Under the pieces are notes generated by a model, which was not told the DNA's origin, ran no database searches, and saw only the letters and a program-made list of their open reading frames with translations. Below, piece after piece: positions 1-64,000 of a stretch of 64,000 nucleotides of DNA; within the stretch, counting starts at the first letter, position 1, and every line of letters begins with the position of its first letter. The translations under genes and the position numbers were made by a program. Source of the DNA: Nitrososphaerota archaeon (lineage in GTDB: Archaea; Thermoproteota; Nitrososphaeria; Nitrososphaerales; Nitrosopumilaceae); the NCBI GenBank assembly GCA_028867755.1, contig JAGWFT010000001.1, positions 164,727 through 228,726 on the forward strand, read 5' to 3'.

Positions 1-146
1 GATACTGCGTCAGAGGAGGAGAGTGTTTCTTGGAGAGTCTTGGCTGGGATTCGTGATACTGCGTCAGAGGAGGAGAGTGTTTCTTTGAGAGTCTTGGCTG
101 GGATTCGTGATACTGCGTCAGAGGAGGAGAGTGTTTCTTGGAGAGT
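1..146. repeat. 54-bp tandem repeat (2 full copies + 1 partial; continues beyond the window) encoding TLQETLSSSDAVSRIPAK
   Basis: Unit gatactgcgtcagaggaggagagtgtttcttggagagtcttggctgggattcgt at 1-54 and 55-108 (one substitution), partial at 109-146. Confidence 0.95.
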
Positions 147-3100
147 TACAGTGTTAATCTGGTTTGCTGAATTTATTTCAAGTGCAACTTCAGCCCATTT
201 ATCACCAGTAGTACCAGCAGTCCACTGAAAAGTTGTTGAAGTGGACGCTGGCTGCGTGTTAAGGTGATAGCTTGATGCTCCTGCTGCAGTCGTACCCGCG
301 TTTGTTGAGTAACCAGATGTTTGTGTAGGTGAAGTTGGACTAACTGCAGTAGTTGTTACTTCGACGACTCCATCTACCACCATACTATTTAGATTAGTAT
401 TGGTAAGTGAGGTTGTAATTGTGCCCGATGTACCCGTAGCAGTATTTTTTGAAGCACCTACCGGAGTTGCTTGTAAAACGCCCGTTAAGGCATACGCACC
501 TGCTTGCATGACAACATTACCGCTTGCTGTAATTAGGAGCGTTTTTGCACCAGTGGTTGGAGCTTTCATGTACCACATTGAAACTTGGCCTGTGTTGGCA
601 AGGGCTGGTCCTGCAGTCATTGCTACAGCATTCCATTTTACACTTGATACAGTACCAGACGCAGTAGAGACAATGACTAACAATAGTGTATTTGAACCAC
701 TCGCTGGAACAGTAATTCCCGTACCACCGCTGCAAGAAAGTTGATGGGAGGGCCCACTTGCTGTTCCTTTACATGTGGTTTGTACAGCGCCGTTTAATGC
801 TATTGTTCCAGTAGAAGGATCAACAGCTACAAACCATGGCCTTGCTTCTTTGAAGACTTGACCTGAGCCATAGCTTATCTGAGCTGGGCCCAGTGCATAT
901 AGCTGCGGATACTGCAATGGTACAGAGTATGTGTATTGTACTGACGTTGAATTTCCAATCAAGTTCTTGTTCCATGTTATTGTAGTAGTATCTCCCACAG
1001 TCTGCACGACTCCATCAGTTGTAACGTTAAAGACAGAAGGCACTGTTTCTTGGATAGTAGCAGAGCTTGCATTGGTAAATGAAGTAATATCCAGTTTTAC
1101 GTTAAACGAGTTTGGATTGTCCACTGGGTCAATCTTGGAATCAGCTGTTCTGATTATATCAAATGGGTACGAGTTTTCAGCCAAAAATGAGGTGTTGAAA
1201 ACGGCAGTGCCTGATGGATTTGTAGCACTAATTCCTACAGTATAGTTTCCTTCTGATGTTGTGGCATAGCTTGCATCATAGAGACCACACTGACTCTCTG
1301 GTGTAACTCCATTTCCTGTGGAAAGAGTGGTAGGATTGCCTGATGGGTCTACAATATTCATTGAAATGTTAGAGTTGCATACAGAGTGGCCACCATTGTC
1401 TAGTACCACTATGATAAAGTTGGCAGTCTCCCCTGGCCTGTAGATGCTTTTCTCCGTGTTAAGGGATACAAGGCCCCAGAAGAACTGATTTTGCGTGGTA
1501 AATGTCTGACCATTTCGCGTTAACGTGACTATTACCTTGTAAAGACCTGGATTTGCGCCTTTTAGTGAGGATAGCTTGATGTCAAATTTACCATCTCTGA
1601 GTTTTTGGAATACAGATTTTAATGGAATTTTCTTGCCGTTTGGTCCTATTATATCGATCTTGATCTTTCCTTCCTTGCCTGCCCAAGCATTATTCTGTAC
1701 TGAACCTAATGATTCTTTGATGTCTTTTTTGAACTTCTTCAGGTCTGCCGCTGTAAAGTACTCGAACTTGAATTCAGGGTTTTCAGTTATCAGGTAGCTG
1801 TTCTTGGTATTTACTAGAGACGTAGTTACAGGTATGGCAGTATCGTTGGCAGAGGTGTCATTTAGGGATGTACCGTTTACAAGTGATGTACTGTTCAAAA
1901 TGGATGTGCCATTGAGAACAGATGTAGCATTTGAGAATTGGTTAAAGGAGAGAGAGTTAGTGCTGTTTTTTAGGTTCACATTTTGTACTATGGTTGAATT
2001 TATTGTTGGATTAAGATTAGTTAGTTTGGTAGAATTTGATATAATACTTGCATTGATTTGTGTATTCTGGGAAAGCGGGTTGTTTTGATATATCTGAGCG
2101 ATCTGCAATGGGCTCAAGAGTGAATCATATAGTTTAACATTCTCAATCAAACCTGAGAATAGATTACTTGCCGTATTTCTAGAACCAAGGTAAGCACCAA
2201 TGAGTACGTCGGCATTTGATGATAGGCTATCAACTGTCTTAGTTTCAAGTTGACCATTGAGTGCAATTGTAGGTACACCGCTTAGCTGCTGACTTGCTTC
2301 TTGTTTTCCGTTAACGTAAATTGTAATGGTAGTATCATTGAAGGTGGCAGCAATATGTGTCCAGTCTTGTGGAATAGCACTGTTCGATGTTACCGTATCC
2401 CATTTTATTCCATCAAATATTGAAAAGAAGACCTTCTTTACAGGAGGCATGTTGTTGTTGACTGCAAGTATGAAGGTGTTGCTTTTACTGATTACAGTAA
2501 ATTGTGATGAACCCTGGCTATAGTCTGGCTTTATCCATGCAGATAGAGTGAGGGCCGAGAGATTTGCAGTAGAGGTAACGTTCTGTTTTAGATATCCATT
2601 ACCATTGAGTTGTAATGAGGGTGTGCCTGTACTATTGTCTAGTTGGGTATCACCTACAGAATTAGAATTCAAACTAGATTGAGTAAACTGCCATGAGTTG
2701 GTAGGACTTGTTCCATTTGTAGAGTTTGGGTTGTTTATTGCAATAGAGTTTGAGAACTGATTGGAGAGAGCATTAGTGGCATTAGAGAAATGATTGAAGG
2801 AGAGTGTAGAGTTTGTAATGGATGCAGAGGTGACGTTTGAGAACTGATTGAAGGAAAGAGTGCCAGTGTTGTTTGGTACAGTGTTGTTTATTGCAGTAGA
2901 GTTTGAGAATTGGTTGAATGAAAGAGAGTTGGTGCTGTTGTTTGCTGTAGTAGAGTTTGAGAATTGGTTGAATGAAAGAGAGTTGGCACCGTTTGATACT
3001 CCAGATACAGTTTGATTTGATGATTGCTCTGCATATGCAGCTGCAATAAAACTTGGAGAGAGAGATATAGGAGTAGCAACAGATGATGAAATTAGAACGA

Positions 3101-3893
3101 TGATAAAGAAAAAGGATAAAATTTTTCTGGAATTAGAAATTCTAAGTTTTTCATTTTCAGATTTGACTAGAATATATCCCGAAATGGGTACTAACAACAA
3201 AAAGACAAGAGGATCATTTGGATTAATTGCATCGTGAACAAATTTTGAAATTCCATTGTCCAAGATTATACTTTCCGAAATTATTTTTGTACTGTCAGGA
3301 ATATGTATAGAAATATTCTTGCCAGCATTTCCAATTAATTCCATATATGTAAATTTCTTGAAATTGTTTTCTAGATTTACAATTGCTTGAGTAAAAACTA
3401 ATTCTTGATTTTCTATCAAGCTAACTGATTTGATTATAGATGTTTGATAATTCGATATAGGATTGTTTGTCATTTCTTTGCCATTAATTCTAATTCGATC
3501 AAAATTCCAAATTCTATCAAAGGTTGTTTGAAATTCGGAATTTCGTTTTACAATAGAGATCAAGTTTTGATTTTGACCATCATCAAGTGTAAGTGACATT
3601 TTCTCTGACAAGTTAACTTGAATTTCTGTTGATGGTATTTTTTTAATTGCTGAATTTTGATCAGGTGATGATTTGTCATCTGAAACTCCCATATTTTCAG
3701 CTAGATTAATCTTGAAAGTTTTTTTGTTATATGAGCTGTCTTGGTTATCAATCGTTTGAATTTTTTTTGATAATTCTTGTTGTCCAGATTGCATTGCAGT
3801 TATAGAATCAGCATTAGCAATACTCAAAGAAGTGGTCAATGCAAATATCAGAAAAATGGCGATACTTGATTTCCAGAGTCCTCTATTCATCAT
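1..3893 (-). CDS. Giant secreted/membrane surface protein (>1297 aa, runs off left edge): N-terminal signal, internal hydrophobic segments, LamG/concanavalin-A-like domain, MG2-like domain, C-terminal 18-aa repeats
   Basis: Absent from the ORF track because no stop lies in the window. Manual translation from ATG at 3893 (MMNRGLWKSSIAIFLIFALTTSLSIANA...) stays in frame, checked at 3128 and 29. LamG motifs: LTLSAWIKP, WTHIAATFNDTTITIYVNG, FSGLIENVKLYDSLLS. MG2-like: LNTEKSIYRPGETANFIIVVLD. Confidence 0.85.
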   Translation of the reverse strand, partial: MMNRGLWKSSIAIFLIFALTTSLSIANADSITAMQSGQQELSKKIQTIDNQDSSYNKKTFKINLAENMGVSDDKSSPDQNSAIKKIPSTEIQVNLSEKMSLTLDDGQNQNLISIVKRNSEFQTTFDRIWNFDRIRINGKEMTNNPISNYQTSIIKSVSLIENQELVFTQAIVNLENNFKKFTYMELIGNAGKNISIHIPDSTKIISESIILDNGISKFVHDAINPNDPLVFLLLVPISGYILVKSENEKLRISNSRKILSFFFIIVLISSSVATPISLSPSFIAAAYAEQSSNQTVSGVSNGANSLSFNQFSNSTTANNSTNSLSFNQFSNSTAINNTVPNNTGTLSFNQFSNVTSASITNSTLSFNHFSNATNALSNQFSNSIAINNPNSTNGTSPTNSWQFTQSSLNSNSVGDTQLDNSTGTPSLQLNGNGYLKQNVTSTANLSALTLSAWIKPDYSQGSSQFTVISKSNTFILAVNNNMPPVKKVFFSIFDGIKWDTVTSNSAIPQDWTHIAATFNDTTITIYVNGKQEASQQLSGVPTIALNGQLETKTVDSLSSNADVLIGAYLGSRNTASNLFSGLIENVKLYDSLLSPLQIAQIYQNNPLSQNTQINASIISNSTKLTNLNPTINSTIVQNVNLKNSTNSLSFNQFSNATSVLNGTSILNSTSLVNGTSLNDTSANDTAIPVTTSLVNTKNSYLITENPEFKFEYFTAADLKKFKKDIKESLGSVQNNAWAGKEGKIKIDIIGPNGKKIPLKSVFQKLRDGKFDIKLSSLKGANPGLYKVIVTLTRNGQTFTTQNQFFWGLVSLNTEKSIYRPGETANFIIVVLDNGGHSVCNSNISMNIVDPSGNPTTLSTGNGVTPESQCGLYDASYATTSEGNYTVGISATNPSGTAVFNTSFLAENSYPFDIIRTADSKIDPVDNPNSFNVKLDITSFTNASSATIQETVPSVFNVTTDGVVQTVGDTTTITWNKNLIGNSTSVQYTYSVPLQYPQLYALGPAQISYGSGQVFKEARPWFVAVDPSTGTIALNGAVQTTCKGTASGPSHQLSCSGGTGITVPASGSNTLLLVIVSTASGTVSSVKWNAVAMTAGPALANTGQVSMWYMKAPTTGAKTLLITASGNVVMQAGAYALTGVLQATPVGASKNTATGTSGTITTSLTNTNLNSMVVDGVVEVTTTAVSPTSPTQTSGYSTNAGTTAAGASSYHLNTQPASTSTTFQWTAGTTGDKWAEVALEINSANQINTVTLQETLSSSDAVSRIPAKTLKETLSSSDAVSRIPAKTLQETLSSSDAV

Positions 3894-4863
3894 TATTTAT
3901 TGTCCTAGTCTGATAATCTTAAGACGAATGGAATTTTGTAATATGTGCAGGATCCGAACTGGCAGAACAGCCCAGATGTAATGCCACTCTGGAATATCAT
4001 ATTTTTACCAAAAAATCCCGTATTACTAACAAGTGTTAAGACAAATTCCTAATTTTTAACAATTAATAGATATCTAGATTCTACTACAATTAAGATACAA
4101 GCGTTTCAAATACAGTTAGAAAGATTTTATTTTTTAAAATATTGAAAATGATCAGATATGTATTTTTGAAAAAATAATACAACACCTGAAGAATATTATT
4201 TTGAAATTGTGTCATAAACAGTGTCTTTACTGATTACAAATATGTAATTATTTGTAACAGTACTTTTGTATCGTAAGAAAATATTTTTAATCAAAATCAT
4301 AAATCTAATAATATTTATCTTCAGACTTAAAATTTCTCAGAAAGTTGCTTTTGTTTGTCTTGCAATACTTTTCATAATGAATATTTTCTAGTATTGACCA
4401 AATTCTCCAACTCCTAAATTATCTAGTACTTATCTCAAAAAGACAGTATCTTTCTCTAATATTGTACGCGTTATTATTTTTCTCTAAACTGTTAGCATTT
4501 CATCTCTATTCCGATCATCCTACTATTTCATTTATAGATCAGCAATTCCTAAAAAGAAAAAGATTTGTTCTATCTTTTATGTTGTTATAGTAATTTTGTT
4601 TTTGATATATATTACAACTGTGTTTACAAAGACGTTGACAGTAGCATACAGAGCAACGAAGAAAATTTTTTTCCAGAATTTTCTATACTGTGTCATGTGG
4701 TATATTTTTTCTTGCTGCATTAAATAATCCTATTACATACGAAAGCAAAAACAAAAATACCAAACTGTCAAATCTTAAATAATCACGATTCATTCATGTT
4801 TCTGATTCTTGGAATAGTTTTACTCGAGACAATCATAAAACATTACAGTGTTGATTTTGGAAA

Positions 4864-5667
4864 TTAGTACTTGCAGTAAATCTCACTTTTCTTTAGTCTT
4901 ATAATGACTATTAGAGAAGAGATAGTTACAGATAGAATCAACAAAGGCCATGGAAATTCTGGAAGAGATTGGTCAGGAGATATTAGATCTCCCCATAATT
5001 TTGGAGGCGGAATCTCGAATGTGTTTTTAGACGATATATCTTTTGGATATGTGTAAATTTTACCAGTGTGTGACTCGAAAACAGCCATGTAGAACCCATA
5101 GTGGTCTAACCTTCCAAGCTTATCGAGCGGTATTCTAAATTCATAGCTTGAATGTGGATCTAAACTATATCGATCGTGTTTATCTGAAACATTACCTATA
5201 GCAACAAGCCCATCAAAATTGGTAATTTTTTTGAAATTACCATTAAACCCTAATGTAGATCCTCCCTGCAACGTATACGATTCGGTACCGTTTAAAACAT
5301 TAACAAAACAATAATCGTTAGAAGTAGATTCTTGTGGTTTTGCATCATTTTTATCAAAACAAATCATGGCATAATCTGATCTCTTTTGGTAATTGGTGTC
5401 GGTAAGATCATCTATCATAATATAAATAAAATTGTCTTGATGAGCACTTCTCAATTCAATTTCAGTTCCATCATCATAAAAAAAATTATTGAGACTTGAT
5501 GCCTTCCATTCTTCTGTAAACGACCATTTTCCATCAAATACAACATTATTCATGTGTGTTGAGAGTGTTATCATTATGGGTTCGTCCGCATAAGCACTTG
5601 AGGTACCCAACATAAAGATCAAGATCATTAAGACATAATACTTGACTTGCAAAATTGTAGACGCCAT
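4864..5667 (-). CDS. Secreted protein with DOMON/carbohydrate-binding-like domain and C-terminal PEF-CTERM-type sorting signal
   Basis: Signal peptide ending ..SSAYA; VVFDGKWSFTEEW motif; C-terminus LPEFPWPLLILSVTISSLIVIIRLKK (PEF + TM + basic residues). Confidence 0.7.
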   Translation of the reverse strand: MASTILQVKYYVLMILIFMLGTSSAYADEPIMITLSTHMNNVVFDGKWSFTEEWKASSLNNFFYDDGTEIELRSAHQDNFIYIMIDDLTDTNYQKRSDYAMICFDKNDAKPQESTSNDYCFVNVLNGTESYTLQGGSTLGFNGNFKKITNFDGLVAIGNVSDKHDRYSLDPHSSYEFRIPLDKLGRLDHYGFYMAVFESHTGKIYTYPKDISSKNTFEIPPPKLWGDLISPDQSLPEFPWPLLILSVTISSLIVIIRLKKSEIYCKY

Positions 5668-5697
5668 AATAAATTATTAATGAATAGATTTTAAACT

Positions 5698-5994
5698 TTG
5701 GTTATTTCGTTGGACAAGTTTATAGACCATGTTATCTTTTTGGTGATTATGAAAAAACCTGTTGTTATAGGAATAATTGCCATAATAATTTCAATTGGAG
5801 TGATAGTAGCATTATCTTATGTTGTTCCTGCAGGTAGTAATAATCCTGCTAATGTTCCAACAAACTCACAAAATACCACTGTTACAGTTACACCTCAGAC
5901 TGTCAATAATGCGACAACTGTTACTGCTCAAAATACAACTGGTAAACATTTCAACATAACTCTGCAAGAACAAGTTGGTATAAAGACAAAATAA
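5698..5994 (+). CDS. Small membrane-anchored Asn/Thr-rich protein (probable start MKKPVVIG at 5749)
   Basis: N-terminal TM helix, low-complexity N/T/Q stalk, terminal motif HFNITLQEQVGIKTK. Confidence 0.7.
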   Translation: MVISLDKFIDHVIFLVIMKKPVVIGIIAIIISIGVIVALSYVVPAGSNNPANVPTNSQNTTVTVTPQTVNNATTVTAQNTTGKHFNITLQEQVGIKTK

Positions 5995-6071
5995 TCAAGT
6001 TCCAAATTGGAACGTATCATATGCAGTAATTTCCACAATGTCTAATAATGAGAGATTGATCCTAAGAGACA

Positions 6072-6692
6072 ATGAATCATCTAAAAACTATGGGACTGTT
6101 TGGCATTGTAGCTATAGCAGTTGGCATGGTTGGGATAAACGGAGTTAATGCAAGCACATTAGGAATTGCAGATACTCCTAAATCCGATTCAGGTGAAAAG
6201 ACATCCTTGCTTGGCCACATAATTGTGACCGTAACAGATTCGCAAGGACACATCAAGGCATATCGACAAACTGACAACATAGTGACAAACATAGGACATG
6301 ACTGTGCTGCTAACCTGCTCTTTGGAACAGGATTTGCAAACTGTTCTTCTCCAGCAGTATTCAAGTATATTGCAGTCACAGCAGCAACCAGTGTCGGAAC
6401 AGGTACAGCTACTGATACTACACTTTCTGGCGAACTTACCACAAACGGATTGGCAAGAACCTCAGGAACTGTCACAGCAAACCAAGTTGCAACAGGTACA
6501 ACAACAAGTGCTATTGCACAAGTAGCAAATACTTTCACATATTCAGGCACTACTGCGCAATCTGTAGCAGCTGCAGGATTGTTTGATGCAGCAAGTACTG
6601 GAAATATGTTTGCTGAAAGGGCCTTTGGAAGTGCAGTCACACTGAATCAAAACGACCAACTGACGGTACAATGGCAGATAACACTTAGTTAA
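6072..6692 (+). CDS. Secreted beta-rich protein resembling small phage virion/tail-associated structural proteins
   Basis: Signal peptide, then GHIIVTVTD..NIVTNIG..FKYIAV..ATDTTLSGEL..AAGLFDAASTGNMF..LTVQWQITLS. I recognise this motif order from tailed-phage structural proteins; this is pattern recognition, not a search. Confidence 0.7.
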   Translation: MNHLKTMGLFGIVAIAVGMVGINGVNASTLGIADTPKSDSGEKTSLLGHIIVTVTDSQGHIKAYRQTDNIVTNIGHDCAANLLFGTGFANCSSPAVFKYIAVTAATSVGTGTATDTTLSGELTTNGLARTSGTVTANQVATGTTTSAIAQVANTFTYSGTTAQSVAAAGLFDAASTGNMFAERAFGSAVTLNQNDQLTVQWQITLS

Positions 6693-6844
6693 TAATTGAC
6701 ATTTTTGTAAAATAATTATTAACTATTTGATTTTTCCATGTCTATCCCAAGACTATTTTTTTAATTATTCCATTTGATCTAATCAACTTCATTTTTGGTT
6801 TAACAGCCCAAACCTATAATCCAAGGCAATAACAAGTTCTTGAC

Positions 6845-7546
6845 ATGTCATTAAAAAACAAAAAATATGTAGGGTTTGAAAGATTAAACAGAAAAATAAT
6901 AACCTGTAAAAAATGTTCCAGACTTTCAACTTACATACGTAAAGTGTCACAAGAGAAAGTTTTAAGATTCAGAGATGAGAATTATTGGGGCAAGCCTCTT
7001 ACTGGCTTTGGAGACATTAATGCCCAAGTATTGATAATAGGATTGGCGCCTGCCGCACATGGCGGAAATAGAACTGGTAGGATGTTTACGGGAGATAGTT
7101 CAGGAGATTGGGTGGCAAAAGTTCTTTACGAATATGGTTTTGCAAATCAGCCCACTAGTGAGACTATTGATGACGGTTTTCAGCTAATTAGCGCCTATAT
7201 CACTGCCTCACTTAGGTGTGCCCCTCCACAAAACAAACCATTGAAGGAAGAGCTTGATAACTGTTCCACGTATTTGCAAAATGAGATCTTATTATTGAAA
7301 AATGTTAAAGTGGTTGTATGTCTAGGCAAGATAGCATTTGATTCCTGTTGTAAATTATTACATATCAAAGGTATTAAGTTCTCCCATGGAAACCAATTTA
7401 CTCATAAAAAATGGATTATCATATGTTCATATCATCCAAGCAGACAGAACACCCAGACAGGTCGCTTGACATGGAAGCAGTGGTCAATGGTATTTGCAAA
7501 GGCTAGAAAATTTCTTGATGATAAAGAGATCGCAGTAGATCTTTAA
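6845..7546 (+). CDS. Uracil-DNA glycosylase, family 5 (UdgB type)
   Basis: GLAPAAHGGNRTGRMFTGD, RCAPPQNKP and YHPSRQN motifs; CxxC for the Fe-S cluster. Confidence 0.92.
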   Translation: MSLKNKKYVGFERLNRKIITCKKCSRLSTYIRKVSQEKVLRFRDENYWGKPLTGFGDINAQVLIIGLAPAAHGGNRTGRMFTGDSSGDWVAKVLYEYGFANQPTSETIDDGFQLISAYITASLRCAPPQNKPLKEELDNCSTYLQNEILLLKNVKVVVCLGKIAFDSCCKLLHIKGIKFSHGNQFTHKKWIIICSYHPSRQNTQTGRLTWKQWSMVFAKARKFLDDKEIAVDL

Positions 7547-7616
7547 TAAAGAAAATCAGGATTTTTTGTAATATAAAAAGAAGACGTTCTCGCCAGTCTC
7601 CCCATCCGAGCTTCCC

Positions 7617-8258
7617 CTACTCGTATGTTGATTGTGACGATACGCCGGAGGGTGATGGAACTGATGGGAACCTGTCGCCAATTTGTTGTTCTGCAACTGC
7701 CGATGCCTCTTGGAGTATCTTCTCTGTTTCTTCGCTTGATACATCGGATTCTACATTGAAGTCTCCACCTGCTAGTGAGTCCATCATTAGTCCATTGAGT
7801 GTCTGGGTCATTGCATTTAGTTCGGAATCTGCTTCTGGCATGAATCTTCCAAGGGATGATTTTAGTCCCTTCATTGTTGACATTGCAGGAGCAATTGCTA
7901 CCATTGCATCGCCTAGGTCGTGTATTGTTGTTAGACGCAATTGTACTTGCTCTAGTGCCATTCTAGCATTTCCTAGCATCTTTGTGACCTTTCTTATCTC
8001 TGCCAATTCATTGGACAGAACTCTACTTGTGCTCGCATCGTGTTGCTGCATTGCGACTACGATTCGCTTGAAAAGCTGTTCATCTCTTTGTCTTAGCTTT
8101 GTCAGCATAGCATCCATCTTCGATATTTGACCCTGTAACTTGTTCACAGCGCCCTCAATTCTTGGTTTGAGTGCTCCCTGTGGTTTTACAGTTTCACGTA
8201 ATTTTTCGGTTAAACCTACAGACTCGGGACGAGTCCAGGTCTTATCGAAGCCGGTCAT
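7617..8258 (-). CDS. cdvB: ESCRT-III/Snf7 family CdvB paralog
   Basis: Helical Snf7 core (KPRIEGAVNKLQGQISK..LSNELAEIRKVTKMLGNARMALEQVQLRL); strongly similar to 40742-41380. Confidence 0.88.
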   Translation of the reverse strand: MTGFDKTWTRPESVGLTEKLRETVKPQGALKPRIEGAVNKLQGQISKMDAMLTKLRQRDEQLFKRIVVAMQQHDASTSRVLSNELAEIRKVTKMLGNARMALEQVQLRLTTIHDLGDAMVAIAPAMSTMKGLKSSLGRFMPEADSELNAMTQTLNGLMMDSLAGGDFNVESDVSSEETEKILQEASAVAEQQIGDRFPSVPSPSGVSSQSTYE

Positions 8259-8282
8259 GGCTGCTAGTTTTAAAGTTAGTTC

Positions 8283-8327
8283 TTAATTGCCGGTGTATAT
8301 TATCATCAACTCTAGGCTAAATTTAGC
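8283..8327 (-). promoter_or_regulatory. cdvB promoter: GCTAAATTTAGC palindrome, TACACC, AATTAA TATA-like box
   Basis: Palindrome 8316-8327, TACACC 8292-8297 and AATTAA 8283-8288; same offsets from the start codon as at the second cdvB. Confidence 0.7.
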
Positions 8328-8362
8328 TCACAAAATAAATCTGCCATAATTAGTTTGAAAGT

Positions 8363-9118
8363 GTGGCAAGAATAGCAGTTTTTGATTCAGGTATTGGTTC
8401 GCTTTCCATAATAAAACCAATCCAAAAAAAAATCAAGTCAGAGATTATCTATTTTGCTGATCAGGATAATTTCCCATATGGCACAAAGTCACCTAGTGAA
8501 TTAAAAAAAATTATCAGGTTAACGATTAAGAAACTAGAGGAAAAATTTGAGCCAGATTTGATAGTGATGGCATCAAACACACCTTCACTTTTGCTAAATC
8601 ACAAAAAGCAATCAAAAATTTTGGGAGTATATCCACCATTAAATGATGCTGCAAAAAAAACAATTACAAATACAATAGCAATTCTTGCTACAAAATCAGT
8701 TGTTGAAAGTAAAGAATTACGTAACTATATCAAAAAACAAGTTCCTGCAGGGATCAAAGTTATTAAGATTAATGCGTTACCACTTGTAGATCTTGTAGAG
8801 TCTGGAGCCTTTCTAACAAAAAAGAAATTTTGCAAAAAAAAGATCAACTCAGTCCTACGTATTATTATAGACAAACAAATTGATGTTGTTACCTTATCCA
8901 GCACACATCTTCCATTTCTTCTACCAATGTTAAAGAAGATCTTTCCCAGTGTAGTATTTCTTGATCCAGCAGACTCTATAGCTAATAAGATTGCAATACT
9001 ATTAAATGAAAAAAAATCAAACACATGTAAATTAAAGATATTTGCATCAGGAGATACCAAGACATTTCAAAAAAAGCTGCGAAAACTAGGAATTAAAAAC
9101 AATGTACAACAGCTATGA
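8363..9118 (+). CDS. Glutamate/aspartate racemase-fold protein with both catalytic Cys replaced by Ser
   Basis: FDSGIGSL and NFPYGTKS are MurI motifs; MASNTPS and LSSTHLP align to ACNT and GCTH. Confidence 0.8.
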   Translation: MARIAVFDSGIGSLSIIKPIQKKIKSEIIYFADQDNFPYGTKSPSELKKIIRLTIKKLEEKFEPDLIVMASNTPSLLLNHKKQSKILGVYPPLNDAAKKTITNTIAILATKSVVESKELRNYIKKQVPAGIKVIKINALPLVDLVESGAFLTKKKFCKKKINSVLRIIIDKQIDVVTLSSTHLPFLLPMLKKIFPSVVFLDPADSIANKIAILLNEKKSNTCKLKIFASGDTKTFQKKLRKLGIKNNVQQL

Positions 9119-9880
9119 AATAACTTTGGCTTTTCTATATCCATGACTAAAAGTTTTGTCATATAGTCTAGAATATTCATAATGTTTCGGGTTTACAATT
9201 TCTCCGATTATTATGATTGCAGTCTTTGTGATTTTTTCATCTCTGATTTTTTTTGCAATGTTTTCCAGTGTACCTTTTATCACTTTTTCATCATTCCAGC
9301 TTGCTCTATACACAACTGCGACTGGAGTTGACTTTGAATAGCCTCCCTTGATGGTTTCTTTTACAATATCAGATATGAGATGAACGCTAAGATAGAATAT
9401 CATGGTGGCTTTGTGCTTTGCAAGTTCTGAGATCTTCTCTCTTGTTGGTACTTTTGTTCGTGATTCAGCCCTTGTTACAATAATAGTTTGAGTGACGCCA
9501 GGCAAAGTTAGCTCACAGCCTAACACTGCAGCAGATGCAAGAAATGAGGTTATTCCAGGTACAACCTCAAACTCTATTCCTTCTTTTTTGAGATTGTCAG
9601 TTTGTTCTCGTATTGCACCATAGATTGAAGGGTCACCATCATGCAATCTTACAACTAATTTTCCTTTTAGTGCATTATCGTGTAGAATCTTAAAAATATC
9701 TTCTCTTACTAGTTTTGCAGCATCATATAGTTCTGCTTTTTTACAAAGCTTGACTATCTCAGGCGGGATCAATGAACCCGAATATACAACAACATCGGCT
9801 TTTTGGATTAGTTTTTTGGCCTTGACAGTGATGAGTTCTGGGTCACCGGGACCGCAGCCTACAAAGTATACTTTATGCAC
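9113..9880 (-). CDS. cbiF: Precorrin-4 C11-methyltransferase
   Basis: GCGPGDPELIT, YSGSL, RLHDGDPSIYGAIREQ and LTLPGVTQTIIVTR motifs. Confidence 0.93.
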   Translation of the reverse strand: MHKVYFVGCGPGDPELITVKAKKLIQKADVVVYSGSLIPPEIVKLCKKAELYDAAKLVREDIFKILHDNALKGKLVVRLHDGDPSIYGAIREQTDNLKKEGIEFEVVPGITSFLASAAVLGCELTLPGVTQTIIVTRAESRTKVPTREKISELAKHKATMIFYLSVHLISDIVKETIKGGYSKSTPVAVVYRASWNDEKVIKGTLENIAKKIRDEKITKTAIIIIGEIVNPKHYEYSRLYDKTFSHGYRKAKVIS

Positions 9881-10595
9881 GTTTTACCACCATGATTGAA
9901 AAATACTTGCTAGTCAGAGTGTCCTTTGTGACATCGCCTAGTGTTAGTTTCTTTACAATCTCTTCGTTTGTTCCTACGTCTTGTGCTATTGCAAAAAGCG
10001 AGCTGTCAGGAAAGCCAGCTTCCTTGAGTAGTATAATGACTTGATCAAAATATCTGCCATCTTTTAGAAATATCATAGTGTCACAGTTCTTTGCTGTCTC
10101 TTTTACTCTAGAAAGATCATAACATGCAGGTATCACTGCAACTGTTTCATCCCCTTCTGCTATACTGATTCCTACTTTGGAAGCAAAAGCAAACATGGAT
10201 ACTATTCCAGGAATTACTGTTATCTTGATTTCTGGATATTTTGACTTGAGTTCGCGTTGCAAGTAAATCCACGTGCTATATAGCGACGGATCTCCTACTG
10301 TAAGATATACAACGTTTTTTCCATCCTTTACTTTACTAGCTATTATGCGTGCATTGGTTTCCCATGTGTTCTCTAAGGTCTCTCTGTCCTTTACCATAGG
10401 AAATACCAAGTTTATGATATCAGGTTTTTTGGATTTGTCAATCAGTGATGATATTATAGAATATGCAATACTTTCTTTGCCTTCCCTTGAGGTAGGACAC
10501 ATGATTACGTCAGCGCTTTGAATGGCTTTCACTGCCTTTACGGTAAGAAGATCTGGATCTCCAGGACCACAGCCAACACATGTCAATTCTGTCAT
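9873..10595 (-). CDS. cbiL: Precorrin-2 C20-methyltransferase
   Basis: GCGPGDPDLLTVKA, LVFPM, LTVGDPSLYSTW and IPGIVS motifs; adjacent to cbiF. Confidence 0.9.
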   Translation of the reverse strand: MTELTCVGCGPGDPDLLTVKAVKAIQSADVIMCPTSREGKESIAYSIISSLIDKSKKPDIINLVFPMVKDRETLENTWETNARIIASKVKDGKNVVYLTVGDPSLYSTWIYLQRELKSKYPEIKITVIPGIVSMFAFASKVGISIAEGDETVAVIPACYDLSRVKETAKNCDTMIFLKDGRYFDQVIILLKEAGFPDSSLFAIAQDVGTNEEIVKKLTLGDVTKDTLTSKYFSIMVVKRA

Positions 10596-10723
10596 TTATA
10601 GAAAAACCGCCCACAGTACCTAATTAAAAGTTAGATTTCGACACACATAGGGATGAAATGAAGTTATGATATTTTTTGGAATCGTTACTGGATATACAGA
10701 TTTTAATTTTTATGATGTTATGT

Positions 10724-12604
10724 TCAACTTAGATTGGCTGCATTTTCTGCATGTACCCACGCGTCTCTGTAGTCATATATCGCTCTATGTAATTGACCTC
10801 TATGTGTATCCATCTTTCCTTTTTCTAGACCGTTAACTGCAATGTGAATTTCTCCCTCGATCTTCTTTATTATTTTTTTATCTGCATGGTGCGACTTGAG
10901 ATCCATGTAATGTGTCATTGCTGCCTTAATCTCATTGTGAGCAAGTGATTTGTCTATTCCAACCAGTTTGTAGACAATTGTATTTGCTGCACTTGCAAAG
11001 GCGGATGATATTTGTTGTGTCTTGAGGTTAGCAAGATCAGCATCATTAACACTATCATCTGCATCCTTCATGTCATGGTCATGTGACGGAGGTGCTCCTA
11101 TCAGCTTTTCCAGTTCATCCACAGCACCAGCTTCTTCATTGAAAACTTTTCTTCCCGTATTACTATTTAATGTATTTCCGTCAGCATTCCACAGATTTTT
11201 TGAAATACTATTTTGTATATGTAATGCTGTGCTGTCAAGAATTTTTAGTGTAGATTTATCAGTTATTCCAGATTCTAGATTTGTAATATCATTTGCTAAA
11301 GAACCCTTCTTTGTCTGTAATGTATTTGGTATTGATACTGTAAGTTGTGATACGCCTGCACTTGCAAGGTGTGAGGAGTCACCGCTGTATGTAGCAGTAA
11401 TTGAGATTGGGCCTACGTTAGATGGAGTGTAAGAAGTAGCGCACGAACCTGTTGATAGAGTACATGTTGGAGGATTGAATGTTCCTAAAGCATCATTATC
11501 ACTGAATGTTATTGTTCCACCAAGCGTGGATGATGGTGAATTTGTATCCGTGACAGTAACAGTATATTTTATCGTTTGACCAAGTACAATAGAAGATGGA
11601 TTGGGTGATGCTGAGGTAGTTGTTGAATCTAGTGAATTTGATCCGTCGTTTATTACGGAAACTGTACCGTCATTTTGATTGGTAACAAAGACCTCGCCTT
11701 TTGCAGAATCATATGCTATATCAGTAGGATTATTTCCTACTGTGATTGTATTAGTTACTGAGTTTGATACGTCGTTTATTACGGAAACTGTACCGTCATT
11801 TGAATTGGCAACAAAGACCTCGCCTTTTGCAGAATCATATGCTATATCAGTAGGATTATTTCCTACTGTGATTGTATTAGTTACTGAGTTTGATACGTCG
11901 TTTATTACGGAAACTGTACCGTCACCTCCGTTTGGAACGAAAACCTCGCCTTTTGCAGAATCATATGCAATTTCACCAGGACTATTTCCTACTGTGATTG
12001 TATTAGTTACTGAGTTTGATACGTCGTTTATTACGGAAACTGTACCGTCACCTCCGTTTGTAACAAAGACCTCGCCTTTTGCAGAATCATATGCTATGCC
12101 AAAAGGCATGCTTCCTACTGTGATTGTATTAGTTACTGAGTTTGATACGTCGTTTATTACGGAAACTGTACCGTCATTTGAATTGACAACAAAGACCTCG
12201 CCTTTTGCAGAATCATATGCAATTTCACCAGGACTATTCCCTACTGTGATTGTATTAGTTACTGAGTTTGATACGTCGTTTATTACGGAAACTGTACCGT
12301 TACCTCCGTTTGGAACAAAGACCTCGCCTTTTGCAGAATCATATGCTATGCCAAAAGGAAAAGAGCCTACTGTGATTGTATTAGTTACTGAGTTTGATAC
12401 GTCGTTTATTACGGAAACTGTACCGTCATTTGAATTGGCAACAAAGACCTCGCCTTTTGCAGAATCATATACTGCACCAAAAGGCATACTTCCTACTGTG
12501 ATTGTAACAATAGGCGATGCCGCAAATGACTGATGTATGTCAATAAAAAGAAAACTAGATGCAACAAACAACACCAGAATAAAAATAGATTTAGAATGTA
12601 GCAT
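10724..12604 (-). CDS. Secreted YVTN-type 7-bladed beta-propeller protein with Ig-like (Big_3-like) domain and helical C-terminus
   Basis: Signal peptide; 7 x 42-aa repeats (ITVG..P..IAYDSAKGEVFV.N....TVSVIND); STTTSASPNPSSIVLGQTIKYTVTV Ig-like segment. Confidence 0.88.
   Translation of the reverse strand: MLHSKSIFILVLFVASSFLFIDIHQSFAASPIVTITVGSMPFGAVYDSAKGEVFVANSNDGTVSVINDVSNSVTNTITVGSFPFGIAYDSAKGEVFVPNGGNGTVSVINDVSNSVTNTITVGNSPGEIAYDSAKGEVFVVNSNDGTVSVINDVSNSVTNTITVGSMPFGIAYDSAKGEVFVTNGGDGTVSVINDVSNSVTNTITVGNSPGEIAYDSAKGEVFVPNGGDGTVSVINDVSNSVTNTITVGNNPTDIAYDSAKGEVFVANSNDGTVSVINDVSNSVTNTITVGNNPTDIAYDSAKGEVFVTNQNDGTVSVINDGSNSLDSTTTSASPNPSSIVLGQTIKYTVTVTDTNSPSSTLGGTITFSDNDALGTFNPPTCTLSTGSCATSYTPSNVGPISITATYSGDSSHLASAGVSQLTVSIPNTLQTKKGSLANDITNLESGITDKSTLKILDSTALHIQNSISKNLWNADGNTLNSNTGRKVFNEEAGAVDELEKLIGAPPSHDHDMKDADDSVNDADLANLKTQQISSAFASAANTIVYKLVGIDKSLAHNEIKAAMTHYMDLKSHHADKKIIKKIEGEIHIAVNGLEKGKMDTHRGQLHRAIYDYRDAWVHAENAANLS
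11641..12520. repeat. 126-bp near-identical tandem repeat x7
   Basis: gtcgtttattacggaaactgtaccgt recurs at 11645, 11771, 11897, 12023, 12149, 12275 and 12401. Confidence 0.95.
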
Positions 12605-12898
12605 CTATGTCACAATTTTCCAATTAGCACAATGTGACAAACAATAATACGAAATGAAAAATGATCTGTTCATTGGTTTTCTAGGATCTGTTCCAGGCAT
12701 GAGATATAAAAACCTTGAAAAAGTTTTTTCTGTTACACAATTAAAAATCAAATTTTGATTATTTCAGAATTTAACAATACAGATTATGTGATTCAGTAAT
12801 TTGTTGCTACACAAATAAAAAAATAGATCTCCTTTTTCTTATATTGTTAATTCATATTTCCAGTATTTGGAGAATAGCAAATTATTTTAGATAAATCA

Positions 12899-13489
12899 CT
12901 ATATTTTTGTTGCAGATATTATGGTGACTGGATTTCTAGCAAGCATCATTGTACCAGTAGATGTCTTGCGACTTTTTGATATTGTAACCTGAGTAATGTC
13001 AACAGACGAAAACTTGAGTTTTTCCATAACTGAAAGCACGGAATAAAGAGTCTCAATCAATATAGTACCAATTACTATACGTCCTCCTTGTTTCAGCTTA
13101 CCTTCACAGAGTTTTAGTATTTCAGATGTCTCCCCACTTGTTCCTCCTATGAAAATGGTATCAGCTAAAGGGAGCTCTGAAATTTTTTCCAATGCATTTC
13201 CCAGAATTACTGTAACATTTGAGACCCCAAATTTATCCAAGTTCTTCTTTGTGAGTTCTACTGCTTTTGGATCAAAGTCAACTGCAAAAATTTTCCCTGA
13301 CAGACCTATTTGATAGGCTGCCTCTACAGATACAGATCCACTACCACATCCTATATCATAGACTGTTTGGCTTTCAGAGAGTCTGCCTTTACTAATTTGT
13401 ACTACACGTATCTCTTCTTTTGTAATTGGTACTTCTTCTATTCTCTCAAATAGCTCATCTGGAATACCAAAAGTTCGGTGTTTCCACAT
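12899..13489 (-). CDS. cbiT: Precorrin-6B C15-methyltransferase (decarboxylating)
   Basis: GIPDELF..PITKEEIR, DIGCGSGSVSVE, FIGG and ARNPV motifs. Confidence 0.92.
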   Translation of the reverse strand: MWKHRTFGIPDELFERIEEVPITKEEIRVVQISKGRLSESQTVYDIGCGSGSVSVEAAYQIGLSGKIFAVDFDPKAVELTKKNLDKFGVSNVTVILGNALEKISELPLADTIFIGGTSGETSEILKLCEGKLKQGGRIVIGTILIETLYSVLSVMEKLKFSSVDITQVTISKSRKTSTGTMMLARNPVTIISATKI

Positions 13490-13666
13490 CCGACTTTATA
13501 AAATCCTATTTGATATTTAGTGGTACCTAATGGGTTCTGTCAGATCTACAGTTGATCATATCATATCGAGACTAACTTGTTTCCATAGGCTCCAAGGATT
13601 AATGGCTGTAAGTTCTCCACGTTCCTGTTCATCGCGGTTCTATTCCCGCAGATTGGGCAGAACCAC

Positions 13667-14110
13667 TTAATGTACAGTCATGATACCGCTGATATCAGAG
13701 TGTATGAGTGTATTTATTAGAATCCAGCTGAATATGAACATCAGAAAATAGCTTCCAATACCAGTCATGATAAGTTTTCTCTTATCAGACAACGGCAATG
13801 GAACTCTTAGTGCCTTTGCTATTCCATATGATATAATAAATAACACAATTACAATTCCCAATCCTGTATATGCCCTTTCGTGAGCATGCAACATGGTATT
13901 TCCAATTATAGCAGAAATAGTTCCGGCTAGTATGCCCAAGCCTACACGTAACCAAAATACCTTGTCAAGGCCTCTCTTTATCTTGGATTCATCAGTATCT
14001 GTCTTAGGTACCTCTGGAGGCATGTCCTTTGCAGAATTGTCATTTGGCTCTGGTTTCTTATCGTTATCTTTGCCCTTTGGATGTCTTACCAAGTAAATTT
14101 TCAAACTCAC
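13667..14110 (-). CDS. Small membrane protein (3 TM), possibly EMC6-like archaeal family
   Basis: DKVFWLRVGLGILAG and GIGSYFLMFIFSWIL hydrophobic segments; family assignment from memory only. Confidence 0.6.
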   Translation of the reverse strand: MSLKIYLVRHPKGKDNDKKPEPNDNSAKDMPPEVPKTDTDESKIKRGLDKVFWLRVGLGILAGTISAIIGNTMLHAHERAYTGLGIVIVLFIISYGIAKALRVPLPLSDKRKLIMTGIGSYFLMFIFSWILINTLIHSDISGIMTVH

Positions 14111-14188
14111 TCAGTTAGTTCCCGTTTAAAATGTTTGGCTAAAACCCCAAATAGGAAGAGTATAATTTTGGCGTGATAGCATCTCATT

Positions 14189-16117
14189 ATGACGCTTGCA
14201 GGAATTGAACTGTGTTATCTGGTAAACGAGATAGTCAGTAAGACAAAGGATTACTATGTTAGTAACATTTACGGTATAACTCGTAATAGTCTTCTGTTCA
14301 AACTACATCACCCTGAAAAACCAGATCTCTTGCTCATGTTTTCTACATTTGGACTTTGGATTACTAATGTAAAGATAAGTCAGATGGAGGAGAATAGACT
14401 AGTGAAGAGACTTAGAAATGATCTTCTTCGCGCCAGAATTATTAACGTTGAACAAATTGGCAGTGAAAGAATAGTCCAAGTTACATTTAGCGGTTTCAAC
14501 CAAGAATTTGTTCTGATTGGGGAGTTTTTTGGTGATGGTAACATACTTTTGTGCAATAAAGAGATGAAGATCTTGTCGCTTCTTCATTCAATTGATGTAA
14601 GACATAGAAGGTTGGGAGTCGGCCTAACATATGTTCCTCCACCGTCAAGTGGTCTTGATATTTTTAAAGTAACACAAAAAGATCTTGAAGAGATTAGATC
14701 TGCATCTACTGCAACGATCAGGTGGGTTGGCAGGACTCTTGGATTACCCTCCAAATATGCCGAGGAGATAACAAAGAGATCCAATGTAGATAGCCAGAGA
14801 TTGGGAAATACATTGTCTAGTGAAGAAGTTACCAAGATATATCAAGCAACAAGGGAGATAATTGAAAAAGTTGTCAATGGAAAACATGATCCATGCATTG
14901 TTCGCGATGACAAGGGAGCAGATGTGCATCCCATACCGCTTGGAGATGTTTCACAAAAAAATGTTAGTAAAGTATCTAGTTTTATGGAAGGATTGGATTC
15001 ATTGTTTTCTGAAAATCTTCTAGAACAGGGAAAGACATCACAAACTGATACCGTAAGCCAAAAGATAATTGAAATGGAGCATAAACTTGAGGAACAAAAC
15101 AAGGCAATATCATTAGTTAAACAAAGAGCCGAATCAATATCCAAGGTTGCCAAAGCTCTTTTTGGTTTGGCATCAGTTGGAGTTACATCTATTGAGGATT
15201 CAAGAGTTCCATCACTATTGCAAGAACACAATTCCTCTCTGATAAGAGAAAGTGGCATACTAATGATAAATGTCGAGGAAGATAAAGTGAAGATCAACCC
15301 AGAATCATCAATTCAAGCCATAGCCTCTATCTTGTTTAACGAATCAAAACGGCAATTAAAAGCAATTGAGACAATAGGGTCAGAAAAGATCAAGACAGAA
15401 AAAAACTTGGATGCATTCAGAAAACAGGCCATCATTACACAAAATTCTATTGTTTTTGCAATACAGAAAAAGAGAGAATGGTATGAAAGATACAGATGGT
15501 TTTTCACTTCAGATGGACTTTTAGCAATTGGGGGACGAGATGCATCTTCCAATTCTTCGGTAATAAGAAAACATCTAGGCAAAGATGACAGAGTCTTTCA
15601 CGCAGAAATAGTAGGATCACCATTTTTTATCCTAAAGGATAGTGAAGATAACATTGCATCAAGCATAACTGAAGTGGCACAAGCCACAGTCTGTTTTAGC
15701 AGGGCTTGGAGAGAAGGACTATACGGATTAAATGCCTACTGGGTAAAACCAGATCAGATAAAGATGGGAGCACCCACGGGTCAATTTCTTGCAAAGGGAG
15801 CATTTCCAATAGAAGGTACTAGAAACTTTGTTCAAGTTTCAAACTTGCAACTAGCCATAGGGTTGTATCAAAAAGATGACAGTTATACGATCATGTGCGG
15901 CCCACTACCAGCAGTGAAGATAAGATGCTTGTTTTATGTAATTATAGAACCATCAGGAACTGACATGACGGATCTTGCAAAAAAGATAAGATTAGAATTT
16001 CTAAAACTTGCAGAAAATCAAGATGTTGTTAAAGCATTTAATATTGATGATTTTATACGTGCACTTCCTGCTGGCGATAGCCACATAGTAGAATCAGGTA
16101 TTGGTCAAGGATATTGA
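14189..16117 (+). CDS. rqcH: Ribosome quality control NFACT protein (Rqc2/RqcH/NEMF)
   Basis: ERIVQV..LIGEFFGDGNILL; WYERYRWFFTSDGLLAIGGRDASSN NFACT-R motif. Confidence 0.92.
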   Translation: MTLAGIELCYLVNEIVSKTKDYYVSNIYGITRNSLLFKLHHPEKPDLLLMFSTFGLWITNVKISQMEENRLVKRLRNDLLRARIINVEQIGSERIVQVTFSGFNQEFVLIGEFFGDGNILLCNKEMKILSLLHSIDVRHRRLGVGLTYVPPPSSGLDIFKVTQKDLEEIRSASTATIRWVGRTLGLPSKYAEEITKRSNVDSQRLGNTLSSEEVTKIYQATREIIEKVVNGKHDPCIVRDDKGADVHPIPLGDVSQKNVSKVSSFMEGLDSLFSENLLEQGKTSQTDTVSQKIIEMEHKLEEQNKAISLVKQRAESISKVAKALFGLASVGVTSIEDSRVPSLLQEHNSSLIRESGILMINVEEDKVKINPESSIQAIASILFNESKRQLKAIETIGSEKIKTEKNLDAFRKQAIITQNSIVFAIQKKREWYERYRWFFTSDGLLAIGGRDASSNSSVIRKHLGKDDRVFHAEIVGSPFFILKDSEDNIASSITEVAQATVCFSRAWREGLYGLNAYWVKPDQIKMGAPTGQFLAKGAFPIEGTRNFVQVSNLQLAIGLYQKDDSYTIMCGPLPAVKIRCLFYVIIEPSGTDMTDLAKKIRLEFLKLAENQDVVKAFNIDDFIRALPAGDSHIVESGIGQGY

Positions 16118-16602
16118 GTACACATAAACCTAGTTTTGTAGTTGATGCAATGCTTGGAAATTTGGCAAGAAAGTTGCGTATTCTTGGCTATGATTCTAAA
16201 TACGAGTCTTCAATTGAAGATTCAGATTTAATCAAGATTGCAGATAAACAAAGACGTATCATAGTTACAAAAGATGAGAATCTTTCTAAAAATGCCGAAA
16301 AAGTAAACGTTACGACAGTCCTCATTAGAGGAAATGATGAAATTGAACAGATCATCCAGATTGCAAAAAAAATCGGTCTTTCAAATTTTGTACTTGATAC
16401 CAACTCTTCAAGATGCGTCAATTGTAATGGAAAAATTGAAGCAATTGATAAAATAAGGATCATGGAAAAGGTTCCTCTTGGAATTTATGAAAGGCAAGAA
16501 AAATTTTGGGTTTGTAATGATTGCAAGAAAATTTATTGGGAAGGAACTCATCTTGAAAAACTACAAGAGTTTGTGCAGAGATTGAATCATAGATTGGAAT
16601 GA
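16114..16602 (+). CDS. Mut7-C RNase (PIN-like) domain protein
   Basis: FVVDAMLGNLARKLRILGYD; RCVNCNG..CNDCKKIYWEGTH zinc ribbon. Confidence 0.9.
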   Translation: MSTHKPSFVVDAMLGNLARKLRILGYDSKYESSIEDSDLIKIADKQRRIIVTKDENLSKNAEKVNVTTVLIRGNDEIEQIIQIAKKIGLSNFVLDTNSSRCVNCNGKIEAIDKIRIMEKVPLGIYERQEKFWVCNDCKKIYWEGTHLEKLQEFVQRLNHRLE

Positions 16603-17201
16603 ATCCCATATCTGATTATGATGGAGAAGTGCTTGTCAGAACAGCTAGAACAGCTGTTACAGAGTATCTCAAAACTGGGAAAAGGATGGAACTTTCAGGC
16701 GAGATCAAATCAAGATTTTCTTTCAACTCTGGAATATTTGTAACTCTTAACAAGGATAAAGATCTCAGAGGATGCATTGGATTTCCTACCCCCGATAGAA
16801 AGCTATACCAATCTCTCTTGGATGCAGCAATAGCATCAGCAACAGAAGATCCAAGATTCCCACCTGTAAAACATGACGAGTTGACCAAGATTTCCTTTGA
16901 GGTAACTGTTTTGACTCCGCCAGAGGTAATAAAAGTACAAAACCCTTCTGAATATCCAAAAGTGATCAAGGTTGGAAGAGACGGGCTTGTTGTAAGATGG
17001 GAGTTTGGTTCTGGGCTTTTACTTCCCCAAGTGCCTGTTGAATATAGATGGAATGAAGAGGAGTTTCTTTCTCACACTTGCCAGAAGGCAGGTGCACCTA
17101 AAGATTGCTGGAAACAAAAGAGCACCATGGTTTTACGATTTGAGGGAATTGTGTTCAAAGAAACAAATCCCAATGGTTCCGTAATACGAGTTAATCTATA
17201 G
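16599..17201 (+). CDS. AMMECR1 domain protein
   Basis: GIFVTLNK..LRGCIG; ATEDPRFPPV; GLLLPQVPVE; CQKAG motifs. Confidence 0.93.
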   Translation: MNPISDYDGEVLVRTARTAVTEYLKTGKRMELSGEIKSRFSFNSGIFVTLNKDKDLRGCIGFPTPDRKLYQSLLDAAIASATEDPRFPPVKHDELTKISFEVTVLTPPEVIKVQNPSEYPKVIKVGRDGLVVRWEFGSGLLLPQVPVEYRWNEEEFLSHTCQKAGAPKDCWKQKSTMVLRFEGIVFKETNPNGSVIRVNL

Positions 17202-17579
17202 AATTTTTCCTTCTATTGCGTCAACAAGAATTTCTTGACCTTCTTTTAATGATTCGTAGTCTTTTTTTTCTGCAACAACCAGTGGAATGTTTGAGATTGC
17301 ACACCCCGATGCTGTCGTGATATCTGCCTTGAGGCATATTATTGCAAGTGGTGCACATTTGTTGTATTTCAGTGAGTAAATTGTGTATGCACCTACGCTA
17401 CTACCTATACCTTTTGGAAAGACAAGAATCTTGCCTCCTACAAATTTGTCAAAGAGATCATGATTTTCATCTCGTATCCTTCCTGTCAACTTGTCTACAC
17501 CCCCAAGGAAATTCACTGGGTTTTCTGCGCAAAGTACAGTACCTTTTGCTTTTCCCCTAACGATTATCTTGACATTCAT
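17196..17579 (-). CDS. Phosphomevalonate dehydratase small subunit (AcnX swivel domain, DUF126)
   Basis: VNFLGGVD..TG and GKILVFPKGIGSSVGAY motifs; paired with the large subunit. Confidence 0.88.
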   Translation of the reverse strand: MNVKIIVRGKAKGTVLCAENPVNFLGGVDKLTGRIRDENHDLFDKFVGGKILVFPKGIGSSVGAYTIYSLKYNKCAPLAIICLKADITTASGCAISNIPLVVAEKKDYESLKEGQEILVDAIEGKIL

Positions 17580-18733
17580 TTTGTTTCCTCTTGAATAATT
17601 TGATCAAGATTTTTTAGATTGACATCTACACCGTTTGATGTTCTCAGATAATATGCTCCCTTGACACTATTTGTAATAACAGAATCAACATCTTCTTTGT
17701 CTACAAGCGGAGTCAAACATATACAGCAATCATAGAGTATTTCTGCACCAACTCGGTTTAGCTCTTTGTCATGACCTAGATTTCTAATCTGTCCTTGTAT
17801 AGCGCGCGGGCAGAAAATCATGCAACGTTTTCTAAATGATCGTCCTTTTAGTTTAGTTGTCAGATCTGATATTTCCTCCAGTCCAAGTTGTGGACTTCCT
17901 AGTGCGATAACATCTCCTGATTCTGCCGTATTGAGTTCGTCTTTGACATTGTTCATTTCTTTATCATCAAAGTCTATCTTTTCTCCCTTTTTCCCTTCTC
18001 CAAAAGTAAACATGCCACAGCTTCCAGATGTTCCCATTCCTGCGCATAATGATTTACAGCTACGTCTGTCTAGTTCTTTTACACCAGATATGGCAACTGA
18101 GCTTCCTGCCTCCTTTCCCGCAAAATATCCCAACAAACCGTATGTCAATTCATCTTTCTGTTTGGCCTTCATTCGTATGGTAAGATTTGGTTTTCTACTT
18201 TCATCATCTCGCAAATCAGAATAGATACTCTTTCCAGTGAGTGCACTTGCTAGTGCACTGAATGCACTTTCTTTGTTAGTTTTTAGAGTAGAAATTGAAT
18301 TTGCATAAATGGCAGCGTTACTTTCTGCAAAAGATACTTGGGTGCCTTTTTTTGGGAGCTCAAAGATTTCATATGGTATGCAAGAAAAAGATGGTATTGC
18401 ACCCATCTTCTCATATGATTGTCTGATGCTCTGTTGTTTTTTGATAAATTCCTCATCAAGTTCAAACTTTGAAACACTATCAGAATCAAATCCCATTGGG
18501 TTTACAGTAGTTTTTATCTTAAATTTTGCATCTTTACTAAGATGTGAGAGAAATGCTTCACCTGCGTTTCCAATAGTATTATAATTAACTCCTGACAGAT
18601 GTGCCCATTCAACTGGAATAAGTTTGTCTGCTCCAGTAGCTTCTCCTATTGCCACAAGAATTCGATATGCTAGTGCAAGAGTTTCTCCATGTTTTCCATC
18701 AAGTGCTGCTGACTCTTCTTTTGTTAGCTCCAA
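17576..18733 (-). CDS. Phosphomevalonate dehydratase large subunit (AcnX catalytic, DUF521)
   Basis: AHLSGVNY, SCIPY, AESNAAIYANS, GSPQL, CCICLTP and TNSVKGAYY motifs. Confidence 0.88.
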   Translation of the reverse strand: MELTKEESAALDGKHGETLALAYRILVAIGEATGADKLIPVEWAHLSGVNYNTIGNAGEAFLSHLSKDAKFKIKTTVNPMGFDSDSVSKFELDEEFIKKQQSIRQSYEKMGAIPSFSCIPYEIFELPKKGTQVSFAESNAAIYANSISTLKTNKESAFSALASALTGKSIYSDLRDDESRKPNLTIRMKAKQKDELTYGLLGYFAGKEAGSSVAISGVKELDRRSCKSLCAGMGTSGSCGMFTFGEGKKGEKIDFDDKEMNNVKDELNTAESGDVIALGSPQLGLEEISDLTTKLKGRSFRKRCMIFCPRAIQGQIRNLGHDKELNRVGAEILYDCCICLTPLVDKEDVDSVITNSVKGAYYLRTSNGVDVNLKNLDQIIQEETK

Positions 18734-18766
18734 TATTACGATCTTGTTATAACAGATATAATACTT

Positions 18767-19447
18767 GTGTGGTCAATATTATATCAATTGGACAAGATAG
18801 AAAAAATTCTGGATGGAATGATAAAGACTATGGATACAGTAAAACCACCACGTATGACTGCATTACGACAATTACGTGAGGCTGAAAATGGAAGTCCTTT
18901 GAGCATACTTATTGGTACAATACTTTCAGCACGAACAAGAGACGAAAATACATCTATGGTAGTCAAAAAACTATTCTCCCAATACAAAACTGCACATGCT
19001 ATTGCCAAAGCAAGGGTCTCTGACATTGAAAAGATTATCAAATCTACAGGGTTTTATCATGTAAAGGCAAAGCGCATAATCGAAGTAGCTTCCATAATAG
19101 ATTCAAAATATTCTGGCAAGGTGCCACAAACATTGGACAAGCTAGTTGAGTTACCAGGTGTAGGGCGAAAGACTGCAAATTGTGTTTTGGTTTATGCATT
19201 TGACAAGCCAGCTATACCTGTAGATACACATGTGCACAGAATTTCAAATAGGCTTGGACTTGTCAAGACAAAAACCCCAGAGGATACAGAGATTGAGCTT
19301 ATGAAGAAAATTCCAAAAGAACACTGGCTCCGGATAAATGATACATTTGTTATGTATGGCCAAAACATATGCAAACCAATATCCCCAATGTGTTCAGTTT
19401 GTCAGATAAAAAAAGAATGCAATTTTTACAAGACTAACGCTTCTTAG
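18767..19447 (+). CDS. nth: Endonuclease III
   Basis: ILSARTRD; HhH motif LPGVGRKTANCV; VDTHVHR; C-x6-C-x2-C-x5-C Fe-S motif. Confidence 0.95.
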   Translation: MWSILYQLDKIEKILDGMIKTMDTVKPPRMTALRQLREAENGSPLSILIGTILSARTRDENTSMVVKKLFSQYKTAHAIAKARVSDIEKIIKSTGFYHVKAKRIIEVASIIDSKYSGKVPQTLDKLVELPGVGRKTANCVLVYAFDKPAIPVDTHVHRISNRLGLVKTKTPEDTEIELMKKIPKEHWLRINDTFVMYGQNICKPISPMCSVCQIKKECNFYKTNAS

Positions 19448-20120
19448 TCTTTATTAAAACACCAATCAAAACTCCAGTTACTCCAACTACAATAAATGGC
19501 ATATAGAAAATCGGATTTTGTGCAGGATCTCCTGAAACTATGCTTATAGCAACATTTCCTGAAGATACAGCTGGAGGATCAGAAGTTGAATCTAGCCCAG
19601 ATGCCGTAACGTCCCTTACTGTGAATCCTGCTATATCTAAATTATCAACAAGTACCTGCTGACCTATTGTTGCAGAGAGTCCACCATTACTAGAATGCTG
19701 TACTGTCACAATCTGACCTGGACTCCATCCTCCAGTTTTTTCCTCGTGAATCAAAAAGTACCCGTCTTCTGGAGTATTGACAGCTATCCATAATCTATAA
19801 TCTGGTGCTCCGCCCATCCCAACCTCGATGAATTTCTGTTCCTTGGGATCCTCGTAGAGTCTGATTATAGCATTACCATTTGGATTTGCATATGTCAGTT
19901 TATTTTCCATGGTAAGCTGCCAGTTAGTAACATGTTCATGTGGTAGCTTGAAAATAGTGGCGTTATCTCTTATAACATTAAATGCGTCAGAAGGTATCTC
20001 AACTGTGTCATAACGCACAGATTTGTTCATCGTAGATTCTTGAGCATATACAGGTAAAAGTGGTGTTACCAGTAAGAGTACAACAAGTATCAAGCTACGC
20101 ATGATATGAGATTGAATCAT
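19434..20120 (-). CDS. Hypothetical secreted protein with C-terminal membrane anchor
   Basis: Signal peptide, beta-rich body, C-terminal TM followed by KTKKR. Confidence 0.7.
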   Translation of the reverse strand: MIQSHIMRSLILVVLLLVTPLLPVYAQESTMNKSVRYDTVEIPSDAFNVIRDNATIFKLPHEHVTNWQLTMENKLTYANPNGNAIIRLYEDPKEQKFIEVGMGGAPDYRLWIAVNTPEDGYFLIHEEKTGGWSPGQIVTVQHSSNGGLSATIGQQVLVDNLDIAGFTVRDVTASGLDSTSDPPAVSSGNVAISIVSGDPAQNPIFYMPFIVVGVTGVLIGVLIKTKKR

Positions 20121-20132
20121 TTCAATAAAAAT

Positions 20133-21263
20133 CTAGTCAACAAACGGATTATCCCAATTCATGAGGATCTTCGATACCTCTGGTCTAATCATATATTCTG
20201 ACGGGCTTTGTTTTTCAAGGATCATAGCTCTGAGTTTTGTACCACTAAGCTGCTCCTGAAATTCTGTCCCATGCGGACAATTTTTTTCACTTGCAAATGA
20301 CAAACATTTTTTGCAATAGAAAAAAGCAGGATAGAATATTGGCTCTATCCCAATATCAGTATAGTCATCAAATATTCTCTGTGAAGCAAATGGATCATAA
20401 TAATTTCCTACACCGGCATGATCCCTACCTATTATGATATGAGTACAACCGAAATTCTTTCTCATTATAGCATGATGAATTGCTTCTTTTGGACCAGCAT
20501 ATTGCATCTCGGTGTGTAGAGTAGCAAGATAGCATCGATTTTGTGGGTAGTAATATTTTATCAGAGTCTCATAGGCTGAGACTATCACTTCGTCCTTGTA
20601 ATCACCTGATTTTTTCTTTCCTATTAGAGGATTAACGAACAGTCCATCGTGAGTGTTCAATGATGTCTTTTGAAGCATCTCATGTGCAACATGTGGCACA
20701 TTTCTAGTCTGAAAACCGACTATTGTCTTCCATCCTGCCTTCTCAAATAACTCTCTTGTTTCTCTAGGGGTCTTTCTGTATCTACGAATTGTTGTTTCTA
20801 CTGGTCTTTTGATATAGTCAATTTTGCCCCCAACTAGAGATTCTTTCATTGACAGAGTTTTTGCTACTCCTGGGTGTTTTTCATCAATTGTGCCATAGAT
20901 TCCCTTTGCTGTTGTGTTTTTATCAAATGTATAGATCTCCTCTACATGTAATACAGCGAAATTTACACCGTTAACACTTAGGGCAGTATCTTTTGCATCT
21001 TTCATCTTAGTTGCAGTTTCTTTATCAACATCAAGTACTATTGGAATTGTCCAAGGAAGATCATTTGCCAATCTTCCCTTGGTAATTACTTTGTTAAAAT
21101 CCTCACGTAGAAGAAATCCCTCAAGTGGGCTGAAAATACCATCAGCGATATTTTCAATATCGCTTGCTAGATCAGCACTGACTGGTACTGAAAATAGATT
21201 GTCTTGGTTTTTACTTGTAGTTCTGTTTACTAGCTTACCGCCATGTGGTTGTGCAGTACCCAT
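20133..21263 (-). CDS. sat: Sulfate adenylyltransferase
   Basis: [26 protein letters not shown] and GRDHAGVG motifs. Confidence 0.97.
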
Positions 21264-21280
21264 TCAAATTCACTAAAACA

Positions 21281-22000
21281 CTACTTTCCATGTTCCGCGT
21301 GCAATCCACATTCTTTTTGAGGATCTGTTTCCCACCACCAACGCCCTGCCCGTAATGGTTCCCCTGATTTGATTGCACGTGTACAAGGTTCACATCCTAT
21401 GCTAGGATATCCTTTGTCGTGAAGTTTGTTGTAAGGCACATTATTTTTCTTAATGTAATCCCAAGTTTGTTCCCATGTCCATTCGATTATAGGATTTATT
21501 TTGACAATATTGTCGTGTTGCGGGTCAATCTCAATGCTTTGGGCACTAGATCTGACTTCAGTTTGGTCAGCTCTGAGTCCAGTTATCCATCCATCTACAG
21601 TTGAGAGCATCTTCTTAAGTGGATGAACTTTTCTTATACCGCAGCAAAGTTTGCGATTTCCCATGCTTTGATAAAATAAATTCATGCCATTTACTTTAAC
21701 CATTTGTTCGACTTCATTAAAGTCTGGAAACATTACCTCGATATTTGTGTTATACTTGTTTCTTATCTCATCCATAACATCATACGTCTCTTGATTCAAT
21801 CTACCAGTATCAAGTGTAAAGATTCTAGATTTTGGGTTTATTTTCATCATCATATCAATTACTACAACATCTTCTGCTCCAAAACTTGATGCCATAGCCA
21901 ATCTAGGATGAAGGTTATCTAATGCCCATTTGAGGACTTCTTGTGGGGTCTTCAGTTTTTCGTTTAACTGCTGTATTTGGTCTGCAGTAAAACTATGCAT
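21281..22000 (-). CDS. cysH: APS/PAPS reductase (4Fe-4S APS-reductase type)
   Basis: SSFGAED, LDTGRL, CCGIRK, IGCEPCT and ECGLH motifs; likely start MHSFT at 22000 (track gives 22024). Confidence 0.95.
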   Translation of the reverse strand: MHSFTADQIQQLNEKLKTPQEVLKWALDNLHPRLAMASSFGAEDVVVIDMMMKINPKSRIFTLDTGRLNQETYDVMDEIRNKYNTNIEVMFPDFNEVEQMVKVNGMNLFYQSMGNRKLCCGIRKVHPLKKMLSTVDGWITGLRADQTEVRSSAQSIEIDPQHDNIVKINPIIEWTWEQTWDYIKKNNVPYNKLHDKGYPSIGCEPCTRAIKSGEPLRAGRWWWETDPQKECGLHAEHGK

Positions 22001-22062
22001 AAAAAAACACCTCCGTTTGGTCATATAATTATTTAGGTTGATCTTCTATTCTAGAATTATAA

Positions 22063-23211
22063 GTGAGCCAAGATATTGGAAAGAAAATGAGTGAGAAAAC
22101 TGTACTGGTTGTTTTTCCGTCTGCTTTCTCACTAAATAAGATAGATGCCTTAGAGGTAAGTATCTCAAATATTCTCAAAATCAAAAAACAAAACTTCACT
22201 TGTATACGAAAGAATAGTTCAGTTATAGTGATAGAATCTAATGATCCGGTTCTTGCCTCCTCTGCAATTGGATCGCTTTTTGGTATTGATAAAATAGCTA
22301 TCGCAAAGGAAGTCAAGAACCAATTCAATGTAGTGCTTACTACAATTACAAATACAAGCATGAATTTGTTGTTGAAAGGAGAGAAATTTTACATCAAGAT
22401 TGAAGGAAAAACTACAGATTACTTGGCAAAAGATTTGGAAGTTGCAGCTACTACATCTTTAATTGAGAGATCAATTGATCTTCAAGTAAAACCTGGTTCG
22501 GAATCAGATCATACCAGATTACTTTACACATATCTTACAGAATCTCATGCGTATGTTTGCATTTTTGTAGATAAGGGATTAGGAGGTGCTCCATATAATT
22601 CTCAGAAGGAAACCATACTTTGCTGCATTTATGATGAATTATCTGCTATAACATGTCTGCAAAGTATCAAGATGGGTTTTGACCTAAAAATACTTGTGAG
22701 TTATTCTGATGATTCAGATCTTCTCAAGATATCTAAAATGATAAATAGAATATTACCGTCAATTGCTCAAGAAAAAATTATTCTTCAATTCTGTAAAATG
22801 CCAAAGATCCAAGATCTGTTAACAAAAATCTTGATAGTGACACATCTTATGACATCTATTGCGTCTTCTAGAAATATTAAACATATATCATTATCAATAC
22901 TGCCTTTTGCATTTCCAATATGGTTTATAGAAGACAATGCGAAGATTGTTTTACAGAAGAATTTGATGCCATGGCTCCCACTTGCTGGTATGGATTCTAG
23001 TATTATTGAAAATTCCAAGCAGATAGGATTAGAAAAATATCTTATAAATATAGAGAATCTATGTAAATCAAAATTTAACAAAAAAAACATTTCAAAGGAG
23101 AAAATTCAAAAAAATGTAAATGATGCATTAAAAAATCTTGAAATGGTATCACTAACTGTAGGACAAAAAAACGTGTATGATATAATCGATTCTTTGAGAA
23201 TGAATCATTGA
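22063..23211 (+). CDS. ThiI-like THUMP-domain protein with degenerate PP-loop
   Basis: N-terminal ferredoxin-like/THUMP layout (FGIDKIAIA, GEKFYIKIEG); ETILCCIYDELS replaces the SGGxDS motif. Confidence 0.65.
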   Translation: MSQDIGKKMSEKTVLVVFPSAFSLNKIDALEVSISNILKIKKQNFTCIRKNSSVIVIESNDPVLASSAIGSLFGIDKIAIAKEVKNQFNVVLTTITNTSMNLLLKGEKFYIKIEGKTTDYLAKDLEVAATTSLIERSIDLQVKPGSESDHTRLLYTYLTESHAYVCIFVDKGLGGAPYNSQKETILCCIYDELSAITCLQSIKMGFDLKILVSYSDDSDLLKISKMINRILPSIAQEKIILQFCKMPKIQDLLTKILIVTHLMTSIASSRNIKHISLSILPFAFPIWFIEDNAKIVLQKNLMPWLPLAGMDSSIIENSKQIGLEKYLINIENLCKSKFNKKNISKEKIQKNVNDALKNLEMVSLTVGQKNVYDIIDSLRMNH

Positions 23212-23242
23212 GAATTTAAATGGGACTAATTTAGCTGCATGC

Positions 23243-24478
23243 ATGAAAAAGATAGGCGGGTTTATCAATCCGTGGGGTAATGGCCATTTCACCAGAATGA
23301 TGGCCCTTGACGATGCAATTCGTCAAAACATGAGAGAAGATGATCTTGACATTCATTATTCAAGTAGTGGAGAGATTTATCAAAAGCTTCTCAAGAAATT
23401 CTCTGCAAAAAAAGAAAATCTTCACAATATAACAATTCCTACACCCATTGATGGTAAATGTGGCCCAAGTATTACTTTATCTCTATTCAACATTCTCCTT
23501 CCTGTTGCAGGCAGACAACCTCTTGTTTCAGTGATGGCAAAATATCTAATCGCTGAAGGAAAATTGTATGATAAGCAAAAATTTGATCTTGTTGTTAATG
23601 ATGGTGATGTAGGTTCAAACATCATAGCAGAAAAGAGAAATGTCAAGTCCATCTTTATTACAAATCAATTCAGACCTAAACTTTGGGTATCACGATCCTT
23701 TTTTTATCCAGCAGTAATGTACATATCAAAGAAAATTGCAAAGGCTTCAAAGATAGTTGTTGCAGATTCCCCTCCTCCTTATACCATATGTGAGTACAAC
23801 CTCAACTTTCCTGAAAGATTAAAGAAAAAAATAGTGTATGCAGGCCATTTTTCAAACGGCACTACAATTAATCATGATACAAAGTCAGATCTGGAGAAAT
23901 TGATTGAAAATGTAGATAGTTTTGGATACTGGATGATAACTGGTAACAAGTCAACAAATAAGGCAACTTCCACCAAATATGAAAAGGTCTTTCATGCCAC
24001 TGAAATGAATAGTGAAAGGAGGGTTGTCTCACATGCAAAAAATGATTCTTCTTTGGATAAGGTACTTGGTAAGGACGGTAAGACGTACTCAATTTCTGAA
24101 GCTGTTGAGAAAAATATTGATTGGATTCAAATGGATGTAGGGTTTCTCTCTGAACAAGAAAAAGATACCGTTTTGAATTTGTGTAAATATGCTGTGATAA
24201 ATGGCTCTCATACTGCGATGGGAGAGATATTAGGTACAAAGGCAAAGCCAATCATAGGAATTCCTGTCTATGATGAACATACAAATCAGATAAAATGGGC
24301 TGAAGAGAGAAAACTTGGCATTCTTGCCACCAACATCAAGCAAACAGTGGGTGCGGTTTCTGAGATACACAACAACTACAACAAGTATCAGGAAAATCTG
24401 GTGGAATTTGCCAAAAACTATGATAGAAATGGAACTAGGAAAACTGTAGAGATAATTTCAGAAATGCTCGAAGACTAG
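23243..24478 (+). CDS. GT-B glycosyltransferase (GT28/MurG-like)
   Basis: WGNGHFTR N-terminal motif; NGSHTAMGE..PIIGIP..EH C-terminal motif. Confidence 0.8.
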   Translation: MKKIGGFINPWGNGHFTRMMALDDAIRQNMREDDLDIHYSSSGEIYQKLLKKFSAKKENLHNITIPTPIDGKCGPSITLSLFNILLPVAGRQPLVSVMAKYLIAEGKLYDKQKFDLVVNDGDVGSNIIAEKRNVKSIFITNQFRPKLWVSRSFFYPAVMYISKKIAKASKIVVADSPPPYTICEYNLNFPERLKKKIVYAGHFSNGTTINHDTKSDLEKLIENVDSFGYWMITGNKSTNKATSTKYEKVFHATEMNSERRVVSHAKNDSSLDKVLGKDGKTYSISEAVEKNIDWIQMDVGFLSEQEKDTVLNLCKYAVINGSHTAMGEILGTKAKPIIGIPVYDEHTNQIKWAEERKLGILATNIKQTVGAVSEIHNNYNKYQENLVEFAKNYDRNGTRKTVEIISEMLED

Positions 24479-24511
24479 AAAGGATTATAATTTTTAAAAT
24501 ATAATTTCAAA

Positions 24512-24582
24512 TTCTGGTACGCGGCATTTTTCGATGGGCGAACTGACCGAAGAGGGATGAAGACATAGACCGCGTACCAGAA
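24512..24582. other. 13-bp perfect inverted repeat closing a 45-nt insert (candidate small structured RNA or DNA element)
   Basis: TTCTGGTACGCGG at 24512-24524 and CCGCGTACCAGAA at 24570-24582. Confidence 0.5.
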
Positions 24583-24611
24583 ACTAGCAAAAGCTTTTAT
24601 GGATAACTCTA

Positions 24612-24845
24612 GTGATCGCGTCATTGACTGAGTGTCCTGAGTGTGCATCCAGACAGATTCAAGTAGAAATGAAATTTGATCCTAACACAAAACACTTCAT
24701 TTGTAAAAAATGCGGATTGTTTGCAACCAGAGAACAAATAAGTGATATCAAATACAAATTAAATAAACGTGAAAAGACACGTGAAGATAAACACGATGAA
24801 TATCGCGACTGGTGGCAATCAAGTAAGAAAGAAAAGCAGAGTTAG
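24612..24845 (+). CDS. Small zinc-ribbon protein
   Basis: CPEC...CKKCG motifs; start may be TTG at 24624. Confidence 0.8.
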   Translation: MIASLTECPECASRQIQVEMKFDPNTKHFICKKCGLFATREQISDIKYKLNKREKTREDKHDEYRDWWQSSKKEKQS

Positions 24846-24863
24846 TTAGAAAGGTGAGTAGAA

Positions 24864-25256
24864 ATGGTTAAAGAAATTCCAAAATGGGCACAAGATGAAA
24901 TAAAGAATGCCAAATTCGGTAAGCCGGAATCTCTTACAAGAACAGGCTACATACTTGAGATATATGATAAGGACATGAAAATAGACGCTCAGATTTACGA
25001 AGCTGTTGAGGATGGTAGAAAAATCATAGAAGGTATAAGTCTACCAAAGAAGACCAAGGCATCGGATCTTATGAAAGGAGTTGTCTATGAATTTACAATC
25101 AATGCTTACAAGGCGCCTTTAGGTAAAAAGCTCATAGAATTTCTCAAAAAAGAAATGGAGATTGACATGGATGCAATATACCAATTTGAACTTGCAGGTC
25201 TTGAGCTAATGGATGTTGATTCTGATTCAGCTAGCTCAGACGAATCAGAAGAATAA
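24864..25256 (+). CDS. Conserved hypothetical protein with acidic tail
   Basis: Clean 130-aa ORF co-oriented with the zinc-ribbon gene. Confidence 0.75.
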   Translation: MVKEIPKWAQDEIKNAKFGKPESLTRTGYILEIYDKDMKIDAQIYEAVEDGRKIIEGISLPKKTKASDLMKGVVYEFTINAYKAPLGKKLIEFLKKEMEIDMDAIYQFELAGLELMDVDSDSASSDESEE

Positions 25257-25266
25257 GGTATAGAAT

Positions 25267-26049
25267 TTAGTCTGCTTTTGATCTTCTAAAAATTGCACCA
25301 ATCATAGGATTTATCAGATATGGAAGTGTCTGTTTAAACCATATAGCAATTCTTACAAATTGAGGAACCACAATTTCAAGCCTAGGTGAAGAGGCAGCTC
25401 TTACAACTGCTTTTGCTACGGTATTTGCACTAAGAGCAGTGGTATATCTTGGCATCTTGCTAAATGAATTATTAAAAAAGTTAGTTCTTACCATTATAGG
25501 ACTTACGACTGTTATCCCAACGCCACTTCCTTTCAGCTCATGATATAGGGATTCTGAGAAACCCAGCATTGCAAACTTGGATGCACAATAACTAGCCATA
25601 CCAGGAATACCAAGACTTGCAGCTACAGAAGCTATGTTGACGATATGGCCAGATTTCTTTTCTAGCATTTTTGGCAAAAATACCTTTGTACAATATATCA
25701 TACCGAGATAGTTGGTTGACATTTGTGATTCTATTTCTTCTATTTTTAGGTCGTTAAAGTTACCATAAATTCCAAAACCTGCATTGTTGACAAGTATATC
25801 AATGGTACCAAACTTTTCCAAGATCTGTTTGCTCATTTGGATTACTTGATCCTTTTGAGATACATCACAAACGCATACAAGAATTTGAGTTTGATACTTG
25901 GTTAGTTCTCCTGCTACTTCCTCAAGCTTGTTCTTATCCCTTGAAACAAGTACAACAAAAGCATGCAACTTGGCAAATTTTGATGCAGATTCTCTTCCGA
26001 TTCCGCTTGATGCACCAGTTATTACAACTACTTTTCCTGAATAATTCAT
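25267..26049 (-). CDS. Short-chain dehydrogenase/reductase
   Basis: TGASSGIG, NNAG and YCASK motifs. Confidence 0.93.
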   Translation of the reverse strand: MNYSGKVVVITGASSGIGRESASKFAKLHAFVVLVSRDKNKLEEVAGELTKYQTQILVCVCDVSQKDQVIQMSKQILEKFGTIDILVNNAGFGIYGNFNDLKIEEIESQMSTNYLGMIYCTKVFLPKMLEKKSGHIVNIASVAASLGIPGMASYCASKFAMLGFSESLYHELKGSGVGITVVSPIMVRTNFFNNSFSKMPRYTTALSANTVAKAVVRAASSPRLEIVVPQFVRIAIWFKQTLPYLINPMIGAIFRRSKAD

Positions 26050-26083
26050 AACAAAAAATAGGATTGTGAAAATAAAGTGCTTT

Positions 26084-27100
26084 CTATAGTGTTTTTTGAT
26101 TTTTAATACTTGGATATACGACCTTCATTAGAAATAGCCAACTTATCACAAGACCAACATGATAGGTTGCAATTCTCCAAGCTATAATGATATTCCACTG
26201 GAGGCTATCCTTTGTAGCCTCATACGTCAATGTATTCAGATGACCAAGATATGCCCATATAGCAAACTCGGTTAAACCAGAACCACCAATAGTTACCGGC
26301 AAGTTTCCTACTGCATTTGCAGCCATCGTAGCCATTAGAGAGTGAAGAAAATCTATGACATAACCTGCTCCATTAGCAATTATCATAAACGAAAGTCCGT
26401 AGAAAGACCAAGTTAATGCGGAGATCGCCATTGACACTACAAAGGCTTTTTTGATTTGTTGGTTATGTCGCGTTTCTCTACTCATATCACAAATTTCTTT
26501 CATCCAAAGATTGGTTTTTTCAATATACTGCAAAGAACGGCCTTTTCCTACTCTTGCAGCAACTTTTGAGATCCATTTTGGTACCTGAAATGTTCTTTTG
26601 GATGATAAGAAAAATAACGAAGCCCAAACTCCTGTTATGGGTAAACTGACTGCAAGTATTGCTATACCAACTACATACGCTCCATAAGCAAAGGAAAAGG
26701 CTGCTGCAGTAATAGCAAATATTCCAGATACCAAAACCTCTGTTACGATTTCTACAATTGTAACATAAGATGCCTTTCCAACTGGAATACCTTTCTTGCT
26801 TAACCACATGATTCTCACTAACTCACCACCTACAAAAGACGGGGTTGTTGATGTGACAAATTCACTTCCTATTCTTACCGAGATTGTTCTCCAGTTTACA
26901 TCTACTGGTCCCAAAAATTTCCTAACTAAATAATTAAATTTCAAACCTTGGGTAAACAGTTTACATGCCATAGCAAACGCGGCTCCAATGAATGGTATCA
27001 TTCCTACGGCAAGCAGATTTGCTAGACTAACGTTAAACGTGGCTGCAATAATCAGAAATGGTATTACACTTACAGGTATTGCTAATAACTTCCAATTCAT
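26084..27100 (-). CDS. UPF0104 / lysylphosphatidylglycerol synthase TM-type flippase-like membrane protein
   Basis: TTPSFVGGELVR, PVTIGGSGLTE and WRIATYH motifs; start moved to ATG 27100 to avoid overlapping the divergent gene. Confidence 0.8.
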   Translation of the reverse strand: MNWKLLAIPVSVIPFLIIAATFNVSLANLLAVGMIPFIGAAFAMACKLFTQGLKFNYLVRKFLGPVDVNWRTISVRIGSEFVTSTTPSFVGGELVRIMWLSKKGIPVGKASYVTIVEIVTEVLVSGIFAITAAAFSFAYGAYVVGIAILAVSLPITGVWASLFFLSSKRTFQVPKWISKVAARVGKGRSLQYIEKTNLWMKEICDMSRETRHNQQIKKAFVVSMAISALTWSFYGLSFMIIANGAGYVIDFLHSLMATMAANAVGNLPVTIGGSGLTEFAIWAYLGHLNTLTYEATKDSLQWNIIIAWRIATYHVGLVISWLFLMKVVYPSIKNQKTL

Positions 27101-27156
27101 AGCATGCTCTATCCATGGATGGAAATATAAGCTCAGCATAAAATAATTGATCAAAA

Positions 27157-27921
27157 ATGAAAGCAATTTTTCTTGTAGGAACTGCAGGATCTGGAAAAAC
27201 TTTACTGGCTTCAAAGATTTTAGATTATTACACTAGAAATGGTCATTTTGTAGGAATGCTAAATTTAGACCCTGGAGTAGAAAATCTCCCATACACATGC
27301 GATATAGATGTAAGGGACTTTGTAGATATTGTATCAATAATGAGGCAATATGACCTAGGTCCAAATGGATCTATGATCATGGCAAATGATCTCATCGCTT
27401 CTAAGATTGATGAACTACAACGTGAGGTTGATAACGTGAATCCAGATTATCTTATAGTGGATACTCCCGGTCAAATTGAATTATTTGCATACAGAGTTAG
27501 TGGTCCTTTTTTTGTACAGAACCTAAACGCAGAACAAAAGACATCAATATTTCTTCACGATGGTTCCTTCATTACAACAGCAATCAATTTTGTATCAGTT
27601 GCATTACTTGCAACATCTGTTAAGCTAAGGTTAGGTTTACCTCAGGTAAATGTGATAACAAAGGTAGATCTTATAGAAGACAAAATTAGAGACATAATGA
27701 AATGGTCTTCAAGTATGTCAAGTCTTGAAGATGCTATTGCAAGAGAATCAGATGGAGAAAGTTATACTCTAGCTACAAATCTTTTGCGAAGTTTGAATTT
27801 AGGTGGGTTTGCTCAAGGATTAATTCCAATTTCAAATGCTACAGGAAGTGGCATGATTAACCTTCAGACTGCACTGAGTAGAATTCTTAACATGGGAGAG
27901 GAGATGGAAGACTATGGTTGA
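27157..27921 (+). CDS. GPN-loop GTPase
   Basis: GTAGSGKT, NLDPG, LGPNG and DTPGQIELF motifs. Confidence 0.95.
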   Translation: MKAIFLVGTAGSGKTLLASKILDYYTRNGHFVGMLNLDPGVENLPYTCDIDVRDFVDIVSIMRQYDLGPNGSMIMANDLIASKIDELQREVDNVNPDYLIVDTPGQIELFAYRVSGPFFVQNLNAEQKTSIFLHDGSFITTAINFVSVALLATSVKLRLGLPQVNVITKVDLIEDKIRDIMKWSSSMSSLEDAIARESDGESYTLATNLLRSLNLGGFAQGLIPISNATGSGMINLQTALSRILNMGEEMEDYG

Positions 27922-28831
27922 AAGCATAACTGTGAAAGCCCCTTGTTCTACTGCAAATCTAGGTCCAGGGTTTGACGTTTTTGGACTTGCATTAGATGCA
28001 TATTATGATCAAATCCAGTTAAAAAAAGAAGGTAGTGGAATCAAAATTCAAAGTCTTGACTCTGTTCCTATTGAACCAGAAAAAAATACTGCAGGTTTAG
28101 TAGTAAAAGAGATGGCCAAGAAATTTAAAATAAAAACTGGCCTAGTTTTAAAAATTAAGAAGGGTGTGCCAACAGGTTATGGAATGGGTAGTAGTGCGGC
28201 CTCAGCCGCTGCTGCAGCAGTTGCTTTTGATGCCTTGTTTAAATTGAAACTAGATGGAAATAGTCTGGTACAATATGCTGGAATGGGGGAGATGGCTAGT
28301 GCTGGATCAGTTCATTACGACAATGTTGCTGCGTCAGTTCTGGGTGGATTTGTTATAGTAAGAACATCTCCATTTAGTGTAATAACAGTCGATCCGCCCA
28401 AAGACTTGATCCTTTGTGTCGCTATTCCAAAAATTCATGTACCACAAAAAAAGACAGAGGTGTCAAGGAAGGTCCTTCCAAAACAAGTAAAGCTCTTAGA
28501 TCATGTCAAGAATCTCTCAAACGCAGCAGCACTAACAGCTGGATTTGTGAAAAAAGATGTTGATTTGATAGGTAATTCCATAAATGATATAATAGTAGAA
28601 CCAGCAAGAAAGCACTTGATTCCAGGTTTTGATAAGGTAAAGAATAATGCTCTTGATGCAGGAGCAATGGGAGTAACTATTAGCGGTGCTGGACCGTCAG
28701 TAATTGCTTTTACATCAATTCATGGTGATCCTAAAAAAATACTAAATTCCATGAAAAAGGGATTTGCAGCAGCTAATACAGAGTGTATAACAATAATATG
28801 CAAGCCAAGTATGGGAGCTGCTGTTATCTAG
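27914..28831 (+). CDS. thrB: Homoserine kinase
   Basis: ANLGPGFD, GYGMGSSAAS, HYDNVA and ISGAGPS motifs. Confidence 0.95.
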   Translation: MVESITVKAPCSTANLGPGFDVFGLALDAYYDQIQLKKEGSGIKIQSLDSVPIEPEKNTAGLVVKEMAKKFKIKTGLVLKIKKGVPTGYGMGSSAASAAAAAVAFDALFKLKLDGNSLVQYAGMGEMASAGSVHYDNVAASVLGGFVIVRTSPFSVITVDPPKDLILCVAIPKIHVPQKKTEVSRKVLPKQVKLLDHVKNLSNAAALTAGFVKKDVDLIGNSINDIIVEPARKHLIPGFDKVKNNALDAGAMGVTISGAGPSVIAFTSIHGDPKKILNSMKKGFAAANTECITIICKPSMGAAVI

Positions 28832-29608
28832 TTATTTTCTATGTAGAAAAGATTTCATTCTGTCTTCTCTTTCTTTAGTTGAAAAACAAAGAGACCATGA
28901 GTAAATTTCAAGCTTGAGCCCAGTATCTAAACTTGCATCCATTCCCTTATTGACGAGTGTTTTTGATACACCAATTGCAAAGGTACTATTTTTTGCAACG
29001 CTTTCAGCGTAAGATTTAGTCTCGGAGAGTAGAGTTTCAGATGAAAAAACTTTATTGATCAAGCCCATTGACAGAGCCTCCTCTGCGTTAATTCTTCTAC
29101 CCGAAAAAATCATGTCTTTTGCTTTTGCAGGACCTATGATTCGCAATAGTCTTTGCGTACCACCCCAACCAGGACATATTCCTAACGTTACTTCTGGCTG
29201 ACCTAATTGTGCATTTGGCGATGCAAATCTAATATCACATGATAATGCCAGTTCACAGCCTCCTCCAAGTGCATAGCCATTTATTGCTGCTATCACTGGT
29301 TTTTCCAGTTTTTCTATCTTGTTTAGAACCTCATGACCTCTTAGTGCGTATTTTTCTGCTTCTGCGGGTCCAATCTTGCTCATATATTCAATATCTGCAC
29401 CCGCCGAGAACGCTTTTTGTCCAGCTCCTGTGATTATGATCACTTTTGATGAATCTTTCTCCAATTCATCTAGAACCGAAATAAATTCATTCATGACATC
29501 AAGACTCATTGCATTTAGCTTATCTGCTCTATCGATTGTAATCTGAACAATATCATTCTCTTTTTCTACCGCGAGGTATTGCATAGCAAAAACATCACAA
29601 ATCTCCAA
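28832..29608 (-). CDS. Enoyl-CoA hydratase/crotonase family protein (resembles thaumarchaeal 3-hydroxypropionyl-CoA dehydratase/crotonyl-CoA hydratase)
   Basis: AFSAGADI, GGGCELA and GQPEVTLGICPGWGGTQRL motifs; orthology to the 3HP/4HB enzyme not verified. Confidence 0.88.
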   Translation of the reverse strand: MEICDVFAMQYLAVEKENDIVQITIDRADKLNAMSLDVMNEFISVLDELEKDSSKVIIITGAGQKAFSAGADIEYMSKIGPAEAEKYALRGHEVLNKIEKLEKPVIAAINGYALGGGCELALSCDIRFASPNAQLGQPEVTLGICPGWGGTQRLLRIIGPAKAKDMIFSGRRINAEEALSMGLINKVFSSETLLSETKSYAESVAKNSTFAIGVSKTLVNKGMDASLDTGLKLEIYSWSLCFSTKEREDRMKSFLHRK

Positions 29609-29674
29609 ATTAAACTTTAGAGTTGAAAGAAAATAGAAACCGAGTTATACTGCACCTCGTACAATGGAACTGCT

Positions 29675-30502
29675 TTGAATTTGTTGGGTTTACTCTCTGC
29701 AGTTGGCGCGGCCACATGTTGGGGTACTTTTTTTGTTCCTGTTAGAAAGGTCAGGGTTGTAGATATTTGGCAGTTACAAGGCGCCACTGGTATAGGTGTA
29801 ATCCTATTTGCTATTCCAGTTGGTTTTTTGTGGGGATTTCAGATTTTACCATCTGGATTATTAAGTGGAGCAATATGGACAGCTGGAAACATACTTGCTC
29901 TTTATTCTGTTAGATTGATTGGACTTTCTAGAACATCTCCATTTCTTGCAGGTTTCAGTGTTCTCGTATCATTTTTGTGGGGAATTTTGTATTTTAATGA
30001 AAAATTCAACTACATATTTCTTGCAATTATTGCAGTAGGATTATTGCTTGGCGGACTAGTTTTTATTTCAAATACATCAAAGAACCAACCCGTACAAAAG
30101 AAAGGATATCTTATTGCAGTAGCATCAGGACTAGTGGGAGGTTCTTATGTCATACCTCTTCAAGCTGCACATTCACTTCAAGCTGGATTTTTTTCATCCA
30201 GTCTTTCTATCTTTGCAATTGGTATACCTTTACTATTGTTCTCAAGAAAATTTGCAAAGAAAGAAATGATAGCAGGAACTCTTTCCGGCTGTTTATTTAA
30301 CGTGGGAAGCTTGGCTGTTTTGATAGCAGTGGGACTGATAGGAATTACTGTAGCTTATCCCATATCACAAACAGCTACATTATTTGCAATTTCTTGGGGA
30401 GTTTTGTATTTTAGAGAAATTATTCATAGGCAGGGTATATTCAGAATCATTACTGGAGCTGTCCTAATATTGTGCGGAGCAGCATTAATCACAATTGCAT
30501 AG
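29675..30502 (+). CDS. DMT superfamily transporter (GRP/sugar-transport-like, ~10 TM)
   Basis: CWGTFFVP, GAIWTAGN, IGLSR and WGILYFNE repeated halves. Confidence 0.8.
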   Translation: MNLLGLLSAVGAATCWGTFFVPVRKVRVVDIWQLQGATGIGVILFAIPVGFLWGFQILPSGLLSGAIWTAGNILALYSVRLIGLSRTSPFLAGFSVLVSFLWGILYFNEKFNYIFLAIIAVGLLLGGLVFISNTSKNQPVQKKGYLIAVASGLVGGSYVIPLQAAHSLQAGFFSSSLSIFAIGIPLLLFSRKFAKKEMIAGTLSGCLFNVGSLAVLIAVGLIGITVAYPISQTATLFAISWGVLYFREIIHRQGIFRIITGAVLILCGAALITIA

Positions 30503-30540
30503 TCAAACATTTTATTTGGTCAAAAGTTATTGAATTCAAA

Positions 30541-31215
30541 TTGAAGGCAGTAGTAGTATTTAGTGGCGGAATAGATTCTGTATGTACCGTGGCTTATTTA
30601 CAGAAATGTTATGATATTTATGGAATTACTTTTTCATATGGTCAGAAGGCCAATCAAGAACTAAATGTGGCAAAGCATTTTTCTGAAATATTAGAATTTC
30701 GCGAACACAAAGTAATTGATATAGGATTTATGAAAGAATTGTACGAAAAGACAAATGCACTGACATATTCAAAAATGAATATACCTTCCAAGTTTGACTA
30801 TTCGATAGTTGTGCCAATAAGAAATGCTGTATTTCTTTCCATAGCATCTGCTTGGGCATTTTCAAAAAATGCTAACCTGGTAGCATATGGAGCTCACAAA
30901 GACGATCAATCATACCCAGATTGCAGACCGAAATTCTCCAAATTACTTACAAATGCACTTAATGAAGGAGAGATTGACGGTATAAAAAAAGGCTTGAGAA
31001 AGAAGATTAGAATATGGAGCCCATTTATAGAAGGCCTTTCTAAAAGCAACCTGCTCAAAATCGGTTATGATTTGCTTGGAGATGACATATTCAAAACTTG
31101 GAGTTGTTATTCTCAGTCAAAAATACATTGTGGAAAATGTGAATCATGTAATAATAGGAAAATGGCTTTTCGTCAAGCAAACATGATGGACAAGACCAGA
31201 TACAGATTTAGCTAG
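30541..31215 (+). CDS. queC: 7-cyano-7-deazaguanine synthase
   Basis: FSGGIDS, YGQ, VPIRNAVF, YPDCRP and WSCY..HCGKCESC motifs; TTG start at 30541 preferred over 30472. Confidence 0.95.
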   Translation: MKAVVVFSGGIDSVCTVAYLQKCYDIYGITFSYGQKANQELNVAKHFSEILEFREHKVIDIGFMKELYEKTNALTYSKMNIPSKFDYSIVVPIRNAVFLSIASAWAFSKNANLVAYGAHKDDQSYPDCRPKFSKLLTNALNEGEIDGIKKGLRKKIRIWSPFIEGLSKSNLLKIGYDLLGDDIFKTWSCYSQSKIHCGKCESCNNRKMAFRQANMMDKTRYRFS

Positions 31216-31216
31216 C

Positions 31217-31480
31217 CTAGATTTTTAGTGCTGGTCTTTTTAAAAGAAGTGGGCGCACGATAAGATAGTATAATGGATACGGTATACCAACAATTCCCCA
31301 GAAGATCCAATTGGTCATAGATTCATCAAAGCCTAATTTTTTGAAGTAATCCATTGAGGTTGCTGCAATTAATATCCCAACTGCCATTATAATGAAGAAT
31401 TCGATCGCATACCATGCAAAGGCTGGCCAGGAATCCTTTGGAACATGAACATTGTTATGTACACCCATGCCTGTCATCAA
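31217..31480 (-). CDS. Small 2-TM membrane protein
   Basis: Two hydrophobic helices; co-oriented downstream of folE. Confidence 0.7.
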   Translation of the reverse strand: MMTGMGVHNNVHVPKDSWPAFAWYAIEFFIIMAVGILIAATSMDYFKKLGFDESMTNWIFWGIVGIPYPLYYLIVRPLLLKRPALKI

Positions 31481-31507
31481 TTGGACGTTATTATTTAATT
31501 TTTCAGA

Positions 31508-32068
31508 TTAAACTATATTCGTCTTGGATCTTCCACTATAAATTAAACTTAGAACATCAGTTCTTGCTTCTTTTGTATCATAAATACCCCTTGAGGCAAT
31601 AGTTGTTACCATAGAATCATTTCTTACACCACGCATCTTCATGCAAAGATGTTCTCCTTCTGCTATCACTAATACTCCTTTTACTCCTTCAGAATGCAAT
31701 TCATCTGCAATGTTTTTTGTAATTCTTTCTTGGATTTGCAGTCTAGCTGAGTATTTTTCTACTAGTCTAACCAGCTTTGATATGCCAAACACTTTTCCGT
31801 TTGGAGAATATGCTATTGTTATCTTACCAAAAAATGGTAACATGTGATGTTCACACATAGAATAAAACTGGATCTCTTTTGCTATAACTACATCAGAATC
31901 TTCAGAGAATTTAACTGAGAGTTCTGATTCTGCATCATATCCCTTGAAGATCTCTTCATACATGTCTGCGATTCTGTTAGGGGTATCCACTAGGCCTTCT
32001 CTTGTAGGATCTTCACCTATCTCGGCAATTAATTCTCGAATTAATTTTTTTACTCTTTCTTTGTTCAT
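31508..32068 (-). CDS. folE: GTP cyclohydrolase I
   Basis: REGLVDTP, SMCEHH, GISKL, RLQIQER and HLCMKMRGV motifs. Confidence 0.97.
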   Translation of the reverse strand: MNKERVKKLIRELIAEIGEDPTREGLVDTPNRIADMYEEIFKGYDAESELSVKFSEDSDVVIAKEIQFYSMCEHHMLPFFGKITIAYSPNGKVFGISKLVRLVEKYSARLQIQERITKNIADELHSEGVKGVLVIAEGEHLCMKMRGVRNDSMVTTIASRGIYDTKEARTDVLSLIYSGRSKTNIV

Positions 32069-32781
32069 TATGGTGCTCCAATAAATTTATGCAACTGAGG
32101 TACAATCCGTACTTCTTCGTAATAAGTATAAACTGCATCATAAAATTCAAGAAGTTGTCTCAAATCTGGCTCTGCCATACCATACGTAGGCTGTATTATA
32201 AATCCTGCAACCTTGGATTTTGATGTTATGCTAAAAATACTATCTAGGAGCTGTTTGAATTGTTCAATCTTAGTTCTAGAGCTTACAACTATTTTGATAT
32301 AAGTTACTTTACCAGAATTGGCGGCAAGATTCAAACATTGTAATTCATTTTCCAAAAGTTTAGAATAATGATCTTCATCTACAAATTCAGAATCAATAGT
32401 CTTGAACTCGATTTTGATATAATCAAAATGCGGTAAAACTTGTGCAAATTTAGTAGAATCAAAACAAGACGATTCCAAGTAGGTTGGAATATTCTTTTGT
32501 TGTACAAACTTTGCCAATTCATATAACGCTTCAGATTGGACAAGCGGATCTCCACCAGTAAAATTTACTTTGTATGTATTTTTTGCCAAGCTATTTTCAA
32601 TTAGATTCTTTGCTTCATCTATTGAGTATTCTTTTCCTGATGTCATAGGTAATGCTTCTTTTGTATCGCAATAGAAACATTTGAAAGGACATCCAGCTAG
32701 CCTAACAAAAAGCGTCTTAGTACCATAGAGAATCCCTTCTCCTTCTACTGATGTAAATATTTCATATAGTCTTACCTTCAA
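32068..32781 (-). CDS. queE: 7-carboxy-7-deazaguanine synthase (radical SAM)
   Basis: EIFTSVEGEG, FVRLAGCPFKCFYCDT, FTGGDP and PQLHK motifs. Confidence 0.93.
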   Translation of the reverse strand: MKVRLYEIFTSVEGEGILYGTKTLFVRLAGCPFKCFYCDTKEALPMTSGKEYSIDEAKNLIENSLAKNTYKVNFTGGDPLVQSEALYELAKFVQQKNIPTYLESSCFDSTKFAQVLPHFDYIKIEFKTIDSEFVDEDHYSKLLENELQCLNLAANSGKVTYIKIVVSSRTKIEQFKQLLDSIFSITSKSKVAGFIIQPTYGMAEPDLRQLLEFYDAVYTYYEEVRIVPQLHKFIGAP

Positions 32782-32846
32782 GCATTCAATCTCTGTTTAT
32801 TCAATATTTATTTAATTGGATCCCATGATGAACAATTTTTACTAAA

Positions 32847-35243
32847 ATGATTTATCTGATTAACGATAAGAATCACACGATGAGAAAAGTAATTCTTCTG
32901 CTTGTATTTGCAGTTTCAACAATTTTTGTTACTTATCAACAGGCAAATGCCATAACCATAACTGCAACTCCCCAGACTCTTAATTTTGGACCAAATGACT
33001 GGATATCTGTAAGTCTTAAAATTCAAGGATATACTGGTGGTGTAATATCGTGGGTAGCACATAGACCAGATAATTCCACAATATCAGGCAACCTTACTCA
33101 AGTTAAAGGAGATGGATCTACTACACATCAAATAATAAGAAATGCATTTGATAATTATTTTGGCAATTGGTCAATTGATTACACATACAACGGTGTAAAA
33201 CAAATAGTTAATTTCAAAGTAACTCCAATTGTGTTAACTATCTTTACTGACAAGTATCTCTATTATGAGCCTGATATCATGAAAATCAATATCACTACTT
33301 CATATTATGTACCTGTTGCAGCTCATGCAGAATTTATTCATCTAAATTTTTATGATCAAAAAGGAAAACTTCTAAATGATATAATACCTATTGACATTAG
33401 AGCTTTTCAGCCCAATGTAATTTACAATTTTGCCATGGGGGGACTGGCACACTATCATCCACCAGGACTATACAAACTAAAGGTGCAATACTATAACACA
33501 GTAGTTGAAATACCATTTCTTTTAGGTGAATATTCAACACTTATGCAGGTGTCATCACAGACAGACAAAAATACTTACCAAGTTGGCGATGCAGTTAACA
33601 TGGAATTATTAATCACAAGAGTCACACAATCTAATGGTACACTGAAAATAACTGATCCTTTGGGAGATGTTACCGTTCATCAATTTCATGTAAATTCTGT
33701 ACACACTTCTTTAATCTTAGACGATATGACAAAGCATATTGGTACGTATAGTTATGTGGTTCAATATGCAGGCATCAGTAATTCAGGTTCGTTCAATGTT
33801 ATTGCAAATCCGACACCACTACCAAATATAGAACTTGATGTATCTCCGGACAAACTAAACTACAGGCCAGGAGAGATCATTCATGTAAAAATTCACATTT
33901 CACAGATAATTACAAATTCAACAAGCCTTTGGGTTGTTGATCCAAATGGGGTAGAATATCCAAGATTGTCTTTACCAATAACAACAACTGATACAATTCT
34001 ACCACACAAGATAAGTAAAAATTACATGACTGGACAGTGGACGCTCTACATAGATTATGATAGAATAATCAGGGATGTTCCATTCTATGTTAAAGGATCT
34101 CCAGTTAATGATAATGATATACTTAATATCAATCAGTTTAGTGTGCCTACTTTTGTTTCAAATTTTGGTGCAACGTCTTTTAATGCTCCAACTGGAATAG
34201 CTATAGACTCAGATAATGATGTTTATGTTGTAGATTCTGGTAATTCTCAAGTAAAAAAATTTGATTCTGAAGGAAAGTTATTGTTATCTTGGGGAACTGT
34301 CGGTTCGGAAAATGGTCAATTTATTCATCCAAACGGTATCTTTGTTGGAAAGAAGTATGTCTATGTAGCTGATACTGGAAATGCCAGAATTCAAATGTTC
34401 GACAAAGAAGGCAATTTCATTTATGGATGGGGAAGCTATGGTGATGCACATGGCATGTTACATACTCCAGTAGGATTGGCTACAGATAGTAGTGGAGATC
34501 TGTTTGTTGCAGATTCTGGAAGAAACACTATTCAGATATTTAATACACAGGATGTATATGCCAATGAGATAAAGTCGTTACTAACAGAAGGGGCAAATTT
34601 CACATCGCTTAATGGGATAGCCTTCGATTCAAATGATTATTTTTATGTATCTTCTTCTGATAACAAAATACTAAAGTTCTCAGACATTGGAGATTTCATA
34701 AACTTTTTTGGTTCCAATGGAACTGAAAATAGTAGATTTATCAATCCAACTGCGATAGCTATAGATTCTAAAGATAACTTTTACGTTGCTGATACTAACA
34801 ACCACAGAATTCAGAAATTTGATCCTTATGGAAATTTTATTCTAAGTTGGGGTTCTGAAGGAACCTCTACTGGTCAATTTGAGGAACCAGTAGGTCTTGC
34901 AACCGATTCTTTAGGAAATATCTACATAGTAGACAAGAAAAATGACAATATACAAAAATTTTCCTTATATGGAATAAGTAGTAAGACTGTACCAAATTGG
35001 GTTAGAGAGAGGGCATTATGGTGGTCTGAAGGTGCACTAGGTAAAGACGATTTTGCATTGGTTGTAAAGTTCATGATAAATCAAGGCTTGATAGATGCTA
35101 CTGCCATGAATGAAACATCATCAATACATGTTCCACAATGGGTGAAAAAAGAAGCTAATTGGTGGGCACTTGGTCAGATTGATGATGAATCTTTTGCCAA
35201 TAGCCTTCAATATCTTATTTCTATTGGAATCCTGAAAGTTTAG
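32847..35243 (+). CDS. Secreted protein: MG2-like Ig domains + NHL beta-propeller + C-terminal thaumarchaeal 'PxWxK..WW' module
   Basis: TDKxxYxxG segments x3; NHL repeats (PTGIAIDS..VYVVDSGN..VKKFD); VPNWVRERALWW and VPQWVKKEANWW. Confidence 0.88.
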   Translation: MIYLINDKNHTMRKVILLLVFAVSTIFVTYQQANAITITATPQTLNFGPNDWISVSLKIQGYTGGVISWVAHRPDNSTISGNLTQVKGDGSTTHQIIRNAFDNYFGNWSIDYTYNGVKQIVNFKVTPIVLTIFTDKYLYYEPDIMKINITTSYYVPVAAHAEFIHLNFYDQKGKLLNDIIPIDIRAFQPNVIYNFAMGGLAHYHPPGLYKLKVQYYNTVVEIPFLLGEYSTLMQVSSQTDKNTYQVGDAVNMELLITRVTQSNGTLKITDPLGDVTVHQFHVNSVHTSLILDDMTKHIGTYSYVVQYAGISNSGSFNVIANPTPLPNIELDVSPDKLNYRPGEIIHVKIHISQIITNSTSLWVVDPNGVEYPRLSLPITTTDTILPHKISKNYMTGQWTLYIDYDRIIRDVPFYVKGSPVNDNDILNINQFSVPTFVSNFGATSFNAPTGIAIDSDNDVYVVDSGNSQVKKFDSEGKLLLSWGTVGSENGQFIHPNGIFVGKKYVYVADTGNARIQMFDKEGNFIYGWGSYGDAHGMLHTPVGLATDSSGDLFVADSGRNTIQIFNTQDVYANEIKSLLTEGANFTSLNGIAFDSNDYFYVSSSDNKILKFSDIGDFINFFGSNGTENSRFINPTAIAIDSKDNFYVADTNNHRIQKFDPYGNFILSWGSEGTSTGQFEEPVGLATDSLGNIYIVDKKNDNIQKFSLYGISSKTVPNWVRERALWWSEGALGKDDFALVVKFMINQGLIDATAMNETSSIHVPQWVKKEANWWALGQIDDESFANSLQYLISIGILKV

Positions 35244-35437
35244 GAAATAATTCGTGGCATCTTTCTGGCAAATAATCCTGCAATAAATATTAAAACTCCA
35301 AGAATTCCTATAAGGCTTCCAATAAACTGGACAGTATCACCTAGATCTGGTTGAGTGGGAGCATATAGTACAGCCAGTACCGCACCTATTACAATCATTG
35401 GAATACCAATACCTATTGAGATTTGTTTTGAAACCAT
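35240..35437 (-). CDS. Small 2-TM membrane protein
   Basis: Two hydrophobic helices, basic C-terminus. Confidence 0.7.
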   Translation of the reverse strand: MVSKQISIGIGIPMIVIGAVLAVLYAPTQPDLGDTVQFIGSLIGILGVLIFIAGLFARKMPRIIS

Positions 35438-35537
35438 CTGTTATATCATCCCAGTAAAAATCTATATGAATTTTATGAAATCCTTGCTCATCTAGAGGAT
35501 GTAATTAGTCATCATCCCAATTGCAAATGATGTTCTG

Positions 35538-36716
35538 CTAGTTTTGGTGTTGGTGTCCTTTTTCAGGTTTTGTACGTTCATCATGACTTTTTCCATGATC
35601 ATTATGTCCTGTATTTTGTTCTAATGCTGTAGTATTTGCATGTGGAGTAAGAGGTGGAGGTGTTGGCTGGATAAATGGAATGGTGTTGGATGCAGTTGAG
35701 TTGGTAGTTGGTGGTGTAGTTGGTGGTGTAGTAGGTGGTGTAGTAGGTGGTGTAGTAGGTGGTGTAGTAGGTGGTGTAGTAGGTGGTGTAGTAGGTGGTG
35801 TAGTAGGTGATGGAGATACAACAGTGGAGTTGGTAGATGGAGATACCGTAGATTTCTCAGCTAACTGTGCTTTTTGATATGCTTGAATTTTCTTTATCAG
35901 ATTTATTGCCTGATCAATCTTACCTTCTGATGCTAATTGCTTGAGCTCCGTAACCATATCTTTAGGATTGCTTGCTACAGTAACATTAGAATTATTTGCA
36001 ATAGGTGAGATGGTAGACGAATTGATAGGCATAGTATTTTGAGTCACATTAAGTTTGACAGTATTATTGGATTGGCTTTCATTGTTGAGTTGTGCAATTT
36101 GTTTTTCAGTAAAATCTTTTGCTCTCTCAGAAATTCTTTCTTTTGCAATATTGGTAAGAGAATTATGTGTCTCAGCAACAAAGTCATTAGCACTCTGTAT
36201 TTGTTTTGAGGCATCATCAAGATTTCCAGAATTAAGATCTTGGTTTGTATTCTGGATCATTTCATCAAAGCTTGTAAAATTAATATTTGCGTTGTTTTGT
36301 AATGCAATGGATTTTAGAAGACTAATCATGTTTTCTAGCTTAACTATTTCTCCTCGTAGTTGCATTGTCTCCGTTTTTTGTTGATCATTTGGTGCTGTTG
36401 CATTAAGCGAGTTTATCTTATCATTTGTCTGCTTGAAGAACTTCATGGCAGCAAGGAAGTGTTGTTTAGCCGAATTAACATCCTGTTCAGATACTGCTTG
36501 GGCTAGCTGGTCGGTTTCATTGGAACCTTGATTATAGAGCTGGCTAATCTCATCAGGTACATTGCTGATTTGCGATATTGTTATGCTGAGGTTGTCTCTG
36601 GCTTGAGTAGCAATATTGAGTAAAGTATCTAATTGCGGATCAGCAAAGGACTGACTTGGGATACCAAATATCATGGTTCCAACCAGTATCAAAAGAAATG
36701 ATGATAGTGTCTTCAT
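35538..36716 (-). CDS. Secreted alpha-helical protein with Pro/Thr (PTTP) repeat and His-rich tail
   Basis: Signal peptide; helical bundles; (PTTP)n linker; C-terminus HNDHGKSHDE..HQHQN. Confidence 0.85.
   Translation of the reverse strand: MKTLSSFLLILVGTMIFGIPSQSFADPQLDTLLNIATQARDNLSITISQISNVPDEISQLYNQGSNETDQLAQAVSEQDVNSAKQHFLAAMKFFKQTNDKINSLNATAPNDQQKTETMQLRGEIVKLENMISLLKSIALQNNANINFTSFDEMIQNTNQDLNSGNLDDASKQIQSANDFVAETHNSLTNIAKERISERAKDFTEKQIAQLNNESQSNNTVKLNVTQNTMPINSSTISPIANNSNVTVASNPKDMVTELKQLASEGKIDQAINLIKKIQAYQKAQLAEKSTVSPSTNSTVVSPSPTTPPTTPPTTPPTTPPTTPPTTPPTTPPTTPPTTNSTASNTIPFIQPTPPPLTPHANTTALEQNTGHNDHGKSHDERTKPEKGHQHQN
35710..35805. repeat. 12-bp tandem repeat x8 (ggtggtgtagta)
   Basis: Read directly; encodes PTTP repeats on the minus strand. 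Confidence 0.95.
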
Positions 36717-37939
36717 TCCTGACCCTCCTCAACTTTTTGCAATTTTATGAGATTTTGCTGGTCTACTTTTTCTATTTCAACAATTCCTTCTCGTTCTAAT
36801 CGCTTTACTGCTCTCCATGTTGTAGTACGTGGTAGAAGGAATTTCTTACGAAGTTCACTTTCAAAAACTCTTCCGCCCTTTTCAGAGATAAATATTACAA
36901 TGTCTTTGTCTTCCTGGCGTAGTTCTGGTTTGAGTCTAAATATTGTTTCTTTATCTGGAGGCACATAGTTACCCTGTGGAACCTGCGGTACAGATATCTC
37001 CTTTGTTGTTCTAGATCTTTTCAATATAATAAACATGGCAGTTATTGCTGCTGCAGAACCACCTGCAGCTAAAATTGGAATAGTATAATTATTATTTCCA
37101 GCTGTAATTATATCAGTATTATTGCTAGCTCCAGTTTGTTTTGTAGAAAGAGCTGTTTGTTGTTCCTGAATAGCTAAGTTCTTGGCATCATTAGCCAATG
37201 CTTCTGCATCAGAATATCTGCCTTCATTAAAAGCTGTATTTGCTTCATCAAGTTTTTCAGAAGCAAGAGGAGTCGTTATGCCTTCAGAGTTTACTGTACT
37301 TGTGAAATCTTTAGCATGTTGAATTGCTAAAGTTGCAGTCTGGCTTGTGCCTAATACACCAAATATGTAACTAATATCTACAGAACCACTTGGGAATGAA
37401 ATAAGTGATTGACCATTCACAACCTGCAAGTCTGATGGAGTTGTACTCATACCTACAATTACAGTATTTGCAGGCAAGAGTACAGAATAATCAACAAGGG
37501 AATTTACATGAAATGCCCAAGTCTTTCCACTTTTGGATACAAGATCAGGAGTGTCATAGTCAACTTTGATTGTAGAAGCCCCGAGAGTTTCGACATCCAC
37601 ATTATTTGTGTTCATTTTGCTTGAAAGTAATGTTCCATTCTGATCTTGTACAACAAAATTATCGGTAGTGTTACCATACAAGCCAAGCGTGAAATCAGGA
37701 GACTGTGAATCAACATCGGTTTGATAGAAGACATGTGTAGTACCATCAGTGTAAATAGTAAACTCAAGAACCTTAGACGAGCTTAATGCATATTGAATAC
37801 AGGAAGAAAAGGCAAGTAAGAAAAAACAGACAACAAATACTGGTGCCTTTAGCATAGATGTCAGAATATAGGTAATCCTTACAAAAAGCATTGCTTCTGC
37901 TTGCGCTTCTATTGGGATCGCCAGAGTTTTCTGGTACAT
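36713..37939 (-). CDS. Membrane-anchored protein: extracellular domain, TM helix, cytoplasmic winged-HTH (COG2512-like)
   Basis: TM IPILAAGGSAAAITAMFIIL; C-terminus GGRVFESELRKKFLLPRTTTWRAVKRLEREGIVEIEK. True start probably downstream of 37939. Confidence 0.8.
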   Translation of the reverse strand: MYQKTLAIPIEAQAEAMLFVRITYILTSMLKAPVFVVCFFLLAFSSCIQYALSSSKVLEFTIYTDGTTHVFYQTDVDSQSPDFTLGLYGNTTDNFVVQDQNGTLLSSKMNTNNVDVETLGASTIKVDYDTPDLVSKSGKTWAFHVNSLVDYSVLLPANTVIVGMSTTPSDLQVVNGQSLISFPSGSVDISYIFGVLGTSQTATLAIQHAKDFTSTVNSEGITTPLASEKLDEANTAFNEGRYSDAEALANDAKNLAIQEQQTALSTKQTGASNNTDIITAGNNNYTIPILAAGGSAAAITAMFIILKRSRTTKEISVPQVPQGNYVPPDKETIFRLKPELRQEDKDIVIFISEKGGRVFESELRKKFLLPRTTTWRAVKRLEREGIVEIEKVDQQNLIKLQKVEEGQE

Positions 37940-37942
37940 TCT

Positions 37943-38230
37943 TTAGTACCTTAGGTTAAGTCCTTGGACAACACCCTGAAATCTCTGAAATTCCTGAAAG
38001 AACCTGATCCCTTTCTCTGTAATCCTAAATAGTCGATTTCTGTCAGCCTTCATAGATTCTACCAGGCCTGCATCTATCAGCTTCTGGCATTTCTCCAAGA
38101 CTGCATAATGAGAGAGGTTTGCTCTTCTGGAAATAGCAGAGACTATTACTCCCTGCATCCCACCATCCATGGTGACACCCAAGATATCAGCAATGATGCC
38201 CATTTCGGATCTGTATTGTTGTTTTGACAT
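37943..38230 (-). CDS. Small winged-HTH transcription regulator
   Basis: YRSEMGIIADIL..ISRRANLSH..LIDAGLV..FRITEKG. Confidence 0.88.
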   Translation of the reverse strand: MSKQQYRSEMGIIADILGVTMDGGMQGVIVSAISRRANLSHYAVLEKCQKLIDAGLVESMKADRNRLFRITEKGIRFFQEFQRFQGVVQGLNLRY

Positions 38231-38277
38231 GGCATCTTATGGAGTGGATGTTTTATCAGGGACAGCATGAAACATCA

Positions 38278-38319
38278 TAGCGGAACGCCTAGCGGAACAG
38301 GTATTTCATACCTTGAAAT
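38278..38319. promoter_or_regulatory. Candidate operator: TAGCGGAAC direct repeat x2 plus ATTTCA-N5-TGAAAT palindrome
   Basis: Direct repeats at 38278-38286 and 38290-38298; inverted repeat at 38303-38319; lies in the divergent wHTH/TRAM intergenic region. Confidence 0.45.
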
Positions 38320-38426
38320 GGTCTAAAATGAGATATTTACGAAGCGGGAGAGAATATTGTCTTGACAATTATTTGAACAGATTTTATAGGGCACTATGAC
38401 AGGTCTAATAACAAGGAGGTGCAACG

Positions 38427-38759
38427 GTGAGCTTTAACGACTCTGGTTTTGGTGAAAGTCCAAGACAAGGATACAGTGGAAATAGAGGTTATGGTGGCGG
38501 AGGTCGAAGATTCGGCGGCGGTGGACGACGCTTTGATGATAATAGACCAAAGCCAGTAGAAACTGGTAAAGAGTACGATGTATCCGTAACAGAAATCAGT
38601 AGGAAAGGGGACGGTATTGCAAGAGTAGAAGGTTTTGTCATATTCGTCAAAGGTGGACAAGTAGGCCAGAACGCAAAAGTAAAGATTACGCAAGTTGGCG
38701 GACGCTTTGCTACTGCTGATGTAGTAGGCGAAGGAACCCCACAACCAGCAACAGAATAA
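38427..38759 (+). CDS. Single-TRAM-domain RNA-binding protein with Gly/Arg-rich N-terminus
   Basis: PKPVETGKEYDVSVTEISRKGDGIARVEGFVIFV; SD-like AGGAGGTG upstream of the GTG start. Confidence 0.92.
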   Translation: MSFNDSGFGESPRQGYSGNRGYGGGGRRFGGGGRRFDDNRPKPVETGKEYDVSVTEISRKGDGIARVEGFVIFVKGGQVGQNAKVKITQVGGRFATADVVGEGTPQPATE

Positions 38760-38791
38760 AACTGGTTGCCTAAAAGGCGTTTTCTGATTTC

Positions 38792-39172
38792 TTACAAATT
38801 ACTCGTTTTCTTTTTTATCTTCTCTATAATTTCCAGCTTTCTTGTTATATCCATATTTGGCTCCATGGTAACATAGACTGTTTTGTGTTTTGGATAAACA
38901 ACAATTTGTGTAACCTTTTGTCGTTCTATATGCACATAATTGACTGGACCTAGACTCTTATCAAACTGCTTTCGGATTTTTCTTCTTATGGCTACCTGTT
39001 TACAAAAGTGCTCTTCCTCTTTTTGTGATTTAAGAGATGTTTTACCTTCTTTCATTATGGCTTCAGATATGTTACCTTTGAGATCTATAATAGCAGCAAA
39101 TCTCATCATTGGATCTAGTTCTAATATATCTTCCACAATTGGAATGAATTCTATCTTACGATTACTCTTCAA
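38792..39172 (-). CDS. Thaumarchaeal conserved hypothetical protein (roadblock/PAS-like small domain)
   Basis: MRFAAIIDLKGNI..FDKSLGPVNYVHIER pattern. Confidence 0.75.
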   Translation of the reverse strand: MKSNRKIEFIPIVEDILELDPMMRFAAIIDLKGNISEAIMKEGKTSLKSQKEEEHFCKQVAIRRKIRKQFDKSLGPVNYVHIERQKVTQIVVYPKHKTVYVTMEPNMDITRKLEIIEKIKKKTSNL

Positions 39173-39327
39173 TTAATGAAAAGCAAACCTTGATTCTAAA
39201 TATATCTTGGTTTCAAGTAACTTTGATCGCTAAATATACCTAAAGGGAGTGTTCTGATAGAAAACACGGACACTTCTTTCATCTATTAACTTTTTATATA
39301 TTACACATTACAGTAGTCATAAGCAAT

Positions 39328-39915
39328 ATGTTTGAAAAGTTCAGAAAGAAAAAGGACGAATTTAAGCCGGATTCCACTGAAAAGGAGGAAGAAAGTGTTA
39401 CATCTGAAACCATACAATATCAGCCTCAAGAGATCAGACCGGAGGAAACTGATGTTATTGAGCAATCTAGAACCAAACCTACTGAACAAGTAAAAATATC
39501 AGAACCTATGCAACAAAGAGCAATGAGTGCATCTGGAGAAGATATAGGAATAAGAGCCCTAATGGACAAACGAACTAAGCTTGAGGAAGCAATTGATTAT
39601 GTAGGATTAATGATTAAGAATTTGAAAGATAAGAGAACGAATCTGGAAAAGAGCATAGAAGACGAATCTGTGGACATTAAGAATCTTAAGGAGAAACTGA
39701 TTAAGGTTGGTCAGTATCTTGAAGAGGAAAAACAGGGAATAAAGACATTACAACAAAAGAGAGGCGAGGTTGAAAGAGAAGCAGATGATGTAGCTGCAAT
39801 TATCAACAACCTGCGTGAAAAATTATTGAATATAGATAGGATAGTAAATGAAGAAGGCAGTAAGATAGAGAAATTTAAAGATACTAGACCCAAGTCTGAA
39901 TCTTCGTTCGGCTAG
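39328..39915 (+). CDS. Coiled-coil hypothetical protein
   Basis: Long heptad-rich C-terminal ~110 aa. Confidence 0.8.
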   Translation: MFEKFRKKKDEFKPDSTEKEEESVTSETIQYQPQEIRPEETDVIEQSRTKPTEQVKISEPMQQRAMSASGEDIGIRALMDKRTKLEEAIDYVGLMIKNLKDKRTNLEKSIEDESVDIKNLKEKLIKVGQYLEEEKQGIKTLQQKRGEVEREADDVAAIINNLREKLLNIDRIVNEEGSKIEKFKDTRPKSESSFG

Positions 39916-40289
39916 AAAGTAAAGCCTTCTTTTAGAATACTGTTAAGATTTTCCTTTATTTCCTCTTCGGATGACAGTGAGTCAAGATCTCTAATTAATA
40001 CCTCAGTTGCAAGACATTGATTCTTTGAGAATTGATAATAACAATCTAGTTTTTCTTGATAGGTTTTTGCATTGTAATAAATGCTCCAAAAGTTTTCTGT
40101 AGAGTGCTGTACGTAAAGTAAAAATTTTCTAATGGTCGTCTCAATTTTAGAGGAAGGATTGTCTTTCATTAGTCCAATTAGAATCTGCTCTAACTTACTG
40201 TCCAAGTTTGATTCATAAATCAATTGGTAAATGCCCCCGTCTTTTGTCACGCTTGCTTTATGTGGCTGTATCATAAAAGCTTTCATCAA
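39912..40289 (-). CDS. Hypothetical protein
   Basis: 125-aa ORF, 4-nt overlap with the convergent gene. Confidence 0.7.
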   Translation of the reverse strand: MMKAFMIQPHKASVTKDGGIYQLIYESNLDSKLEQILIGLMKDNPSSKIETTIRKFLLYVQHSTENFWSIYYNAKTYQEKLDCYYQFSKNQCLATEVLIRDLDSLSSEEEIKENLNSILKEGFTF

Positions 40290-40402
40290 TAATTTTCAAA
40301 AAATCATTCATTTACACATAATATATTTAGCTATCTTAAAAAAATTAAAATTTCAAATATGAAATTAGTCATAATGCTTAAATAATTTTCATGCGTATTA
40401 AT

Positions 40403-40597
40403 GGTCCCTGTCAGAGGACAACTCCTAAGACAGGAATCATGCAGCAAACATGCGTGATACGGTCAAGGGTAAATCCTGCCGTAGAAGATCCAGCGGAGAA
40501 ATCTCAAGGAAGTGGTGACAATGGTCATCATGTCTTGGAATGCATGTATTCCCCCGCATGACGTGTGTGAACCACACGTCTGCATGATAGAATTTTT
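40403..40597 (+). ncRNA. Candidate multi-helix structured ncRNA (family not recognised)
   Basis: TATA CTTAAATA at 40377-40384; 5' hairpin CCTGTC/GACAGG; closing helix ATCATGCAG 40436-44 / CTGCATGAT 40580-88; nested CATGCG/CGCATG, TACGG/CCGTA, ACGTGTG/CACACGT; T-tract at 40593-40597. Confidence 0.6.
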
Positions 40598-40661
40598 CCA
40601 ATTACAATAAACTAAGCTATGTAAATTATTCAAATAGATTGTACAATAATAGCAGTTTAGT

Positions 40662-40732
40662 GATTGTCTGAAAGAATGTAGCCTCAGCGATCAGAGAAAT
40701 TGATGCGGTACATTCTTCCTAGTCAGATTATC
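40662..40732 (+). other. Long imperfect hairpin downstream of cdvB (candidate RNA element)
   Basis: AAGAATGTA 40672-80 / TACATTCTT 40709-17; TCTGA/TCAGA; apical ATCA-GAGAAAT-TGAT. Confidence 0.4.
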
Positions 40733-40741
40733 CAGGACAGT

Positions 40742-41380
40742 CTAGATGTAGCGGGCAGAAGATGATTGACTGCTGGCTGGCATGGAAGGCAGTTTGTCGT
40801 TGACTGCTGCCTCTGCAACTGCTGCAGCTTCTTGCATAATCTTCTCTGATTCTTCGTCTGAAACTCCAGAATCAATTCCAAAGTCGCCACCATGGAATGT
40901 ATCTGTCATTAATCCACCTAGCATTTCAGTCATTCCTGACAACTCGCGATCTGCTTCTGGCATAAACTGTACCAGAGATGATCTTAGGCTCTTCATCAAG
41001 CCAATTGTTGGCATGATTGTGACAAGTGTATCTCCCAGATCGTGGAAGGTACTGAGTCTGAGCACTATTTGTTCTAGTGCAATTCTAGCATTTCCGAGAA
41101 GCTTGGTAACTTTCCTAACTTCGGCTAATTCTTTTGATAAAACCTTACTAGCGGTAGTATCATGTTGTTGAGTGGCAACTACAATTCTTTTGAATAACTT
41201 TTCATCTTTTTGTTTTAATTTTGTAAGCATTCCATCAAGTTTTCCAGTTTGGACCTGGAGTCTTTTTACTGCCTGTTCCATCCTTGGCTTCAGAGGACCT
41301 TTTGGTCTTATAGTGTCGTTAAATCTTTCACCAATGCTTGGTGTCTGTGGTTTTTGCCAATTGTTAGTAAAGTTTGTCAT
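40742..41380 (-). CDS. cdvB: ESCRT-III/Snf7 family CdvB paralog
   Basis: Same Snf7 core as 7617-8258 (KPRMEQAVKRLQVQTGKLD..LSKELAEVRKVTKLLGNARIALEQ). Confidence 0.88.
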   Translation of the reverse strand: MTNFTNNWQKPQTPSIGERFNDTIRPKGPLKPRMEQAVKRLQVQTGKLDGMLTKLKQKDEKLFKRIVVATQQHDTTASKVLSKELAEVRKVTKLLGNARIALEQIVLRLSTFHDLGDTLVTIMPTIGLMKSLRSSLVQFMPEADRELSGMTEMLGGLMTDTFHGGDFGIDSGVSDEESEKIMQEAAAVAEAAVNDKLPSMPASSQSSSARYI

Positions 41381-41404
41381 GGATACGACTGATAAAATCT
41401 GTTA

Positions 41405-41449
41405 TTAATTTCAGGTGTAAAATGTGGTTCACCGTATGCTAAATTTAGC
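41405..41449 (-). promoter_or_regulatory. cdvB promoter: GCTAAATTTAGC palindrome, TACACC, AATTAA
   Basis: Palindrome 41438-41449, TACACC 41414-41419 and AATTAA 41405-41410; offsets identical to those at 8283-8327. Confidence 0.7.
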
Positions 41450-41567
41450 TAACAAAGATGTGTGTGCAAGATAGGCAGGGCTCATTTTTTCATGATTAAA
41501 AAATCAAGATTTTTCGGATAACCTACATTGGATATATCCTACGTTCAATCCAACATCTACAGAAAAC

Positions 41568-41678
41568 CTATTGCACTACTTGAAGTGCTATGCTTCTCTG
41601 TGGATGGATCTTTTGTATGTGAATCGCAAGCGCACTGTTTGATGCCTGTGGTTCACAGCAAAGTGGACATTTTTCCAT
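41568..41678 (-). CDS. 36-aa C2H2 zinc-finger microprotein (not in ORF track)
   Basis: MEKCPLCCEPQASNSALAIHIQKIHPQRSIALQVVQ*: C-x2-C-x12-H-x4-H; TATA CTTAAATA at 41711-41718 upstream. Confidence 0.7.
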   Translation of the reverse strand: MEKCPLCCEPQASNSALAIHIQKIHPQRSIALQVVQ

Positions 41679-42046
41679 TTTATTTATTGCCTGTCATTCC
41701 AAAACTAACGTATTTAAGGTTTTGCTTGAATCGTTTTGACAATTCAAAAGTTGTAAAATATTTTTAAAAAATATTTTTTATTTCTAGAGAATATATGAGA
41801 TGAAAAATATTTTAAAATTAACAAAACGAAAAAAGATTGTTCTCAAAAAGAGAAAATCATTTTCAAGTTTTAATCATTACAAGAAATTCAATAATATGTA
41901 AACTTGAATTAAATTCCCTTTACGATATTAGTACATACTAGTTAAAATTTTTACAATTAATCTCATATTAAGGTCGAAAATATATAACTTTAATAGAAAA
42001 TTCTGCCAATTTTACTAATTTAACTTATAGTTAAACCTTTTTATTT

Positions 42047-42991
42047 ATGTTAACCGAAATTCTTATAAGATATAATATGACACGCGAATCTTTCGGTTCT
42101 GGCGGACGTTGTCCTCGTTGTGGAAAAGGTCCAATGGTTACAGATAGCACCACAGGTGAAATGTTTTGTGGTGGATGCGGATTTGTTATGACAGAACGTG
42201 TTGAGGAATCTGGACCAGAATGGAGATCATTTTCTAAAGAGGAACATGAAGATCGAAGTAGGACAGGAACTCCAACATCACTTGCAATGCATGATATGGG
42301 ATTAGCAACAATAATTGGTCCTGCTGACAAAGATGCATCAGGAAAACCACTTTCTGCATCTATGAAAAGTACAATTGAGCGACTTAGAACTTGGGATAGC
42401 CGAAGTCAAGTTCATGAACCAGTAGATAGAAACTTTAGACAAGCTTTCAGTGAGCTTGATAGACTAAAAGACAAACTTGCATTATCAGATGCAGTAATCG
42501 AAAAGACTGCATACATCTATCGAAAAGCACTTGATAAAGGGCTTGTTAGAGGAAGATCAATTCCTGGACTCGTAGCTGCTGCACTTTATGCAGCATGTAG
42601 AGATACTGAAACTCCTAGAACTCTGACCGATGTTGCAAGTGGAATCAACATTAAAAGAAAAGATGTTGCACGATGCTATAGACTTTTACTCAGAGAACTT
42701 GATCTCAAGATGCCTGTAGTCGATCCAATAAAGTGTGTAGCAAGAATTGCAAGCAAAGCTGGATTAAGTGAAAAAACAAAACGAAAGGCCCTACAAATTC
42801 TAAAAGATGCCGCAGAGATTGAAATTTCTGCTGGCAAAGATCCAATGGGACTTGCAGCTGCTGCTCTGTATCTCTCTTGTGTAATGAATGGAGAGAATAA
42901 GACACAGAAAGATGTTGCACAAGCTGCTGGAGTAACCGAAGTAACAATTAGAAATAGATACAAGGGATTAAAAGAATCCCTCAAGCTCTAA
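42047..42991 (+). CDS. tfb: Transcription initiation factor IIB
   Basis: Zn ribbon CPRC..CGGCG; GPEWRSF; two cyclin repeats; GVTEVTIRNRYK. Probable start MTRES at 42078. Confidence 0.97.
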   Translation: MLTEILIRYNMTRESFGSGGRCPRCGKGPMVTDSTTGEMFCGGCGFVMTERVEESGPEWRSFSKEEHEDRSRTGTPTSLAMHDMGLATIIGPADKDASGKPLSASMKSTIERLRTWDSRSQVHEPVDRNFRQAFSELDRLKDKLALSDAVIEKTAYIYRKALDKGLVRGRSIPGLVAAALYAACRDTETPRTLTDVASGINIKRKDVARCYRLLLRELDLKMPVVDPIKCVARIASKAGLSEKTKRKALQILKDAAEIEISAGKDPMGLAAAALYLSCVMNGENKTQKDVAQAAGVTEVTIRNRYKGLKESLKL

Positions 42992-43109
42992 ATTTTTTTG
43001 AAAATAATTTTATTTGGTTAAACGATCAATAACGATTGAAAATCATCGAGAGAAAAAATGTGGAGATGCAAAGGATGAAAATGTATCATTAAACTATTGT
43101 AAAACAATT

Positions 43110-43197
43110 TGGGCGTGGCCCTTATCGCAGACTTGCAGAGATTACCTCTTACGATCCACAAAGTGGATTCACATTAAGATCTGCGAAGCCACGCTCA
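43110..43197 (+). ncRNA. Candidate ~88-nt three-way-junction RNA
   Basis: TGGGCGTGGC/GCCACGCTCA and TCGCAGA/TCTGCGA stems; hairpins AGAG-ATTAC-CTCT and GATCCAC-AAA-GTGGATT; G-U pairs favour the + strand. Confidence 0.45.
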
Positions 43198-43436
43198 TTT
43201 GGCAGTAGATTTTATATCCTTCTGCATTAATTTTTATAGAAGATTAAAGTATTTATCATTTTATGCATATTTTTTGTCTTTAAATTAATAATTATTCAAA
43301 TTTTTTTAAAAAAGGAAATAGAGGGGTGTGACTACATATGTCATTTATACAATATTTACAAGAATTAAAAGTCAACAAAAAAACTCGATTACAATTTAGT
43401 CTAGAAAAACTTTAGCGTTTATTAAGACACATAATA

Positions 43437-43877
43437 TTGAGGAGCTTAATGGCAGTAGGCGAACATGATAGGTCTAGTAGAGCTTCACTTTTTGCTAAAC
43501 ATGCGTTCAAGTATTATGCAGTAGGAGCATGTGGAATACTAGTAAATCTTGGGATCTTGTATGTTCTAAAAGAATATGTTGGATTATGGTATCTTGCATC
43601 TTCTGCAATTGCGATCTATGTCTCTATGACAACAAATTTCTTTTTGAATAAAGCTTGGACTTTTAATGATACAGTGGTAAAACAGTCAGTATTTTTTATG
43701 TATGTCAAGTTCATCGGAATAAGTATTATTGGTATGTTGATTCAACTTGGATTTAATTATCTGTTAGTGGATGAAACACATTTGTACTATCTGTTGGCAG
43801 CACTCATCTCGATAGTAATTGCATCAGGTGTAAATTTTATTCTTAATAGACATATAACATTTGGAATAAAACTCTAA
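43437..43877 (+). CDS. GtrA family membrane protein
   Basis: FKYYAVGACGILVNLG..NFFLNKAWTF..NFILNRHITF. Confidence 0.9.
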   Translation: MRSLMAVGEHDRSSRASLFAKHAFKYYAVGACGILVNLGILYVLKEYVGLWYLASSAIAIYVSMTTNFFLNKAWTFNDTVVKQSVFFMYVKFIGISIIGMLIQLGFNYLLVDETHLYYLLAALISIVIASGVNFILNRHITFGIKL

Positions 43878-43890
43878 AGATGTAGAATAG

Positions 43891-44631
43891 ATGAAACTTT
43901 CTGGAAAGGTTGCAATTATTACAGGTGGCAGCAGGGGGATAGGAAAAGCTACAGCTAGTATTTTTGCAAAAGAAGGTGCAAGTGTTGTGATCACGGCAAA
44001 GGATAACACAAGACTCCAGTCAGCAGCCAGAGAGTTAGGAGTGGTTGGTTTTGCTGGGGATATCAGAAAAAATGATGATGTTGAAAATATTGTAAAAAGA
44101 ACTCTCGATAGATTTGGCAAGATAGACATACTGGTAAATAATGCAGGAATGCTTCCAAAAGTAAAGCCCTTACATGAAATTCCTGAAGAAGAATGGAATG
44201 AGGTGATTGACATAAATCTTACAGGACAGTTTCGTTTTACAAAAGCAGTCGTTCCACATATGATGAAAAATGGAGGATGTATCATAAACATCTCATCAGA
44301 TGCAGGACTCAAATCATTTGAGAATTTTGAGGTTGATTCGTATTCGGCAACAAAGGCTGCTTTAATACACCTGACAAAGACTTGGGCAATCGAATATGCC
44401 AAGCATAAGATTCGTGTAAATTGCATCTGCCCAGGTGTAATTGAAACGGACATGACAGAACCCTATCTTAGGACAGAGGCAGATAGGGCTATGATGGTTG
44501 CTGAGCATCCAATAGGAAGAATTGGTAATCCAGACGATGTTGCAAAAGCCATACTATATTTTGCATCAGAAGATTCGTCGTGGATTACAGGAGCAATTTT
44601 ACCTGTAGATGGCGGAGTAACAATAAAGTAA
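43891..44631 (+). CDS. Short-chain dehydrogenase/reductase (FabG-like)
   Basis: TGGSRGIG, NNAG, YSATK and IRVNCICPG motifs. Confidence 0.93.
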   Translation: MKLSGKVAIITGGSRGIGKATASIFAKEGASVVITAKDNTRLQSAARELGVVGFAGDIRKNDDVENIVKRTLDRFGKIDILVNNAGMLPKVKPLHEIPEEEWNEVIDINLTGQFRFTKAVVPHMMKNGGCIINISSDAGLKSFENFEVDSYSATKAALIHLTKTWAIEYAKHKIRVNCICPGVIETDMTEPYLRTEADRAMMVAEHPIGRIGNPDDVAKAILYFASEDSSWITGAILPVDGGVTIK

Positions 44632-44673
44632 ATCAGCCATATAAAATTAATAGAACTAGTCCCTACTTAGGGC

Positions 44674-44898
44674 ATGGACGAGAAGAGGAAGCGATCACTT
44701 AAGATAATCATCACTTTAGCGATAGTCTGGTTTGCTGCAGCCTTGCCAGTGCCGTTTATGGGAGCAAATCCCGATCCTCAACATCCAGAACAGTACAAAG
44801 TATACTTGGAGATTGCTGCATTAGTTTCGGTTCCCTTCATAGCGATGGGAGTTGTCTGGACACTAAAGCCTGAACTTGCAACAAGAGGCTCTAGTTAA
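44674..44898 (+). CDS. Small 2-TM membrane protein
   Basis: Two hydrophobic helices. Confidence 0.7.
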   Translation: MDEKRKRSLKIIITLAIVWFAAALPVPFMGANPDPQHPEQYKVYLEIAALVSVPFIAMGVVWTLKPELATRGSS

Positions 44899-45655
44899 GA
44901 AATTCGACTGCACCGTTTCCTTCTGGCGTGATCTTTATCCAACGAGTTCTTCCTATTCTTTCAACTTCAACAAATTTCCACTCGTTTAAAAGCGGCTGGA
45001 TTATGTTTTTGTCCAGACTTGCAAACCTGGCTTGCTGAAAGTTTTCTTCTTTTGCATTTATCATAATTAGTTTTTTTTCCTCTGCCAGTATTGCCATTTC
45101 TTTTTTTGTTATTTTACCACCATGCTGTTTTATTATTTTCAATGCTTGAATCAAAGCTGGTTTTGGTGTATGAATTTCATATGCAGGTAATTTTACCACT
45201 GTCCTCAATCCTGAAGAAAGTTGTTCCCCTTTTACACTAGCATAATTTTCTGGTTCTGCATAGTATGGAGTAAGCTTTGTTTTACCTTGAAACATCATGC
45301 AGGCCATCATGCATGCAATTGCCTGAATTTTTGAACCAGAAGAACAATTTACAAAGATATCATTATCTTTCTCTTTTTCTACAATTTCTCTAACTGATTT
45401 TAATATCTTGAAGAGTTCAAATCTATCAGAATATACTACATGAACTTCGATCTTTTCCTTTTTTAGATGTGCTCTTATCTTTTCCATGTAGCCTTGTGCC
45501 CTATCCTTTGTCGGTTCACCATGCATCAAAAGCCATACCCTGTCTGCCTTCATCTGCTTTGCAGGTATTGCAATCCTGTCAATCTCAAAACCTACTGGGG
45601 CAATGTGCACTCTGAGATTGGCTATATGTGTCATAATAGTATGTATGGTTTGCAT
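44891..45655 (-). CDS. DUF6293/Csa3-like CARF-type Rossmann domain + C-terminal wHTH regulator
   Basis: RVHIAPVGFEIDRI..ADRVWLL..IFVNCSSGSKIQAIA; C-terminus IIQPLLNEWKFVEVERIGRTRWIKITPEG. Confidence 0.7.
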   Translation of the reverse strand: MQTIHTIMTHIANLRVHIAPVGFEIDRIAIPAKQMKADRVWLLMHGEPTKDRAQGYMEKIRAHLKKEKIEVHVVYSDRFELFKILKSVREIVEKEKDNDIFVNCSSGSKIQAIACMMACMMFQGKTKLTPYYAEPENYASVKGEQLSSGLRTVVKLPAYEIHTPKPALIQALKIIKQHGGKITKKEMAILAEEKKLIMINAKEENFQQARFASLDKNIIQPLLNEWKFVEVERIGRTRWIKITPEGNGAVEFLN

Positions 45656-45773
45656 ACTATGGTGATGATATATAATAATTGTGGATTTGTATGTGATTCA
45701 TGCAACAAAAATACAAACTTGACAAAACTCAAGTCTTGTTCTATCCTAAAGTAAAGTCAGTCTTTGAAGAATC

Positions 45774-46331
45774 TTAGTTTTTCATCCAAGCTGTTTGTTC
45801 CAGATAATCTAATGATTTGATCACTTCATCAAGTTTTGCCACAACAGCATTAACTGCACGAAATTCTTCATACATCATTTTTTCCTCGTCAGGCGACAAG
45901 ACTTGTTTTTCTGCAGTGTCAAAAAACTTGTCTTCCTTTGTCATGTGTTCATTTAGGTAAACTGCATAAGTTTTAAGAAATCTTGCAACAGGTTCCCTTT
46001 CATTTTTCCCCTCTTTCCATTTCTGCAAATATCCTGAGATGTTACTTGCAATGCGACGACTAAATTCATGCTCAATCATAAACGCTCGTATCTCTTCTTT
46101 TAGAGATCCATAGCTCCCAACGCAGGCAAAGTATGTATCCTCTTCTCTGGAATAATGAATTGCATCAAGAAATTCAGACATTATTGTAACTATTTTTTCC
46201 AGATCTGAAAATGGAATGTCTAGTCCAGCATAGAGTTTAGTATAACATTGGATAACTATCTTTTCAAGGCGACGCATTTGTTTGTGGTCGTTTCTTAATG
46301 TCTCTGTGGCACTCATGGTTAATTTCAACAT
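45774..46331 (-). CDS. Hemerythrin HHE-domain protein
   Basis: LRNDH..IHYSREED..MIEHE..HMTKEDKFF motif spacing. Confidence 0.88.
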   Translation of the reverse strand: MLKLTMSATETLRNDHKQMRRLEKIVIQCYTKLYAGLDIPFSDLEKIVTIMSEFLDAIHYSREEDTYFACVGSYGSLKEEIRAFMIEHEFSRRIASNISGYLQKWKEGKNEREPVARFLKTYAVYLNEHMTKEDKFFDTAEKQVLSPDEEKMMYEEFRAVNAVVAKLDEVIKSLDYLEQTAWMKN

Positions 46332-46336
46332 TAATC

Positions 46337-47185
46337 TTAGGTATATACTGTAAACAAAATTACCCTTTTTGGGTCATATTGAACAATCGCAAAATGAGGA
46401 ACCTCAGAATCTTTTACATAGTGACCTTCAGGCCCGCCAATACCCAATCTGATAAGATAATTATTAGAAGAGTTAATTTCAATTTCCTTACTCTCAAGAA
46501 TGTGACCTGAGAGCTTTTCCTTTACTGATTTTAAGTTTGGATAAAGCCTGTGAATATCTCCATCTTGCATTATTGTTTCCTCTTTATGTTGATGACCACA
46601 CAAAATGATATGGTTTTTCACATGTTTGTTAGCTTCATCAAACGCAGAAGATGGCTTGTAATGATATCCAGAGTAAGTAAAGGATTCAAAGTCTTCTTCT
46701 GTTAGCCTCTGCCATGACCTTTTGTATAGCCATGCCTCATCTTGTGCAGTTTTTGGGGTTATTTTTTCTGGGTCAAGTGGCCCTCCATGCACACAGAAGA
46801 GACCATGTTTTTTATCTATGAACTCTTGACTGCCAAAAGTCCCGTCATTATTTTCTTTGAAAAATGAGGTATCTTCTGAATTTAGTTTTGCATGTGCGTC
46901 CATGCTCTCAATCGAGCTTCCACCTATCAACCTATTGTACAAAAATGCTTCATCATGATTTCCCATTACAGAGAAAATAGGATAATTTTTTTCAAGCAAT
47001 TTTAGTCTAGAAAGCACCTCTTTTGGATGTGTTCCCCTTTCAAGAAGATCGCCTAGATTTATTATTCTTGAGAAAGTGCCATACTTTTTTGTAAACTCTG
47101 GATTTGACGCTATGCCAAGTATAGTATCCAGGGCATCAATGTCTGCATGAATGTCAGAAAATACTAGATCCAATAATTTAACCAG
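46337..47185 (-). CDS. Calcineurin-like metallophosphoesterase
   Basis: SDIH, GDLLERG, GNHD, VHG and GHQH motifs; start placed near 47185/47173 to avoid overlap with the upstream gene. Confidence 0.88.
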   Translation of the reverse strand: MVKLLDLVFSDIHADIDALDTILGIASNPEFTKKYGTFSRIINLGDLLERGTHPKEVLSRLKLLEKNYPIFSVMGNHDEAFLYNRLIGGSSIESMDAHAKLNSEDTSFFKENNDGTFGSQEFIDKKHGLFCVHGGPLDPEKITPKTAQDEAWLYKRSWQRLTEEDFESFTYSGYHYKPSSAFDEANKHVKNHIILCGHQHKEETIMQDGDIHRLYPNLKSVKEKLSGHILESKEIEINSSNNYLIRLGIGGPEGHYVKDSEVPHFAIVQYDPKRVILFTVYT

Positions 47186-47193
47186 ATATTTGC

Positions 47194-48204
47194 CTAATTT
47201 GTAATTTTTCGTGTACTCTTTATTACAAAAAGACCTGCGCCCATTGCTGTAGCAGCTAAACATGATGCAACCAGCACCATAGTCCACATGCCATTATTCA
47301 GAGCTTGACTTGAACCAGTTTGGATTTGGGAACTTGGTTGTGTTTGTATTGTTACAGGATTTGTCTGTGGTATTACTGGTTGTGTGGTCTGTTCTGTTGG
47401 TTGTGAGGTTTGCTCTGCAGCTTTTTGTACTCCTTGTTGAATTTGCTGCATTTCATCTGGGACTGGTGCACCCATCTGGTGTGGAAGCTTGCCTATGACT
47501 GCCATTGCTTGTCTTATTTCATCTTGGTTCCATCCAAGTGCAGAAAGTTTGCTGTAAAATTCAGACTGGCTAATCTGTCCGTTTTGGTATGCCTGGATGA
47601 TAGGATTGCCAATGTCTGCAACCTGGAGTGGGGGCGGTGGAGAACCTGGTGTGACAGTAAATTGTATTGTTTGTGTGATATCGTTTATTTGAGGTGCGTT
47701 CTCTTCACCCCAGCCAAATCTTATGTTATAGATACCTGTTGGCTGATCCTTGGCGTTACATAAAGTAGAATATCGCTCTACTGTTTTTCCATTTACTACA
47801 ACATCGCAGACTGAATTCTCAAGGCCGTTAAGATAAACAGGATTTGGATTGCTGGTACTAAATAACGTAAACGTAACTGTCCTGTCTGCAAAGTCGTGAT
47901 TTAGTGCGTCATAATGAGTATAGATTGGAAAGCAGTCCTGGCCTCCACATTGGCTTTGTGGCGTTGTTCCAAAAGAGTCTGAAAATGGAAGGTAGATGTA
48001 AAGATCTGGATAGGGATAGGACTCTTTGGATATATCTGGAATGTTGGATACCGTAATTGTTATTGGTGTCCCGGGGGGTCCTGATATTGGCGATATTGTA
48101 ACGTCTGGCTTGCCCAAAGTGCTAAGATCTGATGTTGCCCCGGCAGAATTGAGAAGTGGTAAAATTATCAATCCTATGGCACTTATCAAGAGTGATCTTC
48201 TCAA
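47194..48204 (-). CDS. Secreted protein with C-terminal membrane anchor (Ig-like N-terminus, Cys pairs, Gln/Thr linker)
   Basis: Signal peptide; ISPISGPPGTPITITVS; C-terminal TM + RK. Confidence 0.78.
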   Translation of the reverse strand: MRRSLLISAIGLIILPLLNSAGATSDLSTLGKPDVTISPISGPPGTPITITVSNIPDISKESYPYPDLYIYLPFSDSFGTTPQSQCGGQDCFPIYTHYDALNHDFADRTVTFTLFSTSNPNPVYLNGLENSVCDVVVNGKTVERYSTLCNAKDQPTGIYNIRFGWGEENAPQINDITQTIQFTVTPGSPPPPLQVADIGNPIIQAYQNGQISQSEFYSKLSALGWNQDEIRQAMAVIGKLPHQMGAPVPDEMQQIQQGVQKAAEQTSQPTEQTTQPVIPQTNPVTIQTQPSSQIQTGSSQALNNGMWTMVLVASCLAATAMGAGLFVIKSTRKITN

Positions 48205-48292
48205 TTCGTGTAAAATTATAAATAATAACTAATAAGACTTGGGACTCTATCATCAGTAAGAATCTTCTATGCAAATTGATGTCAGGGCATTT

Positions 48293-49240
48293 TTATAATT
48301 CAAATTCTATCTTCTGGATGGAATTTTTTGGAACCTGTAAATCTTTGAACGTATCAGGATTTATTATCTTTGCCAAGATCTCAAGTCCTGTTACGGTTCT
48401 TGGTCCTGGCTTGCTAAAGTATTCGTTTGCATTTACTGCATAAACTTGGCCTTGTTTTACTGCTTCAAGTGATCTCCATTTCTCCTTGTCTGCAAGTCTT
48501 TCATATTCTTGCATAGTTCGGTTTACATCAAAGCCGCATGGCATAAGCACAATTATTTCTGGGTTAAACTTGACAATCTCGTCTAGCTCCATTCTTCTTG
48601 ACTTGTCTCCTGTTGCACTAATTCCGTTTATTCCTCCTGCAAGTTCTACCATCTGTGGAACCCAGTGACCTGCAGTAAACAGCGGGTCAAGCCATTCAAT
48701 ACAGAGAACTTGGGGTCGTGCAATTTTCTGCCTGTATTGTATAATTTTGATTCTAGACCTCAGGCCATGAACAAAAGCTTGTGATTCACCGAGTTTTCCT
48801 ACCTTTTTGCCAATCTCAATTATATCATCAAGTATGTCACCGAGGTTTTTTGGGTCTAGGATTAGAACTTCGGGTTTGTCTTGCAGTATTGAGACTGCTC
48901 TGTTGATCTCTTTGGTATAAGGAGAGCAGACCTCGCAGATTCCTTGTGCAACAATTAGATCTGGATTTACTTTCTTTAGTACCTGCTCATCTAGCACATA
49001 GATGTCTTTTTTTGTTTGAACTAGCTCGACTACTTTACTGTCTATTTCTTTGCTTGTCATTTTTCCAGGATCAAACGAGGAGTGGATTACTTTGGGTTTT
49101 GATTTTGCTTCTGCTGGGTAATTGCATTCGTGTGTTACTGCAAGTACTTGATCGCCTACTCCTAATTCATACAGTATTTCTGTTGCACTAGGAAGAAAGG
49201 AAACAATACGGTTTGGCATGATTTTCATTTTATTTTCCAA
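48293..49240 (-). CDS. btuF: Cobalamin-binding ABC substrate-binding protein (BtuF-like)
   Basis: RIVSFLPSATEIL, THEC and AGHWVPQMVELAGG motifs; FSKPGPR. Confidence 0.8.
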   Translation of the reverse strand: MENKMKIMPNRIVSFLPSATEILYELGVGDQVLAVTHECNYPAEAKSKPKVIHSSFDPGKMTSKEIDSKVVELVQTKKDIYVLDEQVLKKVNPDLIVAQGICEVCSPYTKEINRAVSILQDKPEVLILDPKNLGDILDDIIEIGKKVGKLGESQAFVHGLRSRIKIIQYRQKIARPQVLCIEWLDPLFTAGHWVPQMVELAGGINGISATGDKSRRMELDEIVKFNPEIIVLMPCGFDVNRTMQEYERLADKEKWRSLEAVKQGQVYAVNANEYFSKPGPRTVTGLEILAKIINPDTFKDLQVPKNSIQKIEFEL

Positions 49241-49394
49241 CTAATAGTGTTAACTAGATTTTGGCTCGTATCGGTCTTTCCTACTTATATATGAGTTTCC
49301 AGTAGAAAATTTATCTAACTTAACATGCGTTGGATACGATAACTTAACTTTCGCTAAAACAAGTTTTATCCATGTTTGATTATTTACTTTACTA

Positions 49395-50282
49395 GTGAAT
49401 AATCAACACTTTTCACTAATTGTTCTAACTGTTACAATTTTTATGACTGGAATAACACAAACAGCGTTTGCTGATGATGCTCCTGCTCAAGTTTCTGATC
49501 CGGTGATTCCTCAGTGGATCAAAAATAATGCTGGTTGGTGGGCTAGCGGCCAAATAGGCGATTCCGACTTTATCAAAGGGATTCAATATATGGTCGAGAA
49601 TGAAATAATCAAGATTCCCATTACTCCAGGAGGAAACCTGCAAAACTCGAACCAAATTCCATCATGGATTAAGAACACTGCCAAGTGGTGGTCAGAAGAT
49701 CAAGTCAGTGATTCAGAGTTTGTAAAAGGTATGCAGTATCTTGTACAGGTTGGCATAATTCAGGTAGACCTTGTGAAACAAGTTAGTCCGGCTCAGGCTG
49801 CACAAATCCAACAAGCCAACCAAACAAATGAAATATCAACACAAGTTCCATCCTCATGCAACGTTCTTGACAATGATGTCTTACCTGATCCCACATGTAC
49901 CCCTGGAGTATCTGACCCGCAAGTAACACAAGATAACATTGATTCTACTATCTGCATTAGTGGATATGCATCATCAGTAAGACCACCAGTCTCCTATACT
50001 GAGCCATTGAAATTCAAGCTTATGGATGCCTATGGATATACAGATTCAGCAAGCGACTATGAACTGGATCATCTAATTCCTCTTGAGATTGGTGGTGCCC
50101 CGGCAGATGTAAGGAACCTTTGGCCTGAATCCCATTATACCACTCCAAGTTCCTATGACAAGGATGGATTTGAAAACTATCTGCATGATCAGGTATGCTC
50201 CGGAGCATTGGATCTTAAAACAGCACAGAATGAGATTGCCACTAACTGGGTCAAGTACTGGAATGAAGCTGGAAATCCATGA
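49395..50282 (+). CDS. Secreted protein: tandem 'IPxWIK..WW' module fused to an HNH-like (beta-beta-alpha-metal) domain
   Basis: IPQWIKNNAGWW and IPSWIKNTAKWW; LPDPTCTPG..YELDHLIPLEIGGAPADVRNLWPE..KDGFEN. Confidence 0.8.
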   Translation: MNNQHFSLIVLTVTIFMTGITQTAFADDAPAQVSDPVIPQWIKNNAGWWASGQIGDSDFIKGIQYMVENEIIKIPITPGGNLQNSNQIPSWIKNTAKWWSEDQVSDSEFVKGMQYLVQVGIIQVDLVKQVSPAQAAQIQQANQTNEISTQVPSSCNVLDNDVLPDPTCTPGVSDPQVTQDNIDSTICISGYASSVRPPVSYTEPLKFKLMDAYGYTDSASDYELDHLIPLEIGGAPADVRNLWPESHYTTPSSYDKDGFENYLHDQVCSGALDLKTAQNEIATNWVKYWNEAGNP

Positions 50283-50390
50283 AGTTTTAGTTATTTTAAA
50301 TCTGAAAAGTGGGCCCAAAAATACGACTATGATGGTACTCTGGTCCCCTGACCTGAACCATCAGCTAAACATACCCCTCAAAACTTAAGA

Positions 50391-51290
50391 ATGACTCACG
50401 GCTCGATGAGTCTGATGGCTAAATTTACTGTTCTTGGAGGACCTTCATCAGAACAGCTTGCAAAAAAAATAGCATCAAGGCTAAAATCAAGATACATCCC
50501 ATCTGAGCTGCGAACTTTTCCAGACGGTGAGAGCAAGGTAACTCTGAAGGGAAGACCAAGCGGAAAGATAATCGTAGTCCAGTCCATCCATCCCCCCGTT
50601 GATTCAAATCTTGTTCGTGCCTTGGCTCTTGTCTCGCAGGCAAGAAAGTACTCATCTCAAGTATATGCAGTAATTCCCTACCTAGGATATGCAAGGCAAG
50701 ACAGGGAATTTCTCCCAGGCGAGATTGTCACAATATCACTTGTGGCAAAGATGTTCAAGTCAGTTGGAGCATCAAGAATAATCATAGTTGATATTCACAG
50801 TATGAAAGCGCTCAATCTATTTCAAATTCCTACAAAAAATGTATCTGCAGTAGAAGAGCTTGTAAGATATTTCAAGAGATTAAAGCTAAAAAGTCCACTC
50901 GTGGTCTCTCCAGATATTGGTGGAATAGAACGAGCAAGAAACTTTGCACGTTTGCTTGGAACAGACCATATCGCATTAGAGAAACAAAGAGACAGAAGGA
51001 CAGGAGAGGTTGCAATAAAACAAGGAGATCATCATGATGTAAAAGGAAGAGACCTAATTCTAGTTGATGACATGATAAGCACTGGAGGCAGTATAGTAAA
51101 GGCTGCAGAATATTTGAAGAAACAAAAGTGCGGAAAGATATACGCAACATGTACTCATGCTCTTTTGATGGGAGATGCAGAAAAGAAGATCAAGCAAGCA
51201 GGAGTAACAAAGATTGTCAGTACCAATACTATACCTGGCAAGACAGGCATTGTTGATGTCTCTCCTGTAATTGCAAAGGCAATTAGCTGA
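50391..51290 (+). CDS. prs: Ribose-phosphate pyrophosphokinase
   Basis: FPDGE, PYLGYARQD, SPDIGG and VDDMISTGGS motifs. Confidence 0.96.
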   Translation: MTHGSMSLMAKFTVLGGPSSEQLAKKIASRLKSRYIPSELRTFPDGESKVTLKGRPSGKIIVVQSIHPPVDSNLVRALALVSQARKYSSQVYAVIPYLGYARQDREFLPGEIVTISLVAKMFKSVGASRIIIVDIHSMKALNLFQIPTKNVSAVEELVRYFKRLKLKSPLVVSPDIGGIERARNFARLLGTDHIALEKQRDRRTGEVAIKQGDHHDVKGRDLILVDDMISTGGSIVKAAEYLKKQKCGKIYATCTHALLMGDAEKKIKQAGVTKIVSTNTIPGKTGIVDVSPVIAKAIS

Positions 51291-52226
51291 ATGCCGCAAA
51301 GCTTTTTCATACTATCTGGTGAACAGCCAGAACTTGCAAAAGATGAGCTAGTTTCCATATCGAAGAGCTACGATCCCAAAGCAACATCGACTAAAGAATC
51401 AAGACTTGTAATAATCAAGTCTGCTGTACCGTGGGAAAAAATTGCCAAAAGAGCCACGTTTGTCAGAACTGGCGGCAGCATAGTAAGCACTTTGGATGAT
51501 ATATTAGAAACGAAATTGCATCTGTCAAAACCAAAGACATTTGCTTGCAGAGTCATCAACCTATCTTCAAAAAAAATCAACAAGGCAAAGATAGAAAGTG
51601 ATGCAGGTACAATACTCAAGGAAAAATGGGGCTCTAACGTATCCCTTTCAAATCCCATGGTTACTGTGTATTTTATCATTACCAATAACAAAAAGTATCT
51701 TGGCTATGCAGAAACCATGAGAGAACCAAAAAGGCCCAGAAAGACAATCAAGTACCCAACCGAGCTTGACTGGAAGCTTGCAAGATGCATGGTTAATTTG
51801 TCGCAGCTAAAGGAAGAAAAAACTATCTGCGATCCTTTTTGTGGAACTGGAACAATATTACTAGAAGCTGAATCTATGGGGATTCATTCCATAGGAATTG
51901 ATTTTGATGGAAAGATGTGCAATATTGCAGAAAAGAATCTTGTAGATAATGGATATGATTCCAAAGTAGTCAACTCAACCTATCACGATATACAAAAAAT
52001 CAAGGACAAGATAGATGCGGTGGTTACCGATGTACCATATGGAGTTGCATCAAGGACATCCATACCACCAAAAAGAGTACTACAGGATTTTCTATCTATA
52101 GTACCAAAGACAATGAAGCTTGTTATTGTATACAAGAAAGGTCTCGATGTTGATGAGCTAGGCAAAGCAAAAAAATACGAAATCTTTAGACACAAGAGCC
52201 TTACAAGAGTGATCGCTGTTACATGA
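51291..52226 (+). CDS. trm11: THUMP-domain tRNA (guanine-N2)-methyltransferase, Trm11/Trm14-like
   Basis: THUMP region; [12 protein letters not shown] and VTDVPYG motifs. Confidence 0.8.
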
Positions 52227-53122
52227 AGCTAGTATTCTTGGGTACATCAGCTGCACAGCCAACAATGGAGCGCGGCATGACATGCATCTGCCTAGTTCTA
52301 GACAAAGAGATCCTGATGTTTGATGCAGGTGAAGGCGCCCAAGTTGCATTTCAAAAGGCCAAGCTTGGATGGAACAAAAAGATGAAGATCTTTGTTACTC
52401 ATTTACATGGAGACCATTGTGTTGGGATTCTTGGCCTGCTGCAGACAATGTCACTACAAAACAGAACAGAATCACTTGACATCTTTGGTCCGCCAGGAAT
52501 TGACGAATTTCTTGCAGCTAACCTGAAGATACTAAACTTTGGTCTTACTTTTCCTGTCAGAGTCATCAAAATAAAAGAAGGCCCTGTTTTTGATGATCCA
52601 GCATATACAATTCATGTTTGTGAGGCAGAACATTCCATTCCAGCCTATTCATACCTCTTTGCAGAGAAGGATAGACCAGGCAAGTTCTATCCTGAGAAGG
52701 CTAAACAACTAGGGGTTCCCGAAGGGGAGCTTTGGCATGAGCTTCAAAGCAGCAAGGAGGTAAAGATCGGTGAGAAGATAATCAGGCCATCTGATGTAAT
52801 GGGTGAGAAAAGATCTGGTAGAAAAATAGGCATATCAGGAGACACAAGACCTACAAAGAAGCTGGAGGAATTTTTCAAGGGCTGTGACTATATCACCTTT
52901 GATTCCACATATTCTGATACATTGCGTGACAAGGCAAAAGAGAATTATCATTCAACATCAGTTGAAGCTGCAGAGCTTGCAAAAAGAGCTGGAGTCTCAA
53001 ATCTTATCCTGACACACTTCTCAGCAAGATATGATGATGCGAAAGAGCTGGTAAAGGAGGCAGAGGCAGTTCATGGTTCTGTGATTGCAGCAAAAGATCT
53101 CATGGAAATTGAGATCAAGTAA
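52223..53122 (+). CDS. rnz: Ribonuclease Z
   Basis: FLGTSAA, DAGEG, THLHGDH, SGDTRP, HST and LTHFSARY motifs. Confidence 0.96.
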
Positions 53123-53843
53123 CATGTTGGAACAAATATCTAACAAGCTAAAGCAGGCAGAAAAAATAATCTTTGTTACCGGTGCGGGAATTTCCCAAGA
53201 ATCTGGCATTCCAACCTTTAGGGGTAAAGATGGATTATGGCGAAAATATGATCCCATGAAGCTTGCTACAATAGATGCCTTTTACGAAGATCCAAAGCTT
53301 GTCTGGGAATGGTACGAGGAAAGAAGAAGGAACATACTTGCTGCCAAACCAAACCCGGGACATCTTGCAATAGTGCAGCTTGAAAAGGAAAAACCAGTTC
53401 ATGTATTGACACAAAATATTGATGGCTTGCATCAGAGAGCCGGGAGCAAAAGTGTCTATGAGCTTCATGGAAGTATTATTACAATCAAATGTACAGTATG
53501 TGACTTTAAGGACAAGATATCAACAAGTTTTTCTGAACTTCCGCCTCTATGTAAATGCGGAAATATTCTAAGGCCAGATGTGGTGTGGTTTGGAGAATCT
53601 CTGCCGCAGGATGTTTGGCAGGCTGCTATTTCTCAAGCAAGCTCTTGTGATACCATGATAGTTGTTGGAACATCGCTTGCAGTATCACCTGCAAATCTAT
53701 TGCCAGTTTATGCCAAGCAAAATGGCGCGATATTAATTGAGGTCAATCCAGAAGAGACTCCTATGTCTGGGACCATGGATATTTCGATTCGCTCATCAGC
53801 TGCAAAGGCCTTGCCTGAGCTTCTCACTGTATTTCAGAGATAA
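53085..53843 (+). CDS. cobB: NAD-dependent deacylase (Sir2 family)
   Basis: [35 protein letters not shown] and GTSLAV motifs. Confidence 0.95.
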
Positions 53844-53989
53844 ACTGTAAAAAATTATTCAAAAAAAGCACTGTTCTCATTGAATTGTTATTATCAATAA
53901 AAGAATTATTGAAAATACAATTATTAGTTGTAATAATTATGATCAATTGTTAAATATCATGAAAACGTATAATGATTAATGAAGAAAGA

Positions 53990-54105
53990 CGCAAATTCTA
54001 ACGACTGAATTTGCGTGGTCCTGTGAAAAACAGTACATAGTAGGTGCACAAAGGTGCGCAAGTGGCAAGAGAATGCTTTTGCCTATACAGGACCACGCCT
54101 TTACA
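53990..54105 (+). ncRNA. Candidate structured RNA: 5' hairpin + three-way junction
   Basis: CGCAAATTC/GAATTTGCG; GCGTGGTCCTGT 54013-24 / ACAGGACCACGC 54087-98; GTGCAC-AAAG-GTGCGC; GGCAAGAG-AATG-CTTTTGCC; TTAAATA at 53950-53956. Confidence 0.5.
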
Positions 54106-54217
54106 TTTTCTAAGTTATTTTAAACAAAATTTCTGTACTGGTATCAACTGTTAGTTCAAAAACTGAAGACTCGTGAAAACAGATTTGACCAGATTGTAAG
54201 GTACAGCTAAAATAGCT

Positions 54218-54607
54218 TTAGTGTGCGGTTTCTAAGACTTGCTTGAAATGTCTCGGTTTTTTGTCTCTGAATACATTGATAGCACAATAACGGGTAGAAA
54301 ATTCTCCCATCTGTTCAAGTATTGGTTTTAGATTTTTACCCTTCTCGGTGAGAGCATATTCTACTCGAAGTGGCATTTCTGGATAAACGTGCCTTGTAAT
54401 CAATCCATCACGTTCCATTTCTCTTAACCTCAACGAAAGAGTTTTGGAATTTATTTCTTCAACAGAGTCTAATAGTTCATTGAACCTTGTGTGATGGTAT
54501 AGGATCATATTTCGTAAAATTAACACCGTAAATTTTTTTCCAATTAGATCAAACGTGTTGTATATTGGGCAAACTTTCAAATTATCTTTACTCATTAATT
54601 GAGCCAA
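54218..54607 (-). CDS. HxlR family transcriptional regulator
   Basis: CPIYNTFDLIGKKF..RFNEL..KTLSLRLREMERDGLI..RVEYALTEKG. Confidence 0.93.
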   Translation of the reverse strand: MAQLMSKDNLKVCPIYNTFDLIGKKFTVLILRNMILYHHTRFNELLDSVEEINSKTLSLRLREMERDGLITRHVYPEMPLRVEYALTEKGKNLKPILEQMGEFSTRYCAINVFRDKKPRHFKQVLETAH

Positions 54608-54702
54608 GTTACTTTTTTCTCACCTGATTACAATTTTGTTACTTTCTGTTTAATATAGGTTACCTTTCTTTATCTAGTTATGAAAGGTAAGGAGGTGAAA
54701 AA

Positions 54703-55059
54703 ATGACTAAAGTGGCAGTGTTTGTGTTTGCTGATGTAGGTACACATGAAGGTTTGGGACGTGTGGTAAATGCGTTAGAAGCTGTTAAGCAATTTAAAGA
54801 AGCAAGAGATGATGTCAGGCTTTACTTTGACGGTACAGGTCCAAAATGGATTCATGAATTATCCAAAAAGGATCACATAGCTCACGATTTATTTGAAACT
54901 GTGAAAGATAAACTCGAAGGAGCTTGTTTATTCTGTGCAAAAGCATTTGGTGCCAAAGATGCAGTACAAGAATGCAAAGTGGACCTCATTGATGAAAAAG
55001 ATCAACATATAGATGTAAGAAAGCTTGTCTCAAATGGCTTCCTAATAATGAATTTTTAG
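54703..55059 (+). CDS. DsrE/DsrF-like protein
   Basis: LYFDGTG, ACLFCAKAFG and LVSNGF motifs; strong SD AGGAGGTGA at 54690-54698. Confidence 0.8.
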   Translation: MTKVAVFVFADVGTHEGLGRVVNALEAVKQFKEARDDVRLYFDGTGPKWIHELSKKDHIAHDLFETVKDKLEGACLFCAKAFGAKDAVQECKVDLIDEKDQHIDVRKLVSNGFLIMNF

Positions 55060-55311
55060 GGCTTGAAATATTGGAGTAATAAATTCCAAACAATTTCTTT
55101 TTTAATTTATTTTGTAGATTCTAGTTCTGTAAGGTTGGACTCACAGGTTTGAGCTCCTGAAGATTTGAGTTTTATCTGATGCAAACAATATCGGATAATC
55201 AAACAAATCTATTATGTTACAACCTCAGGGCCACGCTATCACACATTTTCTGATTCATTCTCTAAACAAGGTTTGAACGACAGAAGCATCTTTTTGAGGT
55301 TGTAAGGAATT

Positions 55312-56307
55312 CTAGTTTGTAAATATTCCTGATATTGTTGAATTTTGAATATTAGACGGAGTATAGACAGAAGCATGCAATGTCCCATAGATTGCATTTT
55401 GAATTGTCATTTCTATTATGTGCGGAGTATTTGGGACATCGTATACTTCAGTATGAAATTGTGATGCATAAAAAGTGCCAGAGAACAAGATCTTCTCGTT
55501 GTTTTTCATAGTTACTATAACTTGTGTGGTCTGACCAGTTGTATCATCATATGAGAGTATGATGCCTGTTCCTTGGTTTACTGCATTTAACTGAATAGTT
55601 TGGAAGTAGGCAGGAGTTGATGGGTTTGAGTTTTGATCATTAGAACTTGCTTGACTAGTATTTGTGAGGGATGGATTGGAAGGTGTTGTAGTTGATGGAT
55701 TGGAAGGTGTTGTAGTTGATGGATTGGAAGGTGTTGTAGTTGATGGATTGGAAGGTGTTGTAGTTGATGGATTCGAGCTTCCACCATTATTTGAACCTAC
55801 ATATGGATTAATCTGAATATTACTTCCCTGATCAGGTGACTGCGTGTAGTTTTCTTTTGGCGTGGTTGTTGTCACCTGTACTGGCTTGTTTACTGGGAGC
55901 ATACAGTTTGGAACTTGAATTATGTGAGTTAGTTCTGTCTGCCCGTTAATAGTTTCCGCCATGCCTGGAACCGAGACTTGGCAAGTATCATTTGTGTTCT
56001 GAAAAACTTGTCCCGTATAGGTTTGCTTAACCACCTCTTGTGGTGAAAGCTGTGTTAAAGTCTGCCCTGCATTTTGATTATGGGTATTGCTTGATTGTTC
56101 GCTAGTGTTACCAGCGCTAGAATTTGTAAGTGTACTACCATATCCAATTGAACTTGTGTTGTTTCCTTGTAAATGATTTGTGGCATAGTCAATGTGTTCT
56201 TTGATTGTATCAAGTGCAGGAACGTGTGAGTTTCCCTTCACTAAATTAGGTACAATAACAATTACTGCTATGGCTATTATTCCAAATGCGACTAGTTTTC
56301 CTATCAA
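55312..56307 (-). CDS. Membrane-anchored/secreted Ser/Thr/Asn-rich protein with PSNPSTTT repeats
   Basis: N-terminal hydrophobic helix, low-complexity linkers, Cys pair. Confidence 0.8.
   Translation of the reverse strand: MIGKLVAFGIIAIAVIVIVPNLVKGNSHVPALDTIKEHIDYATNHLQGNNTSSIGYGSTLTNSSAGNTSEQSSNTHNQNAGQTLTQLSPQEVVKQTYTGQVFQNTNDTCQVSVPGMAETINGQTELTHIIQVPNCMLPVNKPVQVTTTTPKENYTQSPDQGSNIQINPYVGSNNGGSSNPSTTTPSNPSTTTPSNPSTTTPSNPSTTTPSNPSLTNTSQASSNDQNSNPSTPAYFQTIQLNAVNQGTGIILSYDDTTGQTTQVIVTMKNNEKILFSGTFYASQFHTEVYDVPNTPHIIEMTIQNAIYGTLHASVYTPSNIQNSTISGIFTN
55670..55773. repeat. 24-bp tandem repeat x4 + partial (gatggattggaaggtgttgtagtt)
   Basis: Copies start at 55670, 55694, 55718 and 55742. Confidence 0.95.
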
Positions 56308-56382
56308 CCAGTATCACATATTGGAGTTTTAATAAAAAATGTATAACGCATACAATTTGAGTAAATGTAGAAAAAATTCTAG

Positions 56383-56796
56383 TTATTCAACAAACTCAGG
56401 CGCAAGCCAGTCAACTACTTTTTCCAGATCGTTACAGTGTATGATTATCTTGATTGGTCCCATGGGAGACTCTTCTGCTTCATCACAGATAGCAATAACA
56501 TCAACATATGCTGCCTGCTTGTTAAGATAGAACCAAGTGGTATCGCCTTTTGTATTGTATCGCATCTGTCTTCTGTATACTTTGTTTACTCTACGTTTTT
56601 GTATTGTTTCTTGAATCTTTGACAGAGAATGTAGATCTCTAGAGATCGCCTTTATGCTTCCATCCTTGTATTCATAATCAGTATCCAAGATTACATTAGA
56701 CACAGCAGTTCTGATCTTTTCCGGATCTTCTGATGGATTGACTGCAGCGTATGTTTCTATCTTACATGCAATATTGGGGACTTTCACTTTGTCCAA
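56383..56796 (-). CDS. DUF54 / RNA-binding domain protein
   Basis: VNPSEDPEKI..LNKQAAY..GPI motifs; typically paired with UPF0200. Confidence 0.85.
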   Translation of the reverse strand: MDKVKVPNIACKIETYAAVNPSEDPEKIRTAVSNVILDTDYEYKDGSIKAISRDLHSLSKIQETIQKRRVNKVYRRQMRYNTKGDTTWFYLNKQAAYVDVIAICDEAEESPMGPIKIIIHCNDLEKVVDWLAPEFVE

Positions 56797-57332
56797 CCTT
56801 TGATGATATCATATGCAGTGTTCACAAGATGTTCTATTGTTAGATTGTTATTAGAGATTGTTTCATCAGCAAGGGCAATCGATTCACTCATACCAACCCC
56901 AATTTCCCTAGAGTCCCTTTTTGTAAAATCTTCTCTGTCTGACGGAGCATCAGACCTGCCACGCCCTGTTAAGAACTTGAATCTGGTATCACCTGATGCA
57001 TGTATTGCAAGAACTTTTACGGTGCCGATTTTTTTTAATACCTCAACTTCTGCAAGCGACCTTACTCCGTCAACTAGCACAACATCTGAACTTGAATTTA
57101 ATATCTGATCTTTGATTAACTCAGCTACTGCACCAGGACCATTTTTTTCTCGAAGATCAAGCATGAGTTTGCCTAAATTTGCACCGGTAGGTTCAATTTT
57201 TCTTCTTGTCGCCTCTGCTCTTACAGCATCTCCCATTGTTATTTTATCAAATCCTTTTGAACTTAGGGCCTCAGCTATGGTAGTCTTGCCGGCACCAGGC
57301 ATTCCTGTTAAACAGACAATAAGCTTTGTCAC
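56784..57332 (-). CDS. UPF0200 nucleotide kinase (dephospho-CoA kinase-like)
   Basis: GMPGAGKT, MGDAVR, VDGVRS and RDSREIGVG motifs. Confidence 0.88.
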   Translation of the reverse strand: MTKLIVCLTGMPGAGKTTIAEALSSKGFDKITMGDAVRAEATRRKIEPTGANLGKLMLDLREKNGPGAVAELIKDQILNSSSDVVLVDGVRSLAEVEVLKKIGTVKVLAIHASGDTRFKFLTGRGRSDAPSDREDFTKRDSREIGVGMSESIALADETISNNNLTIEHLVNTAYDIIKGWTK

Positions 57333-57403
57333 ATTCGCAAATTCGACTCTCCAGTCTATGAAGCTACCGGAAAATCATTATAGACTCTGGGTTCTGAATT
57401 TCT

Positions 57404-57946
57404 ATGATGCGTACATTTGTAGCAGTAGAAGTTCACAGTGAAGATGTACTAGATGCAATAGCTAATCTACAGACAGATTTTGACATAAAGGCAAGTCCTG
57501 TTAACAGACAAAACATGCACTTCACGCTGCTTTTCTTGGGAGAGATAATGGATAATGTTGCAGAAGATGTAAAAAAATCACTTTCAGGTATTGCCTTTGA
57601 ACCAATTGAATTAAGTTTTACTCATCTTGGTGCATTTCCAAATCCAAAATTTCCTCGAGTAATTTGGATTGGTGTGGATGAGATCGCTTCTGAACAGCTT
57701 GTGGAACTTGCTACTCAAGTCGAGAAAAAACTAGCACCTCTGGGATTCAAGTCAGACAAGCCATTCAAACCACATCTCACCATATTTAGAGTGAAGAACA
57801 AGATGGATGATATTTCAAAAAAGATAGAAAAATACAGGCAGGTAAACCTTGGAAAAGATGTCATTTGTGAGCTAAAGTTCAAGAAAAGTATCTTAACTTC
57901 AAATGGGCCGATATATTCTGATTTACAGGTGATAAAGGCACAATGA
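57404..57946 (+). CDS. thpR: RNA 2',3'-cyclic phosphodiesterase (2H family)
   Basis: HFTL and HLTI motifs; PRVIWIG. Confidence 0.93.
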   Translation: MMRTFVAVEVHSEDVLDAIANLQTDFDIKASPVNRQNMHFTLLFLGEIMDNVAEDVKKSLSGIAFEPIELSFTHLGAFPNPKFPRVIWIGVDEIASEQLVELATQVEKKLAPLGFKSDKPFKPHLTIFRVKNKMDDISKKIEKYRQVNLGKDVICELKFKKSILTSNGPIYSDLQVIKAQ

Positions 57947-59277
57947 CCCGTATCTTAGAGCAGGCAAGAAAGATTTCTGTTCCTACAAAAAAGGAAGAGG
58001 AAAAGATGAAGAAACTAGCTGATTCCCTAGTAAAGAAGGTAAGAGACGAGGCCTCCAAATATTCCCAGGTTGTAACAGTGGAACTTGGAGGTTCTTATGC
58101 AAAGGGAACTTGGCTCAAGGGACAGATGGACTTGGACATATTTGTCAAGCTAAAAACCGATACTGATGAGAAGACATTTGAGAATATTGGAAGAAAAATT
58201 GGCTTTGATTCCATGAAAAGATATGTGCCATTTGTAAGATATTCTGAGCATCCATATGTAGAGGCAAGAGCGGAAGGAACTCGAGTAAACGTAGTACCGT
58301 GCTATGATGTTGAGCGGGGACAATGGAAGAGTGCTGCTGACAGATCTTCATTTCATACAAGATTCATTTTGGAAACATTTGATGAAAATAAAAAGAATGA
58401 GGTACGTCTTTTAAAAAAATTCCTAAGAGGTGGAGGAATTTATGGTGCAGAAATTGCCATAGAGGGCTTTGGTGGATATGTTGCAGAGGTTCTGATATAT
58501 CACTATGGAACATTTATGGGAGTTTTAGAAGCTGCATCAAACTTTGTCCAGGGCCAGACAGTAGGAAACCCGGCAAAGAAATTTGAGACAGCACTTGTAC
58601 TAATTGACCCAGTTGACAGCAACCGAAATCTTGGTACAGCAATCTCTGGCCAAAATGTTGCAAAGTTTATTCTAGCTGCTAGATCATTTCTCAAAAAACC
58701 TTCAATTGCATTCTTTTCTGGCAAGAAAAGAAATCCTAATGCAAAGAATCTGAAAAATACAATAATTATAAAATTCAACTACAAAAGGCGAAGCCCTGAT
58801 ATAATTTGGGGACAGATAAAACGTAGCACAACAGCATTAGCAGGCCAGCTTGAGCTTGGAGGATTTGATGTTCTGCGCAAGAGTGCAGTAACTGATGAAG
58901 AATCAGAAGCAGCTATGGTCTTCCTTCTTGGTTCACCTGTAATTGAAAAATTCATGGTCAAAAATGGACCTGAGGTATACAGAAAGTCAGACTCGGAACA
59001 CTTTATTGCAAAAAATTCAAAGAATATCCTGACCTGGGTTGATGACAACGGAAAGGTCTTGTCTATGCAGGAAAGGGAGTTCCATGATGCCAAAAAGTTC
59101 TTGGAATCTCTCTTGAGAAAGGACTTGGCAAACTCTGGTGTGCCAAGCGGCATCATGCCAGACATCAAGCGTGGCTTTAGGATACTCTACGGTGACCAGC
59201 CCGTAAGCAAATCCATTAAAAAGGCATTGGCTGTGCTTACCTCTACCGATGGACTCGTCTTTAGTACCAACAAGTAA
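57943..59277 (+). CDS. cca: Class I CCA-adding enzyme
   Basis: GSYAKGTWL..DLDIF, EHPY, NVVPC, GFGGYVAE and LIDPVDSNRN motifs. Confidence 0.95.
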   Translation: MTRILEQARKISVPTKKEEEKMKKLADSLVKKVRDEASKYSQVVTVELGGSYAKGTWLKGQMDLDIFVKLKTDTDEKTFENIGRKIGFDSMKRYVPFVRYSEHPYVEARAEGTRVNVVPCYDVERGQWKSAADRSSFHTRFILETFDENKKNEVRLLKKFLRGGGIYGAEIAIEGFGGYVAEVLIYHYGTFMGVLEAASNFVQGQTVGNPAKKFETALVLIDPVDSNRNLGTAISGQNVAKFILAARSFLKKPSIAFFSGKKRNPNAKNLKNTIIIKFNYKRRSPDIIWGQIKRSTTALAGQLELGGFDVLRKSAVTDEESEAAMVFLLGSPVIEKFMVKNGPEVYRKSDSEHFIAKNSKNILTWVDDNGKVLSMQEREFHDAKKFLESLLRKDLANSGVPSGIMPDIKRGFRILYGDQPVSKSIKKALAVLTSTDGLVFSTNK

Positions 59278-60016
59278 GCTTGGAAGGGAACCGTATTCTC
59301 TTGTTTTAGGATACCCAAAAGCTACAAAAAAAGAACTTGGAAAAAGAATTGCAGAGCTTAAAAAACTTGGAATCAAGAGCATATCATTTGAGGGTCCTAC
59401 CATTCTAAATAATATCCCTGTCTTGGGCAAGGGCTACGTCGGTGTTGTGGTAATTGCCAAACAAGGCAAAAAAAAGGTAGCCCTGAAAATACGTCGGGTA
59501 GATTCAAGCAGAGAAGAGATGCAAAGCGAAGCAAGATTTCTAAAGATGGCAAACAAAGTAAGTGTAGGTCCAAGGGTAATAGATAGCAGTAAAAATTTCA
59601 TAGTAATGGAATATGTGGAAGGAAAAAAGATAATTGATTGGGTAAAGGAGCTAAAGGGTAAGGGCAGTGCTGCAAAACTCAAAACTACAATACGCAAAGT
59701 ATTGACGGATTGTCATAATTTAGACATGGCTCATCTTGATCATGGTGAGCTCAGTTACCTGCACAAGCATGTCATTGTAGGAAGATCTCCATGCATAATC
59801 GATTTTGAAAGTGCAAGTGTAAACAGAAGAACATCCAATGTAACTTCTGCAACTCAAGGCATCTTCATTGGATCGGGGCTTTCAAACATTGTTAAAAAAA
59901 TCATAAAAGTTCCGAGCACAAAGCGCATGATTGAATCTTTAAAAAAATACAAACATGTCCAGTCACGTGAAAACTTTGATGAAGTGCTAAGAGTATTGGG
60001 GTTGCATAAGGTTTGA
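59249..60016 (+). CDS. Archaeal RIO-like Ser/Thr protein kinase (COG2112-like)
   Basis: LGKGYVGVV, ALKIRR, DHGELS and IIDFESAS motifs. Confidence 0.85.
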   Translation: MDSSLVPTSKLGREPYSLVLGYPKATKKELGKRIAELKKLGIKSISFEGPTILNNIPVLGKGYVGVVVIAKQGKKKVALKIRRVDSSREEMQSEARFLKMANKVSVGPRVIDSSKNFIVMEYVEGKKIIDWVKELKGKGSAAKLKTTIRKVLTDCHNLDMAHLDHGELSYLHKHVIVGRSPCIIDFESASVNRRTSNVTSATQGIFIGSGLSNIVKKIIKVPSTKRMIESLKKYKHVQSRENFDEVLRVLGLHKV

Positions 60017-61371
60017 GTTTGCAAAATATCAAAATAAATGCTCTGAAGGTTTCTTTGGGAATAATACTGTCTGCATTTGCAGTAGAGATCTTAGTTGGAA
60101 TTTTCTCAAACAGTCTAGCATTGGTTACCGATAGCATTCATGCAGTGCTTGATTTTGTTGTTACTGCAATACTGCTTGTGGCAGCAAGGTGGGCTACAAA
60201 ACCGCCTGACAGGGAACACACGTATGGTCACGGTAAGATAGAGACCATGGGAAGTTTCGTTGGCGGTATAATCATACTCATCATAGCTTGTTTTTTCATC
60301 TTTGAGTCAATCTCTAGATTACAAGAGCCTCGTCCTGCAGTATTGCCTGGTATGCTTGCAATAGGTGCAGCAGTCTATACACTATTTTCAGATGTTGCAA
60401 GAATTGTTATTTTGGGAAATGCACTGAAGAAAACAGAAGGACAGGCACTAAGAGTTGATTTTTACCATGCCTTTATGGATATGGGTTCTACTTCTGTTGC
60501 CCTTGTAGGTATAGTGCTTGTCATTATGGGGTTCTACCAAGGAGACTTTGTTGCTGCATTGATACTTGGGGGCTTGCTTGCAGTATTGAGCCTAAAGCTC
60601 ATCTACAAAAATGCAATGGAGCTTACCGATGCTGTACCTGAGAGCATGGTAAGGACTGTTCATGATATAGTAAGTGGTACTGAGGGTGTTATGAAAACAG
60701 AGTCTGTGCAGATACGACGATCTGGTAGTGACATTTTTGCAGAAGTTAGAATATCTCTCAAAGGTACCTCAAGTTTCGAGGAAGCCCATAAGATAAGTGC
60801 AAACGTGGAGAAAAACATCATGAACAATATTACAAACAGTAAGGTCACTGTACATTTTGAACCCACTTGGAGTGACGTGCCAATTGATTATGTTGTAAAT
60901 AATGTAGCCTCCTCGGTACAAGGAGTGGCAGGGATTCACAACATAAGCTACTCCACCACAAAAGATGGAGTCTTTCTCAGTTTGCATGTTTTGGTAGATC
61001 GAAACATGTCACTTGAGGATGCCCACAAGGTGTCAGATGAGATAGAAGTTCAGATAAGAAAATCAGTTGAAAATATAAATCACATTACAATCCACCTTGA
61101 GCCATATGTATCAATTCCAAAAAGCATTCCTGTCGAGGACCTAACAATAGAGGAACAAGTTGCAAATATTATCAAGAAATATTCAAGTGTTAAAAAAATT
61201 GGACGTGTCATTACGTTCCAGCTTCAGGATATTTTCAAGGTAGATATTGACTGCTCCTTTGATGGCAAACTTACAATAGAACAAGTGCATGATATCATCT
61301 CTGAAATAGAGTATAAGATAAAGAATCAAATTAAAAATGCCATAGTGACTATACATCCTGAACCAAACTGA
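60013..61371 (+). CDS. Cation diffusion facilitator transporter with three tandem C-terminal domains
   Basis: DSIHA, PDREHTYGHGKIE and HAFMD motifs; C-terminal repeats end in VHFEP, IHLEP and IHPEP. Confidence 0.92.
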   Translation: MSLQNIKINALKVSLGIILSAFAVEILVGIFSNSLALVTDSIHAVLDFVVTAILLVAARWATKPPDREHTYGHGKIETMGSFVGGIIILIIACFFIFESISRLQEPRPAVLPGMLAIGAAVYTLFSDVARIVILGNALKKTEGQALRVDFYHAFMDMGSTSVALVGIVLVIMGFYQGDFVAALILGGLLAVLSLKLIYKNAMELTDAVPESMVRTVHDIVSGTEGVMKTESVQIRRSGSDIFAEVRISLKGTSSFEEAHKISANVEKNIMNNITNSKVTVHFEPTWSDVPIDYVVNNVASSVQGVAGIHNISYSTTKDGVFLSLHVLVDRNMSLEDAHKVSDEIEVQIRKSVENINHITIHLEPYVSIPKSIPVEDLTIEEQVANIIKKYSSVKKIGRVITFQLQDIFKVDIDCSFDGKLTIEQVHDIISEIEYKIKNQIKNAIVTIHPEPN

Positions 61372-61372
61372 T

Positions 61373-61978
61373 ATGACACTACATGAAGGTGTGAGGTTTC
61401 TCAGAAAAGACCCCATATTAGGAAAAATCATTGATTCCGTGGGCGATTACTCACTGAAGAAACGAAATCACCACTTTGCAGTCTTGGTTGAATCCATAAT
61501 ATCACAGCAACTTGCAACAAGGGCTGCTGAGGTAATCTTTTCTAGGTTCAAGAACATCTATCCAAAGTTTCCAACTGCACATGAGATTCTTGCTACAAGA
61601 AAATCAAAACTTCGTTCAGCAGGACTTTCAGGTATGAAAATAGAATATCTCAAGGACTTGGCAAGAAAGATTGACCAAGGCCAGATCAAGATGAAGACAC
61701 TGTCAAAGATGAGCGATGAGGAAGTAATTTCACATTTAACACAGGTAAAAGGAATTGGTAGGTGGACTGCTGAGATGTTTCTCATATTTTCATTAGGAAG
61801 ACAAGATGTTCTGCCTGTTCACGATCTTGGATTGCGAAAAGGTGTACAGATGGCATTTTCACTCCCAGAACTCCCAAAACCAAGCGAGGTAGAAGAACTT
61901 GGAGATGGGTGGAAACCATACAGAAGTGTGGCTACGTGGTATCTCTGGAAAAGCCTGCAAAAATTTGACGGGATATAA
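61373..61978 (+). CDS. alkA: DNA-3-methyladenine glycosylase II
   Basis: IISQQL, GLSGMK, KGIGRWTAEMFL, LPVHDLG and WKPYRS motifs. Confidence 0.93.
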   Translation: MTLHEGVRFLRKDPILGKIIDSVGDYSLKKRNHHFAVLVESIISQQLATRAAEVIFSRFKNIYPKFPTAHEILATRKSKLRSAGLSGMKIEYLKDLARKIDQGQIKMKTLSKMSDEEVISHLTQVKGIGRWTAEMFLIFSLGRQDVLPVHDLGLRKGVQMAFSLPELPKPSEVEELGDGWKPYRSVATWYLWKSLQKFDGI

Positions 61979-62011
61979 TGAGATCTTATTAGGAAGAATG
62001 ACCAATACTAA

Positions 62012-62290
62012 GCCACGACGCCGATAAATCCTGATACAGAAGAGGCCATACAACAAAGAACAAAATTCTACAACAGTGATAGTGTAGATAATTTTATCAA
62101 AAAACACGGCGTGCCAAAGACTCGACAGTCATTGCGAAACTTGGTGGAATTAGAAATGGGCAAAAAAGATAGCGGTGAGATAAATAACGCAGTAGAATTG
62201 TTAGGACATGTCTATTTCCAAGTGCATTCACAGCAGATAAACATCCGGGACAGATCCAATGGAAAGTTGATTGTTTCCATTAGAAAATAA
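62012..62290 (+). other. Possible small hypothetical ORF with uncertain or frameshifted start
   Basis: Frame open 62012-62290 (in-frame GTG 62111, ATG 62156); upstream ATG 61998 is in another frame and stops at 62027. Confidence 0.3.
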
Positions 62291-62355
62291 ATCAAGACCT
62301 ATTACAATGAATTAAGTATTGCCAGTCTAGCAAGATTTTATCAAACTGAAAAAAT

Positions 62356-64000
62356 ATGACAACAGTTCTAGAACATTTCCCAGAAGAATTTGAACCAAGA
62401 CAGATACAGAAGGATATACTATATGGAATAGAGCAGCAGCTCAATTCCGGCTACAAGATTGTAGTTCTTTCTGCACCTACTGGAGTTGGCAAGTCCCTAA
62501 TTGCTGCCACGCTTGCACGATATTATGGTAAGTCATTTGTAATTACTGCCTCAAAACAACTTCAGGACCAGTACTCAAAAGATCTCAAATTTCTCAATCC
62601 TGTCAAGGGAAAATCCAATTTTGCCTGCCTTAAGCTGATGGAGCATCAAGGAATAGAAAGATCAGATCTCAAACAAGCTATACAGAAAGGACTGACATGT
62701 GAGAAGGGATTATGCGAAGAGACGGTCAAGATAAAAGGAAAAGAGGTAAAGGAAAGTTGCAAATTCAAACCTAAAATTGGCGAATTGCAACCAAATTCCA
62801 AAAATCCCCAGTGTTTTTATTACGAACAAAAATATCTCGCCCTCCTTTCTGACCATTCCATCTGGAATTATGCAGCATATTTCCAGCTGATGAGATTTGG
62901 CCGCAAAGCATATGCAGATTATATCAAAAAACCGATTGCGATCTTTGACGAGGCCCACAAAATAGAAGATCAGATAATCCAGTTCATAGGTGTAGACATC
63001 TACAGTGGACACATAACAGAATGTGGGATTGATGTCAAGAGCTATTCCCTTGATGAACCAAAACTTGTCTTGGAACTGCTCGATGATCTTGCAAAATCAT
63101 ATTCACAGCAAATCAAGAATCTTCAAGAGAGTAAAAAATTTCAGCAAAATCCAGACTACATGCAACTTGCAAGACTCGAATCGCGATACGAAAAGATGGC
63201 AAATGCTCATGTTGAACTAGAATTAAACAAGGAAAACTTTGTCCTAAATGATCCTTACTTCGATGAGCGAGGCAACTTTAGATCGCTTTCAATAAAGCCA
63301 CTTGATATTTCAAAATATGTCAAGGCGTTCTTTGACATTGATATACAGATCTTCATGTCGGCTACCATAGACAAGGCAAGTTTTTGTGAAAATACTAGTC
63401 TTGATCCTTCCACAGTTGCGTTTGTTGACACTCCAAAATCACCTTTCTTGCCTGATAAAAGACGAATCAATTTTCTAAATGTAAGAAAGCTCAACTATTC
63501 ATCAAGCAGAGATGATGAGCTTGCAGTGATATCCAAGATTGATGACATACTAACACAACATGCAGATGAGAGAGGTCTCATACTTAGCTCCTCTGAGAAG
63601 AAATGCGTGGACATACGAGATCATCTCTCGGAGAAAAACAAGTGCAGAATCAGAATTTGTCATAGTAGAAATGAAAATGGCATGACCCAAGATGAGGTAA
63701 TTCAAGAACATGCCATGGATGAAAATGGTGTGCTGTTGTCATCTTCATTGTGGGAGGGGGTTGATTTGAAAGATGATCTTTCCAGATTCCAGATAATAGC
63801 AAAAGTACCATATCCAAACTTGAGTGAGAAAAGAACTAAAATTAAGATGCAAAAGTTTCCCTTGTGGTACAAATCCCAAACACTGGTGAAGTTACTACAG
63901 GGGTTTGGAAGGTCAATTAGAAGCGAGCAAGACTGGGCTGTGACATATGTGCTTGATACTGCAGCAGATGACTTGTTGCTTCAATGCAAATCAATGGTGC
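62356..64000 (+). CDS. Rad3/XPD/DinG-like SF2 helicase (runs off right edge; not in ORF track)
   Basis: MTTVLEHFP..PRQIQ; SAPTGVGKS; FDEAH; MSAT; WEGVD; QGFGRSIR; CxxxxxC Cys cluster. Confidence 0.92.
   Translation, partial: MTTVLEHFPEEFEPRQIQKDILYGIEQQLNSGYKIVVLSAPTGVGKSLIAATLARYYGKSFVITASKQLQDQYSKDLKFLNPVKGKSNFACLKLMEHQGIERSDLKQAIQKGLTCEKGLCEETVKIKGKEVKESCKFKPKIGELQPNSKNPQCFYYEQKYLALLSDHSIWNYAAYFQLMRFGRKAYADYIKKPIAIFDEAHKIEDQIIQFIGVDIYSGHITECGIDVKSYSLDEPKLVLELLDDLAKSYSQQIKNLQESKKFQQNPDYMQLARLESRYEKMANAHVELELNKENFVLNDPYFDERGNFRSLSIKPLDISKYVKAFFDIDIQIFMSATIDKASFCENTSLDPSTVAFVDTPKSPFLPDKRRINFLNVRKLNYSSSRDDELAVISKIDDILTQHADERGLILSSSEKKCVDIRDHLSEKNKCRIRICHSRNENGMTQDEVIQEHAMDENGVLLSSSLWEGVDLKDDLSRFQIIAKVPYPNLSEKRTKIKMQKFPLWYKSQTLVKLLQGFGRSIRSEQDWAVTYVLDTAADDLLLQCKSMV

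Follow-up and report, generated by a model that had tools for sequence, protein, structure and literature searches.

The locus described here is chromosomal and probably encodes an exported rope-and-bead surface fibre of Nitrosopumilaceae that uses a short conserved motif as its docking strand. The motif has the consensus L-x-E-x-h-[G/S]-h and is often found as K-H-h-x-h-x-L-x-E-x-V-G-I. A small membrane protein encoded directly 5′ of the gene for a 206-aa protein (the candidate bead) ends with it in 18 of the 34 Nitrosopumilaceae species loci. The giant surface protein of the locus carries two copies ∼31 residues apart at its N-terminus in all orthologues examined, and in the giants of other genera the motif is the core of 16–22-residue tandem repeats. 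Furthermore, the same C-terminal tag closes a second membrane-protein family that is unlinked to the bead gene. An initial annotation of this DNA had read the genes as a surface fibre made from phage-like parts; this overall interpretation is supported, and of the checks it proposed, most of the feasible ones favoured it. The features are listed in Table 1, in which the window is the whole stretch of 64 000 nucleotides that was analysed.

Table 1. Features of the candidate fibre locus, with positions in the window
Feature	Position	Strand	Basis
Giant surface protein, first 1297 of 2336 aa; candidate membrane-anchored 'rope'	3..3893	-	ORF and translation; extends left of the window to G000:C24:161609
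Predicted signal peptide of the giant, aa 1–28	3810..3893	-	Sequence inspection: basic start, hydrophobic core, A-N-A ahead of the mature end
Motif copy 1, giant aa 60–71	3681..3716	-	Position kept in all giant orthologues examined; tail HMM places the match at aa 58–70
Motif copy 2, giant aa 91–102, 31 residues past copy 1	3588..3623	-	Tail HMM places the match at aa 92–100
Two hydrophobic helices with a short basic loop, giant aa ∼228–283	3045..3212	-	Sequence inspection; segment conserved in orthologues
Domain immediately ahead of the repeat array, giant aa ∼1030–1248	150..806	-	Weak sub-threshold Pfam Polysacc_lyase (ConA-like) match
First 2.7 units of an 18-aa (54-bp) tandem repeat, from giant aa ∼1249; candidate docking sites	3..149	-	TRF period 54
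267-aa surface protein: signal peptide, CBM9-like domain, C-terminal L-P-E-F-P, helix and basic tail	4864..5667	-	Conserved neighbour by synteny; no assigned role
Small type-II membrane protein, ORF of 98 aa; likely start ATG 5749, giving 81 aa	5698..5994	+	Sequence; small homologous ORFs in related loci
C-terminal tag of the small protein, aa 85–96 of 98, stop two residues on	5950..5985	+	Best match of the relatives-only HMM, E 3.5e-4
206-aa predicted exported Gp80-family 'bead'	6072..6692	+	Pfam PF23140, phrog_5417, profile and structure matches

The candidate bead protein and the conservation of its locus

The 206-aa protein is composed of a hydrophobic N-terminus (aa 1–27), a variable linker and a beta-sandwich core (aa ∼46–206) with Cys78 and Cys91. 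Pfam assigns it to PF23140 with 28.0 bits (E 3.1e-6, aa 108–200), only 1 bit above the cut-off of 27.0; most of its homologues carry PF23140 as well, and the search of PHROGs returned phrog_5417 (E 3e-12). A phmmer search of the PDB with the single sequence gave no match, and 8jou was reached with a profile only: the profile of 36 homologues matched 8jou_a (GP4 gp80) with E 1.1e-3 across a common F-D-A-x-x-G-G-N block. The core is well modelled by AF2 (pLDDT 73.8 for the protein), and Foldseek matched the model to 8jou_a with a probability of 0.99. By comparison in VIA (Z 8.7, rmsd 3.6 Å, 119 of 136 residues) the model adopts the beta-sandwich fold of GP4 gp80, with a Z that is moderate and at which an unrelated common fold is still possible. 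VIA also matched chains of the Bas63 and Sf14 neck reconstructions (Z 7.0), and unrelated rows reached at most 5.1. The proposal that the protein belongs to a phage structural family was thus borne out by Pfam (Gp80) and by the PDB (8jou, fibre I). In the alignment only archaeal rows have the Cys78/Cys91 pair; this pair and the hydrophobic N-terminus, which may be a cleaved signal or a retained anchor, suggest that the protein is exported. Two bead genes stand in tandem in one genome (G013), and in another (G020) the bead gene is present beside masked Ns.

Within the genus the gene order giant, CBM9-like gene, small gene and bead is kept, and the locus is conserved in Ca. Nitrosotalea and in other Nitrosopumilaceae. 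The 34-locus set was found with an archaeal-subset alignment of the bead family. Conclusions were drawn without the genomes G017, G010 and G011, and G017 shows the same arrangement. Both linkage and motif conservation across the Nitrosopumilaceae, which had been put forward as a way to examine the idea, were strong; synteny inside one archaeal family is partly inherited and is not independent evidence. The 267-aa protein between the giant and the small gene gave no Pfam match at E < 0.1. Its Atlas structure matches are CBM9 clusters (TM about 0.6), and its Atlas feature matches of 0.90 to PEF-CTERM and PEP-CTERM clusters are a lead only. The L-P-E-F-P with helix and basic tail is conserved in its orthologues and may mark a PEF-CTERM archaeosortase substrate.

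The motif in the giant and the small membrane protein

Pfam identifies Laminin_G_3 (aa 431–599) and MG2 (aa 812–901) domains in the giant protein. Its anchor would be of the signal peptide plus hydrophobic hairpin type, the helix pair being probably a membrane hairpin judging from its sequence; the giant of G034 carries a C-terminal helix as anchor. An Ig-like collar/adaptor or nozzle domain, by which phage ropes are anchored, was not found by Pfam in the giant. Orthologues of the domain ahead of the repeats are found in G018 and G012 only. A homology of this domain to P0093, encoded after a phage Gp80 homologue, is unproven (BLASTP E 0.002, 33% identity; hhalign probability 2%, E 0.025).

The repeat array comprises at least 18 units and runs left of the window through a 100-N assembly gap; self-comparison yielded a period of 18 and a self-identity of 0.72. 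In five archaeal giants the periods are 18 (this genome), 21, 20, 20 and 20, across orthologues and other genera they range from 16 to 22, and the giant of another genus holds about 115–135 units. Tandem short units (about 18–23 residues) near the bead gene, a mark of phage ropes, which have one unit for each bead monomer, are found in archaea, too. That genes of this kind lie beside repeat proteins had been stated in the initial annotation, and this holds in phage MW202796, in which a protein with 18-residue repeats directly follows the Gp80-like gene, as well as in two other archaeal genera (G030, G034), where a repeat protein is encoded directly 3′ of the bead gene as in phages. On three contigs (L030, L031, L047) self-identity did not reveal a clear period in the large neighbours of Gp80-like genes. 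Neither the repeat array nor the phage neighbour P0093 had a meaningful match when searched by sequence against the PDB.

All motif strings quoted in the initial annotation were found where it had placed them, i.e. in the N-terminal region and the repeat region of the giant and at the C-terminus of the small protein. The 206-aa protein does not bear out the 'weaker echo' proposed for its N-terminus, where the L-x-E core is missing and no HMM score was obtained. The loose pattern h-x-L-x-E-x-h-x-h occurs 75 times in 591,374 six-frame ORF residues of the genome, from which 0.33 matches are expected in the giant, small and 206-aa proteins taken together and 3 are observed, a weak enrichment for a pattern that was chosen post hoc. 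By itself the loose regular expression is weak evidence, and the decisive support for the candidate motif comes from comparative data. The small protein is laid out as an N-terminal helix, an Asn/Thr-rich stalk and the C-terminal candidate docking tag, and small homologous ORFs are found directly 5′ of the bead gene (within 450 bp) in the same 18 of 34 public species loci and in 9 genomes of the genus. Across these the C-terminal tail is conserved and the preceding stalk is variable.

An HMM of 14 columns, trained solely on the small-protein tails of relatives, had its best match among the 10,166 ORFs of the genome in the 98-aa protein (E 3.5e-4), with the giant in third place. Applied to the 34 loci, it gave 19 ORFs at least 10 bits, a level not reached by reversed (at most 7.6 bits) or shuffled (at most 6.4 bits) copies. 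The training tails and some of the 34 loci come from the same genomes; apparently outside the training genomes are L048, L049, L051, L054, L066, L069, L071, L072, L074 and L078, as well as the rope ORFs of L075 and L076. The HMM matches the giants' N-termini and tandem rope units with 18- and 20-residue spacing (L076, E 3.9e-8; L075, E 0.024). In G012 the tail of the small protein and the first motif copy of the giant are identical across 14 residues. The 18-aa repeats of the genome studied here obtained no score with the motif HMMs and have only the core L-x-E-x-L...D in common with the motif; the link between repeats and motif was drawn from the other genera. A complex prediction for two mature copies of the 206-aa protein with giant aa 50–112, containing both N-terminal motifs, gave a score of 0.02 with controls absent and speaks neither for nor against binding.

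Proposed assembly and alternative readings

With regard to dimerisation, strand docking, stoichiometry and function of the archaeal fibre we infer the following. By analogy with GP4, Bas63 and A1002 the 206-aa bead would dimerise with one sheet left incomplete, and the strand L-x-E-x-h-[G/S]-h(-x-D) would complete this open sheet, which makes the motif a likely docking site for the bead protein. It would be used in several formats: the tandem 16–22-residue repeats of membrane-anchored giants would form the rope, the two copies at the giant's N-terminus would be enough for one dimer, and the single copy at the end of the small protein would provide a membrane tether or an assembly chaperone. 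The cell would carry on its surface a beaded filament or coat with LamG, MG2 and other adhesin-type domains. [quoted passage not shown] The phage ropes examined do not contain the Glu of the archaeal motif, so that the docking chemistry is not simply transferable.

The motif could instead be a true docking or strand-exchange tag with a different receptor, for example the CBM9-like PEF-CTERM protein, the S-layer or the giant's own domains, with the Gp80-like protein as an independent secreted lectin-like protein. We consider this unlikely. The CBM9-like gene is linked as tightly as the bead gene, and the second family that ends in the tag, being unlinked to the bead gene, makes another receptor possible; Nitrosotenuis yielded no small tag gene and yet keeps the bead and CBM9-like genes side by side. 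However, among the components only the Gp80-like protein has a fold for which strand acceptance is documented, the small tag gene lies immediately 5′ of the bead gene on the same strand and divergent from the CBM9-like gene, and the bead of G030 and G034 pairs with a repeat protein in genomes that yielded no match to the CBM9-like protein. A reading without any common partner, in which repeats and motifs are self-folding elements of the giant (beta-solenoid, stalk) or sites of glycosylation or processing and the likeness of the tails reflects composition or local gene conversion, appears improbable to us. It would account for the N-x-S/T sequons in the Ser/Thr/Asn-rich motif and repeat regions, for the modest genomic enrichment of the loose pattern and for the identical 14-mers in G012, which gene conversion could have produced, but it fits poorly with a tail that 18 species loci keep at the very C-terminus, next to a stalk that is not conserved, with a tag common to two unrelated membrane families and with the empty reversed and shuffled controls. 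The isolated repeat array gave no confident fold in AF2 (pLDDT 43.5, pTM 0.17), which is weak evidence because the model was run on a single sequence and such runs are often poor without an alignment.

It is very improbable that the locus is a decayed provirus or a passively carried viral cassette without a cellular role, even though it is in tailed viruses that the bead family, and bead genes paired with rope genes, have otherwise been recorded. The flanking genes are housekeeping ones (primase, aaRS, AP endonuclease, UDG, a racemase-like gene and precorrin methylases of the cobalamin pathway) in place of a virion head–neck–tail module around the bead gene; capsid, terminase and integrase families were not seen among them, nor was a surrounding prophage, and phrog_5417 is the only PHROGs match among the four proteins of the locus. 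The position next to the UDG and precorrin-methylase genes is constant across genera. Both the archaea-specific export features of the bead and the fusion of the rope to membrane anchors and adhesin domains argue against a viral remnant as well.

To our knowledge, rope-and-bead fibres have so far been described only from a few phage cryo-EM structures, and our literature search found no paper naming PF23140 or a cellular counterpart of such fibres. If the locus does encode a rope-and-bead fibre, a whole assembly principle has been exchanged between viruses and cells, and some giant surface proteins of abundant ammonia-oxidising archaea that are now 'hypothetical' gain a function; a possible purpose is thereby suggested for the repeats of many giant archaeal proteins. 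A short peptide tag with a small receptor would be directly testable and perhaps usable as a protein-coupling tool. More tentatively, and with considerable doubt on our side, the L-x-E strand might serve Nitrosopumilaceae as a modular docking tag throughout the genome: two-groove Gp80-like dimers would couple tag-bearing membrane proteins (two unrelated families so far) non-covalently to giant ropes, and the small upstream protein would be a membrane-bound chaperone that passes on beads by strand exchange. Archaeal envelopes would then be assembled by a new principle, one either taken over from viruses or passed on to them.

Comparison with known fibres

In chaperone-usher pili the missing strand of an Ig-like sandwich is supplied by another chain. 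The analogy concerns the way of working only: until it is assembled, a subunit could be held by a partner at the membrane, as we propose for the small protein, whereas there is no relation in sequence or fold, no usher in the archaeal case and a different, archaeal envelope.

The chain-like fibre of A1002, a Pseudomonas podophage (nozzle-rope gp39, gp40/gp41 dimers; PMC13730344), resembles the archaeal locus in its numerous docking sites along a single long protein (11 in A1002, candidate sites in the archaeon) and in its two bead paralogues, comparable to the tandem bead genes of G013, and its augmented beta-sheet docking is the one proposed for the archaeon. In contrast, its rope is part of the tail nozzle and has neither membrane anchor nor export. 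The collar-whiskers of the myophages Bas63 and Sf14 (PMC12609058) are attached to the phage neck, are assembled in the cytoplasm and have only two dimers per rope. They resemble the archaeal system in that the rope is an extension of another protein in both; their beads are dimers whose sandwiches are completed by the rope, as in the mechanism proposed here, and the structural matches at the Z given above extend to chains of both reconstructions, among which the whisker may be.

In fibre I of the Ralstonia podophage GP4 a 'rope' with its own gene carries the gp80 dimers, with docking on the adaptor gp77 (8JOU, PF23140). This fibre belongs to a virion module, unlike the genes on the cellular chromosome described here, and no gp77-like Ig adaptor was found at the archaeal locus. 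GP4 has five dimers, in contrast to an archaeal rope of 2336 aa that is membrane-anchored and multidomain, with its 18 or more units; the export signal and Cys pair of the archaeal bead and the conserved Glu of the archaeal docking unit set the two further apart. What GP4 fibre I and the archaeal locus have in common is the same bead family and fold, a separate partner gene with short tandem units and the linkage between bead and partner.

A Gp80-type protein at a conserved chromosomal locus

The names carried by close homologues place the source genome (1.64 Mb) in Candidatus Nitrosotalea. Its 206-aa protein falls by a slim margin (28.0 vs 27.0 bits cut-off) into the Pfam family Gp80, "Podophage GP4 fiber I protein", and matches phrog_5417 in PHROGs (E 3e-12). 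A 36-member profile matches PDB 8jou chain a (E 1.1e-3), which has 140 aa and is present in ten copies in the entry, in agreement with gp80 as five dimers (PMC13730344). The AF2 model has a pLDDT of 73.8 overall, with a core that is mostly confident from about residue 46. A domain of a Haloferax tailed virus 1 tail protein is its best structural match (Z 8.8), followed by 8jou chain a with a moderate Z of 8.7 over 119/136 residues and by chains of the Bas63 and Sf14 neck reconstructions (Z 7.0); unrelated rows reach at most 5.1.

The 88 database relatives split into two groups: an archaeal group with a hydrophobic N-terminus, and a second group without it, whose sampled members come from phage contigs of 42-45 kb, close to capsid genes. 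G21, N69, R129 and D172 are near-invariant family-wide, and H49, Y64, Q66, D68 and a C78/C91 pair occur in the archaeal rows only; the cysteine pair fits an extracytoplasmic disulfide. The hydrophobic N-terminus lines up with a Gly-rich segment at the N-terminus of the phage members, and G21 is near-invariant; the segment may therefore stay on as a signal anchor instead of being cleaved. What looks like a signal peptide may have its origin in the N-terminal dimerisation helix of the family. One related genome, G013, carries two tandem paralogues, which recall phage A1002 with its two types of bead, gp40 and gp41.

The block is flanked on one side by DNA primase subunits, an AP endonuclease and a class-II aaRS, and on the other by UDG, a racemase-like gene and two precorrin methylases. 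The same flanking genes recur in Nitrosotenuis and Nitrosopumilus loci, and these housekeeping-type flanks with their recurrence make a prophage at this locus very unlikely. Among the nine genomes of the genus that are at least 95% complete, all hold a homologue of the 206-aa protein (the copies in G007 and G010 are divergent or partial, and Ns masked that of G020); the giant's N-terminal module was found in eight of the nine, and the 267-aa protein likewise in eight. The 267-aa gene stays beside the 206-aa gene across genera; its product has a predicted CBM9-like fold and a C-terminus (L-P-E-F-P, helix, basic tail) resembling a PEF-CTERM archaeosortase signal. A homologue with 48% identity and an apparently broken frame was also found in a Nitrospirota-labelled bin (contig CAWJRJ010000021.1); its neighbours, a precorrin methylase, a racemase-like gene and the 213-aa protein, are in Nitrosopumilaceae-type synteny, and the contig is probably a chimera or was assigned to the wrong bin.

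Features of the locus and related sites (plain coordinates are window positions, the window being G000:C24:164727-228726; G000 is the source genome, L0xx are loci)
Feature	Coordinates	Strand	Description
Giant ORF	3-3893	minus	extends beyond the window edge, full read 2336 aa; from the N-terminus: signal peptide, ~200-aa ectodomain with both motif copies, hydrophobic hairpin, Asn-rich sequon repeats, Laminin_G_3, MG2, one further domain, at least 18 tandem 18-aa units, ~700 more residues
Asn-rich repeats of giant	~2883-2987 and neighbouring stretches	minus	S-L-S-F-N-Q-F-S-N-type, many N-x-S/T sequons, flanking the LamG domain
100-N assembly gap	G000:C24:164627-164726 (L008 14628-14727)		within the giant's 54-bp repeat array, just left of window position 1
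267-aa protein	4864-5667	minus	upstream of the giant, same strand
Small membrane protein	probable start ATG at 5749		98-aa ORF, 81 aa from the probable start; divergent from the 267-aa gene
Hydrophobic N-terminus of 206-aa protein	6072-6152	plus	
213-aa protein	7617-8258	minus	93-98% identity across the genus; no Pfam match at E < 0.001
334-aa ORF	G000:C24:953012-954013 (L035/L082)		outside the window; second type-II membrane protein family
Tandem paralogues in G013	L024 9515-10978		

A shared motif in the small and giant proteins

The initial annotation had linked these proteins through a short motif (hxLxExhxh, refined here to L-x-E-x-h-[G/S]-h, h being hydrophobic). Each string it quoted was found where it had been placed; the confirmation does not extend to a supposed weaker echo in the 206-aa protein. 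Within this genome a loose pattern, defined post hoc, occurs in these proteins at only about nine times the expected frequency (3 observed vs 0.33 expected), and the evidence from sequence comparison is much stronger. A profile HMM of the small proteins' tails, built from eight relatives only, ranks the 98-aa protein first among 10,166 six-frame ORFs of this genome (E 3.5e-4). The giant ranks third with an E of 1.2, which alone is not significant, and the hits mark exactly both motif sites. Across 34 public species-representative loci holding 206-aa homologues, 19 ORFs scored at least 10 bits vs 0 in reversed or shuffled sets; several of these loci are training genomes, and at least 10 small-protein matches plus the rope matches appear independent.

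The 206-aa gene starts 77 nt after the small ORF. Such ORFs encode a helix at the N-terminus, a stalk that is not conserved and the tail G-[K/R]-H-h-x-h-x-L-x-E-x-V-G-I-x-x-K-stop. In 9 genomes of the genus they separate the homologue of the 267-aa protein from that of the 206-aa protein, and in 18/34 public loci (among them Nitrosotalea, other Nitrosopumilaceae, one Nitrosopumilus and one Nitrososphaeraceae bin) they are found no more than 450 bp upstream of the latter. All giant orthologues examined keep two motif copies about 30-35 residues apart, preceding a conserved R-I-R-F-N-G-R domain. In the related genome G012 the small-protein tail is identical to the giant's first motif copy over 14 residues, and in G001 and G020 these two share an E-S-V-G-I-T-T or K-H-L...V-G-I core.

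Tandem repeats of the giant proteins

The count of at least 18 units in the giant is a lower bound, as the assembly gap sits inside the array. The repeat consensus in this genome is K-E-T-L-S-S-S-D-x-I-x-K-x-x-x-T-x-L, in which only L-x-E-x-L...D is common with the tail motif, or tag. The 20-residue unit at locus L075 shows K-S-L-S-E-S-V-G-I-T-D, and the unit at L076 and L052 (Nitrosotenuis) shows S-L-[S/T]-E-N-L-G-I-T-D. The tail HMM matches the array of L075 every 20 residues (E 0.024) and that of L076 every 18 (E 3.9e-8). Periods in four giants of the genus are 18, 21, 20 and 20. Tag and repeat unit represent a single element, whose shared core consists of L(-2), E(0), h(+2), G/S(+3) and h(+4), with D(+6) added in repeat units. 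The related genome G034 encodes, directly downstream of its 206-aa homologue, a protein of ~3,480 aa with period 20 across >2,300 residues, a signal peptide and a C-terminal anchor; G030 holds a degenerate form of this arrangement. Modelled without an alignment, the giant's array alone gave no confident predicted fold.

A putative archaeal rope-and-bead fibre

The simplest reading that joins these facts would be an exported Gp80-type bead that needs a donated strand. Donors would be giant anchored ropes (tandem), rope N-termini (duplicate) and the small membrane protein, whose gene shares the orientation of the bead gene (single). With two grooves, a bead dimer could occupy two adjacent units or bridge tags on two proteins. 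The small protein might serve as a membrane tether for beads or keep them bound until transfer to the rope, a speculation by analogy with donor-strand exchange in pili.

A second tag-bearing family, the 334-aa ORF, is not linked to the bead gene. It carries an Asn/Thr-rich stalk and the C-terminus K-x-h-x-L-[N/S]-E-x-h-x-h-N-x-[S/T]-x-K-stop; orthologues from 8 genomes of the genus keep this tail, and their stalk is variable. This family fits a modular tag, yet leaves room for another receptor. Docking of the motif on the bead is a candidate interaction. Homology, the literature and comparative genomics all support the motif-linked surface fibre proposed in the initial annotation, in which docking itself is predicted.

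In phages, the rope threads through grooves and completes "incomplete whisker sandwiches"; GP4 has a separate rope protein with five dimers on it (PMC12609058). In A1002 eleven dimers each make an augmented beta-sheet with the nozzle-rope protein (PMC13730344). In phage MW202796 the gene that follows the one for a Gp80-like "tail collar fiber protein" has a 429-aa product containing 18-residue repeats. The locus would encode a cellular, archaeal variant of a fibre architecture otherwise known only from phages.

Follow-up and report, generated by a model that had tools for sequence, protein, structure and literature searches.

A conserved promoter module shared by the cdvB1- and cdvB2-type ESCRT-III genes in a family of ammonia-oxidising archaea

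The cdvB1-type and cdvB2-type ESCRT-III genes of this archaeon are preceded by the same module of ~55 bp, made in this order of TTTGTTAGCTAAATTTAG, GTTGAT or GTGAAC, ACACC and ATTAAGA; three blocks flagged upstream of both genes by a first-pass annotation are parts of it. The module is a real, previously undescribed control element, because it is unique in the genome and kept in 27 genera, and the comparisons below establish its existence, uniqueness, conservation and fixed geometry. We know of no study that defines the timing of cell division in Thaumarchaeota, nor of a genetic system for any of them. A module that is invariant across the family on two division genes provides a defined DNA bait for finding regulators, and the GTNAC array of the other ESCRT-III genes provides a second one. 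These promoters also suggest that transcription follows the division of labour between CdvB, which forms the template ring, and the constricting paralogs CdvB1/B2, a parallel recently demonstrated in Sulfolobus.

The two promoters and their boxes

The window, a 64,000-nt stretch of DNA analysed as a whole, carries the cdvB1-type ORF at 7617-8258 of the minus strand (213 amino acids, ATG at 8258) and, 33 kb away on the same strand, the cdvB2-type ORF at 40742-41380 (212 amino acids, ATG at 41380). Compared to the Snf7 profile, the cdvB1-type protein matches end to end with 17.4 bits and the cdvB2-type protein over profile positions 2-168 of 171 with 21.5 bits, both under the cut-off of 27.3. 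The two proteins share 59% identity and each is 40% identical to the product of the third cdvB of the genome, in agreement with the pattern of ~50% and ~30% reported for the N. maritimus paralogs of the Nmar_0029/Nmar_0061 type (PMC3684127). Phylogeny groups the cdvB1 orthologues in one clade (support 0.957) and the cdvB2 orthologues in a sister clade (support 0.961); the two sets are reciprocally monophyletic and homologues of other families fall outside the pair.

Read in gene orientation, both upstream regions consist of GCTAAATTTAGC (-69 to -58), 18 nt, TACACC, 3 nt, AATTAA, 24 nt and the ATG, which confirms the shared elements and the spacing given by the first-pass annotation. The palindromic 12-mer occupies window positions 8316-8327 upstream of cdvB1 and 41438-41449 upstream of cdvB2, TACACC (-39 to -34) positions 8292-8297 and 41414-41419, and AATTAA (-30 to -25) positions 8283-8288 and 41405-41410. 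The complete boxes, all on the minus strand, begin with the distal box (-76 to -59) that contains the palindrome, TTTGTGAGCTAAATTTAG at 8317-8334 in promoter 1 (cdvB1) and TTTGTTAGCTAAATTTAG at 41439-41456 in promoter 2 (cdvB2). The middle box (-52 to -47) is GTTGAT at 8305-8310 and GTGAAC at 41427-41432, for which the cdvB2 consensus is ctGT.AAcC. With a leaderless mRNA, ACACC (-38 to -34; 8292-8296 and 41414-41418) would stand in the place of the BRE and the last box (-29 to -23), ATTAAGA at 8281-8287 and ATTAATA at 41403-41409, in that of the TATA box. The two promoters are identical at 18 of 20 positions between -77 and -58 and at 13 of 15 between -39 and -25. Identity is 8/18 at -57 to -40 and 7/33, about random, beyond -78; the intervening bases had been described as diverged, which is broadly right, with 14 of 24 still identical at -24 to -1.

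A racemase-like gene (Pfam Asp_Glu_race; 8363-9118, plus strand) is divergent from cdvB1, with which it has a common intergenic region of roughly 105 bp, and its TATA-like AAAATAAAT abuts the cdvB1 distal box; this divergent arrangement is found in 28 of 30 loci. A TFB gene divergently adjoins cdvB2 in many genera. No gar1 was found beside this neighbouring TFB gene, so that nothing points to orthology with Sulfolobus TFB2.

The exact 12-mer GCTAAATTTAGC is present at the two cdvB sites only, in the window and in the whole assembly scanned (1,636,759 bp, GC 0.38), with a chance expectation of ~0.18 copies per genome estimated from base composition. The earlier observation that the full palindrome exists nowhere else in the window is thus true and extends to the entire assembly. 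TACACC-N3-AATTAA is also restricted genome-wide to the two cdvB promoters. A 62-column matrix built from 57 orthologous promoters, this genome excluded, assigns the two cdvB sites 72.9 and 64.7 and the rest of the genome at most 8, and matrices of the sub-boxes behave in the same way genome-wide. The distal-box matrix gives 26.6 at promoter 1 and 28.4, the highest possible score, at promoter 2, the best site outside the cdvB promoters reaching 15.0. The genome has three one-mismatch versions of the palindrome, at window position 27258, C24:537221 and C24:604645, all located within coding sequence, as is a distal-box-like site at window position 57864. A search of the window allowing two mismatches yielded 6 matches for 3.98 expected, which is not significant, so that a match carries weight only if it is exact or covers the full module. 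ATTAAG is found at -32 to -27 of 13 further candidate starts, all devoid of ACAC.

Conservation in the family and status of the palindrome

The comparative set comprises 30 cdvB1 and 30 cdvB2 promoters from 41 genomes and 27 genera of the family, in which the spacing of the module is fixed before both sets of orthologues. The arrangement AAATTT-N22-ACAC-N5-NTTAA-N24-start is exact in 24/30 cdvB1 and 12/30 cdvB2 promoters, and a relaxed form of it is present in 27/30 and 23/30, respectively. AATTT and ACAC are 27 nt apart in 27/27 cdvB1 and 19/22 cdvB2 promoters, ACAC precedes TTAA by 10 nt in 27/27 promoters, and the distance from ATTAA to the start codon is 29 nt in 28/30 cdvB1 and 21/29 cdvB2 promoters; ACAC is at -38 in 25 of 27 cdvB1 promoters. 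The mean information content is 1.2-1.5 bits/column in the module versus 0.14-0.20 in the flank (1.47 versus 0.20 for the distal box of the 30 orthologous cdvB1 promoters). ATTAAGA is near-invariant among the 30 cdvB1 orthologues, the middle box has the consensus GTTGAT in cdvB1 and GT.AAcC in cdvB2 orthologues, and the cdvB2 distal box of distant genera retains only TTGTTAG and AAATTT. With at most one mismatch, the 15-mer GTTAGCTAAATTTAG has 44 matches in the 41 genomes versus 4 for the reversed control, and all except seven adjoin cdvB1 or cdvB2; the seven extra matches lack ACACC and ATTAAGA, and a single genome of 4.3 Mb accounts for five. The first-pass annotation had named absence from orthologous promoters, or genome-wide abundance without positional bias, as findings that would refute its proposal. 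Neither was observed: the elements are kept in 27 genera, under selection, and are essentially unique genome-wide.

The genes being paralogs with 59% identity, the shared blocks could in principle be neutral leftovers of duplication or gene conversion, or a structured RNA element. We give very little credit to this explanation, which the comparative data contradict. The duplication is older than the radiation of the 27 genera, and the boxes persist in both lineages while the flank is randomised (7/33 identity, 0.14-0.20 bits/column). A search of Rfam yielded chance-level matches only, all outside the module, and the folding z-scores of 0.58, -1.73, 0.18 and -1.09 reveal no excess of folding energy.

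The first-pass annotation proposed the palindrome as a candidate operator of a thaumarchaeal division regulon. Taken as a dyad-symmetric 12-bp operator for a dimeric regulator of such a wider regulon, this model, which we consider improbable, accounts for the perfect palindrome in both promoters and its absence elsewhere in the genome, for the retention of the 10-bp core CTAAATTTAG in most cdvB1 promoters and for a related TTAGCTAAAAT box in cdvA promoters. However, a test of dyad symmetry across 33 cdvB1 and 29 cdvB2 orthologues detected neither symmetric conservation of the arms nor compensation. Complementarity of the outer pair (1/12) is limited to 10/33 cdvB1 and 13/29 cdvB2 promoters, and that of the cdvB2 pairs 2/11 and 3/10 to 18/29 and 14/29. 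Wherever the palindrome is perfect it is the original 12-mer (9/33 cdvB1-type and 6/29 cdvB2-type promoters), so there is no compensatory change, and conservation runs asymmetrically leftwards, TTTGTTAG. The distal box takes the perfect palindromic form in particular lineages only, and this form is not what selection maintains. The broad regulon fares no better, since genome-wide scans return the two cdvB promoters only, the distal-box matrix has no further match in the genome, and GTNAC arrays stand before canonical cdvB and before the ESCRT-III-like gene that lies upstream of cdvC. Lrp-type archaeal boxes are A/T-centred palindromes of 12-15 bp upstream of the promoter. The distal box has in common with them a palindrome with an A/T-rich centre before the promoter, but dyad symmetry is not conserved in the cdvB promoters and no Lrp-family gene was linked to the locus.

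Position of the transcription start

The reading that we tentatively favour as the most likely is a leaderless promoter whose elements at the TATA and BRE positions are non-canonical and which needs a factor bound at the distal box. Its transcription start, binding factor and expression timing are inferred. The cdvB1 and cdvB2 mRNAs would be leaderless, like most transcripts of the genome, with ATTAAGA in the place of the TATA box and ACACC in that of the BRE. Because neither element is canonical and both vary far less than an ordinary TATA or BRE, the core would be weak or specialised, and a sequence-specific factor at the distal box would be needed to recruit the initiation complex; an activator is one candidate, a dedicated pair of TBP and TFB paralogs another.

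In leaderless archaeal core promoters the centre of the TATA box falls about 27 nt upstream of the start codon. In this genome both TATA-like hexamers and A/T runs are most frequent at -35 to -26 from start codons, GTG and TTG included, and ATTAAGA at -29 to -23 fits the A/T-rich box expected at -31 to -24, with fixed spacing. The earlier proposal of a non-canonical BRE-position element holds to the extent that ACACC sits at the BRE position of this dominant leaderless class; the element might also, as suggested there, select one TFB paralog. Non-ATG start codons, present in 16/30 cdvB2 orthologues, were considered as an argument against leaderless mRNAs and set aside, as first-in-frame GTG/TTG codons display a TATA peak at -34 to -27. 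The promoter matrix of the genome itself (BRE/TATA consensus AA..TTTAAAT) has low information and could not decide between the boxes; ATTAAGA fits it poorly, with 3.1 bits in cdvB2 and less than 3.2 in cdvB1, versus a median best score of 4.9 for promoters.

The main rival reading, possible if rather doubtful, places the TATA box in the core of the palindrome. TTGTTAGC and TAAATTTA would form the BRE/TATA pair, transcription would start at the C-A step of ACACC (-36/-38), the A/T-rich stretch before ACACC would be the proximal promoter element, and ATTAAGA would belong to a conserved 36-nt leader without Shine-Dalgarno (SD) sequence or be a downstream factor site. TAAATTTA, the A/T-rich stretch near -10 and the C-A step do fit such a succession of TATA, proximal element and initiator followed by a 36-nt leader. 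The matrix of the genome scores TAAATTTA at 4.2 versus 3.1 for ATTAAGA in cdvB2, the rigid AATTT-ACAC spacing puts ACAC about 26-27 nt past the centre of the A/T box, and the stretch from -24 to -1 is partly conserved (0.46-0.69 bits/column). The same AATTTA-N-ACAC unit precedes cdvC, with a spacing of 28 nt in 21/23; its position relative to the ATG varies among genera, -46 to -54, which fits this rival reading, and an SD-like AGGTAAT follows. This likeness was downgraded, however, as it lies within the conserved C-terminal coding sequence of an upstream 186-aa ORF, and the variable length of the cdvC leader is at odds with an exact 36-nt leader held in two paralogs and 27 genera. The genome-wide promoter signal at -36 to -25 also speaks against a TATA box in the palindrome core, as does cdvA, where ACAC (-38 to -40) is not at the cdvA start but precedes a canonical GGTTATAT located between it and the leaderless start. 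Moreover, a cdvB1 TATA/BRE at this place would abut the TATA/BRE-position stretch of the divergent racemase-like gene, ~15 bp away, and TAAATTTA is invariant where A/T swaps would be tolerable to TBP. Either half of the module can be read as a canonical archaeal core promoter with BRE, TATA, proximal element and initiator, and the palindrome has a TATA-like A/T core, but the boxes of the module span ~55 bp, are far more invariant than the TATA and BRE of the same genome and are found at two genes only. Our search of the literature for start-site maps of Thaumarchaeota or for promoter motifs of cdv genes found nothing usable, and the Red Sea mdRNA-seq supplements have no cdv entry.

Other ESCRT-III promoters and known archaeal systems

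Promoters controlled through a specific site and a weak core that depends on an activator are known for TFB-RF1 of Pyrococcus furiosus (PMC5937170) and for EarA at the fla promoter of Methanococcus maripaludis (PMC5512572). The leaderless reading that we favour would liken the cdvB promoters to these, with a specific site just before a weak or non-canonical BRE/TATA; they differ by a distal box ~37 bp before the TATA-position box and by a new motif. In Sulfolobales a small repressor binds the aCcr1-box/ccr-2 box AGTATTA of cdv promoters (PMC9976892), and in Sulfolobus the TFB paralog TFB2 co-activates cdvB1 and cdvB2, its division-phase promoters being distinguished by their BRE-TATA spacing (bioRxiv 10.64898/2026.09.06.749720). 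Like there, ESCRT-III division genes have dedicated promoter features, which here set the cdvB1/B2-type pair apart from canonical cdvB. The module sequence is nevertheless unrelated to the Sulfolobales boxes and belongs to organisms of a different class; AGTATTA occurs in 0/30 cdvB1 and 3/30 cdvB2 upstream regions.

The scan of the other division genes for the module gave only sub-boxes at cdvA (TTAGCTAAA(A/T)T and the ACAC box) and the coding likeness at cdvC. Canonical cdvB and the fourth ESCRT-III-like gene, which heads the cdvC cluster, have in place of the module an array of four GTNAC sites, which recurs at the cdvB homologues of all other families sampled in the class; the array is older than the module. 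The module would have arisen on the cdvB1/cdvB2 stem of the ammonia-oxidiser family, displacing an older GTNAC-array promoter, and purifying selection would since have held it in both paralogs. It would give the two sister ESCRT-III genes one transcriptional programme, unlike that of canonical cdvB. A more speculative extension, which we regard as unlikely, is a two-tier ESCRT-III promoter code in ammonia-oxidising archaea, composed of the ancestral four-site GTNAC array and of the derived cdvB1/cdvB2 module with its cdvA sub-boxes. The two tiers would drive successive waves, comparable to the expression of CdvB and then CdvB1/B2 in Sulfolobus, and the derived module would be read by a dedicated TFB/TBP paralog, possibly the TFB encoded beside cdvB2. 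A recurrent third class of matches to the GTNAC pattern is accounted for by the stretch that encodes VTEVTIRNRY, a TFB motif.

Promoter module of the cdvB1 and cdvB2 genes

Two ESCRT-III genes lie on the reverse strand of the window, one of cdvB1 type (7617..8258, ATG at 8258) coding for a 213-aa protein and one of cdvB2 type (40742..41380, ATG at 41380) coding for a 212-aa protein. The two products share 59% identity, against 40% with the product of a third cdvB elsewhere on the contig, in agreement with the published identity pattern of Nmar_0029/Nmar_0061 against Nmar_0816 (PMC3684127). The three paralogs are named here cdvB1 type, cdvB2 type and canonical cdvB. The Snf7 profile aligns end to end with both proteins at a score below its cut-off. 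The assembly searched (1.64 Mb, 99.95% complete) also encodes archaeal amoA, cdvA and cdvC.

In gene orientation both promoters read GCTAAATTTAGC (-69..-58 from the start codon), N18, TACACC (-39..-34), N3, AATTAA (-30..-25), N24, ATG, exactly as placed by the first-pass annotation. The 12-bp palindrome, reported there as absent from the rest of the window, is found only upstream of cdvB1 and cdvB2 in the whole assembly too (about 0.18 chance copies are expected from base composition), and every site with one mismatch is inside a gene. TACACC-N3-AATTAA is confined to the same two sites. The promoters are identical at 18/20 positions in -77..-58 and at 13/15 in -39..-25, and similarity beyond -78 is random (7/33). 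With this genome left out of its training set, a full-module matrix gives 72.9 and 64.7 for the cdvB1 and cdvB2 promoters and at most 8 for any other site; sub-box matrices are equally exclusive, showing that the motif is not common genome-wide. The promoter region matches no Rfam family and folds no better than shuffled sequence.

The module, composed of a distal box, a middle box (GTTGAT/GTGAAC), ACACC and ATTAAGA over about 55 bp, is present in related genomes at a fixed distance from the start codon of both orthologue sets (30 cdvB1 and 30 cdvB2 promoters; 41 genomes, 27 genera of the family). The consensus is TTTGTtAGCTAAATTTAgtCtAAaGTTGATctaAATAtACACC...cATTAAGA for cdvB1 and TtGTtAg..AAATTTa......GT.AAcC....TTcACAcc...AATTAAgaA for cdvB2. 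The arrangement AAATTT-N22-ACAC-N5-NTTAA-N24-start is exact in 24/30 cdvB1 and 12/30 cdvB2 promoters, rising to 27/30 and 23/30 in relaxed form. Mean information per column is 1.2-1.5 bits in the cdvB1 module, 0.6-0.9 in that of cdvB2 and 0.14-0.20 beyond -80. With up to one mismatch, the 15-mer GTTAGCTAAATTTAG has 44 matches in the 41 genomes versus 4 for its reversed control. Seven of these matches are not followed by the downstream boxes; all the others lie some 60-75 bp ahead of a cdvB1 or cdvB2 gene. The sequence comparisons confirm the element, far beyond chance, as a genuine promoter module that is specific to this gene pair and deeply conserved. It appears to be undescribed: a literature search turned up no publication on cdv promoters of Thaumarchaeota.

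In the protein tree cdvB1 and cdvB2 orthologues are reciprocally monophyletic (support 0.957 and 0.961) and form a joint clade (0.984), outside which homologues of other families fall. The duplication therefore predates the family radiation, and the common boxes have been maintained in two independent lineages ever since; gene conversion and neutral leftovers are ruled out as their source.

Distal box and core promoter elements

The perfect dyad put forward as a candidate operator is poorly kept. No more than 9/33 cdvB1 and 6/29 cdvB2 promoters have the exact 12-mer, and its outermost bases are complementary in 10/33 of the cdvB1 and 13/29 of the cdvB2 set. The commonest cdvB1 form is GCTAAATTTAGT; cdvB2 orthologues retain only AAATTT well. 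No different palindrome replaces the 12-mer. Conservation extends leftward into TTTGTTAG instead, so selection acts on an asymmetric distal box, and the perfect dyad is a state found in this genus and a few others.

Genome-wide, the interval -35..-26 from start codons shows a sharp peak of TATA-like hexamers and A/T runs, first-in-frame GTG and TTG codons included (-34..-27; 28% and 15% versus 2-6% at control offsets), which argues that leaderless mRNAs dominate in this genome. Given the peak at GTG/TTG codons, a leaderless reading of the module is compatible with the non-ATG starts that many cdvB2 orthologues have; the pattern suggests that the organism commonly makes leaderless mRNAs with non-AUG starts. 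ATTAAGA (-29..-23) occupies the usual TATA position, at a rigid spacing of 29 nt to the start in 28/30 cdvB1 and 21/29 cdvB2 promoters, and ACACC occupies the BRE position. The cdvA promoter has a canonical GGTTATAT at -30..-23 and, 12 nt further upstream in 28/28 orthologues, an ACAC box at -38..-40 from the start, the same distance as in cdvB1 and cdvB2. Translation of cdvA probably begins at codon 6 of its longest ORF (MSKED..), on a leaderless mRNA. Box positions, rigid spacing and cdvA layout lead us to favour, tentatively, a leaderless promoter whose core elements are non-canonical and which has a factor site upstream.

The main alternative, somewhat less likely, places the TATA box in the palindrome core, in a textbook layout of TATA, proximal element and initiator with a 36-nt leader. 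TAAATTTA, the A/T-rich stretch ahead of ACACC and a C-A step match this layout, and the promoter matrix derived from this genome, itself weak, gives ATTAAGA a low score. Upstream of cdvC, the spacing within AATTTA-N-ACAC is just as rigid (28 nt in 21/23), and the distance to the ATG differs among genera; however, this stretch encodes the conserved C-terminus of a 186-aa ORF, so its conservation may be protein-driven. The leaderless promoter and this alternative both imply a sequence-specific factor, because at least one box is far more invariant than TBP/TFB would require.

GTNAC arrays and the other cdv genes

A broad division regulon is not supported in the form first proposed, since canonical cdvB and a fourth ESCRT-III-like gene carry a different, GTNAC array. 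At canonical cdvB the conserved array is GTAAC-N10-GTCAC-N4-GTTACA-N10-GTGACA followed by TTTAAAAC, with two forward and two reverse sites, outside the window (G000:C24:985347-985376 in the genome under study; loci L003, L138; L138-L167). Two mirror-image regexes for a three-site array give only two intergenic matches in the genome, upstream of canonical cdvB and of a divergent 187-aa ESCRT-III-like gene (array and gene at L108:270-300 and L108:356-919; G000:C24:907645-908291), the first of a cluster whose last gene is cdvC. The 187-aa protein has no Pfam match and aligns with CdvB1 over 97 residues at 25% identity (pairwise E = 9e-12); its upstream array is also conserved in many genera of the family. 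TGTCACC/GGTGACA-type (GTNAC) sites precede the cdvB homologues of the other families sampled from the class (L067-L102), the full four-site array being clearest in three of them. Within the present family, a few cdvB2 promoters still have TGTCACC or TGTCAGC in place of the TTGTTAGC of the others. Parsimony on the protein tree makes the GTNAC array ancestral, the cdvB1/B2 module having replaced it on the stem of this gene pair. In G014, a 4.3-Mb relative of the same family, tandem GTGACTATT-like repeats on contig C2 (around 42358, 246722, 349397 and 356175) produce many spurious GTNAC-array matches; this genome also has five additional distal-box-like 15-mer copies, two within an identical repeat.

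Of the module, cdvA has only the ACAC box and TTAGCTAAA(A/T)T. About 80 bp upstream of cdvA (L168:1386-1516) are kept family-wide, including TTAGCTAAAAT, TCTTACCAAAAC and TTGTTAACAC. Only five genes in the genome have AGCTAAAWT at 40-100 nt upstream, and three of them are cdvA, cdvB1 and cdvB2, which is suggestive but no proof. The 186-aa ORF (L108:929-1489) lies between the 187-aa cluster head and cdvC, directly upstream of the latter. The coding sequence of its conserved C-terminal peptide, ..SINLTN..VHT..DYL.., mimics AATTTA-N-ACACC of the cdvB1/B2 promoters; this tail could bind CdvC.

The closest functional parallel to the cdvB1/B2 module is in Sulfolobus, where the TFB paralog TFB2 co-activates cdvB1 and cdvB2 from promoters with a different BRE-TATA spacing (bioRxiv 10.64898/2026.09.06.749720) and the repressor aCcr1 binds AGTATTA boxes (PMC9976892). 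The module is unrelated in sequence to this box, which is found in 0/30 cdvB1 and 3/30 cdvB2 promoters of the sampled orthologues.

Genes flanking cdvB1 and cdvB2

A racemase-like gene (8363-9118, forward strand) is the divergent partner of cdvB1 across an intergenic region of about 105 bp, a pairing found in 28/30 loci, and its TATA-like box adjoins the distal box of the module. About 0.5-1.4 kb downstream of cdvB2 are two ORFs without Pfam match, one of 195 aa (39328-39915, forward strand), charged-residue-rich and coiled-coil-like by eye, and one of 125 aa (39912-40289, reverse strand). A divergent TFB gene (42047-42991, forward strand), more likely starting at the ATG at 42077, is about 0.7 kb from cdvB2; in at least 13/30 loci, a TFB gene is found no more than 1.5 kb from cdvB2. 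As no gar1 is adjacent to it, a link to TFB2 is speculation. Directly upstream of cdvB2, in the same orientation, a 36-aa C2H2 zinc-finger ORF (41568-41678, reverse strand), present in 19/30 cdvB2 loci by tblastn, encodes a candidate small nucleic-acid-binding partner of the locus.

What the first reader, a model, noticed from the sequence alone, without database searches (positions are those of the whole stretch)
40377..40597. Stand-alone ~190-nt multi-helix candidate ncRNA with its own promoter and terminator
Seen in sequence: TATA-like CTTAAATA ~20 nt before a 5' hairpin (CCTGTC..AGGA-CAAC-TCCT..GACAGG), and a 9-bp closing helix (40436-44/40580-88). Inside are a nested 6-bp helix (40449-54/40555-60), TACGG/CCGTA capped by AGGG-TAAA-TCCT, a GAGA-AA-TCTC mini-hairpin, GTGGTGAC-AATG-GTCATCAT and a perfect ACGTGTG/CACACGT hairpin, followed by a T-tract. 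No ORF over ~20 codons was found from the + strand ATG. I could not find RNase P (GAGGAAAGUCC and the 3' P4 strand), SRP helix 8, tRNA, C/D or common riboswitch signatures. It may be an undescribed thaumarchaeal structured RNA.
Basis: partly seen in the sequence, partly recalled or inferred. Interest (0 to 1): 0.78.

Follow-up and report, generated by a model that had tools for sequence, protein, structure and literature searches.

The report
New folded RNA gene in Nitrosotalea
The flagged stretch is a real, single-copy gene for a roughly 190-base folded RNA that makes no protein; acid-soil ammonia-oxidising archaea (Nitrosotalea) and several sister genera keep it with many compensating base changes, it matches no described RNA family, and its job is unknown.

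Summary
Window 40403-40597 (+) is a GC-rich island (0.45-0.50, against 0.17-0.35 in the flanks). It has an archaeal TATA box at 40377-40384 and a T-tract at 40593-40597. Its fold is far more stable than shuffled sequence (z = -5.1).

- **Distribution:** 32 of 34 other Nitrosotalea genomes hold one copy. Covariance models also find it in at least seven sister genera of Nitrosopumilaceae. They found none in 127 genomes of 19 other families of the order.
- **Structure:** an 11-helix, 59-pair fold is kept in 92-93% of cells, against 31-49% for slid controls. Both sides changed in 24 of 59 pairs (unbiased MAFFT alignment) and in 47 of 59 (68 distinct sequences, model-fitted alignment).
- **Not coding:** no reading frame is conserved.
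- **Not a known family:** Rfam 15 gives no hit on the element or on 14 homologous loci. The genome's RNase P and SRP RNAs lie elsewhere. The element is not a tRNA, C/D, H/ACA or leader RNA.

The RNA is a new orphan family. I think it most likely works as a compact scaffold for a ribonucleoprotein particle, but that is inference. No expression data could be found.

A second undescribed RNA family, "type B", shares its promoter in other genera. The scan had noted this same stretch once before, unchecked.

The parts
40377..40384 (+). Archaeal TATA box CTTAAATA
   Evidence: Read. It is invariant or nearly so in 30 genus copies and kept in sister genera. It lies 19-24 nt upstream of the first helix. 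The TATA-like boxes upstream of this genome's RNase P and SRP RNAs sit 26 and 23 nt from model position 1.
40390..40401 (+). Conserved promoter-proximal block CATGCGTATTAA (CACGTAWT in most relatives)
   Evidence: Conserved between TATA and the predicted start across genera. It is also shared with the promoter of the separate 'type B' RNA: a BLAST cross-hit shows 90% identity over 29 nt. It is not a general promoter feature in this genome: 4 hits against 17 for the control pattern.
40403..40597 (+). Predicted transcript, about 190-195 nt (ends inferred, not measured)
   Evidence: The start is inferred from the TATA spacing and the end from the conserved T-tract. CM R1 scores 176.5 bits on 40400-40600.
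40407..40434 (+). P1, the 5' hairpin outside the closing helix: outer CCTGTC/GACAGG, a 3x3 A-rich internal loop, inner GGA/TCC
   Evidence: Helices 1-2 are 98-99% paired. Pair 11/34 reads AU in 15 sequences, GC in 13 and GU in 2.
40436..40444 (+). P2 5' strand (ATCATGCAG) of the closing helix
   Evidence: Pairs with 40580-88; 97.8% paired. Seven of nine pairs show changes on both sides once other genera are added. The core AUGCAG/CUGCAU is kept in sequence in all but the most distant copy, L036, which keeps the helix with other letters.
40449..40454 (+). P2b 5' strand (CATGCG)
   Evidence: Pairs with 40555-60. All 4 model pairs covary.
40458..40483 (+). P3 hairpin (TACGG/CCGTA plus AGGG/TCCT, loop TAAA)
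   Evidence: Helices 6-7: GC, AU and UA exchanges in most pairs.
40490..40509 (+). P4 mini-hairpin GGA-GAAA-TCT, with flanks CC...GG and the same A-rich internal loop as P1
   Evidence: Helix 8. The loop is GNRA-type here; the arm is longer in sister genera.
40505..40537 (+). P5 arm with tip GAC-AATG-GTC
   Evidence: Helices 9/10. GAC and GT of the tip are invariant in 35 sequences from 8 genera; the last tip base is C in over 90% and T in L041/L042. The stem covaries: UA in 21, CG in 6 and UG in 3 at pair 133/144.
40537..40552 (+).
   Evidence: Helix 10/11. All 6 pairs show changes on both sides.
40555..40560 (+). P2b 3' strand (CGCATG)
   Evidence: See the P2b 5' strand.
40561..40579 (+). 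P7 hairpin ACGTGTG-TGAAC-CACACGT
   Evidence: Helix 11/12: 89% paired, with 4 pairs showing changes on both sides.
40580..40588 (+). P2 3' strand (CTGCATGAT)
   Evidence: See the P2 5' strand.
40593..40597 (+). T-tract terminator (TTTTT)
   Evidence: A run of four to six T is kept at this position in almost all genus copies and in every other genus.

Best explanation
Window 40403-40597 (+) is an independently transcribed, single-copy gene for a compactly folded non-coding RNA of about 190 nt. It belongs to a family not described before.

The fold has these parts:
- a 5' hairpin (P1);
- a long-range closing helix (P2, core AUGCAG/CUGCAU);
- a nested helix (P2b) that encloses four hairpins (P3-P6);
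- a last hairpin (P7) before the 3' strand of P2;
- an oligo-U tail.

What is shown: conservation, the fold, the strand, that it does not code for protein, and that it is not a member of any known family.

What is inferred (my odds about 0.4): it acts in trans as a folded particle, most likely as the RNA scaffold of a ribonucleoprotein. The docking sites for protein or tertiary contacts would be the parts that stay nearly constant in sequence. These are the base of P2, the P5 tip GAC-AAWG-GUY, and the twin A-rich 3x3 internal loops of P1 and P4 with a GNRA-type P4 loop. I do not think it works by simple base-pairing with mRNAs. The confidence given below is for the shown part.
For: - **Stability and composition:** z = -5.06; the element is a GC island.
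- **Strand:** the TATA box and T-tract are oriented for +. One pair is G-U in 30 of 30 sequences, and G-U variants occur at 25 further pairs of the 59; all would be A-C on the other strand.
- **Conservation:** one copy in 30 of 34 other Nitrosotalea genomes by BLASTN, plus 2 more by CM. CM hits in genera g30, g68, g77 (100-150 bits), g70, g75, g73 (39-52 bits), g69 and one g24 genome (23-25 bits). The distant hits fold on their own into the same architecture and carry the same promoter and terminator.
- **Pattern scan:** 60 of 62 genome-contig hits are thaumarchaeal, including Ca. Nitrosotalea devanaterra LN890280.1.
- **Covariation:** 92.3% of cells paired against 32-49% slid; 24 pairs changed on both sides against 6-9 slid (MAFFT alignment). 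With 68 distinct sequences: 93.1% against 31-46%, and 47 against 7-24.
- **Not coding:** the longest ORFs differ in strand, frame and sequence among 30 copies, and indels are not multiples of three.
- **For a folded-particle role:** all 11 helices are under pairing constraint. The P5 tip and P2 core are near-invariant across genera. The candidate seed loop of P1 is altered in this very genome while its pairing is kept.
Against: - No transcript evidence: no RNA run holds the stretch, and the metagenome hits are all DNA contigs over 1 kb.
- No protein partner is identified. Neighbouring genes differ between lineages. The one conserved neighbour, p125, models as a helical bundle with no RNA-binding signature.
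- The scaffold role rests only on the pattern of conservation. A ribozyme or a ligand-binding RNA would look the same.
- The alignments were fitted to the model, so they lean towards the structure.
- The sequences are related, so the shuffle controls overstate significance.
Confidence: 0.85

Rival explanations
1. It is a trans-acting base-pairing regulatory sRNA. The C/U-rich P1 loop (AUCCUCCC in most species, like an anti-Shine-Dalgarno sequence) pairs with G-rich ribosome-binding regions of mRNAs, and the rest of the RNA only stabilises it.
For: AUCCUCC(C) sits in the P1 loop in most Nitrosotalea, g30, g68 and g77 copies. A similar hairpin loop occurs in the type B RNA of g31 and g65.
Against: In this genome the loop reads CAACUCCUAAG and the UCC is paired. 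The motif is lost in the g70, g73, g75 and g24 copies, which keep the rest of the fold. Eleven helices under pairing constraint is far more structure than such sRNAs need. No target was tested.
Confidence: 0.12
2. It is a catalytic or ligand-sensing RNA, that is, a new ribozyme class or a trans-acting aptamer.
For: It has a closed multi-helix junction, near-invariant nucleotides in loops and at the base of the closing helix, and a GNRA-type loop with possible receptor-like internal loops. This is the conservation pattern typical of such RNAs.
Against: No known ribozyme or riboswitch model matches. No co-oriented downstream gene exists for it to regulate. No pseudoknot or active-site-like covariation could be separated from clade effects.
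Confidence: 0.1
3. It is a highly diverged copy of a known archaeal RNA: RNase P, SRP, C/D, H/ACA or tRNA-like.
For: Its size and GC-richness in an AT-rich genome resemble housekeeping RNAs. A UGAUGA-like word sits in P5.
Against: RNase P RNA (174.5 bits) and SRP RNA (106.6 bits) lie elsewhere in the same genome. Rfam gives no hit at E<=10 on this locus and none at E<=5 on 14 homologous or related loci. ARAGORN finds no tRNA. The UGAUGA word is a Watson-Crick strand with compensatory changes. The 3' tail has no conserved ACA.
Confidence: 0.02
4. It encodes a small protein: the 56-codon ORF at 40391-40561 (+), or one of the two minus-strand ORFs of 54 and 56 codons.
For: These ORFs exist in this genome.
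Against: The ATG is not kept (CACGTATT in most copies). Indels of 1, 2, 4 and 7 nt occur. The longest ORF changes strand and frame among the 30 copies. The ATG lies 6 nt after the TATA box, upstream of any plausible start.
Confidence: 0.01
5. It is a cis element of a neighbour: a 3' structure or antisense partner of the convergent cdvB mRNA, or a divergent-promoter element of p125.
For: The order p195, p125, RNA, cdvB, tfb is kept in Nitrosotalea, g30, g68 and g77.
Against: The RNA ends 145 nt before the cdvB stop here and about 1.3 kb from cdvB in g30/g68/g77. In g70, g73, g75, g69 and g24 it lies among other genes: RtcA, a plastocyanin-like protein and others. It has its own promoter and terminator.
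Confidence: 0.04

Closest known systems
Archaeal RNase P RNA (Rfam RF00373) and archaeal SRP RNA (RF01857)
   Same: Single-copy, GC-rich, multi-helix, stand-alone RNA genes in an AT-rich thaumarchaeal genome. The 5' and 3' parts are joined by a long-range helix, and the gene has a TATA promoter.
   Different: Both are found elsewhere in the same genome at 174.5 and 106.6 bits. This RNA is shorter (about 190 nt against 278 and 313 nt), gives no hit to either model, and is restricted to part of one family.
Orphan structured RNAs of unknown function found by comparative genomics, such as the HgcC family of GC-rich RNAs in AT-rich archaea, or bacterial raiA and OLE RNAs (named from my own knowledge)
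   Same: It was recognised the same way: a GC-rich island in an AT-rich intergenic region, covariation, own promoter and terminator, and no known role.
   Different: It has no sequence or model similarity to any of them. Its phyletic range is different (Nitrosopumilaceae). The resemblance is one of category, not homology.
'Type B' RNA of other Nitrosopumilaceae genera
   Same: Same core promoter: TTAAATAT, then 8-9 nt, then CACGTAAT, then ATATTG. One copy per genome. It has a closing helix joining the ends. In g31 and g65 it has a P1-like hairpin with a UCCUCC loop and a YCAAGGNAAA motif, and it lies next to the p125 homologue.
   Different: The body differs and the CMs do not connect the two. 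In g31/g65 it is co-oriented with p125, whereas here the RNA is divergent from p125. Genomes G167 (g24) and G189 (g69) hold a hit of each type, G189's type A hit being weak at 23.5 bits, so the two look like separate genes. The exact pattern was not found in Nitrosotalea, g30, g68 or g77.
Archaeal C/D box and H/ACA guide sRNAs
   Same: Small stable archaeal RNAs. A UGAUGA-like word is present in P5.
   Different: This RNA is three times longer. The word is one strand of a covarying Watson-Crick helix. There is no D box partner, no conserved ACA and no pseudouridylation pocket. No snoRNA model hits the element.

Membership tests
Archaeal RNase P RNA (RF00373) | Match to the family covariance model (P4 and conserved core) | tested here: not met
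   No hit on the element at gathering score or at E<=10. The genome's copy is at C24:787396-787673, 174.5 bits.
Archaeal SRP RNA (RF01857) | Match to the family covariance model (helix 8 and helix 6 motifs) | tested here: not met
   No hit on the element. The genome's copy is at C24:483417-483729, 106.6 bits.
C/D box sRNA | Box C (RUGAUGA) and box D (CUGA) forming a K-turn near the termini; length about 50-70 nt | tested here: not met
   The UGAUGA-like word (40513-19) pairs by Watson-Crick with 40524-31 and covaries (UA in 21, CG in 6). The weak C/D model hits lie outside the element (40262-40317; L042:1812-1895).
H/ACA sRNA | Hairpin with a pseudouridylation pocket followed by a conserved ACA/ANA box | tested here: not met
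   The 3' tail after P2 varies (AGA, GGA, TGA, AAA, CTA, CCA and others). The closing helix encloses about 135 nt of helices, not a pocket.
tRNA or tRNA-like | Cloverleaf found by ARAGORN | tested here: not met
   ARAGORN finds 0 genes in the whole window.
Riboswitch or cis-regulatory leader | Lies in the 5' UTR of a co-oriented downstream gene; matches a known aptamer model | tested here: not met
   The next gene (cdvB, 40742-41380) is convergent. A T-tract ends the unit. There is no Rfam hit.
Small protein gene | Reading frame and start codon conserved among homologues | tested here: not met
Stand-alone structured ncRNA gene (generic) | Conserved promoter and terminator on one strand | tested here: met
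   G-U pairs fit the + strand only.
Stand-alone structured ncRNA gene (generic) | Secondary structure supported by compensatory changes beyond controls | tested here: met
Stand-alone structured ncRNA gene (generic) | A discrete transcript is made | not testable with these tools
   No RNA run is listed for this stretch. The metagenome hits are DNA contigs over 1 kb.

The most novel reading that the evidence does not exclude
This RNA and the promoter-sharing 'type B' RNA are two branches of one unrecognised superfamily of fast-evolving structured RNAs. The superfamily would be present throughout Nitrosopumilaceae, the main marine and soil ammonia oxidisers. It would mark a new housekeeping ribonucleoprotein, or a new ribozyme, specific to ammonia-oxidising archaea and transcribed from a dedicated promoter type.
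Probability: 0.2. Interest if true: 0.85.

Novelty: categorically new. Interest (0 to 1): 0.64.

Why it matters
Ammonia-oxidising archaea drive nitrification in soils and oceans, yet beyond rRNA, tRNA, RNase P and SRP RNA I found almost no structured RNAs described for them. This is a well-supported new RNA class: about 190 nt, 11 covarying helices, kept across at least eight genera, with a defined promoter and terminator. Its host includes a cultured organism, Ca. Nitrosotalea devanaterra, so Northern blots, structure probing and pull-downs are directly feasible.

RNAs this ornate and this constrained have so far usually turned out to be ribozymes, ligand sensors or cores of ribonucleoprotein particles. 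A second family shares the same unusual core promoter, which hints at a dedicated transcription programme for such RNAs.

The caveat is that 'new' here means new family and fold. The function is unknown, and it could still prove to be a lineage-specific variant of a known kind of particle.

Tried and rejected
- **Rfam:** scan at gathering score over the whole window, at E<=10 over 40200-40800, and at E<=5 over 14 homologous or related loci. Nothing lay on the element.
- **RNase P and SRP identity:** rejected, because both lie elsewhere in the genome.
- **tRNA:** none found.
- **Coding:** rejected.
- **Expression:** The look-up of sequencing runs listed 20 DNA-type holders (mine drainage, soil) and no RNA holder. 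I laid no reads. The metagenome pattern scan gave 80 contigs, all over 1 kb and none transcript-like.
- **Literature:** six full-text searches on Nitrosotalea, Nitrosopumilus or Thaumarchaeota with ncRNA, sRNA, structured RNA or TSS terms, plus two papers read, gave no description.
- **Protein partner by neighbourhood:** p125 (39912-40289, -) stays beside the RNA in four genera. But Pfam and NCBIfam are blank. Its model (pLDDT 79) is a five-helix bundle with no PDB match below E 0.4 and only faint MIT-domain rows. In g70, g73, g75, g69 and g24 the neighbours differ.
- **Pseudoknot search** by mutual information on 68 sequences: the top non-nested pairs all track the clade split and are not interpretable.
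- **P1-like hairpins elsewhere in this genome:** 13 hits against 5 for the control; only the known one is real.
- **TATA-N-ACGTA as a general promoter feature:** rejected (4 hits against 17 for the control).
- **Type B as a simple replacement of this RNA:** rejected, because G167 and G189 hold a hit of each type.
- **K-turn, BHB and 11-nt GAAA-receptor readings** of the P1/P4 internal loops: I considered these by eye and none fits its consensus. They were not tested with a tool.
- **Model building:** A core-only model, R2, was used instead.
- **Earlier notes of this scan:** nothing relevant beyond a second unchecked reading of the same stretch.

Full report
**What is there.** The TATA-like box CTTAAATA lies at 40377-84 and the 5' hairpin at 40407-34. 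The 9-bp closing helix pairs 40436-44 with 40580-88, and a nested helix pairs 40449-54 with 40555-60. Hairpins lie at 40458-83, 40495-504, 40512-31 and 40561-79, and TTTTT at 40593-97. I add a hairpin at 40537-52 and the outer pairs of the 40505-37 arm.

The stretch is a GC island: 0.45-0.50 against 0.17-0.35 beside it. The + strand folds to -75 kcal/mol, against -52.3 +/- 4.5 for 200 dinucleotide shuffles (z = -5.06). The - strand gives z = -4.1.

A 56-codon ATG ORF runs from 40391 to 40561 on the + strand.

**Host and surroundings.** A degenerate pattern built from three conserved blocks hit 62 places in 185,579 species genomes. Sixty of them are in Thaumarchaeota. Most are labelled Nitrosotalea, including Ca. 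N. devanaterra LN890280.1 and strains TS and FS; the rest are uncultured Nitrosopumilaceae. Two are chance hits in bacteria. So the window's genus is Nitrosotalea.

The neighbours are as follows:
- a coiled-coil protein at 39328-39915 (+);
- a 125-aa protein of no family, here called p125, at 39912-40289 (-), divergent from the RNA;
- a CdvB1/B2-like ESCRT-III gene at 40742-41380 (-), convergent (NCBIfam E = 9.5e-43; Pfam Snf7 below cut-off);
- TFB at 42047-42991.

No co-oriented gene follows the element, so it is not a leader.

**Not a known RNA.** Rfam 15 (4227 models) gives nothing in the whole window at gathering scores. At E<=10 over 40200-40800 it gives only chance hits outside the element. 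At E<=5 on 14 homologous or related loci it gives nothing on the element. The genome's RNase P RNA (174.5 bits) and SRP RNA (106.6 bits) lie 580 kb and 280 kb away on the same contig. ARAGORN finds no tRNA. Six literature searches and two papers gave no description.

**Conservation.**
- BLASTN finds one copy in 30 of 34 other genomes of the genus, at 67-82% identity, and none in 24 genomes of other genera.
- The covariance model R1 recovers two of the four missing genus genomes. The remaining two are 96% and 78% complete.
- R1 and the core-only model R2 find the RNA in sister genera: g30, g68 and g77 at 100-150 bits; g70, g75 and g73 at 39-52 bits; g69 and one g24 genome at 23-25 bits. Neither finds it in the other genera of the family that were sampled. 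R1, with strict filters, also finds none in 127 genomes of 19 other families of the order.
- The weak hits are credible. Each folds by itself into the same plan: a 5' hairpin, a closing helix on AUGCAG/CUGCAU (GUGCAACAG/CUGUUGCAU in L036), four to five internal hairpins including GAYGAC-AAWG-GUYRUC, a last hairpin and a U-tract. Three of the five carry a like promoter. Two of them (g73, g24) share a plastocyanin-like gene upstream.

**Structure.** I took the RNAalifold consensus of one clade and tested it on a plain MAFFT alignment of all 30 genus copies.
- 59 pairs in 11 helices are paired in 92.3% of cells, against 32-49% when the 3' partners are slid by 1-3 columns.
- 24 pairs show changes on both sides, against 6-9 in the slid controls.
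- 0 of 500 shuffles reach the observed paired share, count of double changes or covariation score; 38 of 500 reach the count of further pair types.
- With other genera added (model-fitted alignments, which lean towards the model), the figures are 93.2% with 46 pairs (35 sequences) and 93.1% with 47 pairs (68 distinct sequences).

One pair is G-U in all 30 sequences and many others vary through G-U. This fits only the + strand.

The sequence-constant parts are the AUGCAG/CUGCAU core of the closing helix, which only the most distant copy (L036) replaces with other letters, and the P5 tip GAC-AAWG-GUY, which all eight genera keep. P1 and P4 repeat one module, C-[ARA]-GGA-loop-UCC-[YAA]-G. P4 ends in a GNRA-type or UGAAA-containing loop in most lineages.

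**Not coding.** The start codon is lost in most copies. Indels of 1, 2, 4 and 7 nt occur. The longest ORF in each of 30 copies differs in strand, frame and sequence.

**Promoter and ends.** The TATA box ends 19-24 nt before the first helix. In this genome the TATA-like boxes of RNase P and SRP RNA sit 26 and 23 nt from model position 1. I therefore place the start at about 40403-40408 and the end in the U-tract, giving about 190-195 nt. Both ends are inferred.

The block between TATA and start (CACGTAWT) is conserved across genera, but it is rare elsewhere in this genome.

**Function.** Nothing measured bears on it.
- *Against a simple base-pairing sRNA:* the one conserved exposed C-rich loop (AUCCUCCC in P1) is changed in this very genome and lost in distant copies, while every helix is kept.
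- *Against a cis role:* the distance to cdvB varies from 145 nt to about 1.3 kb, and distant copies sit among unrelated genes.
- *p125:* it stays beside the RNA in four genera, but it models as a helical bundle with no RNA-binding likeness. Its only faint resemblance is to MIT domains, which would suit its ESCRT-III neighbour better.

I therefore commit, at about 0.4, to a folded trans-acting particle, a ribonucleoprotein scaffold. The near-invariant P2 base, the P5 tip and the twin A-rich loops would be its contact sites. My odds for the rivals are: ribozyme or sensor 0.1, base-pairing sRNA 0.12, cis element 0.04.

**A second family.** Beside the p125 homologue of genera g31 and g65 lies another RNA of about 130 nt. 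It has the closing helix GACGAGGA/UCCUCGUC, a P1-like hairpin with a UCCUCC loop, and almost the same core promoter.

An exact-pattern scan finds this 'type B' once per genome in 31 of 151 family genomes. These fall in g24, g65, g71, g76, g31 and others. It finds none in Nitrosotalea, g30, g68 or g77, and the reversed-pattern control gives zero. A few GC-rich hits look like coding chance matches. Two genomes hold a hit of both types, one of the type A hits being weak, so they look like separate genes, perhaps old paralogues. Type B has no Rfam match either.

**Unpublished genomes.** G010, G011, G017, G026 and G032 (loci L012, L020, L003, L005, L008) are among the 30 rows of alignment A1, so they enter and model R1. 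All but L020 also enter A5. For four of them (L003, L005, L008, L012), loci from the public genome contigs records give identical scores (L075, L078, L103, L084). Alignments A3 and A4 and model R2 use none of them and give the same conclusions.

**Verdict.** This is a real, conserved, independently transcribed structured RNA gene of a family not described before. Its function is open.

Noticed in passing
L115:1319-1451 (+), L114:1319-1447 (+), L147 (- strand), and G167:C7:17080-17195: A second undescribed RNA family ('type B') in other Nitrosopumilaceae genera. It is 110-135 nt, with closing helix GACGAGGA/UCCUCGUC and 3' tail GUCCUAUCUC, one copy per genome, and the same core promoter as the RNA studied here. 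It was found in 31 of 151 family genomes by exact pattern, and the reversed-pattern control gave 0. It has no Rfam hit.
   Followed up: partly
window 39912-40289 (-): p125 is a small protein with no Pfam or NCBIfam family and an invariant C-terminal TF (GFTF in most copies). It is conserved at 33-77% identity in at least ten genera. It lies next to this RNA in four genera and next to type B in two. Its model is a five-helix bundle (pLDDT 79) with only faint MIT-domain likeness, and it sits in a cluster with a coiled-coil protein and a CdvB paralogue.
   Followed up: partly
window 53951-53969 (+): TAAATATCATGAAAACGTA, a close match to the special promoter block of these RNA genes, lies about 45 nt upstream of the 86-nt structured element at 54013-54098 that another first-stage note describes.
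   Followed up: no
window 40600-40740: Downstream of the terminator, a block like ATAGACAAAACTATGGAAATTTTTCAAATGCATT is conserved in most genus copies. It lies in the spacer before the convergent cdvB stop and may be the cdvB terminator or 3' UTR.
   Followed up: no
window 40568-40577: The copy of the 10-mer TGTGGTTCAC that another note counts inside this RNA is the P7 loop and stem of this genome only. In other species it reads GTGAATCACAC or similar, so this copy is not conserved as a motif.
   Followed up: partly
L036:564-1370 (+) and L138:1808-2617 (-): In genera g24 and g73 the RNA lies directly downstream of, and co-oriented with, a plastocyanin-like copper protein of about 268 aa. In g70 (L136) it follows an RNA 3'-phosphate cyclase (RtcA) gene.
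   Followed up: no
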